Shown here: in pieces, positions 1-64,000 of the stretch | Layout: each line of letters opens with the position of its first letter | Numbering within the stretch: the stretch's first letter is position 1 | Assembly: GCA_965112735.1 (NCBI GenBank) | Contig: OZ218961.1 | Span: forward strand, 1,116,001 to 1,180,000 | Reading direction: 5' to 3' | Origin: Phaeosaccion multiseriatum | Taxonomy: Eukaryota; Protista; Ochrophyta, other classes | Length of the DNA stretch: 64,000 bases | Notes under the pieces: model-generated | What the model saw: the letters and a program-made list of their open reading frames with translations, nothing else | Told to the model about the DNA's origin: nothing | The model's database searches: none | Position numbers and translations under genes: made by a program

Positions 1-5
1 CATAC

Positions 6-1247
6 CTCTGCTACGGCCTTGAGTGCCGTCTTGAGCACTGCTGGCTGCAGCTGCAGGAGGAGGGGGGGCACAGACGGCAAGCCCCTTGAACCACTGCCCG
101 CCATGGCTAGTCGGGTATGGCGGGAGCTTCGTATGCCTAGGAGTAGGGGGACGGGAGGGTGAGGGGTGAAGGGAGAGAGAGAGGGAGAAAGAAGGAGGGA
201 GGGAGGGGGGGGTGAAGGGAGAGAAAGAGAGAGAGAGTGGGGGGGAAGGACAGCGTCAGTGAGGGAGCGAGCGAGGCACGTTGGGCAGCAAGGAAGGACA
301 GCAGAAAGGAGGGCCGCGGAGGAGAGGGGGAGAGAGCGGGAGGAGAGAGAAGGAGAGAGAGGCCGACAAAATCGGTGACGAGCTCGCCTCAACAGCAAGA
401 AGCTTACGCAAAGCGAGGGGAGCGAAATACCAGACACAAATGAGAGAGAGAGGAAGAAGAAAGAGAGCCAGGGAGGGAGACAGAGAGAGAGAGAGGAAAA
501 GCAAGGGGAGAGAAAATTGGACATTGGACGTATCCAGTAAGTAGTACTTCCATGACTGTGTTTTAGGGGTAAGCCCATCTATTCCATGCTGACCCACCTG
601 CTCTTCCCCTTGCAGCTAAGGTCTGCTCCCGATGAGCTGCTACTGCTCCTCCCTCTACTATTGATGCTGCTGCTCCTCCTTCTGCTATCGATGTTGCTGC
701 TGTGGATCCTGGCGGCCCTGCTAGAGAGCCTCGTGAAAGGTGCGAGGGACGGCGTGAAGCACCTCCTGCAGACATGGCCAGGGCTCTCGCTGTGGAGCTC
801 TCCCGACGAGAAGGGAGTCTGCAGCCGCAGGCCTTTCTGCTCCCCCCGATTCCCTCGCGCGCCTGCCGCTGCAGATGCTGCGTAGTGGAGACAGGGGGAA
901 AGAGAGAGGGAGAGAGAAAGAAAGAAAGAAGGAGAGAGAGAGAGAGAGAGAGAGATAGAGGGAGAGAGAGAGAGATTGATTGATTCGGGAGGCAACTTGG
1001 GAGTAATAACGTGCCTGAAGCGAAGCTGACTCCTGTCGCTCCGCCGATGCCAAGAAAGGAAAAAAAAAAAGGGGATGCAACAGGCCTTGCACAGCGTCAC
1101 AGACGGACGACTCACCGAGAGGCCATCTCTTACACAGGAGGGGAATATGCGAGCGGGCTGCTGCCACGCTGAGCACTGGGCGAGCAACAGGAGTATGAAG
1201 CCTATGCAACCACGGGACCGCTGTCCGTTCTGTATGGAAAGAAGCAT
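6..1247 (-). CDS. 5' part of a probable plastid-targeted protein (exons 1116-1247, 598-877, 6-136; continues beyond the window start); possibly a membrane transporter
   Basis: The exons join in frame through GT-AG introns (phases 0 and 1): MLLSIQNGQRSRGCIGFILLLLAQCSA-WQQPARIF...|HLQRQAREG...RGRA|GIRSSRHTRLAM...LLLQLQPAVLKTALKAVAE|. A hydrophobic signal peptide ends at CSA-W (ASAFAP-like, aromatic residue at +1), followed by an R/S/A-rich transit-like stretch. The product beyond this is not identifiable here. Confidence 0.6.
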
Positions 1248-1323
1248 AGTTCTCCTCGTTGGCTTGGCAATGGTGAAGGAAAATGAACAAAAAGGGGGAA
1301 GAGGAGGAGAATAAGTCAATGAC

Positions 1324-1484
1324 AAAATCGAGGTGCTCGATTTTCAGGCCCTCAGCCCTGATTATTTTAACTCACCATCTTGAATGGTGGTGAGGTGGTG
1401 AGTGGGTGACATTAGCGCGAAACAGCCTCACCATCTTGAATGGTGGTGAGGTGGCGAGTGAGTGAAATGAGGCAGTCAGGGCTC
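1324..1484. repeat. Hairpin and direct-repeat cluster in a divergent promoter region
   Basis: Perfect 9-bp stem AAAATCGAG-gtg-CTCGATTTT at 1324-1344. Two copies of CTCACCATCTTGAATGGTGGTGAGGTGG (1371 and 1427, period 56), each self-complementary at CTCACCA..TGGTGAG. Flanked by the short inverted pair AGCCCTGA/TCAGGGCT. Confidence 0.6.
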
Positions 1485-2546
1485 ATGCAGGGGGCTAAGG
1501 GGGGTGGTGGGCGGGGCTGCCTCTTTTGCCTGGCGCAACCGGGCCAACAGCAGCACTACAGTTGTGAGCGCGTGGACCTCGCAAGTATTCGCTTCGAGTC
1601 AGAGCCAGGCAGACGTTCTTAGCCGCTCTTTCTTACGTAGTACTACGAAAGATGGAGACAGACCTTTTTACTTCGCGGGCGGCCTCTGAGCCAGGAACTG
1701 TGGAATAAAAGCGTTACCTTCCGCTCTGCCCCCCCTCCAGCTAGCCCCGTCCGTCCTGTTCGGAAGGCGCCACTCTGCATCAGGCATACAGTAGTCAGTA
1801 GCAATGTGGGTGCGTGTGTGGGAGGGCCGGCTATCTGAGATTTGGAACTCATGCATACGTAAGGATTAGTTCACAATTTCAGTTCTGTTTGCCATTTGGA
1901 TTGCTGAGAGAGTCACGAGGTGGAGCTCAAGACGACAGTGGCACCGTATATGAAAGGGTAGGGGGGGGTAAGAAAGGTGGAGAAGAACGAGCCGAGAACG
2001 GCCGTCATCACGGTCCAGTCAGGGAAGAACGGCATCTTAGCTAGCACTTGGGCCGAGCGGCGCCAGTTGGGACAAAAATTCAAACGGGGGCTTGCGAGAG
2101 CAGAGACTTGGTACTGCCTCTGCGCAGCAGGAGGAGGACGCAGGCTCTCCAGCAGCAGAGGGGGCGCTCAGAACAGCACATCAGCCCTAGTAAGGGCTGC
2201 TGAAGAGCAGGCTGTGGAGTGAAGGCGCGAGAGGAGGTGGCGTTGGGACAGCCCTGGAAGCCGGCTCTCATATCGACGTTCAGCAGAGATCACTCAACAG
2301 CCGCAGACAGCAGCAGGGAGAGGTCAGAGCAAGACACAGACCGCAACAAGGGCTATTGAGGAGCACATATACGCTGCTGGGAGCAAGTGGCGCAGCGAGA
2401 AAGGAACCACTTGAGCATCCAAAGAAAATTGTTCGGTACGGTGCACACGCAGCATAGACGCACACCACGGACAGGGCAGGAGCAGGGAGACCTTATAGCA
2501 GGACAAGAAGGGCTGCTCAAGAGGAGCTCACTCAAGCGTAAAGGAG

Positions 2547-4040
2547 ATGGCGAGGGCGCAGCGAGCAGCGAGACAGCCGATTCCACGGGTGAGCGAGGGG
2601 GGGGCTGTCGCTGCGGTGGATCCTCGCACAAGCTCTGATGCATCGTTCATCGAGCTGCTCCTGGACTTGCATCAAGACCCAAGCATGCACGACACCATAC
2701 GCTTTGAGAATGGTGAGTGAGTGAGTTCGTTCAATGCATACCTCCCCTGCTCATGTTCCTTTGTGTTGCCCGTTCCGAGACGTCAATTGGCTTCCAATGC
2801 TCACTCCTGAACAATTGCGTCTCTCGACTCTGGAAGGTACCCTCACTGTCCACAGCAAGGTGGGCGTCATGAAGACGGTGACAAGATTCAAAAGGTGAGA
2901 AGAAGTGCGCAAGCGAGAAGGGCGCCAACCCTCCCCCGCCGCAGCTGCTCACCCCCACCAAGGACTCGAGCGTGCCCTCACCCTTGTGTCGCGCTTCCGC
3001 CGCCTGCATGCACTCGCCTTTTATTGTCTTGCCTCAGCTTCGCGAACTTTGCCCGCCAGCTCAGCTACTATCACTTCAAGCTGGTGAAAGCTGGTGAAGG
3101 GGTCCGCAAACACTTGGACACGGCGCGCTTCGTCCTGGACCCGATACTGGCTAAGGTAGGGCATGCAAATTTGCTCCAGCCCTGGCCCACTCCCAATGGG
3201 GCGAACTTTGGCGCCACAATCCTTAGGGGCCTTCCGAGGAAACAGAGCGTCAAGAGCGTCAAGAGCGGGAAGAGCGGGAAGGGACGCACGAAGGGCCGTA
3301 GCGGTCCTGCAAGCAAGAAGCCGATCATGATCAAGGGGGGGAGAGCGGGGGGCATCGAAATGGCCGTCAACAGCGTCAAGAGAGGCAAGGAGTGCCACAA
3401 GATGAGAAAGCCTAAGCTTGCTCATGAGGAGGAGGAGGAGGCGGACAAGGAGGAGGAGGAGGAGGAGGAGGAGGAGGACCAGGAGGAGAGGAACAGGGGG
3501 ACGACGACAGCAGATGGCGACGAGGAGGGAGCGGAGGGAGTGCAGGAGTTGCGTCGAGGCTCGTCAACACTTCCTACGCCCCACCAGATGCAAGCGATAG
3601 CTGCTACGGACACCGCCGCCGCTGCTGGTGCTGTAGCTGCTCCCAGTGATGGTGGGTTCGAAGCCGCTGCCGCCGCCGCTGCTGCTGCTGCTGCTGCTGC
3701 TCCAAGAGGTTGTGGGCTGTGGGGGCTTATGAAGCGGCCTCTGAGTTCAGGGGTCACTCCGGTGGACGGAGGGCAGGAGGGAGGGGACGGGGGCAGCAGC
3801 GGTGGTGCCGTGGGCGAAATCCGCTTCCTTTGTCCTGACCTTCCGAAAGGGCAGCGACGACCCTTCCTTTTGCGACCAAACATGAGCCCCCGAGCGTTGA
3901 ATGCCTGCTTCGAGCCCGAGAGCAACGGCCTTGTACTGCCTTCCGCAGTGGAGGTGGAAGCGATCAAGCCACTGGACGAGTCAGAGGAGATGGACTGGCT
4001 CGACTTTGTAAGTTTCGAGGAGGGAGAGGAGCACGATTGA
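2547..4040 (+). CDS. Divergent HSF-type DNA-binding-domain protein, paralogue A (exons 2547-2712, 2837-2894, 3038-4040)
   Basis: Spliced product: MARAQRAARQPIPRV...ASFIELLLDLHQDPSMHDTIRFEN|GTLTVHSKVGVMKTVTRFK|SFANFARQLSYYHFKLVK...LLQPW...TILRGLPRK. This matches the HSF DBD layout (F..L..l..D...I.W..G.f.v...F....SFvRQLn.YgF.K...LL..i.RK). A K/R-rich NLS-like region, an acidic run and an acidic-aromatic C-terminus (EEMDWLDFVSFEE) follow. Confidence 0.8.
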
Positions 4041-5604
4041 GTGAGTGAGCTGTGCAGTGGGCATGCAGCCCGCCCTTTGGAGTGAGCCGCACCTTCGAGC
4101 CAGCCAGCTGCAACACTCCACCAGCCCAACTCACTCCTGCAGAGGGCAGAGGTAAGGTAGGGCGACGTTTGACTGATCCTTTGGGGCTGTCAGACGTTGA
4201 TCTATCTATACCATGGTAGGGCGGAGGGTGAAAGCTCCTACTCCGCCCCCAGAAGTTAAGTTAAACCGCCCCCAGAAGTTAAGTTAAAGATGCAGTCATT
4301 GGCTTTGATGTCCCTGCCATATTGGACCTCAGCCGAGACTGCAAGCACAGCACTGCGCAAAAGTTTAAAATGGTGATAGAGCACCGTGCAGCAGTTGGTG
4401 ATACAGCGGTGTGTGTGTGTGCGGGGGGGAGGTTAAAAAATTCGCACACCGGCACACCGTAGTAGAGCAATAAGTGTTCTTTCTATTCAATTAAATATTA
4501 TGGAATAAATGGGAGGAATCAATCTACTCAAAGCGGCTTCCTTCGGAGCTGCTGCACCATGGTCTGTAGCCCAACATTCCGTCACATCACGCAGTTTGTC
4601 CTCTTCTCGCTGCTCTCTCCTTCTCACCCCGCTCTCTATCCCATCCCTCCCCCTCTCCCTCTCGCCCTCCCTCTCGATGTTGCATTCTCTCTCTCTTCCC
4701 TCTCTTTCTCTCCCTCCCTCTCGCACGCACGCACACGTCCTCCCATTCTCCCGAGGAATGATCGAGAAGGCAAGGCAAGCCACAAAGTCTCCGCTCTGCC
4801 CCCCCCCCGGCCCGTCCGTCCTGTTCGGAAGGCGCCACTCTGCATCAGGCATAGTCAGTAGCAGTGTGGGCGCGTGTGTGGGAGGGCCGGCTATCTGAAA
4901 TTTGGAACTCATACTTACGTAAGGATTAGTTCACAATTTCAGTGCTACTTGCCATTTGGATTGCTGAGAGAGTCACGAGGTGGAGCTCAAGACGACAGTG
5001 GCAGCGTATATGACAGTGCCAGGGGTGTTTTGCAAGGTGGAGAAGAACGAGCCGAGAACGGCCGTCGACGCGGTCCAGTCAGGGAAGAATGGCATCTTAG
5101 CTAGCACTTGGGCCGAGCGGCGCCAGTTGGGCAAAAATTCAAACGGGGGCTTGCGAGAGCAGAGACTTGATACTGCCTCTGTGCAGCAGGAGAGAAAGAC
5201 TGCTCACCAGCAGCCGAGAGAGACCTCAGAACAGCACGTCAGCCACCATATAGGCTGCTGAAGAGTAGGCTGTGGAGTGAAGGCGCGAGAGGAGGCAGCG
5301 TTGGGACAGCCCTGGAAGCCGGCTTTCATCTCGACGCTCAGCAGAGATCACGCACCAGCCGCAGACAGCAGCAGGGAGAGGTCAGAGCAAGACACAGACC
5401 GCAAGAAGGGCTATTGAGGAGCACAGGTACGCTGCTGGGAGCACGTGGCGCAGAGGGAAAGGAACCACTTGAGCATCCAAAGAAAGTTGTTCGGTACGGG
5501 GCACACGCAGCAGAGGCGCACACCACGGACACGGTAGGAGCAGAGGGACCTTATAGCAGGACAAAAAGGGCTGCTCAAGAGGAGCTCACTCAAGCGTAGA
5601 GGAG

Positions 5605-6937
5605 ATGGCGAGGGCGCAGGGAGCAGGGAACCAGCGCATCGCCCAAGTTGAAGGGAGGACTGAAGCTGCAGTTGATCCTCGCACAAGCTCTGATGCATCG
5701 TTCATCGATCTGCTCCTGGACTTGCATCAGGACCCAAAGATGCACGGCATCATACGCTTTGAGAATGGTGAGTGAGTGGGTTCGTTCAATGCCTCCCCTG
5801 CTCATGCTCCTTTGTGTTGCCCGTTCCGAGACGTCAATTGGCTTCCAATGCTCACCCCTGAAGAATTGCGTCTCGACCCTGGAAGGTACCCTCACTGTTT
5901 ACAGCAAGGTGGGCGTCATGAAGGCCGTGACGGCAAGGCTCAATAGGTAAGAAGAGGGAATGCGTGCGGCAGGATGGGGAGTCAACACACCTCGCTCCGC
6001 CCAGCTGCTTTCCCATGTTCTAGCAAACTGCAGGCTTTAACTCACCCTCGTATCGCTCTTCCGCTGCCTGCATTGCATTCGACTCTTTTCTCCTTACCTC
6101 AGTTTCGACAACTTTGCCCGCCAGCTCAGCTACCATCACTTCAGGCTAGTGAGAGAGGTCCACAAGCACCCGGACACGGCGCGCTTCGTCCTGGACTCGT
6201 CCTTGCTGAAGCAGCTTGGGCGTGCAGATTTGCTCAAGCCCTGGCCCTCATCCAACTTGTCTAACTATGGCGCCACAATCCTTCAAAGCCTTCCCAGGAG
6301 GAAGCCGAACAACACCACGAGCGTTGAGGGCGGGCAGGGAAGCGCCACGGCTCTGGAGACGGCCACCAAGAGCGTCAAGAGGGGTAAGGAGTGTCGCAAG
6401 ACGAGCAAGCTTAAGCTTGCCAAGGAGGAGAAGGAGGAGGAGGAGGAGCAGGGGAAGGAGCAGGAGCAGGGGAAGGAGCAGGAGAGGGAGAGGAAAGGGG
6501 GAAGGATGGCAGCAGATGACGATGAGAAGGGGGCGGAGGGAGAGCAGGAGCTGCATCGAGGCTCCTCAACACACGATAAAGCTTGCCAGACGGAAGGAGG
6601 GGCGGCTGCTCCACCGGCTGCTGCTGCTCCCCATCGTGGTGAGAGGCGGAGGAGGCATAGGCAGCCTCGTGGTGCAGCGCTCACACAGGAGGATGACGGG
6701 CAGGAGGGAGGGGGTAGGAAGGACAGCCGCGGCGGTGCGATGGGCGGAGTCCGCTGCCTCTGTCCTGACCATCCACAAGGGCAGCGAGAACCCTTCTTTT
6801 GGCGCCCAATCATGAGCCCAAGCTTAAACTTGAGCAAACTCAGCAGGAATGCCACGCCGTTCCGACCGGGGAGCCTTGACCTTCCGACGAGTGCCGTATG
6901 GGAGAAAGAAGACCCTCGCTTCCTGTACGCTCTTTGA
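5605..6937 (+). CDS. Divergent HSF-type DBD protein, paralogue B (exons 5605-5767, 5886-5946, 6103-6937)
   Basis: Same intron positions and phases as A: ...SFIDLLLDLHQDPKMHGIIRFEN|GTLTVYSKVGVMKAVTARLN|SFDNFARQLSYHHFRLVREVHKHPDTARFVLD...TILQSLPRRK... Confidence 0.78.
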
Positions 6938-7019
6938 GAGCCCTTCCGTGCCCATCTACCCCACGGAGCTGCTGCTGGATGCGCGTGCGACGATGTACGT
7001 TGAGGAAGGGGGGGAGCGC

Positions 7020-7238
7020 GAGTGAGTGAGTGAGTGAGTGAGCCAGTGAGTGTGTGTGAGTGAGTGACTGAGTGTGTGCGTGTGATTGAGTGAGTGTGTG
7101 CGAGACTGAGTTACTGACTGACTGAGTGAGTGAGTGAGTGAGTGAGTGAGTGAGTGAGTGAGTGAGTGAGTGAGTGAGTGAGTGAGTGAGTGAGTGAGTG
7201 AGTGAGTGAGTGAGTGAGTGAGTGAGTGAGTGAGTGAG
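7020..7238. repeat. (GAGT)n microsatellite in the 3' flank of paralogue B
   Basis: Directly visible. The same site carries ~2-3 units after A and D, and ~13 units after E. Confidence 0.95.
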
Positions 7239-8144
7239 CTGTGCAGTGGGCATGCAGCCCGCCCTTTGCAGTGAGCCGGCCCCTTCGAGCCAGCCAGCTG
7301 CAACACTCCGCCCCCCCCCCCCCCACACTCCTCCACAGGTAAGGTATGGCGTCCTCTGACCGATCCTTTGGGGCTGTCAGACGTCGTTCTATACGATGGT
7401 GGGGCGGGGAGTCCAAGCTCCCACCTCGCTCCATCAAGTTAAGTTAACAGATGCAGCGCGCGGCCTTGACGTCGCTGCCATATTGGACTTCAGCCGAGGC
7501 AACGGCAATACACGGCACAACAGTTGGTGATACAAGCCCACATGGCAGCAGTTGGTAATACCGCACAGCAGCACTCACTTGGCAACCCCCCCTCGTTCCT
7601 GTGTATGTGTGGGCTTGCCTTTGTCTACCTGTCTCTTTGGCTATCGGCTACTCTCCCTCGCGAGGAGAAAACGAGGAGGGTATGGTCGGGCAGCAACACA
7701 GCATTCAAATCTCCACACCGCGCCCCCTCTTAGCCAGCTCTGTCTGCCCTCATTGGAGGGTGCCACTTGTTATCAGATTCAATGCTTAGGCAGTTCAGTG
7801 TGGGTGTGTGTGTGGGGGTGAGACCTGAAATTGAGAACTCATCCTTGCAGAGGAAATGGTGCACAGTGAGTGAGTGAGAGGTGGAGCTGCTGCAGAGGAG
7901 AGAAGCACCGTACAGGGCAGTGCAGGGGGGCAGGGGCACGGTCAAGGGGAGAGAGAAACGAGGACCGTTCCGGGACCTTTCTTCACTTTCAGTAAGTCAA
8001 TGCGATTTTAAATGCCCAACGGTGTCTTTAAGCCAGGGGCTTTTTGGAGCAAAAGCTCAGCTCAGGCAGAGCAGTGGCAGACGGAGCTCAGAACATCACA
8101 TATGGCATCGACGGTTGCTGAAGAGGAGCTCACGTGTATCTGAC

Positions 8145-9480
8145 ATGATGGCAAGCCGGCTGGAGCGGAAGAGGAGCAGGAATAGCGATGGGAAAGTGCC
8201 AGCAGCTCCGGAAGGACCCAAGACCCCAGCAAGCCAGGAGACAAGACACGAGAGCGGGCTCGCTGCAGCCACCGCAAGCCATCCCCGAAAAAGCAGAGTG
8301 AGGAAGAGGGGAGGAGGAGGAGGAGGAGCAGCCAAGGTGGCGAACGTGGGGGCTGCCGCTGCAGATAACCCTCGGGCTAAAAACTCCAAGGTACCCTTCC
8401 CCGAACTTCTTGTCGATTTAACTCAAGACGAGAGCCTGCATGGAGTCATACGCTTTGATACTGGTGAGTATGGTCGTCGGGTGATGTGTGTTCGCTCAAT
8501 TGGCTTCTAATCCACTTTTTCCTCTTCCCTTTCTTCCTCACCCCGCCCTTCACATGAACTAACACTTGTCACTCTGGAAGGTATCCTCACTGTGTACAGC
8601 AAGAAGAAATTAATGGATATCATAGGCGAGCGCTTCAAATGGTGAGAAGGAGTGATTGTAACAGCACAAAGAGTGTGCACCTCCCCCCACCACATCCAAT
8701 CCTGCCCCCTTTAATTGCTCGAACACAACAAAGCATGTCTCACGTTCATTCTGTTGTATCGCTCTCTCGCTGCCTGCATGGGCCCCTCCTTGCCTCGCCT
8801 CAGCTACGACAGCTTCGCGCGCCAGCTCAAGTACTACCACTTTAAGCTGCTGCAACAACAGGACGCAGGACATTCTGACCAGGCCTGCTACACTCTGAGC
8901 CAGACATTGGCTGATGTAAGGTGTGGGCATTTGCTCAAGTCCTGGCCCTCTTCCACCACGCCAGGCTATGGTGCCTCAATCCTTCGAAGCCTTCCGAGGA
9001 AACAGGGGGTGAAGACCAGGAAGAACGGGAAGGGGCGCGCATCAATTCCGAAGAGGCCCACCAAGAGTGCTAAGAGGGGCGTCGGAAGGCCTGCCAATAG
9101 CGACAGGAGGGGGACCAAGAGGCGCGCCGAGGTGAGGAACCCAGAGCCTGCGCGAGAGTTGGAGCTGGAGGAGGAGGAGGAGGAGGAGGAGGAGGAGGAG
9201 GAGGAGGAGGAGGAGGAGGAGAGGGGGATGAGAGAGGAGAAGAAGAAAGGGAGGAGGATGGGGAAGGGGGGGGTGGAGAAGAAGATAGAGGGGAGGGGAG
9301 GGCAGAGGAGGAAGGAGATGGAGGAGGAGGGGGAGGAGGAGGAGGAGGAGGAGGAGGAGGAGGAGGAGGAGGAGGAGGAGGAGGAGGAGGAGGAGGAGGA
9401 GGAGGAGGAGGAGGAGGAGGAGGAGGAGGAGGAGGAGGAGGAGGAGGAGGAGGAGGAGGAGGAGGAGGAGGAGGAGCAGA

Positions 9481-9514
<34 letters not shown>

Positions 9515-9839
9515 CCGAACGACGGACGAGGAAGAGGAGGAGGAAGGGGAGGGGGAGGAGGATGAGCAGGAGGGGCGGGAGGAAGAGGAGGAAGAGGATG
9601 AAGAGAGCCTGACCCCGGGTGTGTTTTCTTTCTTGAAGGCCCGCGCGGGTGAGGAGGCAGCACCGGAGACCAGCTTGACTCAGGTGCTACAGCAAGAGGC
9701 AGCTGGGATGGAGGGTTCGACGGAGAGGATCAGCCTCATGGACCAGGCAGCGGAGCTGTACCCGAGTATCGCCCTGCAAGAGGAAGAGGACATTCTCCTT
9801 CATCATTTTGGTGGTTTGGAAGAGGGCAGCAGCGCGTGA
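8145..9839 (+). CDS. Divergent HSF-type DBD protein, paralogue C (exons 8145-8463, 8581-8641, 8804-9839), with long poly-Glu tracts
   Basis: ...KVPFPELLVDLTQDESLHGVIRFDT|GILTVYSKKKLMDIIGERFK|CYDSFARQLKYYHFKLLQ...ILRSLPRK. Same two introns as A and B. (GAG)n encodes E-runs at 9168-9219 and 9321-9476. Confidence 0.8.
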
Positions 9840-10755
9840 GTGAGAAACAAACGTGAGAGGTGAACCGCTGCTCTCACTGCTGCCACTGCGGGAGCGCAGC
9901 GTGCGTGTGCTGGCCTCCTGCCCCTCTTGGTGCTGTGTGGATTTCCAACAGCATCTGCAGGTTCATTAGTTCGGTACAAGCTTGGTACACCTAGTAGACC
10001 GGGAGAAGGGGGAGTGTGTTCCCTTAGGGCCTGCCTGGGGCCCGGAATTGGCATTCTTCTTCCTCTCCCTTCGTACAGCGTAGAGATTAAGGTTAGGGGG
10101 TGTTCACATTGTTCTGTTATTATAGTCTTCACACACATGAGTCTGTAAGGAGTAGACCGATACCGCTCTTACAGCTCTATCACTCTCCCGTCCATATGTA
10201 TATGGTTTTTGCTACAAAGAGAGAGGGGGGGTGAGGGGGAGGGAGGGAAGAGGGGGAGAGAGGGAAGCGTATTCCTCCCCTCCAACTCTCTCCGGGGCGC
10301 ATATAGCTGAAGGCTTAAGCTTAGTATAGTCTTCACACAAGTCGTGAGAAGTAGACCGCTGTCACTCTCCCAATTAGGAAAAAATTAAGAGTGAGTCTGG
10401 TTGGTGAAGTGAACCAGATTTGCTCCAAAAGGGCTCAGGTTACGTACACTTACGTAAAGTTACGGGCTGGGGGGGGAAGGCAGAGTATTCAAGGGAGCAA
10501 AAAAGAAGAAGGAGAGGCTTTGTGGGAAGGAAGGGAGACCGCTTCTTCGTGAGTGAGGGCTACCAGGTGTTTGGGTCTGGGGAGCAGCAGTAAACGGGGT
10601 TGGGTGGGGGAAGGAGAAAGGCCTGGGAGATTTAAATTCAAGACAAGGAGAGATGGGATGGAGAGAGATAGAGGGGGAGAAAGAAGGAAGGGAGGAGGGA
10701 GGAGCCTTCAGCTTTGCTTTTATTTTTCCAGAGCCTTCCCAGGGGTTGGCTTGGT

Positions 10756-11095
10756 ATGAGCTCTGAAGAGAGACATCGTGTCGCGCTGAGGAAAATGGAA
10801 GGCATGGAGGCCCCGTCCCCTTCCTCCACCTCTACAGACCAGCAGCAGGCACCAGAAGGAGCAGCCGCACAGTCGACGAAGCAGGGACCTGCGTCAAAAT
10901 TTCCGGCCCTTGCAGCAGCAGCGGAGGCAGCAGCAGCTGCAGAGGGGTGGAGGGAGCCTCCGATGGCACCTCACTCAGGGAAAGAGAACGGGGTGGCTCC
11001 CGCATCTCGCAACGTCGCAAACTCCACGACCACGGGAAGTAGAAAGTCCACCCCCCCCATAACCACCTCTAATACTACCACCACTACTGCGACCA

Positions 11096-11132
<37 letters not shown>

Positions 11133-14100
11133 CAACAGCAGCAGCAGCAGTGGCGGGGGCAGCGGCGGTGGCGGTGGGAAAACTCCCAGCCGCCAGCCGA
11201 CTGGCAACTCCAACGGGGGGGGCGATGGGAACGGGGAGATCAATGGGGATGATAGAGACGCCTCTACTGCGGAGATTGACGAGCTCGTGTGGGGAGACAT
11301 GGACGAGGACCTGTGGCACATGTTCCAGGTTGGGGAGCTTCCGGACGAGGACGACGACAATGATTTGGACTTCCTGCCACCAGCTGATGACGATGAAGGC
11401 GAGGTGAGAGGCAGGGATAGGGAGACATGCGGAGGCTTATGGTCACAGAGAGAGAGAGGGAGGTTGGGGGGAAGAGATGGAGGGGGAGGAGTCACACACA
11501 CACACACCACACACACACACCACGAACAACCGAAACGTTCTCTCTCCCCTCGTCTTTCTCTGTCTCTTTCTTTCTCTGTCCCCTCTTTCTCCCTCTCGAA
11601 CTGTCGAATGAATGGTACGACACCCGCACACACGCGCACACCCATTCACACACACATAACAGGAGGCTCGCCCCCGAGTGGTGCGTCAGCGTGAGGTCGA
11701 AGATCTCGTGGAAGATGCAATCGTGGAGGGACTTATCGAACCTGAGGACCAGGGGGGTAGTGCTGGGGGTGGTGGGGTGATGAAGAACAGGCTGCAGAAG
11801 CTGCCCCCTGGTTTTCCAGGGGTGATGAATGTGCTCGGCAGGCAGCTGGCCAGGATATATCAGGTGAGAGAGAGAGACAGATATATATATATATATATAT
11901 AATATATATATATATAATATATTATATATATATATATATAATATAAATAGGGGAGGGGGCGGCACGTAGCTGACCAGGAAAGATCCATCCTTATTTGACC
12001 CCTCTCTCCTATTGACTCACAGATCGCGGTGTACAACCTCTTAAGATGCGTGTGGATGCCGAACGATGCAGCAGGGCTGGGATCCGGACCTAACGGTGTA
12101 GCTCTCTCGCAGGCCTGCCGGGCACAGTCGTTAGCAACCTTGGAGAGATTATGGGAGCGCTACGGAGGAGGAGGAGGAGGAGAAAAGGAAGGAGGAGGAG
12201 GAGGAGGAGGAGGAGGAGCAGGAGAGAGGCGTGAGTTGGTGATACAGCAGCAGCCGCAGGTCTCCATGGCGGGAGGGGATGTTCCAGCTGCTTCAGCTGC
12301 TGGGTTGTCGTCACCTCCGCTGCAAGTCGGGGCCCCTCCCCATTCTTCGTCTTCGTCCCATCCGAGTGTTGTCTCAGGTGGTCGTCCTCCTTCTTCTTCA
12401 CAGCCACAGCCACACCCACCACAGCAGTTGGTGGTACAGCCGTCGCCAACCCGACGAGCTCCAGCAGCGGGTGTGGTATTAAGGTCCATGGTGCCGGAGC
12501 TGGGCAAGACGGCGATGGTGTGGGGAGGGGCGGCATTCACCTTGACCAAGGCGGTGCCTTTGGGGCCCGATGGCCAGCAGGAGAAGGAGGGGGAGGAGGG
12601 AGGAGGAGGAGGAGGAGGAGGAGGACAAGGGGCGGCAGCAGGCCGAGGCGGAGGAGCGAGTGGCAGCGCTGCCACTGATCCCTCTCCACCTCTGCAGCAG
12701 CCGCAGCAACTCAGGGACCGATTCACGCTGACCGTCAGGGGCCTGAAAAAACCCCAGGTACTGTCCTGACCCTCACCTGTATCACCAACTTCTGACCCTC
12801 ACCCCATCCTGACCTGCATCACTAACTCCTGACCCTGACCCTGACCCTGACCCTGACCCTGACCCTGACCCTGACCCTGACCCCTGAAACCCAGAGCATA
12901 CTGAGAGATGTGGAGCACTGGAAGGAAGCTCATCCAGGGCAAACGCACAGGGCTGCCGCAGATGCAATACTAAAGTCCTATGGGTGTGATGTGACGCCAG
13001 ACCTGGTGCCGAATGAGAGGGGATTTAGGCTTGAGGCGAACGCCTTCCTGCCAGGTTAGAAAGGGGGGTCGGGGAGAGGGCGGAGCGGGGCGGGGGGGAG
13101 GGGAGGGGAGCGAGGGGGGGCGGGAAGGGGGGCCGGGGGAGGGGGAGGGGAGAGGTGAGGGGGGAGGGGAGGAGGGAGGGAGGGAGGGAGGGAGGGAGGG
13201 AGGGAGGGAGGAAGGGAGGGAGGGAGGGAGGGAGGGAGGGAGGGAGGGTGGGAGGGAGGGAGGGTGGGAGGGAGAGAGGGAGGGAGGGAGGGAGGGAGGG
13301 ACGGAGGGGGGGAGGGAAGAGATTGGCGACGGCGCGAGGAGTAGGTGTAGGTAGGGATGGAAGGGGCTCGTGCCACCATAGGTTGTGGCGGGGTGTATGT
13401 GTGCCTCCGGGGTGGGGACGTATTTCTTACCTCTTTTGACGTGCTTCACCTTTACCTACTCTCTCTATACACAGCCGAAGACGAGTTGATCGTCGCAGGC
13501 CTGCGCACAAGCAGCAAAGGTGGTGAGACAGACTGGGACGCGATTCGGGCCAACCTGCTTCCTACCAAGGCAGCCAAGATGATCAAGAACCGTGTGCGAA
13601 ACCGCAACCGTGCCTGTGCTGGTGGGTGGGAAGAAGGGATGGTACTGGATGGGAAGGAGGAATGGCAGTGGGTGGGACGGAGGGATGGCAGTGGATGGGA
13701 GGAGAGAGGGGATGGCAGTGGATGGGAGGAGAGAGGGGATGGCAGTGGATGGAAAGAAGGGATGGCACTGGACGGGAAGGAGGAATGGCACTGGGTGGGA
13801 GGGAGGGATGGCAGTGGATGGGAGGAGAGAGGGGATGGCAGTGGATGGGAAGAAGGGATGGCAGTGGATGGGAGGGAGGGATGGAAGTGATGGGAGGAGA
13901 GAGGGGATGGCAGTGGATGGGGGGCGGGGGGGGGGGAGGGGGTAATAGTAAGGAGGTAGAGCTTCGAAACATGTATGGGAGCTGTGGTAGCGCATCGATT
14001 TCTCGGTGGTCGGGATGGGGTGTCCATGAAGTGAGAACTGAAACTGAAAACCGACGCAACGCGTCTTGTTCTGTTGGCAATCCCCCTGCCACAACAGGGG

Positions 14101-16859
14101 CCAACCCCATAAAGGCGTTCTTGGCGGCCAAGCAAGCAGAGGTGTGTGTATGTGTGCAAAGGGGAGAAACGAAACCGTCACTCACACGAGCGATGACGTG
14201 ACTGTACCAGGTGTATAACCAGCCCCTCCCTCCCTCGCCACCTTACTTTATTGACGGTTACACCTGATTCATTCTGATGTGCACCTGCACGGAAGCTGCG
14301 CTGTCCGTGGGCTGCCGATGGTCGTAGCGTTATTAAAAGGATATCTACAGGGATGGCACCCCACTCCACTACAAATGGTTCACTCTCTTGTCATTTTGAC
14401 TTACCACTCCTTCATTGACATACCGCACACCACAGGTGGATGCCAAGTCTGTCTGGAGCAAGAGGGACGATAAGATGCTCCGAGAAGCCGTCAAGAAGCA
14501 CGGCAAAAAGTGGAAGGTGTGTGTGTGTGTGTGCGTGTGTGTGTGTGTGTGTGCATGCGTGTTCGTCTCCGCGCCCCTCTTCAAGTGATCCCTGAGACAT
14601 TTGTTCTTGCAGTTGTGGTCTTAACTCCCCTTGCCTATTGACATTTAATGACTTAACCTCCTCCTCCTCCTCCTCAGCTGATCCACGAGACGGTCTTTCC
14701 CGACCGCCTCAAGCACACCTTGTGGCGGCGCTGGCAAGTGCTGATGGAGAGCGACAAGTCCGGCGTAAAGCCCGTCTATGTCAACAACACGGTGTCAGCA
14801 AAGAAAAGGGCCAAGGCTGCAAGGGCTGTAGCAATGGGGAGGGTGGATACTCATGCAGCAGCAACAGCACCAGCATCTTCGTCGTCATCATGGGCAGTTG
14901 GTCATACGGCAGCAGCGGCGGCACGCTCAGCGGGAGGCGTGAGCGTGCCCCCAACAACTCCAGGGGGATTGCTTCCCGCCGCCCCCGGGGGGCCCATCCC
15001 CGGGGCGGGCATCCCCCGGGGGGGCATACCCGGGGGGGGCATGGTCCGACAGGCCCCTTGGGGTGCGGGACCCAACAGGGCCTTCGGAGCTACCCTACCA
15101 CATGCTGCACACGCACCTGCACCAGGAGCGGGGCCCGGGCTGAGGGCGGGCATGGGAGTGGGGGCACCCCTTCCTTATCACATGCCAGCAGGAAGGGCAG
15201 CAGTTGGTGGTACAGGAGGGACTGCCAGAGCAGCAGGAGCTGGTGGGGCGGCGGCGGGCGCTGTTAGGGTAGCAGTGCCTGTAGCAGGCGGAGGCACTCC
15301 CGTCGGGACGACCTTCGCACCACCCCCCACCGCCTGGCAGGGCTCGCCATATAGAAGTGGAGAGGGAGGTGGAGGTGATGGCAGGGTGGTGACTGCTCCG
15401 CGAGTGCCTCCGAGGGGGGATGGGAGGGTGCTGAACTCTGCAATGGCGGGACAGACGGTAGCAGGAGCGGGGGCTGATGAAACGGCTAGGGCGATTGCCA
15501 GCATGGTGGTCGGAGCCGCCCGTGCGAGGGGCAGAACGGCGACACCAGAGGCTATTGCAGCAGCAGTGGCTGCGGCCGCGAAGGTGGTGAGAGATGCAGC
15601 AGCCGCTGGAGCACTTGGTGATACAGTTGGTGGTACAGCAGCAGTGCCTCCCCCACCACTCGCACCACCGCCTGCACGAGGAGGAAGAGGAGGAGCAGCA
15701 GCAGCTGCAGTAGGAGGAGGAGGAGGAGGAGGAGGAGGAGGAGGAGGAGGAGCGAGAGTAACTGACAGGGCTGCTGTGATGGCCGCGTCATCGGCCGCTG
15801 CTTCGAATTTCAGTGGGCTGGCCCCTCCCTTGACGAATCAAATTCGACCGGCGCCCCCCCTGACGCGACTCGGGCCAGGCGGGCAAGGAGGGGCAGGAAC
15901 AGCAGCACGAGGAGGAGGGGGGGGGGGAGGAACGAGTGGTAGTGGAGGTCGTGGCGGTGCGATGATGGCAGCCAATGGCGGTCTTCCTCCTCCTCCTCCT
16001 CCTCCACCACCACCACCACCACCTCCGTTTGCACCGATGGGGGATACCCTACTGCTGGGCTCATACAAGGACCCTTGGCCTGTACCCCATTGCCAGTCTA
16101 CTGCCATCGATCGAACGGGTCCGGGTAGCGGCAGCGAGAGGGGGTCCTTCTCTGTCGACACGAGTGCTGCCGGCGCCCAGGGGGGAGGACAGAAGCGGCC
16201 CAGGGTGGGGGGTGCCGGGGGCCTACCGCCGCCGCCTGGGTATCCTCACAGATCCGGGTCTGGGTCTGGGTATGACCAACGCGCGAGGGGGGGGAGGAGG
16301 AGGAGAAGGAGAGGATGGCTACTCGGACGACCCCTACCACGGCCATGAGGGCTACGGGTATGGTGATGATCACGGCACTGCTTATGGTGCTGGTGTGGGC
16401 TATGTCAATGGTGGCGCGGGCTACTCCTATGGTGGAGGTGAAGGTGGAAGTGGAGGTGGGAGTTACCAAGGGGGTTACCAAGGGGAAGAGGACTTTGAAC
16501 ATGATGAATTACCGTCGTCGGAGGACGAGGGATTCGAAGATGACGAAATGTCCTCCGATGGGGAAGGGGAAGAAGGAGGGCAGGAAGGGGGAGAGGGAGG
16601 AGGAGGAGGAGGAGGAGGAGGAGGAGGAGGAGGGGATGGAGGAGGAGCAGCAGGAGGAGGAGAAGGAGGAGGAGGAGGAGGAGGAGGAGGAGGAGAAGGA
16701 GGAGGAGGAGGACGAGGAGGAGGAGGGGGGGCGGGCGGGGCTGGGGCCTTTGATAACAATGATTTCGACGAAGGCTTCGAGGAGGACGCCATGGACACGA
16801 GCGACGAAGAGGACGGGGTGGGGGATGGCAGTGGACGGAAGGAGGGAGACGGCACCTGA
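10756..16859 (+). CDS. GON4L/YY1AP1/DUO3-like Myb/SANT-domain transcriptional regulator (exons ~10756-11403, 11663-11863, 12023-12758, 12895-13054, 13475-13621, 14098-14141, 14436-14516, 14678-16859 with an apparent frameshift near 16290)
   Basis: Motifs in order: DDDNDLDFLP..VVRQREVEDLVEDA; FLP|AEDELIVAGL...WDAIRANLLPTKAAKMIKNRVRNRN..|GANPIKAF (resembles the GON4L/DUO3 F.xAED.L...GL...LL..K...i..R..N...N.IK repeat); a second Myb repeat WSKRDDKMLREAVKKHGKKWK|LIHETVFPDRLKHTLWRRW; acidic C-terminal FE.dEm..S motifs. Family assignment is from recalled motifs, not a search. Confidence 0.7.
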
Positions 16860-17265
16860 TGGAAGGAGGGAGTAACCCCCTCCAACTTTTCGTGTGATGG
16901 GGGGGGGTCGAGGGGAGGGCCCAACCTTTGCCCCTCTCCGGACTATACCACTCATGGCACACCACAACCACCACTGTACTATCTATGATCTTTTATTATA
17001 GTTAGCCATTTATTGCCGATTCACACTGACGTACTTCTATTTATTTTTCATTCATTCCTTCTACTCAACAAACACAACTTGAGTGTAAGGATCTACTTTT
17101 GTGCTCGATGCTCTCCACCTATCTATGTCCTGGGAAATGTGATCGCATCTTTCGCTCTCGCTCCCTCGCTCTCGCTCCCTTGATGTCCCCATGCTCATGC
17201 TTCGCGCGACCACACGGACGGCGGAGCAGGGGGAGGGGGGGACTCTTCGTGGACTCTTCGTCTTC

Positions 17266-17495
17266 ATCCATCCACTACCATCCACTACCATCCACTGCCA
17301 TCCACTACCATCCACTGCCATCCACTACCATCCACTACCATCCACTACCATCCACTGCCATCCACTACCATCCACTACCATCCACTACCATCCACTGCCA
17401 TCCACTGCCATCCACTGCCATCCACTACCATCCACTACCATCCACTACAATCCACTACCATCCACTACCATCCACTACCATCCACTACCATCCAT
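17266..17495. repeat. 9-bp tandem array (CCATCCACT[A/G])n in the convergent 3' region
   Basis: About 25 units directly visible, abutting the stop of the minus-strand gene. Confidence 0.95.
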
Positions 17496-17501
17496 GGCAC
17501 T

Positions 17502-29322
<11,821 letters not shown>

Positions 29323-29992
29323 GCTCAGCCCATCTTGAGGGAGGGAAGGGGAGGGAGAGGTAGAATGAGTCGAGGAAAGGATTTATAAATTAAAGACACA
29401 TTGAGGGATGGAGTCCCCGTGATGCAAGTTCTTCTGCTTCAATAGTTAGATTAGTCTTTTCATATAGCAGAAAGATGGAGGACGGAGGATGATGAAATGC
29501 TCCAGAGGTGCGATGTGCACTCAATTAAATCTCAATTCGTATTTGTCCCCCTCTCCTTCTTTCTCATTCTTCCCTCTCTTACTTTTGAGTCTGTCCTGGA
29601 AACGTGTTGTGTTCCTCTCCTCTCCGGCGTCCAGTGACCACTGGAAGAGTTGCTGGCCCTGCTCGGTGCGGACTTTGGGGGAGGACGGCATGGCTTGGTG
29701 GGGTGTGTATGACCGAAGCCCCTACAAATAAGTTACGAACGTCTGTCTCTGCCGCTTCCAGACACCTTCCTCGTTTGTGGCTGGCAAGAAGACTACCCGA
29801 CCATAGCCAGGGCAGAGATCCAGACTACACCATGTGCCGCTCGCTGCCTACCACCCTCTCCTTTCTCTCATCATCACCCTCGCCAAAACAAATCCGACGG
29901 CATCCAGCCTGAAACCGTATCGTGTCAAAAGGAGGGGAGCTGAGAGAAAGAACCCAACCTCTAGGGCTCAGCGAGCGTGGGCAGGAAGGAAG

Positions 29993-32900
29993 ATGGCGAC
30001 TGCTTCGCCTAAGATGAGCGTGCCCCAGACAGAGGATGGAAGAGTAGCAGCAGCAGTAGCAGCAGCAGCAGCAGGAGGAGGAGGAGGCGGCGAAGGAGGA
30101 GCGGGAGGGGGAGGTGGAGGAGGATCAAGACTAGCAATGGAGTCGGCTACGGCAGCAAACTTGCCTTATTTGCTGGGAAGTCCCAGCCCCAGCCGGAAGC
30201 GTCGGAGCCCCCAGCCCCCTCAGCAGCCGCAACGCCGCAGCAGAGTACAGCCTGTGGCACAGACCGTGGGACTAAAGTCGTTGGCGGATTTGAGAATGTT
30301 AGGTGAGAGTGAGGGAGAGAACGAGTCACAAGAAGTCAGCGAGCAAAGGAGAGAGGGAGGGAGGGAGTTCAGCGAGGAGAGTCAGCGAGCAAAGGAGAGA
30401 GGGAGGGAGGGAGTTCAGCGAGGAGAGTGAGTGAGTGGGTTGGCGCGAGACGCCCCTCCATGCGGCAACACCACATTGCTCGTTATTTATACCTGCTGCT
30501 GGGCAACTCTACTCTCTCTCCATATCTCTCTGTGTAGACGGGTTTTCCATCAAGGATCGAACCCTCTGTCTCGTACACTTAGTGGTACACAGATAAACAA
30601 TGCTCGATAGGAAAGCCGCCGTATAGAAGGCCTTACAACCCCCTCAACACACTCATCTCTACAACACTCCTGCTCTGCTTTCTCCCTCATCCTCCTCTTG
30701 CTTCATCGACCCTTCGCCCTGCCGCAAAACAAACAAAAACTGCATGGATACCCCAATGCTTCCACCCCAACCCGCTGCCTCTGCAGGCTTAGCTCCCGCG
30801 CCTCCTGGTCGCAACGCGTGCACCCACCGCAGAGTAATGGCCCCTGCCGCAGGAGGAGGAGTAGGAGGAGGGGACGGCGGCCGGTTGGGCGGATGGGGTG
30901 GCGGAGGAGAACAATGTGTGCTCGGGGCCATGCCCTCTGGTCTCACCCTCGTTATGGGGGGTAGTAGTGGGGGTGGCAACGCGAGCGCCACACACATGCA
31001 CCTGCAGGCACAAACGCACACACACGCGCACGCACCCACGGCCACAGCAGCGGGACCGAACGGCGCAGCTCACTACAACATCGCCACTTCCACTCCCTCA
31101 ACGACCATCACGCCCTCAGCATCAACTGCCATTCCACACGCTGCTGGGCTTCTCAGCAGTGCCGTGCCCTACATGCTGGGGGGAGGAGGAGGCGCAGGAG
31201 GAGAAGGAGGAGGGTTAGCAGGGGAGGGAAGAGGGGCAGCGCGGGGCATGGAGAGCAGCTGCAGGCTCATTATGACGGCGGCACCAAGCGTCAGTGTAAC
31301 CGCGGACGTGAACAACCCGAGAGGCGGAGGTGGGGGTAGAGGAGGAGGAGGAGGAGGAGGAGGAGGAGGAGGAGGAGGAGGAGGAGGAGGAGGAGGAGGA
31401 GGAGGAGGAGGAGGAGGAGGAGGAGGAGGAGGAGGAGGAGGAGGAGGAGGAGGAGGAGGAGGAGGAGGAGGAGGAGGAGGAGGAGGAGGAGGAGGAGGAG
31501 GAGGTGGGGGTGGGATGGGGACTCCAGGACAGGCTGAGCGACACGGGCCAGGCAGACGCACCTCCTCCCTCTCCCCCACTCGAATGGGGGGGCGACAGCG
31601 GCACCATCACAACCACCAGCACCAGCCTCTGGCATCCAGTGCCATCTCCTTCTTCCCCGGGCTGGACAGCAACGGCAGCAGGGCCAACAGCCCATCGCCG
31701 AAGCCCGTATCACCAACTGCTGCGCAAACTCAGAGCTGTGACACCTCCAGCAACCAAGACCGGCCTGGTCATGGTGTAGACCCGTCGAGGGCGGTGTACC
31801 GATCAGAGCCGCTGCATGAGCGGAGCACCAACGCGGTAGGAGGAAGCCAATTGGGGGGAGGGCAACAGGTTCGTCTCCGTGCGTTTCGTGCGTTTCGTGC
31901 GTTTCGTGCGTTTCGTGAGATTCGTCCCTGCATCGACTGGGTGTTGCTTTTCTGTCGAGGTCTTTCTTTCCTGCCGCCCACGCACCCACCCACCACCCTC
32001 TGGGTCCTGACACCCCCGACCCCTACGCCCGGTACGCATCGCTCTCCCTCTCTCACTCATTCACTCACGCACGCACTGCCTTCCTTCCCTCAACCCCCCC
32101 TCCCTCTGTGTGGTTGACTGACTGACTGATTGACTGACTGACTGACTGACTGACTGACTGACTGGCTGACTGACTCATGACCATCACAGGGCGGGTTCAA
32201 GTCTCGTGTGGACTTCCTGCTGCCGGACAGTCGAATACCCTCAAACATGCACATGTATGAATCGTCGCCAGTGAAGTTCGCCGACAGCGACCCTAGCTAC
32301 GAGGAATGGTAAGGGAGGAAGGGAAGAGGGGGGGGGGGAGGAAGGAAGGGATGAACCGGTGGGAGGTAGTGAGCGAGTGGGTGGGTGGGTGGGTGGGTGG
32401 GTGGGTGGGTGGGTGAGTGAGGGAGTGAGTGAGTGAGTGGGAGTGAGTGAGCAAGTGGTTGAGTGAGTGAGGGAGTGAGTGCGTGAGTGAGTGAGTGGGT
32501 TGAGTGGGTGGGTGAGTGAGTGAGTGAGTGAGTGAGTGAGTGAGTGAGTGAGTTAGTGGGTGAGTGAGTGAGTGAGTGAGTGAGTGATTGAGGGAGGGAG
32601 GGAGTGAGAGAGTGAGTAAGTAAGTGAGTGAGTGAGTGATTGAGTAAGTGAGTGAGTGAGTGAGTGAGTGAGTGAGTGAGTGAGTGAGTGAGTGAGTGAG
32701 TGAGTGAGTGAGTGAGTGAGTGAGTGAGTGAGTGAGTGAGTGAGTGAGTGAGTGAGTGAGTGAGTGAGTGAGTGAGTGAGTGAGTGAGTGAGTGAGTGAG
32801 TGAGTGAGTGAGTGAGTGAGTGAGTGAGAGAGAAAGTGAGAACTTCTGCCGTGTACAGCCCAGACTGGAAGGCTGTGGACGGCCCGCCCACCTTCTCCCT

Positions 32901-35900
32901 CCGTCCTAATCTTCCTCCTCCTATGTATTGCACTGTCCCCCTTCTCTTTGACTCTCTCCCTCTGCCCTGTGTCCCACTGACATACTCCCCAAATTGACAT
33001 ACTTATTGACTTACTGCTCGTGGAAGGTACGACGCCTCGGCCAAGCTGTGGCGCAGAAAAGTGTTTCCCGCCAAGCGACCCGCCAACAGGCAGCAGGTGA
33101 GAGAGTTGGTGATACAGAGGGGGGGGGGGGGGGAGAGAGGGGGGGAGGGAGAGAGACAGAGAGACAAAGAGAGAGGGGAAGAAGGAATAGGCAGGGAGAG
33201 AGGGAGAGAGAGGGGAGGGGAGAAGGGAAAGAGGGCGAGTGAGAGAATGGGAGAGAGAGGGGGGCAGAGAAACAGAGAGAGAGAGGAAAGGCAGGGAGAG
33301 GGGGAGAGAGAGGAAGGGAGGGAGAGAGGAATAGGCAGGGAGACGGGGAAAGAGAGGAAGGGAGGGAGAGAGGAAGAGGCAGGGAGACGGGGAGAGAGAG
33401 GAAGGGAGAGAGAGAGGAATAGGCAGGGAGAGAGGGAGAGAGAGGGTACCGGCGGTAGGTAAACGGAGGGACTCTCTCCCTGAACCCCCGCCTCCCCATC
33501 ACAAATGGCTTAGGTGCACCTTCTGCGCGAGTGGATGACCAGCGCCTTGGCGGCCAGACTCGCGGAGGAGAAGCGGATGGCAGTCAATGACGACAATGAA
33601 GATGACGACTACTGGGGGGAGGGGGAGGGGGAGGATGGCAATGGATGGGGGGAGGACGAGGACGAGGACGAGGAAGAGGAAGGGGAAGAGAGAGAGGGAG
33701 AGGAAGAGGGAGAGAGCGAGGAAGAGGTTGGAGAGCAAGGGCCGGAGGAAGAGGGAGAAGAAGAAGAACGAAGGGGCGGTGCGGATGGGGAGAGCGGGGA
33801 GGAGAAGCACGGCAGCAAGCTGCGGAGCAAAGGGAAGGGAAAGAGCAAGAGGAGTAGACGCAGGGGTAGAAGGAGGAGTAATAGTAATAGCGAGAGTAAC
33901 TGCGAGAGAAAGAGGAAGAGTGGGAGCAACAGCAAGACCGAGAAGAAGAGGAAGAGGAAGAGCTTCACCTCGCCCGGGCTGGTGCGTGATCAGATGAATA
34001 TTCTCATGGTGGGCTTCTTCGAAATCGTCCGCCAAGTGCATTACCATTGTGCCGAGCGAGGAGAGCTCCTGAATCGTATCTGGCTCAGTCTCAACGATCT
34101 GATTGAGTATGTGGTGCATGAGATGAGCGAAACCATTCAAGCGACGGATGCCAAGCTGCATGATATGGCAGAGTCCATGCACAGTGAGCGAGAGGGGGCC
34201 AAGTTGAACTCTCAGAGACAAGCGGAGCTGCTTGCCACGTCAGTGGCCGAGCTGAACAAGCATTGGACGGCCAAGATGAAGCAGGTACCGTAGAGTACTA
34301 TAAGGAGGAAGAGGAAGGGCGATGGATCATTGCATAGGACCTGTCCCTCCCCCTCCTCCGCGCCTTCGTCCTCAGGCTTTCTTCCTCCCTCCCCTCCCTC
34401 CCCTCCCTCCCCTCCCTCCCCTCCCTCCGCTCCCTCCGCTCCCTCCCCTCCCTCCCCTCCCTCCCCTCCCACCCCTCCCTCCCCTCCCTCCCCTCCCTCC
34501 CCTCCCTCCCCTCCCTCCCCTCCCTCCCCTCCCTCCCCTCCCTCCACTCCCTCCCCTCCCTCCCTCCTTCCCTCCCTCCCTCCCTCCCTCCCTCCCTCCC
34601 CTCCCCTCCCTGCCCTCCCTCCTTCTATATCACCAACAGGTCAAGGCGACGCTTGTGGTACAGGACAGACTGCTGAGGCACAATGCAACGACAGCGCATC
34701 ATGTACGGAACTGGTTTCCGCATTTCGGAATATATTCTGATTCTGTGCTTGGTGACATCATGGAAGTGGTGAAGAGAGAGGGAGAACAAGAGGCAGGAGG
34801 GGAAGGGGAAGAGGGGGGAGAGAGGGGGGGAGGGAGTATCACCGCTGGTGAGGTAAGGAAGGAGCAGACGGAGGAGTGGCGGCCGGAGGGCGAGGAGGAG
34901 GAGGGCGCGGAGGCGGAAAAGGAGAAGCTATCTCCGGAGGCAGCGTTGGTGTGTGACTTGCGCAGAGTGTACTCACTGGCAACCAAGCTCGTGCACAGCG
35001 AGGACCAAGGAGGGGATGGCAGTAGATGCCACCAAGGAGGGGATGGCAGTGGATGCCACCCCTCTGACGGGGCGGGAGTGGGCGTGGGGGTTGAAGGTAA
35101 TGCGGTGGAGAAGAGGAATGATGGCGGCTTTGGTCCGGGTAGGGGTGATGCCGTCTTCAAGACGTTGAGCGAGTGGAAGAGAGAGGCAGCCCGAGAGGCG
35201 GCTGAGGAGTTGGTGCGTGCTGCTACAGCGGCTGCGGAGACTGCGGAGGCGGCTGCTGAAGCTGCTGCCATTGTTGATGCAGCCGTTGATGATACAGCGG
35301 CTGGTGGTACAGGGGTTGGTGACACGCCAGTGGAACCAGCAGTCGGACAGCAGCAGCAAGAGCAACAGACGACGACGACGACGACGACGAGCGGTGAGGA
35401 GGGGGCCACAACCGCGGCAACTGCTACGTCAGCTGCACTTGCAGAGAGCCCAAACTCAAGCGCAGCTCTGCATCTGGGATGTAACGGCGACAGTCCTCGC
35501 CAACTGAGAGCCGTCATCCAACAGACAACCAACATGCTTGGCGACGTGACGGAGACCCGGATGGAGTCCAGTACATTAATGAAGCGCATCAAGAAGCTTG
35601 TAGAGGCGCCACTCAGTGCTCTTGGAGCTTTAGGAAGCCTGGCTGCTGTATCACCAACCGGTGGGGGTGGGGGTGGGGGTGGGAACGGGGATGGTGGTGG
35701 AGCTGCACTTACTCAAGGAGGAGGAGGAGGAGGAGGAGGAGGAGGAGGAGGAGGAGGAGGAGGAGGAGGGTCGAGGTGGGGGAAGGCGAGGGTGCTGGCA
35801 GCGAAGGCTTCTGGGAGTGTTGGTGCTCCAGGCAGAGCTATTTGGAGGAGACGGAGGTCAAAGAGTCAGCCTAGGTTATGCTATTGGCGACCGCATAAGG

Positions 35901-38900
35901 AGGAGGAGGAGGAGGAGGATGAGGATGAGGAGGAGGAGGGGGAGGGGGAGGGGGAGGAGAAGGAGGAGGTGGTGGTGGTGGAGGAGGAGGAGGAGGAGGG
36001 AGAGGGGGGGGGCGAGGAGACGGGTCACCAGAAGGAGGGGGAGAAGGAGGAGGGCGAGAACGGAGGAGGGGAAGGTGGAGAGGGGGGAAGCCTGGAAGAG
36101 AGCGGGGTGAGAAAGAGCGGTGGGAGAAGAGGTAGGCAGGGTAAGGGGAAGAAGAAGGGAGGGGTAGGGACGAAGGCCGATTCGTTGGGCCAAGCTGCAG
36201 TGGAGCAGACGGACAAGGAGGGGCAGGAGGGCGGGGGGGACAGCGAGGAGGACAAGGAGGAGGAGGGGGAGGGGGAGGGAACGGAGGAGAGGGAGGACGA
36301 GGAGGAGGACGACGGTGACGAGGAGAAGGAAGACGAAGACAAGAAGGAAGAGGGGAAGAGGAAGAGGCCCTCGCTTATTAAAGACACGAAGCAACAAGCA
36401 AGCAGGGCACAAGCGGCCGAGAAGGAAGAAGGAGTAGGAGGAGAAGGGGGTGGACGTAGTAGTGGTGGGGCATCGCAGCAACGAAGTGAAAGCGACGGTC
36501 GTGGTGGTATTGGTGATCATGTTCGTGGTCGTGGTCGCCAACTGTCAGCCGGCCAGCGCCCGCTCATCGTGTCGCTCCTCCTGGGCAAGCAGCACGAGAC
36601 TCAAGCCACTCTTGATGCCCTCCAGGCCAAGGTCGAGAAGCTGACTACTGAGGCTCTCGACAAGGACCAGAGGGGCAGGGCGGAGCAGCTCAAACTCACA
36701 CAGGTAGGGGGTTGGTTGGTTGGTTGGTTGGTTGGTTGGTTGGTTGGTTGGTTGGTTGGTTGGTTGGTTGGCTGGTTGGTTGGTTGGTTGGTTGGTTGGT
36801 TGGTTGGTTGGTGGGTTGGTTGGTTGGTTGGTTGGTGGGTTGGTTGGTTGGATGGATGGATGGTTGGTTGGTTGGTTGGTGGGTTGGTTGGTTGGTTGGT
36901 TGGTTGGTGGGTTGGTTGGTTGGATGGTTGGTTGGTTGGTTGGTTGGTTCTTGCTGTGCAAAGAAGTTGCTTTTGCTTTTTAGACTGCTGCCCCATCTCC
37001 CTCCCCTCCCCTCCTCTCTCCCCCCCTCGCTCAGACCACAACTCGCTTCGAGGGCTCCATTATGTCACTGCTGCAAGACCCCTGCAGCTTCATTCATTCC
37101 GACCAAGTCTTCCCCGACCTCCTTAGCGCCGTTGGTCTACCCTCCCTTCAGTCACAGGTAGCCTACTACTATTGGTGATACGTTTGATTGTTCACTTGTA
37201 ACCCCCTCCCTCCCTCCCTCCCTCCCTCCCTCCCCTCCCTTCCTCCGTATCACCAACATCCCCCCCCCCCTTCACAGATAGCGTACATCAGCGGCAAAGT
37301 GCTCCTCCCGATCCCCAACATTTACAACGCCATTGTGCGAGTTGTCAAGGCGGTAAGTGCGTGTCTGTGTCTCTGCCTTAGGAGTGTGTGTGTGTGTGCG
37401 CGTCTGTCTCTCTACCTTAGGAGTGTGTGTGTGTGTGCGTGTCTGTGTCTCTACCTTAGGAGTGTGTGCGTGTGTGCGTGTCTGTGTCTCTACCTTAGGA
37501 GTGTGTGCGTGTGTGCGTGTCTGTGTCTCTACCTTAGGAGTGTGTGTGTGTGTGTGCGTGTCTGTGTCTCTACCTTAGGAGTGTGTGCGTGTGTGCGTGT
37601 CTGTGTCTCTACCTTAGGAGTGTGTGTGCCCGCGCGCGCGCGCGTGTGTGTGTGTGTGTGTGCGTGTGTGTGTGTGTGTGCGTGTGTGCGTGTGTGTGTG
37701 TGTATGTGCGTGCGTGCGCGTATGTGTGGTCCATCACGGCCTCCTGCCCAACCGTTGTTCTGTGATATCAACCGACTGCTGCTGTATCACCAACTGCGGC
37801 GGTAAACCTAACTGCTGCTACTGTGATGTATCATCAACTGCTGCTACGATACCACCAACTGCTGTATCACAGATGCACCGGAGTCACAGGGAGCTCTCTG
37901 GCACGTTTCACGCCATTGCTCAAGCCGCCCCTGCAGTGGGTATGCAGGTGGGTTGTTAAAAGTGTGGGTGGGTGGGTGGGTGTCAGGACAGAGGGTGGGT
38001 GTCAGGACAGAGGGTGGGTGTCAGGACAGGTATGCAGGTGGGTGGGTGGGTGGGTGGGCAGTGAGGTATGCAGGTGGGTGAGTGGGTGGGCAGTGAGGGA
38101 GACACACAGGCGTGTCTCACTTCCTCCTTTTCTCACTCACTCACTCACTCACTGACTCACTCACTAGCTTACTAACTCACTCACTCACTCACTCACTCAC
38201 TCACTGACTCACTCACACACTCACTCACTCACTCACTCACTCACTCACTGACTCACTCACTCACTCACTCACTCACTCACTCACTCACTCACTCACTCAC
38301 TCACTCACTCACCCACTCACTCACTCACTCACTCACTCTCTCACTCACTCACTCACTCACTCACTCTCTCACTCACTCACTCACTCACTCACTCACTCTC
38401 TCACTCACTCACTCACTCACTCACTCACTCACAGTTTACTGACTAACTCACTCACTCGCTCACTCGCCCACTCCCTCCCAAACGCCCACTTATCCCCCCT
38501 CCCCCCAACACACAGGGTGAGCGTGGCCTGTCAAAGTTTCTGTACGAGCAGCAATTACAAGAGCACTCCGGAGTTTCCTCCGCTCACGCCCGTATCAGGC
38601 ACTTACTGGTGTGTAGTAAGTCACTGAAAGTCGCCTCCTAATTGATAGCTTGACTGGGCCCATGCAGTGCCATCCACTGCCATCCACTGCCATCCACTGC
38701 CATCCGCCGTTTCCCTCCGTTCTTGGTGGTGTGCTGCCATATGTTACTCAAAGGCTCCTCCTTTCTTTGACTTTGTACATGCTTTTGAAGAGGGTTAGGG
38801 TATGGGTGCTCGATGGAGCGACTGACTAGCGCACACATGCACTGCCATCCATGCATCCATCCGTCCATCCATTGCCATCCATCCATTGCCATCCATCCAT

Positions 38901-39157
38901 CCATCCATTGCCTTCTTTCCCTTACGAACAGGTCTCGCTGGTGATGTGGCATCCCCCCGCCGCAGCTGCTCGAGCGGTCAAGCTGCCCCGACCTCTGAAC
39001 GCCTCCGAACAGGCCATGGTGGGACACTTCCAGAAGATTTTAAGGGTGCGTGCTTGTGTATGTGTGTGTGTGTGTGCGTGTGTGGGTGTGCGTGTGTGTG
39101 TGTGTGTGTTTGTGTTTGTGTGTGTGCGTATGTGTGTATGTATGTGTGTGTGTGTGC

Positions 39158-39188
<31 letters not shown>

Positions 39189-40750
39189 GGTGGGTGTGTG
39201 TCTTCTACAGTAGGGGTGATGTTGCTCTTGATAGTCTTCTGTAACGCTTTCCTCTCTATGCTCCCTTCCCCCATCTTCTCCTCTCCTCTCGCCTCCCCTC
39301 TCCCCTCTCCCCTCTCCCCTCCCATCCATTGCCATCTACAGCTGTCTCACAACGAGAACTTCTCTCCCTCGGAGGAGCTTCTGTGGTTACGAGTCTTTCA
39401 ATTCCTCGAGGAGTTCATCCCTCTCGCCCCAAGCTCAGTCGCCCGGCGGAAAGGAGCAGCAGCAGCAGGAGGAGGAGGAGCAGCAGCAGGAGGAGAAGGA
39501 GGGACAGCGAAGAGCGGCGTGAATCGTCATATGGCGACTCCTTTGATTCCACTCCGTATAGCAAAAGCCGCACTAGAGCAGCTCTTTGAAGGCGCACGGG
39601 AGCTTCGCATCAACAAGGTGATCGTCGCCAAGGCTCAGCGGGCGGAGGACCAACGCCACCACCACCACCACCACCACCATCACAGCTTTACAGATGATGA
39701 CGACGGTGGGCGGGGGATGGCAGTGGATGGGAGCAGCGGTGGTGATGAGAGCGATTTGGCCAAGCGTTATGGCGGAGCATTCCTGTCAGGGCCGAATGTG
39801 AACTCAAGAGTGGGACAGCGGTATGCCGAGGAGATGGAAGCACATCGCCTGGCTGTGCAGGTGCGTGTAGGCCAAGGGGTGGGGTGGAGTGGGGGGGTAG
39901 AGTGAATTAGGGTGTGGTACCGTACCGCGCTACCTAGCGCATACTCTTACTCGTGGTCTGCTTCTCCCTCTCCCTCTCCCTCTCTCTCTCTCCTTCACTC
40001 TTCCTCTCTCACCTCTCTCTCCCCCTCCCCCTTCTCTCTCTCTCCCTTTTGTTCCTCTCCCTCCCCCTCCCTCCCTCCCTCCCTCCCTCCCTCCCTCCCC
40101 CTCCCTCCCTCCCTGCCTCCTTCTTTCCCCCCCTATCTCCGCCTCCTTCTCCCCCTCCTCTCCCCTCCCCCCCCCCCCATCTCTCCCCCCCCCCCCTCTC
40201 TCCCCCCCATCTCCCGACAGAGACGACGCATGCTGAAGTTCTGGGACCGAGAGCTTGCGCTTGGTGGGGTGTCAAATCCTTGGCGGCTTGTGTGTAAGCC
40301 TGTGGTGCAGAACGCGTTTCGCTATCTCACTAGCATGACGCCGATGAGCGGAGGTGAGTGAGCGAGTGAGTGAGTGAGGGAGGGAGTGAGCGAGTGAGTG
40401 AGTGAGGGAGTGAGTGAGTGAGTGAGTGAGTGAGTGAGTGAGTGAGTGAGTGAGTGAGTGAGTGAGTGAGTGAGTGAGTGAGTGAGTGAGTGAGTGAGTG
40501 AGTGAGTGAGTGAGTGAGTGAGTGAGTGAGTGAGTGAGTGAGTGAGTGAGTGAGTGAGTGAGTGAGTGAGTGAGTGAGTGACTGAGTGAGTGACTGAGTG
40601 AGTGAGTGAGTGACTGAGTGACTGAGTGACTGAGTGACTGAGTAACTGAGTGACTGACTGAGTGACTGAGTGACTGAGTGACTGAGTGAGAGAGTGAGTG
40701 AGTGAGTGAGTGAGTGAGTGAGTGACAGAGTAATGCATAGGGTCAGGCGA

Positions 40751-40787
<37 letters not shown>

Positions 40788-42016
40788 TCCCTTGCTCTCC
40801 CTCTCCTCCCTCCCTCTCGCCCCCCCCCCCCCCCTCCCCCCTTGCGCTCTCCCCCCCTCCCCTCTCCCTCACCCACCCCTTGCCATCCCTCGCTATGCGT
40901 AGGAGAGCATGTCACCCTCTTCGATGTGATGGACACAGCCATAGAGAGGGGCTGGAGGCTCAACAGACAGCAGCTCTTGCGCACCCTCGCCACCGTTTTT
41001 GAGGTACGTTGGAGAGAGGGAGGGAGAGAGAGGGGGGGGGGGTATTTATTGACTTGAAGGAATCACTCTAAGAAGTACCTATGTGAGAGAGAGAGAATGA
41101 GAGAGGACGAGCGAGAGAGGGGGCGGGGGGGGGGAGAGAATGAGAGGGGTAGAGAGGAGAGGGAGAGGGAGAGAGAGAGAGAGGGAGGGAGGGAGGTAGA
41201 GAGACGACTCGTTGACTTGAGACGGAGGTAGAGAGAGGAATCATTGACTTTGAGTGAGTGAGTGCCTTTCTAACAGGGGGTGGGCTTTGAGAATGGGTAC
41301 CTCGATGCCCACTTTCACCATTTCATTGACTTCTCACCACTTTCTATGCGTCACTGCCTTATTGTTGTATCACCATCGCGGGCGCAAACCCCTAACTGCA
41401 AACTGCAAACTGCAACAACATCACTGTCGTCGTAACTGTCGCAGGTGGTGGACTTGAGTGGCGAGCTCAGTCTCGTGGAGCTGTCAACAGTGATGCAGCT
41501 GGTGGAGCCTGCCGCCGCCTCACCCCACATCATTCGTAAGCTCTATACGCACATTCTCCTCTCCGCCACACATCGGTACCGAGGAGGGTCGAGTGGGAAC
41601 ACCGGAGGGTCAGGGCCAGTGCTTGGCAGGCGAGGGTCGGGGGGTGGAGACACAGCCACTACTGCCGCTGCTGTATCACCAACTGCTACTGCTACGGCTG
41701 CTGCTGCTGCCGCTTCTGGTGGTGGTGGTGGCAGCGGGGCTGTCCATGCCGGTGCTACTGCCGCTGCTGCCGCCGCTACTGCTGATAGTGGTGGCGGTGC
41801 TGGTGGAGGTGGTGCGGGAGCAGCAGCAGGAGGAGGAGGAGTGGGAGGAGGAGGAGCGGACGGTAGCGGCAACCCTATCGGCATGGGCGGGCAGGTGCGT
41901 GTGTGGGCATTACTGATATGGGAATCCATCTGTGACTTACTCAACTGTGTGTGTGAGTGAGTGAGTGAGTGAGTGAGTGCGTGAGTGCGTGAGTGCGTGA
42001 GTGCGTGAGTGAGTGA

Positions 42017-42058
<42 letters not shown>

Positions 42059-43821
42059 GTACGTGTGTGTATACCGAACTGAGCTGAATGATTTCACCCT
42101 CAAGTGCCATCTGCGCATGCCTCACAGCAACGATCGATTGGGTAACCACGTCTTGATTGGGTAACCACGTCTTGATTGGGTAACCACGTCCTCCTGATTG
42201 GGTAACCACGTCCTCCTGATTGGGTAACCACGTCCTCCTGATTGTGTAACCACGTCTTGATTGGGTAACCACGTCCTCCTGATTGGGTAACCACGTCCTC
42301 CTGATTGGGTAACCACGTCCTCCTGATTGGGTAACCAGGTAACGCCTGAGATGATGGCTGAGGCGCTGGTGGACTTCCCCTTGCCCTGCTCCGGCCTCGC
42401 ACCCCTTTTCAACCTCAACGACGAGGACTTCAGCAAGCTTGTGCTCAAGGAGGCCGCTGAGGTGCGTACGTAAGGTTACGGATGCGAGATTGAGATTCCA
42501 TGCCTATATACCTATATGTAGAGAGAGAGAGAGAGAAAGTGGGGATTGGTTCGGAATGAGAGAGAGAGAATGAGGGAGAGAGAGGAGGGAGAGAGAGGGA
42601 GAGAGGGGGAGACAGAGATGGGGGTAGAGACAGAGACAGACAGAGAGAGAGAGAGACAGACGGAGAGAGAGACAGAGAGAGACAGAGAGAGACAGAGAGA
42701 GACAGAAAAGAGTGTATTGCTATAAGATGTGGTTTGCTGCACTGCGCAAGATTCCGTGTGGTTGATTTCCCGAGGGGGGTGGGAGGGGGGAAGGGTTCCA
42801 TGGTTCTTTCTTTCTATCGTACCCACTGGAAATACTGGGTGCTGCATGTTCGCTTGCCTCGCTTCTCTCGTCTCTTGCGTCTCTCCCCTCCTCTTCTCTC
42901 TTCTCTCTCCTCCCTCCCCTCTCCACTCTCGCCTCCCGCCGTCTCGTCTTGATTTGGCTTGGCACTCTCTCTCACACACGTGTGTGCACGCACACACACA
43001 CATACGCACAAACGTCTCGCTCTCTCTCTCACACACACATACACACGCATACACATACTCTCTCTCTTACACACACACACACACACGCACTCACGTTGGT
43101 GATACTCCCTCACAGGCCCAACGAATCCGCACGTCACTAGTGCACAGCCTTTTTGAAGGTCAGGAAGATGACGTCACCACAGAAAAGGATGACGTCAGCC
43201 TCATAGATGCAAGGGGGAGGTGAGTGAGTTTTGGTACCTCGTCTAGGAGGAGGAGGAGGAGGAGGAGGAGGAGGAGGAGGAGGAGGAGGAGGCCTGTTGA
43301 GGAGAGATGCACCTCCGTTTGCTTCGTGCTTTGTGCTTCCTGTTGCTTGCTCATCTCGCCCTGTGTACTCCCTCTGCCTCCTTTCGCACACACACACACC
43401 CTCACACCTTCAATGCCCCTCCTTCTTATCCCATCCCTTCGGTCCTCCTGTCATTCTGCACGCGCCCGCACCCCCACCCACCCACCCACCCACCCACATA
43501 CACGTGTTGGACCTCCATTGCAGACAAATCATGGTGTTTGCCAACACCGCGAGAGTGGACGACAATGAGGACAATATCGCACGACTTTGGATCAGTTGTC
43601 ATCTCCTCCGAACCGAGATTGACCTCGTGCGCCTGTGGGGTAGCGTGGTGCACGCGCCGCAGTACCAAAGGGCCTTGCAAGACGGCCTCCGCGCCATTTG
43701 TCGGAGGCGTTTCACGGCATGGAGGCTGTGGTGCGAGCAGAGCAAGAGAGAGCGGGGCAAGGGGCGAGTGGGTCGAGTGTCAGGAGGGTTAGTTTCAGTG
43801 CCAGTGGTCGGCGATGACTGA
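29993..43821 (+). CDS. AXDND1-like axonemal dynein light chain (p28-type) domain protein with a C-terminal EF-hand-like region, ~17 exons
   Basis: Exons ~29993-30302, 30788-31868, 32190-32308, 33027-33096 ([14 protein letters not shown]), 33514-34284 ([12 protein letters not shown]...[32 protein letters not shown], matching the p28 signature F.E.iRQV...C.ERG.LL), 34640-36703, 37279-37352, 37873-37939, 38516-~38610 ([24 protein letters not shown]), 38932-39045, 39342-39860, 40220-40353, 40903-41003, 41446-41894 ([15 protein letters not shown]), 42339-42461, 43116-43219, 43524-43821. Confidence 0.7.
32415..32828. repeat. (GAGT)n intronic microsatellite (others at 40354-40725; (CACT)n at 23438-23760 and 38133-38430)
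   Basis: Directly visible. Confidence 0.95.
36710..36948. repeat. (GGTT)n intronic microsatellite
   Basis: Directly visible, immediately after the donor at 36704. Confidence 0.95.
37356..37628. repeat. ~38-40-bp minisatellite (gtgcgtgtctgtgtctctaccttaggagtgtgtg..) x7
   Basis: Starts inside the donor gtaagtgcgt of the exon ending at 37352. Confidence 0.9.
42137..42337. repeat. 18/21-bp minisatellite GATTGGGTAACCACGTC(CTC)[C/T]T x10, ending at the acceptor AG
   Basis: Directly visible. The last unit ends gtaaccag|GTAACG. Confidence 0.92.
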
Positions 43822-44542
43822 GGAGAAGCCTGGACCCCGAGTCTTCTTCAGATGATACTCACACTTTGTTGGAGAAAGCATAGGAAGCTTCTCCATATCG
43901 ACATCGACCCCATTTTTAGAAGTGTTCGACTTTTCTACTAGTTCGAAGTAGTACTTTAGAAGGTCTCGTAGGAAGTGTAAAGTGGGCCCTGGCTGAGGGG
44001 CCGAGAGAAGACAAGAGAAACGGACCGTGCGAATGAATGAACGGACCCACATGGCCCCGCCCCTTGAAAGTACCCCTTGTTTGGTGCTTCCGTGGTGCAG
44101 CACATCCAAAGGGTGGCCACTTTGAATTCATTTGACGTTTAATAATAACTTCTACTGTACCCATCATCTTAGCGAAAGTCCTTCCTTATCTTGAGAGACA
44201 AGATGATGCACCCGTCGTTGGGGTCTGCCAGAGGGTAAAATCTGATTGGCTTCCCACGCTTCCTGCCTCCTACCTTACTTCTTTAGTGTAATTAAAAACC
44301 GAAGCCACTCGCTGGCGTCTTTAACATAACATTACGCTGGGGGCGGAGTAGGAACTTTGACTCCCCGCCCCACCATGGTATAGAAGCGACGTCTGACAGC
44401 CCCAAAGGATCGGTCAGAGGCCGCCATACCTTACCTGTGGAGGAGTGTGGGGGGGGGGGGGCAGAGTGCTGCAGCTGGCTGGCTCGAAGGGGCCGGCTCA
44501 CTCCAAAGGGCGGGCTGCATGCCCACTGCACAGCTCACTCAC

Positions 44543-46033
44543 TCAATCGTGCTCCTCTCCCTCCTCGAAACTTACAAAGTCGAGCCAGTCCATCTCCTCT
44601 GACTCGTCCAGTGGCTTGCTCGCTTCCACCTCCACTGCGGAAGGCAGTACAAGGCCGTTGCTCTCGGGCTCGAAGCAGGCATTCAACGCTCGGGGGCTCA
44701 TGTTTGGTCGCAAAAGGAAGGGTCGTCGCTGCCCTTTCGGAAGGTCAGGACAAAGGAAGCGGATTTCGCCCACGGCACCATCGCTGCTGCCCCCGCCCCC
44801 TCCCTCCTGCCCTCCGTCCACCGGAGTGACCTCTGAACTCAGAGGCTGCTTCATAAGCCCCCACAGCCCACAACCTCTTGGAGCAGCAGCAGCGGCGGCG
44901 GCGCCTTCGAACCCACCATCACTGGGAGCAGCTACAGCACCAGCATCGGCGGCGGTGTCCGTAGCAGCTATCGCCTGCGTCTGGTGGGGCGTAGGAGGGG
45001 TTGAGGAGCCTCTACGCAACTTCTGCACTCCCTCCGCTCCCTCCTTGTCGCCATCTGCTGTCGTCGTCCCCCTGTTCCTCTCCTCCTGGTCCTCCTGGTC
45101 CTCCTCCTCCTCCTCCTCCTCCTCCTTGTCCGTCTCCTCCTCCACATGAGCAAGCTTAGGCTTTCTCATCTTGGGGCACTCCTTGCCTCTCTTGACGCTC
45201 TTGACGGCCATTTCGATGCCCCCCGCCCTCCCCCCCTTGATCAAGATCGGCTTCTTGCTTGCAGGACCACTACGGCCCTTCGTGCGTCCCTTCCCGCTCT
45301 TGATGTTCTTGACGCTCTTGACGCTCTTGACGCTCTGTTTCCTCGGAAGGCCCCTAAGGATTGTGGCGCCAAAGTCCGCCCCATTGGGAGTGGGCCAGGG
45401 CTGGAGCAAATTTGCATGCCCTACCTTAGCCAGTATCGGGTCCAGGACGAAGCGCGCCGTGTCCAAGTGTTTGCGGACCCCTTCACCAGCTTTCACCAGC
45501 TTGAAGTGATAGTAGCTGAGCTGGCGGGCAAAGTTCGCGAAGCTGAGGCAAGACAATAAAAGGCGAGTGCATGCAGGCGGCGGAAGCGCGACACAAGGGT
45601 GAGGGCACGCTCGAGTCCTTGGTGGGGGTGAGCAGCTGCGGCGGGGGAGGGTTGGCGCCCTTCTCGCTTGCGCACTTCTTCTCACCTTTTGAATCTTGTC
45701 ACGGTCTTCATGACGCCCACCTTGCTGTGGACAGTGAGGGTACCTTCCAGAGTCGAGAGACGCAATTGTTCAGGAGTGAGCATTGGAAGCCAATTGACGT
45801 CTCGGAACGGGCAACACAAAGGAACATGAGCAGGGGAGGTATGCATTGAACGAACTCACTCACTCACCATTCTCAAAGCGTATGGTGTCGTGCATGCTTG
45901 GGTCTTGATGCAAGTCCAGGAGCAGCTCGATGAACGATGCATCAGAGCTTGTGCGAGGATCCACCGCAGCGACAGCCCCCCCCTCGCTCACCCGTGGAAT
46001 CGGCTGTCTCGCTGCTCGCTGCGCCCTCGCCAT
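44543..46033 (-). CDS. Divergent HSF-type DBD protein, paralogue D, near-identical to A (exons 45868-46033, 45686-45743, 44543-45542)
   Basis: Exon 1 and 2 lengths (166, 58) equal those of A, and intron 1 appears identical to A's. The ORF 44543..45685 matches 2895..4040 for ~100 aa, then shows scattered substitutions and in-frame indels. Confidence 0.8.
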
Positions 46034-47596
46034 CTCCTTTACGCTTGAGTGAGCTCCTCTTGAGCAGCCCTTTTTGTCCTGCTATAAGGTCTCTCTGCTA
46101 CTACCGTGTCCGTGGTGTGCGCCTCTGCTGCGTGTGCACCGTACCGAACAATTTTCTTTGGATGCTCAAGTGGTTCCTTTCTCGCTGCGCCACTTGCTCC
46201 CAGCAGCGTATATGCGCTCCTCAATAGCCCTTGTTGCGGCCTGTGTCTTGCTCTGACCTCTCCCTGCTGCTGTCTGCGGCTGTTGAGTGATCTCTGCTGA
46301 ACGTCGATATGAAAGCCGGCTTCCAGGGCTGTCCCAACGCCACCTCCTCTCGCGCCTTCCCTCCACAGTCTACTCTTCAGCAGCCCTTACAAGGGCTGAT
46401 GTGCTGTTTTGAGCGCCCCCTCTACTGCTGGAGAGCCTGCGTCCTCCTCCTGCTGCGCAGAGCCAGTATCAAGTCTCTGCTCTCGCAAGCCCCCGTTTGA
46501 ATTTTTGCCCAACTGGCGCCGCTCGGCCCAAGTGCTAGCTAAGATGCCGTTCTTCCCTGACTGGACCGCGTCGACGGCCGTTCTCGGCTCGTTCTTCTCC
46601 ACCTTTCTTACCCCCCCCTACCCTTTCATATACGCTGCCCCTGTCGTGTTGAGCTCCAGCTCGTGACTCTCTCAGCAATCCAAATGGCAAACAGCACTGA
46701 AATTGTGAACTAATCCTTACGTAAGTATGAGTTCCTAATTTCAGATAGCCGGCCCTCCCACACACGCACCCACATTGCTACTGACTACTGTATGCGTGAT
46801 GCAGAGTGGCGTCTTTCAGACAAGGCGGACGGGCGGAGCTGGAAGGTGCGCTCAGTGGAGACTTCGTGGCTGGCTTGCCTTGCCTACTCGACCTTTCCTC
46901 GCGAGAATGGAGGACGCGTACACTGTACGTGCGTGCAGAGAGAGGGAGAGAAAGAGACCAGTGGTGCAGCAGCTCCGAAGGAAGCCACTTTGAATAGATT
47001 CATTCGCGCCATTTTTCCATAATATTAACTAACTTTGAAAAAAAGAAAGACTACTTACTGCTCTATTACGGTGTGCCAGTGTGAGATTTTTTTAACCCCC
47101 CCCCGCCACACACACACACACACACCGCTGTATCACCAACTGCTGCACGGTGAAGTGCTCTATCACCATTTTAAACTTTTGCGCAGTGCTGTGCTTGCAG
47201 TCTCGGCTGAGGTCCAATATGGCAGGGACGTCAAAGCCAATGACTGCATCTATCCCTAGTACAAAATTTAAAATATCTTCCCCCTCCCCCGGGGGGACTT
47301 GTGTAGCCAGCGACGTCTGACAGCCCCAAAAGGATCTGTCAAAAGACCCATGCCTTACCTCTGCCCTCTGCAGGACTGAGTTGGGCTGGTGGAGTGTTGC
47401 AGCTGGCTGGCTCGAAGGGGCCGGCTCACTCCAAAGGGCGGGCTGCATGCCCACTGCACAGCTCACTCACTCACTCACTCACTCACTCACTCACTCACTC
47501 ACTCACTCACTCACTCGCGCTCCTCCCCTTCCTCAACGTACATCGTCACACGCATCCAGCAGCAGCTCCATGGGGTAGATGGGCACGGAAGGGCTC

Positions 47597-48962
47597 TCAA
47601 AGAGCATGTAGAAAGCGAGGATCTTCCTCCTCCCATACAGGGCGCGTCGGAAAGTCACGGCTCCCTGGTCGGAACGGCGCCGCGCTCCTGCTGACTTCGC
47701 TCAAGTGTAAGCTTGGGCTCATGATTGGGCGCCAAAAGAAGGGATCTTGCTGCCCTTGTGGATGGTCAGGACAGAGGCAGCGGACTCTGCCCCTCGCACC
47801 GCCGCGGCTGTCCTTCCTACCCCCTCCCTCCTGTCCGTCATCCTCCTGTGTGAGCACTGCACCACGAGGCTGCCTATGCCTCCTCCGCCTCCCACCACGA
47901 TGGGGAGCAGCAGCAGCAGGAGGAGCAGCCGCCGCTCCTTCCGTCTGGCAAGCTTTATCGGGTGTTGAGGAGCCTCGATGCAGCTCCTGCTGTCCCTCCG
48001 CCCCCTTCTCATCGTCATCTGCTGCCATCTTTCCCCTCTTCCTCTCCCTCTCCTCCCCCTTCTCCTGCTCGTCCTCCTCCTTCTCATCCGCCTCGTCCGT
48101 CTCCTCCTCCTCCTCCTCCTTGGCAAGCTTAAGCTTGCTCGTCTTGCGACACTCCTTACCCCTCTTGACGCTCTTGATGGCCGTCTCCGGAGCCGTGGCG
48201 CTTCCCTGCCCGCCCTCAACGCTCGTGGTGTTGTTCGGCTTCCTCCTGCGAAGGTGCCTGAGGATGATGGCAGCATAGTCATAGCCCGGCAGAGTGGGAG
48301 AGGGCCATGGCTGGGGCCAGTGAGGAAGGCCTGCCTCAGCCAGTGCTGCCCCGTCCAGAGTGTAGGTGGCCTCGTCGTGCACAGAGCCTCGAGCGCTCTC
48401 TGGTAACTTCTTTGGCTTCAACAACGCAAAGTTGTAGTAGCTGAGCTGGCACGCGAAGTTTTCGTAGCTGAAACAAAGCGAGAAGGGGCCAGTGGAGGCA
48501 GCAAGAGAGCGATACATCGGAGACAGCCAGCCTGCCGTTAGCTCGCGCAGGGGGTAGCAGCTGTGGCGGGCGAGGTGTACTGACGATTCGTGCTGCTGCA
48601 TGCATTCCTTCTTACCAGGAAAATCGATTGCGGAGTACTTTCATGAGGCTCTTCTTGCTGTAGACGTGGAGGGTACCTTCCAGAGCGGGCAAGTGTTCGT
48701 TCGGGGGTGAGTATGTTTGGAAGCCAAACGGCGCGTCTCGGAACGGTCAACACAAAGGAGCATGAGCAGAGGAGGCATTGAACGAACCCACTCACTCACC
48801 ATTCTCAAAGCGTATGATGCCGTGCATCTTTGGGTCTTGATGCAAGTTCAGGAGCAGATCGATGAACGGTGCACCAGAGCTTGTGCGAGGATCCACTGCA
48901 GCTTCAGCCCCCCCTTCAACTTGGGGGATGCGCTGGTTCCCTGCTCCCTGCGCCCTCGCCAT
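47597..48962 (-). CDS. Divergent HSF-type DBD protein, paralogue E: B-like ends with a distinct DBD core (exons 48800-48962, 48616-48676, 47597-48467)
   Basis: MARAQGAGNQRIPQV...PFIDLLLNLHQDPKMHGIIRFEN|GTLHVYSKKSLMKVLRNRFS|CYENFACQLSYYNFALLK...IILRHLRRRKPNNTTSVEGGQGS.... Exon 1 and the tail match B. Confidence 0.75.
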
Positions 48963-50827
48963 CTCTAGGCCTGAGCGAGCTCCTCTTGAGCAGCCGCTCT
49001 CGTGCTACTATGAGCTCTCCCTGCTCCTGTTCTTGTCACGTGTGCGCCTGCTGAGTGTGTCTCCCCGTCCTGGAAGAAAATTCCCCGTTCTCTGCTCACG
49101 TGGCTCCGTTTCCTCAGCACCACTGGCTCCCAGCCGCGTCCCTGTCCTCAGGCCTACACCTGTGTCTTGTTCTGATCTCTCCCTGCTGCTGCCTGCGGCT
49201 GATGCGTCGGGATCACTGCGGAGCCCCAACTTCAGTGCGGCGCTTCCAAGGCTGTCCCAACGCGGCTTCCTCTCGCTCTTTCCCTCTGCAACCTACTCTT
49301 CAGCAGCCCTTACTAGGGCTGACGTGCTGTTCTGAGGCCCCCCTCTGCTGCTGGTGAGCCTGCGTCCTCCTCCTGCCGTACAAGGCCATTATCAAGGCTC
49401 TGCTCTCCAAATCCCGCAATCTTCGGAGTGTGCCCAACTGCCGCTCCGTCCAAGCGCTAGCTAAGATGCCATTCTTCTCTGACTGGACCGTGATGACGGC
49501 CGTTCTCGGCTCGTTCTTCTCCACCTTGCAAAACACCCCTGGCACTGTCATATACGCTTCCTCTGTCGTCTTGAGCTTGAGCTCCACCTCGTGACTCCCT
49601 CAGCAATCCAAAGGGCAAGTAGCACTGAAATTGTGAACTAAGCCTTACGTAAGCATGAGCTCCCAATTTCAGATAGTCGGCTTTCCCACACATCCCATAC
49701 CCTGCGTTGTTATTGATGCCTTGTTATTAATGCAGAATGGCGCGCATGTGGCTGTGGCTGTGGTACCCTCCTCCATCTCTCCTTGTGAGAGCGTCCGGTA
49801 GCAAGAGAGGGAGAGGGAGAGAGAGGAAAGTCGGGGACGAGTGGGAGATAAGAGAGTGGGAAAGAGACAGCGAGAGAGAGAGGGGGCAAGAGGAAGAGTA
49901 GGATAGAGTGGGAGAGTGGCAAGAGAGAGAGAGAAAAAAAGAAGCGAGAGAGCGTGAGAGATAAAAGGAGAGAGACAGACAGCGAGAGACAGACAGAGAA
50001 AGAGAGAGAGGGAAGGGGTGGGGGGGAGGGGGGGGAGGAGAGGAGACAGACAGAGGAAGGGGGGCAGGCAATACAATATACAATTGATGCACTTTCATCT
50101 CTTTTCTTGTAGAAGTATTTTTTTTTTGGTATTTTTTTTTTGGCAAAAGGAAATAGCAGTACTCGAAAAAACTGAAACTTCGTGGTCACGCAAGCGGAGG
50201 GAAACCCAAGGGGGGGTCCCCCTTTTTTTTCCTCCCCTCTTCTCAAGTACTTCATTTCTAAAGGCGTTTGTTGTTGCCTTTGCCTCCGGAGCGCCGCGCA
50301 TGGGTGCGAAGGCTTGCATGGAGCAAGTACGTACAACAGTAAAATAAAAGAGAAGGGAGAGGTGATGAAGGGAGGCCGGAGCGAGCAAAACGCCATGGGG
50401 TGCACGCGAGTATGAGCATCATGCTGTCCCTCCTTGGTGCTCGGTAGTCGGTAGTCGGTGCGTTGGTTTGCGCGACCGCCGCCGCCACACTGAAGTGCCT
50501 CGCATTCAATGCCATCGCCTATCGCAGAGGGATGGGTCGCGTTTCCTTCCAGCGACAGGCAAACGACAGTGTAGGATAGGATAGGCACTTGGTGTGGCTG
50601 AGGGAAACGCACCCTCCTTCCACCCAGGGAAATGTAACCGATAGTGACCAATGTAACCGATGTAACCAATGGCAAGACACATCCATCCCTCCACTTGATT
50701 GCGGGCATGAGTGGTGTTGGCCCTACACTCCATGTACACACCCTGCGGGGCGGCCAACCGAGCATGACCACGCTCTCTTCCCTCCCCAAGTTGCCGTTGC
50801 TAACCGCTGCTGTGTCACCAACTGCTG

Positions 50828-51244
50828 CTGCTGCTGTTGCTGCTCCCTCCAGGCATTTGTGTATTGCACGGCAAAGCTTCAGAGCAAAAAGTCTTGATCA
50901 TACCGCTGCTGCTGTTGCTGCTCCCTCCAGGCATTTGTGTATTGCACGGCAAAGCTTCAGAGCAAAAAGTCTTGAACAGAGTCCAACGCGCCCATGCTCT
51001 GATCCGCAGGCCAAAAGGTCCAAAATCTGATCACATCACAGGCCAAACAAGGGGCCAAGGCTTTGACCACATGCCAAGCCAAAGGGTCGAAGCTTCTGAG
51101 CAAAGCTTTGATCACGCACCAAACAAACGGTCAAAACTTTGCTCACAGGCCAAAGGGTCAAAGCTTCTGAGCAAAGCTTTGATCACAGGCCAAAGCACCG
51201 AGGAGTCCTCTTATCACAGGCCAAAGCGCCTAGGGGTCCTCTAA

Positions 51245-51270
<26 letters not shown>
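50828..51270. repeat. 3'-flank repeats of PRP16: 78-bp duplication (50828-50975) and ~31-bp units containing TCACAGGCCAAA (51000-51270)
   Basis: Directly visible. The ~31-bp unit is the reverse complement of the last codons and stop of PRP16. Confidence 0.85.

Positions 51271-64000
<12,730 letters not shown>

Follow-up and report, generated by a model that had tools for sequence, protein, structure and literature searches.

A cluster of putative HSF-type genes in the alga Phaeosaccion multiseriatum with an inverted two-gene unit, probably reshuffled by recombination

Introduction

Inverted segmental duplications mediate recurrent inversions through non-allelic homologous recombination, and palindromes show conversion from arm to arm. 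In the flip/flop (FF) region of Saccharomyces chromosome XIV, an inverted repeat of paralogous genes is maintained by conversion and has re-inverted over evolution, with both orientations found in many strains and species; there, arms that are almost identical over 4 kb bracket a unique block of 24 kb and recombine with each other, causing inversion as a by-product (Salzberg et al. 2022, PMC9731477). In the flip/flop of Ogataea polymorpha and Komagataella, inverted repeats bracket about 19 kb and recombination inverts the block; the MAT genes at the two ends differ, centromeric or telomeric repression acts on one of these ends, and the inversion is induced by starvation (PMC5720833). Among the gene families that have expanded in stramenopiles, the HSF-type genes are a major one (PMC4827209), and one of them in diatoms, MRM1, is mating-type-biased (PMC6261938).

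Here we describe a locus in a stretch of 64,000 nucleotides from the stramenopile alga Phaeosaccion multiseriatum (contig OZ218961.1, positions 1,116,001 to 1,180,000; hereafter the window). It is likely to be a five-gene HSF-type cluster in which an inverted two-gene unit has been reshuffled by repeated recombination, with passive flipping in the past being probable. The locus is a small stramenopile example of an inverted segmental duplication: it has the kilobase-scale inverted paralogous arms and mosaic conversion tracts of such duplications and of palindromes, its breakpoints cluster in the most similar segment, as they do in inverted segmental duplications, and there is no essential difference from the latter.

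By analogy, the closest known case appears to be the passive, conversion-maintained FF region and not the Ogataea mating-type switch. As in FF, a unique block (here 34-40 kb) is bracketed by inverted, paralogous genes that evolve fast and often duplicate; the arms appear to have been homogenised by gene conversion, as indicated by mosaic groupings and a 759-nt tract, and we propose that inversion is again a by-product of arm recombination (PMC9731477). The two loci differ in that the arms described here are 97% identical with a near-identical core of 0.76 kb, that each arm adjoins a divergent paralogue, that the genes are DNA-binding whereas those of FF encode sporulation proteins, and that the single orientation known here is the assembled one (PMC9731477). 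The resemblance to Ogataea and Komagataella lies in the bracketing of a block by inverted repeats; in contrast to the different MAT genes of those yeasts, the arms in the alga encode the same protein, and where repression and starvation-induced inversion are described for the yeasts, neither a repressive boundary nor an inversion has been seen at the present locus (PMC5720833).

Results

Five paralogues of three exons each, as the preliminary description had proposed, could be modelled in the window, all with canonical GT..AG introns and an intact frame (Table 1); the models also bear out the orientations that it gave, with A, B and C on the plus strand and D and E on the minus strand. In the sequence-built model of gene A the introns measure 124 and 143 nt. 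Read-through of intron 1 is excluded in every copy by an in-frame TGA directly after the donor, and read-through of intron 2 in B and C by a stop codon at the donor. Each young copy (A, B, D and E) is preceded by an open frame of 76 codons, which was rejected as coding because the differences within it are spread evenly over the three codon positions. Motif scans of the window in six frames returned exactly five copies and no relics.

Protein identity is 94% between A and D, 75% between B and E, and 54% between A and B, and dN/dS among the copies is 0.3-0.8, suggesting that they are constrained yet fast-evolving. The protein of gene C contains a long poly-Glu tract, and the second half of the DNA-binding domain is divergent in gene E. 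In the one RNA-like run, contigs were absent on A and on the 5' half of B. The five intact genes form a lineage-specific cluster and are predicted to encode a small DNA-binding protein with a winged helix of probable HSF type.

Table 1. Features of the HSF-like cluster and its surroundings, in window coordinates
Feature	Coordinates	Strand	Details
Gene A, type 1	2547..4040	+	Exons 2547-2712, 2837-2894, 3038-4040; 408 aa; model from sequence
Gene B, type 2	5605..6937	+	Exons 5605-5767, 5886-5946, 6103-6937; 352 aa
Gene C, oldest and most divergent copy	8145..9839	+	Exons 8145-8463, 8581-8641, 8804-9839; 471 aa
Gene D, type 1	44543..46033	-	Exons 46033-45868, 45743-45686, 45542-44543; 407 aa
Gene E, type 2	47597..48962	-	Exons 48962-48800, 48676-48616, 48467-47597; 364 aa
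Large inverted repeat, left arm (A unit, made up of 0.8 kb of upstream sequence, the gene and its 3' flank)	1736..4265	+	BLAST
Right arm of large inverted repeat (D unit)	44320..46843	-	BLAST
Recent conversion tract common to A and D	2508..3266	+	In D, 46072-45314; 2 substitutions in 759 nt
Junction segment just past the stop codon, by the (GAGT)n tract	4034..4124	+	At least 94% in the four young copies; counterparts B 7214-7314, D 44549-44458, E 47486-47386
Spacer between A and B	4288..4565	+	Homologous to E-D spacer 47251-46955, BLAST 87%
3' flank of B	7227..7464	+	Homologous to D 3' flank 44545-44304, BLAST 90%
Single-copy block between the clusters	9840..44303		Low-complexity-rich

Assignment of these genes to the HSF family is probable, on several weak, concordant results of which none is individually significant. 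With single exons as queries, the Pfam profile HSF_DNA-bind (PF00447; gathering score 22 bits) matched exon 3 of gene C over profile positions 48-70 (14.3 bits, E 0.02-0.06) and no other copy or exon. In the ESM Atlas, the nearest named clusters for A, C and E are all HSF. The winged helix-turn-helix of HSF-type domains runs in the order helix 1, strands 1-2, helix 2, recognition helix 3, strand 3, wing, strand 4. For the exon-3 half of the domain, AlphaFold gives a model (pLDDT 66) with a helix at 2-10, a strand at 13-16, a loop or wing, and a strand at 30-33; its best Foldseek rows are HSF1, HSF2, HSF4 and Skn7 (E about 3), and the only VIA rows with Z of at least 2 are Skn7 and HSF1 (Z 2.1-2.3, 46-48 residues), which cover the C-terminal half of the domain.

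The pattern F-x-[RC]-Q-L-x-x-[YH]-x-[FYW] is shared by the five copies and is absent from the rest of the window in all six frames. It is looser than the HSF recognition-helix signature of PROSITE PS00434, which we take to be F-x-R-Q-L-x-x-Y-x-F-[RK]-K, and relative to which the helix is non-canonical: two residues are missing before it, Ser/Lys and Leu stand in place of the conserved Asn/His and Lys, gene E has Cys for Arg, and Leu occupies the position of the second basic residue. The domain is followed by a conserved extension, WP(S/T)...(Y/F)GA.IL..LPRK, and the region after the domain is basic, then acidic and of low complexity. A crude heptad scan did not find the HR-A/B trimerisation heptads that follow the domain in canonical, HSF1-like factors, the best 28-residue window having hydrophobic residues at 4-5 of its 8 a/d positions.

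Word-based protein searches returned no relatives for exon 3 of A or C, queried whole or as the domain half, and profiles of exons 1 and 3 gave chance matches only among PDB sequences. An exhaustive profile search seeded with the exon-3 halves of all five copies gave three matches, which were rejected as spurious (repetitive proteins, unrelated Pfam families). A metagenome scan yielded 307 pattern matches, of which none was confirmed.

We consider it quite unlikely that the domain is some other winged helix, ETS-like or a new branch, outside the HSF family. The recognition helix of C aligns in phmmer to the ETS domains of ETV1/4/5 (E about 1.2), and both the non-canonical signature and the failure to find trimerisation heptads would suit such an assignment; yet Pfam, the Atlas, Foldseek and VIA all favour HSF-type domains and no other family, and ETS domains are, to our knowledge, restricted to animals. 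The prominence of HSF-type genes among the expanded families of stramenopiles likewise argues for HSF membership (PMC4827209). With the stramenopile HSF expansions, MRM1 included (PMC4827209, PMC6261938), the present genes share a small protein, an N-terminal HSF-type domain and a lineage-specific tandem expansion, and they differ from them in the recognition helix, the lack of detected trimerisation heptads, the extension after the domain, and the absence of relatives in the protein collections searched.

Genes A and D lie within the arms of a large inverted repeat. In self-BLAST the A unit aligns to the inverted D unit at 94.7% over 2553 columns, and substitution identity is 97.2% across 1784-4118, a 2.3-kb inverted repeat with its copies 40 kb apart. 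The total divergence amounts to 65 substitutions and several indels, and the flanks differ. The conversion tract spans the start codon, all exons coding for the DNA-binding domain and both introns, with 96% identity on either side. Both introns are identical, in agreement with the earlier observation that A and D nearly coincide, introns included, and one of the 111 residues of the DNA-binding domain and extension differs. Because A and D share the same DNA-binding domain, a flip by crossing-over between them would leave the coding repertoire unchanged.

Such similarity might suggest an assembly or haplotype artefact in which a single cluster was entered a second time, inverted, by mistake, but this is very unlikely. 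Read support comes from short-read contigs of three runs on one sample, possibly the source of the assembly itself, a point in favour of an artefact; the contigs are 180-830 nt long and break at the repeat, too short to span its 2.3 kb. In the contigs of the three runs we find the letters of A and every expected D-specific letter. Depth at 2156-2220 is 60 for one form and 47 for the other, compared with 51 in the unique flank, and it roughly doubles over sequence that A and D share without difference (93 versus 51, and 854 versus 462). Each copy thus lies at about single-copy depth and the shared parts at about double, which argues that the pair is not an assembly artefact. The substitutions, indels and different flanks that distinguish A from D point the same way, as does the protein identity of only 75% between B and E, which adjoin the arms. 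Loose contig ends at 4388-4407 fall within low-complexity sequence and say nothing about orientation.

Further homologies connect the remaining copies. Self-BLAST aligns B 6289-7076 to E 48254-47457 at 91.5% and A 1720-3240 to B 4790-6299 at 85%; the A-B and E-D spacers are 100% identical within 4321-4394. In the gene bodies (1700-4099), 251 informative sites group A with D against B with E, with about 11 others, and the 0.8-kb upstream regions pair in the same way. In the 3' flanks (4100-4299), by contrast, all 11 informative sites group A with E against B with D, and the spacers pair likewise; the switch lies at about 4100-4120, beside the (GAGT)n tract. The crosswise flanks of the preliminary description, E resembling A and D resembling B, are thereby upheld, and the strings that it quoted are visible in the alignment. 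The four young copies are mosaic by permutation of identity runs (p <= 0.0005 for each pair, except D-E with p <= 0.001), and this mosaic, together with the 759-nt A/D tract with 2 differences, supports the description of the locus as recombining. No stable RNA structure was obtained for the junction segment (z 0.2 to 1.8), and Rfam and tRNA scans of the window gave no matches.

A two-gene unit, consisting of gene, 3' flank, spacer, gene and 3' flank, is present once per strand, 40 kb apart. Judged from sequence, gene C is an older tandem neighbour of this unit. The discordance between bodies on the one hand and flanks and spacers on the other indicates that a two-gene unit was duplicated and then reshuffled by non-allelic recombination. 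A history with a single event was rejected: junction crossovers between A and D or between B and E, traced by hand, leave the discordance in place, and the history must therefore include two or more exchanges. We infer that the unit was born by tandem duplication, followed by inverted segmental duplication, and that repeated non-allelic homologous recombination then took place between copies, both within a cluster and across the inverted clusters. These exchanges would have started or ended preferentially at the conserved junction downstream of the stop codon, by the (GAGT)n tract. The order of events is not unique; a mirror duplication with two conversions, or a tandem array and a lone copy with an inversion, would each require about four events.

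The block between the clusters (9.9-44.3 kb) contains, microsatellites aside, no long repeat by self-BLAST and repeat search. Of the three genes that had been proposed within it, two gain weak Pfam support, from matches to Myb-like (E 0.003, 13351-13887) and Ax_dynein_light (E 0.006, 33514-34290); the IQ gene was not found by a simple motif search.

Discussion

The geometry that had been put forward for this locus is right: a crossover between A and D would flip about 40 kb and produce a tandem array E-(D/A)-B-C plus a lone copy. The block may be invertible, the contigs at hand being shorter than the 2.3-kb repeat. Since arm-to-arm conversion shares intermediates with crossing-over, the 40-kb segment probably flipped in the past, and it is perhaps polymorphic now. 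Like the inversion of the yeast chromosome XIV region, flipping would then arise passively from recombination and would not amount to a programmed switch.

Whether flipping continues is a separate matter. A live polymorphism, in which the orientations segregate among strains or recur through A/D crossovers with no regulatory purpose, is possible and somewhat unlikely: the length and 97% identity of the inverted arms, their 759-nt near-identical core and the evidence of recent exchange between them are consistent with it, as is the behaviour of the yeast region with its 4-kb arms (PMC9731477), but no second orientation was seen, and the runs are short-read contigs of one sample plus the RNA-like run. 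Far less probable is a signal-driven flip of the block that, by analogy with Ogataea and Komagataella, would change which HSF-like or block genes are expressed. What speaks for it is geometry only, inverted repeats bracketing a block with transcription-factor genes at its ends, along with the mating-type bias that diatom HSF-type genes can show (PMC6261938). However, A and D have the same DNA-binding domain and proteins that are 94% identical, so a flip would exchange no different genes. Neither a silencing region nor a second isomer was seen, and no recombinase-like match came from Pfam scans covering about 30 ORFs and exon pieces, the majority in the block and flanks. The regulatory or cell-identity switch raised in the preliminary description is for these reasons not supported. 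It is similarly hard to credit that the 40-kb segment toggles within a strain, its orientation setting the expression of B, C, E or the block genes, for example through a position effect; if orientation did control expression, the locus would be a case of cell-state switching by inversion in a stramenopile.

Under the preferred reading of repeated recombination with passive flipping in the past, the locus adds to the HSF-like genes a divergent subfamily in which no trimerisation region was found and which has no relatives in the collections searched. It documents ectopic recombination as a process that makes the young transcription-factor paralogues of this alga more alike and also reshuffles them, and the clustering of breakpoints beside a microsatellite. 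If the block flips, the locus would offer a clean example, from beyond the fungi and animals, of local suppression of recombination by a gene-family inverted repeat, and the same inverted repeat would also keep transcription-factor paralogues in concerted evolution.

Repeat architecture and gene copies

Comparison of the window with itself recovered the inverted HSF-like clusters of the preliminary description as repeats: the A unit (1736-4265) recurs inverted at 46843-44320 with 94.7% identity over 2553 columns, the 3' half of B (6289-7076) matches E (48254-47457) at 91.5%, and A and B are direct repeats of 85% identity. One three-exon plan is common to all five gene models, with 117-124 nt for intron 1 and 143-162 nt for intron 2, every intron bounded by GT..AG and every frame open. 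The acceptor of intron 1, at GGAAG|GT, is the point in the alignment where five-copy conservation picks up again. Six-frame motif scans of the window found no further copies or relics. In gene C, the oldest and most divergent copy, a (GAG)n tract (9150-9600) encodes well over 100 glutamates, mostly consecutive, and is far longer than any acidic tract in A, B, D or E.

Features of the HSF-like locus (window positions)
Feature	Position	Strand	Description
Gene A	2547-4040	+	408 aa, three-exon model built from sequence
Gene B	5605-6937	+	352 aa, three-exon model built from sequence
Gene C	8145-9839	+	471 aa, three-exon model built from sequence
Gene D	44543-46033	-	407 aa, three-exon model built from sequence
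Gene E	47597-48962	-	364 aa, three-exon model built from sequence
Conserved 90-nt junction	4034-4124; 7214-7314; 44458-44549; 47386-47486		3' untranslated region of the four young copies (A, B, D, E)
Open frame, 76-78 codons	1814-2044; 4874-5104; 46535-46765; 49457-49693		Upstream of each young copy
Long (GAGT)n/(ACTC)n microsatellites	23434-23767; 32501-32841; 38115-38432; 40352-40728	both	Inside the single-copy block

Apart from microsatellites, which are the source of most "inverted repeats" in the repeat-finder listing, the self-comparison showed no long repeats in the single-copy block between the clusters (9.9-44.3 kb). The GAGT motif of these tracts recurs at the stop codon of each young copy (A, B, D, E). 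Weak Pfam matches to a Myb-like DNA-binding domain (13351-13887, plus strand; E 0.003) and to axonemal dynein light chain (33514-34290, plus strand; E 0.006) fit the GON4L-like and AXDND1-like genes proposed for the block; for the proposed IQ protein, a simple pattern search found no IQ motif.

Read support and expression

Three sequencing runs from one sample, available as short contigs (180-830 nt), were compared with window positions 1-6000. Across the A unit (2072-4088), each alternative letter and indel in the read contigs is a known A-to-D difference; at 2156-2220 the A form has a depth of 60, the D form 47 and the unique flank 51, and depth approximately doubles where A and D are identical (93 versus 51; 854 versus 462). 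Therefore both A and D are present, at about one copy each. The runs are possibly from the assembly's own sample, so they do not independently prove the arrangement, and the 2.3-kb arm exceeds the read contigs, which makes them uninformative on block orientation. One contig of a fifth run, from a second sample and recorded as "DNA?", lacks 136-596 and 878-1115, both gaps having CT..AC ends; the run therefore looks like RNA, and a spliced, expressed minus-strand gene lies at 6-1269, directly upstream of gene A. No contigs of this RNA-like run fell on A or the 5' half of B.

The encoded protein

Read from its sequence, the spliced domain has the putative elements helix 1 (FIELLLDLHQDP), two strands (IRF and LTV), helix 2 and a recognition helix (FANFARQLSYYHFKLV), and ends in two strands with a wing between them. 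The winged helices of HSF and ETS proteins have this same order of elements. Family tests took single exons, not the spliced protein, as queries; with these, Pfam HSF_DNA-bind was matched in C exon 3 only, under the gathering score (E 0.02-0.06). An ESM Atlas feature search placed HSF-type clusters at the top for A, C and E (scores 0.82-0.88, lead level only). The AlphaFold model of the exon-3 half (pLDDT 66) has a helix, strand, loop and strand; its top Foldseek rows are the HSF2, HSF1, HSF4 and Skn7 domains (E about 3), and only three chains (Skn7, HSF1) reached a VIA Z of at least 2 (2.1-2.3), over 46-48 residues in the C-terminal half of the domain. A phmmer search with the C helix returned ETS domains (E about 1.2), and protein-collection, profile and metagenome searches found no relatives of the protein. 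On this basis the protein is probably HSF-type, its family membership being putative.

The domain is followed by a conserved extension and, beyond it, by low-complexity sequence that is basic and acidic; no heptad pattern is present behind the domain. Values of dN/dS between copies (0.3-0.66 in the domain, 0.6-0.8 behind it) show that the copies are constrained yet fast-evolving.

Mosaic identity and exchange between the arms

Window-by-window identities form a patchwork. Between ~1784 and ~4118, A and D share 95-100% identity (97.2% overall by substitutions), and 2508-3266, which covers the start codon, all DNA-binding-domain exons and both introns, has only two substitutions in 759 nt, with 96% identity on both sides. 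For B and E, identity is 93-97% over a stretch of the upstream region, over exon 1 and over the 3' half of exon 3, but 64-78% in other blocks. Informative sites tallied per 200-nt block favor A+D versus B+E 251 times within 1700-4099, against ~11 for the two other groupings; at 4100-4299, all 11 favor A+E versus B+D. Likewise, the spacer after A (4288-4565) is 87% identical to that after E (47251-46955), and 100% within 4321-4394, and the B flank (7227-7464) is 90% identical to the D flank (44545-44304). Gene bodies thus pair A/D and B/E, while flanks and spacers, by position, pair A/E and B/D. When variable sites were shuffled, identity runs were longer than in all 2000 permutations for five of the six pairs (p <= 0.0005) and, for D-E, than in all but one (p <= 0.001). 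The mosaic groupings, these permutation results and the near-identical A/D core bear out the description of the locus as recombining; the core also shows that exchange between the inverted arms is recent.

In E, the second half of the DNA-binding domain (exon 2 to early exon 3; 48274-48665, minus strand) shares 58-66% identity with A, B and D and is slightly closer to C there (70-78%). Set against the 93-97% identity of exon 1 and the 3' half to B, this points to a patch acquired from a paralogue that is older or unseen.

The grouping switches within the 90-nt segment right after the stop codon, which immediately follows a (GAGT)n tract. This junction is 94-98% identical across all four young copies, above the identity of the coding sequence, which next to it is just 52-55% between types. 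No stable RNA fold was found in it; possible readings are a hotspot of recombination, a regulatory element, or the beginning of an intron in the 3' UTR. It ends slightly upstream of a conserved, splice-donor-like AG|GTAAGG. The open frame upstream of each young copy was rejected as coding because differences are even over the three codon positions; it is non-coding, conserved through youth or homogenization.

Probable origin of the locus and its possible inversion

The order gene, flank, spacer, gene, flank, shared on both strands, suggests that a two-gene unit was duplicated in inverted orientation, with C as its older tandem neighbor. The discordance between bodies and flanks requires at least two non-allelic exchanges; a single junction crossover, A/D or B/E, was worked through by hand and rejected, as neither brings back concordance. 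Two histories explain it with roughly equal economy. A mirror duplication could have been followed by whole-gene conversions A/D and B/E; or conversion and one inversion could have acted on a tandem array, E-X-B-C, whose internal spacers were uniform, and a lone inverted copy, an arrangement that is the flipped form put forward in the preliminary description. The locus belongs to a known kind, gene families that have undergone inverted segmental duplication and evolve in concert.

The geometry permits inversion, and it is plausible that the block is invertible. A regulatory switch, raised earlier as a hypothesis, is unsupported: A and D share their DNA-binding domain, so a crossover between them would leave the coding repertoire unchanged. 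The Ogataea system is defined by ends that carry different genes, by a repressive boundary and by inversion that is induced (PMC5720833), and none of these features was seen at this locus. The cited family background was accurate: the Pseudo-nitzschia gene MRM1 encodes an HSF-type domain and shows mating-type bias (PMC6261938), and a comparative study of transcription factors in microalgae discusses stramenopile heat-shock factors (PMC4827209). The closest known case is the Saccharomyces chromosome XIV flip/flop region, where a 24-kb block is flanked by a 4-kb inverted repeat of fast-evolving, continually homogenized paralogous genes and re-inverts over evolutionary time while being stable on laboratory timescales (PMC9731477).

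Follow-up and report, generated by a model that had tools for sequence, protein, structure and literature searches.

A recombination mosaic in a cluster of five putative transcription factor genes from Phaeosaccion multiseriatum

Our comparison of five paralogous genes, A to E, which lie together in a 64-kb stretch of Phaeosaccion multiseriatum DNA (the window), supports the view that the contrast between paralogues B and E is a mosaic generated by recombination or gene conversion between paralogues. Parts of E are nearly identical to B, while a segment that covers the DNA-reading half of its putative DNA-binding domain (DBD) is as far from B as from the other copies. The pattern of site identities shows that E is a patchwork of many pieces rather than a copy of B with one swapped cassette. 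The process is the well-known, textbook one of gene conversion between neighbouring copies; the example is new and the family unusual.

The gene cluster and its family

The window belongs to contig 12 of a 67-Mb genome assembled into 22 contigs. Its five paralogues have three exons each. Paralogues A (about 1800–4550, ATG at 2547), B (4860–7600, ATG at 5605, exon 3 at 6103–6937) and C (about 8300–9839) are on the forward strand, and D (44350–46780, ATG at 46033) and E (47000–49710, ATG at 48962) on the reverse strand. C is the most divergent of the five copies, and B is the partner of E in the young tracts described below. The predicted coding region of E (47597..48962, reverse strand), delimited by tblastn of the exon peptides together with open frames, comprises exon 1 (48962–48800), intron 1 (48799–48677), exon 2 (48676–48616), intron 2 (48615–48468) and exon 3 (48467–47597, stop included). 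Intron positions, phases and GT–AG junctions are the same in all five copies, the DBD-coding sequence is divided among the three exons in each of them, and the last exon is open in five of five (277–344 codons). DNA and protein searches of the whole 67-Mb genome returned these five copies only and no sixth member of the family.

Judged by sequence comparison, the five copies appear to form an orphan, lineage-restricted family with a recognition helix resembling that of heat-shock factors (HSFs). When each exon was scanned separately, no exon of any copy matched the HSF-type DBD model (PF00447) or Pfam, and PF00447 run against all six frames of the genome gave 28 canonical HSF matches, none of them in the window. 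However, a profile of the exon 3 start of the five copies aligned with the genome's own canonical HSFs at the recognition helix (hhalign probability 92.8%, E=4e-7, 19 columns), and the motif SF-x-RQLN-x-YGF marks this homologous region. Exon 1, by contrast, showed no profile similarity to the HSF N-terminus. A language-model feature search, which we treat as a lead only, ranked HSF-type clusters first (0.87, with 173 of 256 features in common). Neither a word search with exon 3 of E nor a profile search against 1.84 billion representatives found relatives, the latter returning three low-complexity matches only. The unusual point is the family itself, which Pfam fails to detect and for which the searched databases yielded no relatives. 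The HSF family is strongly expanded in diatoms and has been reported not to be so in other photosynthetic stramenopiles (PMC4827209). The five proteins presumably bind DNA.

The two groups of genes are related in a crossed manner. The E–D intergenic spacer (46780–47476) is colinear with the A–B spacer (4035–4800) at 81–84% identity, and blastn aligns 4035–4565 with 47476–46955 at 81%; the E–D spacer thus resembles the A–B spacer, yet among the gene bodies A goes with D and B with E. A simple inverted duplication of A–B into E–D was considered and rejected, since the gene order does not fit and the kinship of the spacers is crossed with that of the gene bodies. Several repeats accompany the genes. 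Long (GAGT)n tetranucleotide microsatellites are present on either strand (7076–7184, 47462–47516, 23417–23760, 32381–32840, 38116–38477 and 40342–40731), one of them directly 3′ of B and another 3′ of E. The tail of C carries a very long poly-Glu run, encoded by (GAG)n, at 9150–9600, where A, B, D and E have shorter acidic runs, a source of many low-complexity self-matches. Moreover, a dispersed or tandem repeat, whose copies are about 67–78% alike, occurs at 49800–50000, 62000–62790, 57110–57360, 42520–42710 and 33130–33440, and the copy at 49800–50000 sits directly upstream of E.

Identity steps between paralogues B and E

An earlier note on this DNA had described an abrupt divergence of E from B between about 48730 and 48250, with a return to B-like sequence at the codons for RRKPNNTT, and sliding windows, pairwise alignment and a maximum chi-square test all agree with that description, including the point of return. 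Identity is stepped and not uniform along the gene: windows of 100 columns give 91–98% over 48994–48722, 46–69% over 48721–48248 and 95–100% from 48247. The pairwise alignment is near-perfect as far as position 48736 of intron 1 and becomes so again at 48247. By segment, identity is 95.6% over 48962–48736 (exon 1 plus intron 1 to its midpoint), about 63% over 48735–48251 and 96–98% in the greater part of the tail, which begins at 48250. Of all two-breakpoint partitions, the best falls at 48701/48253, with differences of 153/405 inside and 201/1634 outside. Its maximum chi-square of 163.6 compares with a mean of 10.5 and a maximum of 30.1 in 500 permutations (P<=0.002), and a Fisher test of the core against the flanks gives p=2e-40. 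Jukes–Cantor distances between B and E are 0.045 for exon 1 plus the adjoining part of intron 1, 0.51 for the core and 0.084 for the tail.

In the multiple alignment, the divergent core that is unique to E (48251..48735, reverse strand) shows 63% identity with B, 65% with A and 63% with C. It begins midway through intron 1, takes in exon 2 and all of intron 2, and extends over the first 72 codons of exon 3, the exon 3 part holding the recognition helix, the following loop or wing and the end of the DBD. Upstream of it on the same strand, a B-like tract (48736..49000) takes in exon 1 together with the ~40 nt of 5′ leader directly before it and the 64 nt of intron 1 directly after it, with 3–9% differences from B per 100 nt. 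Downstream, the B-like tail (47521..48250, reverse strand) runs from the RRKPNNTT codons of exon 3 to the stop and into the start of the 3′ flank. This tail is 92% identical to B overall and internally heterogeneous, its blocks differing from B by 2.3% to 17%. It opens with the longest run of sites at which B equals E, 23 variable sites at 48248–48191, a length reached in none of 10,000 permutations (P<1e-4). Near its end, over the last ~35 codons of E (47621–47720), the difference from B rises to 17% from 4% in the 300 nt before them, which marks another, older patch.

The divergence of the core extends to positions that are silent in the protein. Synonymous B–E distance rises from 0.055 in exon 1 to 1.46 in the exon 3 part of the core and falls to 0.10 in the tail, exon 2 being saturated. 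The core introns differ as the exons do: intron 2 and half of intron 1 show 27–38% B–E difference by block, intron 2 itself 27–30% as against 3% in the first half of intron 1. Pairwise dN/dS stays below 1 in the exon 3 core (0.35–0.8), and the values for exon 1 and the tail (0.45–0.9) suggest that constraint outside the core may be weak. Since introns and silent sites diverge together with the coding positions, the contrast points to recombination and not to selection on the protein, and the intron and synonymous data rule out positive selection as the cause of the core divergence. At the same time, homology of the core introns is still plain across A, B, C and E (z above 7 for intron 2; at least 4 for intron 1 against C), so the core belongs to a lineage of this family and is not foreign DNA.

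Separate trees for the three segments, as proposed in the earlier note, differ in topology. The core tree unites A, D and B (support 100/99) and rejects B+E as a clade (AU p=0.0026), while B and E are sisters in the segment made up of exon 1 and the start of intron 1 (68/82) and in the tail (89/83). In these two flanking segments, however, the alternative topology is not rejected (AU p=0.16 and p=0.09, respectively), because C forms a long, poorly aligned branch. The B–E contrast is carried by the branch lengths (0.045, 0.51 and 0.084 in the three segments).

The core also bears on the putative function of E, which differs from the HSF-type domain in a further respect, the lack of the recognition-helix Arg. 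A Cys codon, TGC (48449..48451, reverse strand), stands in place of the Arg of the recognition-helix motif FARQL, which is encoded by CGC in B. In protein and DNA alignments alike, A, B, C and D keep the Arg and E alone has Cys. The counterpart of this Arg contacts the bases in solved HSF–DNA structures. The replacement corresponds to a single C-to-T change at a CpG. About 60% of the aligned core residues of exon 3 differ between E and B, and in E the recognition helix is followed by an insertion of some eight residues. If these putative DNA-binding proteins do bind DNA, E would read a different site or bind weakly.

Further blocks in paralogue E and the A–D tract

The mosaic is not confined to the coding region. 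Upstream blocks were scored by the site patterns of A/B/E triplets, with permutation tests on run length. In the promoter-proximal region and 5′ leader, a block at 49001..49300 (reverse strand, as are all blocks of E) is unique to E: A and B agree against E at 66 sites, compared with 13 for B=E and 5 for A=E, and E differs from B by 17–39% while A and B are 90–94% identical. A second E-unique block lies at 49401..49500 (16 sites of A=B unlike E, one of B=E), and a run of 16 A=B sites at 49455–49397 was reached in none of the permutations (P<1e-4). Between the two, 49301..49400 is A-like (16 sites of A=E against 5 of B=E), with runs at 49369–49360 (P=0.0005) and 49316–49309 (P=0.003). Further upstream, 49501..49600 is again B-like (11 sites of B=E against 3 of A=B) and differs from B by 3.2%. 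On the other side of the gene, the 3′ flank and spacer of E (47000..47460) are A-like, with 83–97% identity to A against 30–81% to B, and this similarity runs on into the upstream region of D.

Two elements of the earlier description are not supported in view of these blocks. B and E had been assigned a shared promoter, but 49500–49401 and 49300–49001 are unique to E and 49400–49301 is A-like. A single cassette had been proposed, but the B-like blocks vary in age, with 2–17% difference from B (heterogeneity p=1e-5), and several events are therefore required.

A second pair of copies shows a tract of another kind. Positions 2508..3267 of A (forward strand) and 45313..46072 of D (reverse strand) differ at 2 sites in 760 nt, while the flanks carry 61 substitutions in 1366 nt (30/669 upstream and 31/697 downstream), which sets the A–D background divergence at 4.5% (tract against flanks, Fisher p=5e-10). 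The near-identical segment starts 40 nt ahead of the ATG and takes in exon 1, both introns and the DBD core. A and D are in inverted orientation and 42 kb apart, and we read the segment as a recent conversion tract between inverted copies. This tract shows that conversion in the cluster can carry a whole DNA-binding region. It ends ~34 nt past the position homologous to 48250 of E, where an indel-rich stretch of SVK repeats starts. The junction between domain and tail is thus a recurrent boundary, probably because homology breaks down there. One could go further and regard the DNA-reading half as an exchangeable unit bounded at this junction, whose modules are homogenised or kept independently of exon 1, promoter and tail. 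We consider this doubtful; if it were true, a young transcription factor family could recombine what its members bind with when and how they act, and E would read a different site.

Origin of the divergent core

The young tracts of E have B and A as their sources or recipients, while the core (48735–48251) is without a source copy in the genome. A DNA search of the genome with 48240–48740, as the earlier note had advised, returned no donor, only E itself plus C (70% over 275 nt) and B (69%). The protein search of the same genome gave only the five loci of the window, at up to 49% identity (48–49% for A, C and D, 44% for B). The proposed replacement from a donor thus finds no counterpart among the five copies that make up the family in this genome, with nothing above 70% in DNA or 49% in protein. 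Features of the core said to be closer to C than to B are present as described, namely YSKKSLM in place of YSKKKLM, TYTL against CYTL, and the split junction codon, which is TG/C (Cys) in E and C and AG/T or AG/C (Ser) in B, A and D. The core as a whole, however, lies at a similar distance from A, B and C (62–75% identity to each by block, compared with 76–88% between A and B), and C as its donor was rejected on these values and on the 63% identity in the multiple alignment. In an unrooted tree of four effective lineages, the grouping of C with E amounts to no more than the other side of the split that unites A and B. Residues common to E and C can be ancestral states.

Of the readings considered, we find it reasonably probable that E kept an old core lineage while its flanks were replaced piecemeal by conversion from B and A. 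Ectopic (interlocus) gene conversion or unequal recombination would pass sequence among the five copies. The 485-nt segment 48735–48251 would be E's own old lineage, split off about as deeply as C, and the B-like stretches (49600–49501, 49000–48736 and 48250–47521) and A-like stretches (49400–49301 and 47460–47000) would be younger tracts from neighbouring copies. Copying-in at several different times would have left E with a B-like exon 1 and tail around a distinct DNA-reading half. We infer the direction, flanks overwritten rather than core imported, from these considerations: the extant neighbouring sources suffice, so that no lost donor is needed, and overwriting fits the interleaved E-unique blocks and the unequal ages of the tracts. 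Either selection or low homology may have kept conversion out of the core. The earlier proposal of segmental gene conversion stands as far as a recombination mosaic is concerned, but not with regard to an imported C-like core, a shared promoter or a single cassette.

The direction might also have been the reverse. E could be a recent full-length duplicate of B, in which the segment from helix 2 to the wing was then converted from a divergent paralogue since lost or missing from the assembly. Two findings that count against overwritten flanks lend this some weight. The mean B–E divergence in the B-like blocks is about 5%, close to the A–D background, which also fits one duplication that made D and E, followed by replacement of the E core. 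Furthermore, the A–D tract is a DBD-sized segment moved as a unit, with an end within ~35 nt of the counterpart of 48250, and the core of E has sharp edges on both sides. Nevertheless, we hold an imported core to be rather unlikely. The 22-contig assembly offers no donor in DNA or protein, C does not qualify as one, the B-like blocks are not of one age, the 3′ flank of E is A-like and not B-like, and the two E-unique and two A-like blocks would call for extra imports from the same lost donor. No outgroup or orthologue that would root the direction was found by the word search or the profile search described above.

Divergence of the core in place after a B–E duplication, by diversifying selection or a local mutation hot spot and with no recombination, would account for the coincidence of the divergent segment with the DNA-reading half and for the Cys in the recognition helix. 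We judge it very improbable, given introns as divergent as the exons, the contrast in synonymous distance (1.46 against 0.055–0.10) at a dN/dS of 0.35, a boundary inside an intron and the rejection of B+E in the core tree. That E is a chimera of mis-joined paralogous reads is less probable still, in our estimate extremely so: the copies have stretches of more than 95% identity, which could confuse assemblers, and unitigs do break at 48219–48248 and 48800–48807, where sequence common to B begins, but the core is unique in the genome, so that it could not have been borrowed from another copy, and a 582-letter short-read contig with no differences spans 48219–48800 and both junctions in four of four runs. 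These runs stem from one sample, probably that of the assembly itself, and their support is accordingly not independent. The depth of the contig equals that of other unique, single-copy stretches, and the short-read contigs stop where the sequence becomes common to B, as expected of a mosaic.

Interlocus gene conversion and concerted evolution are known to give mosaic paralogues with unhomogenised islands in globin, RH and opsin genes and in plant NLR clusters. The cluster described here is like these in its abrupt identity steps, in introns and silent sites homogenised together with exons, in trees that depend on the segment, and in tracts of a few hundred nucleotides and varied ages between tandem as well as inverted copies about 42 kb apart. 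It differs in that the family is one of putative transcription factors and in that the binding domain's DNA-reading half forms the island, whether escaped or swapped. Cassette systems such as yeast MAT/HML/HMR, trypanosome VSG and Neisseria pilS–pilE copy silent donor segments into an expressed gene. They share with E a variable middle between conserved flanks that could guide homologous recombination; here, in contrast, there is no donor archive but five apparently complete genes, none of which matches the core of E, and no sign of programmed switching. A search of the literature found nothing specific on conversion-driven swapping of DBDs in HSF families.

Overall, the cluster offers a clean and well-delimited case of patchy concerted evolution among putative transcription factor genes. 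The DNA-reading part stays distinct in one pair of copies, B and E, and is copied wholesale in the other, A and D, while neighbouring parts of the same genes have histories of their own. Should the proteins bind DNA, the five copies would constitute a natural series of domain-swap chimeras for finding which segment sets specificity.
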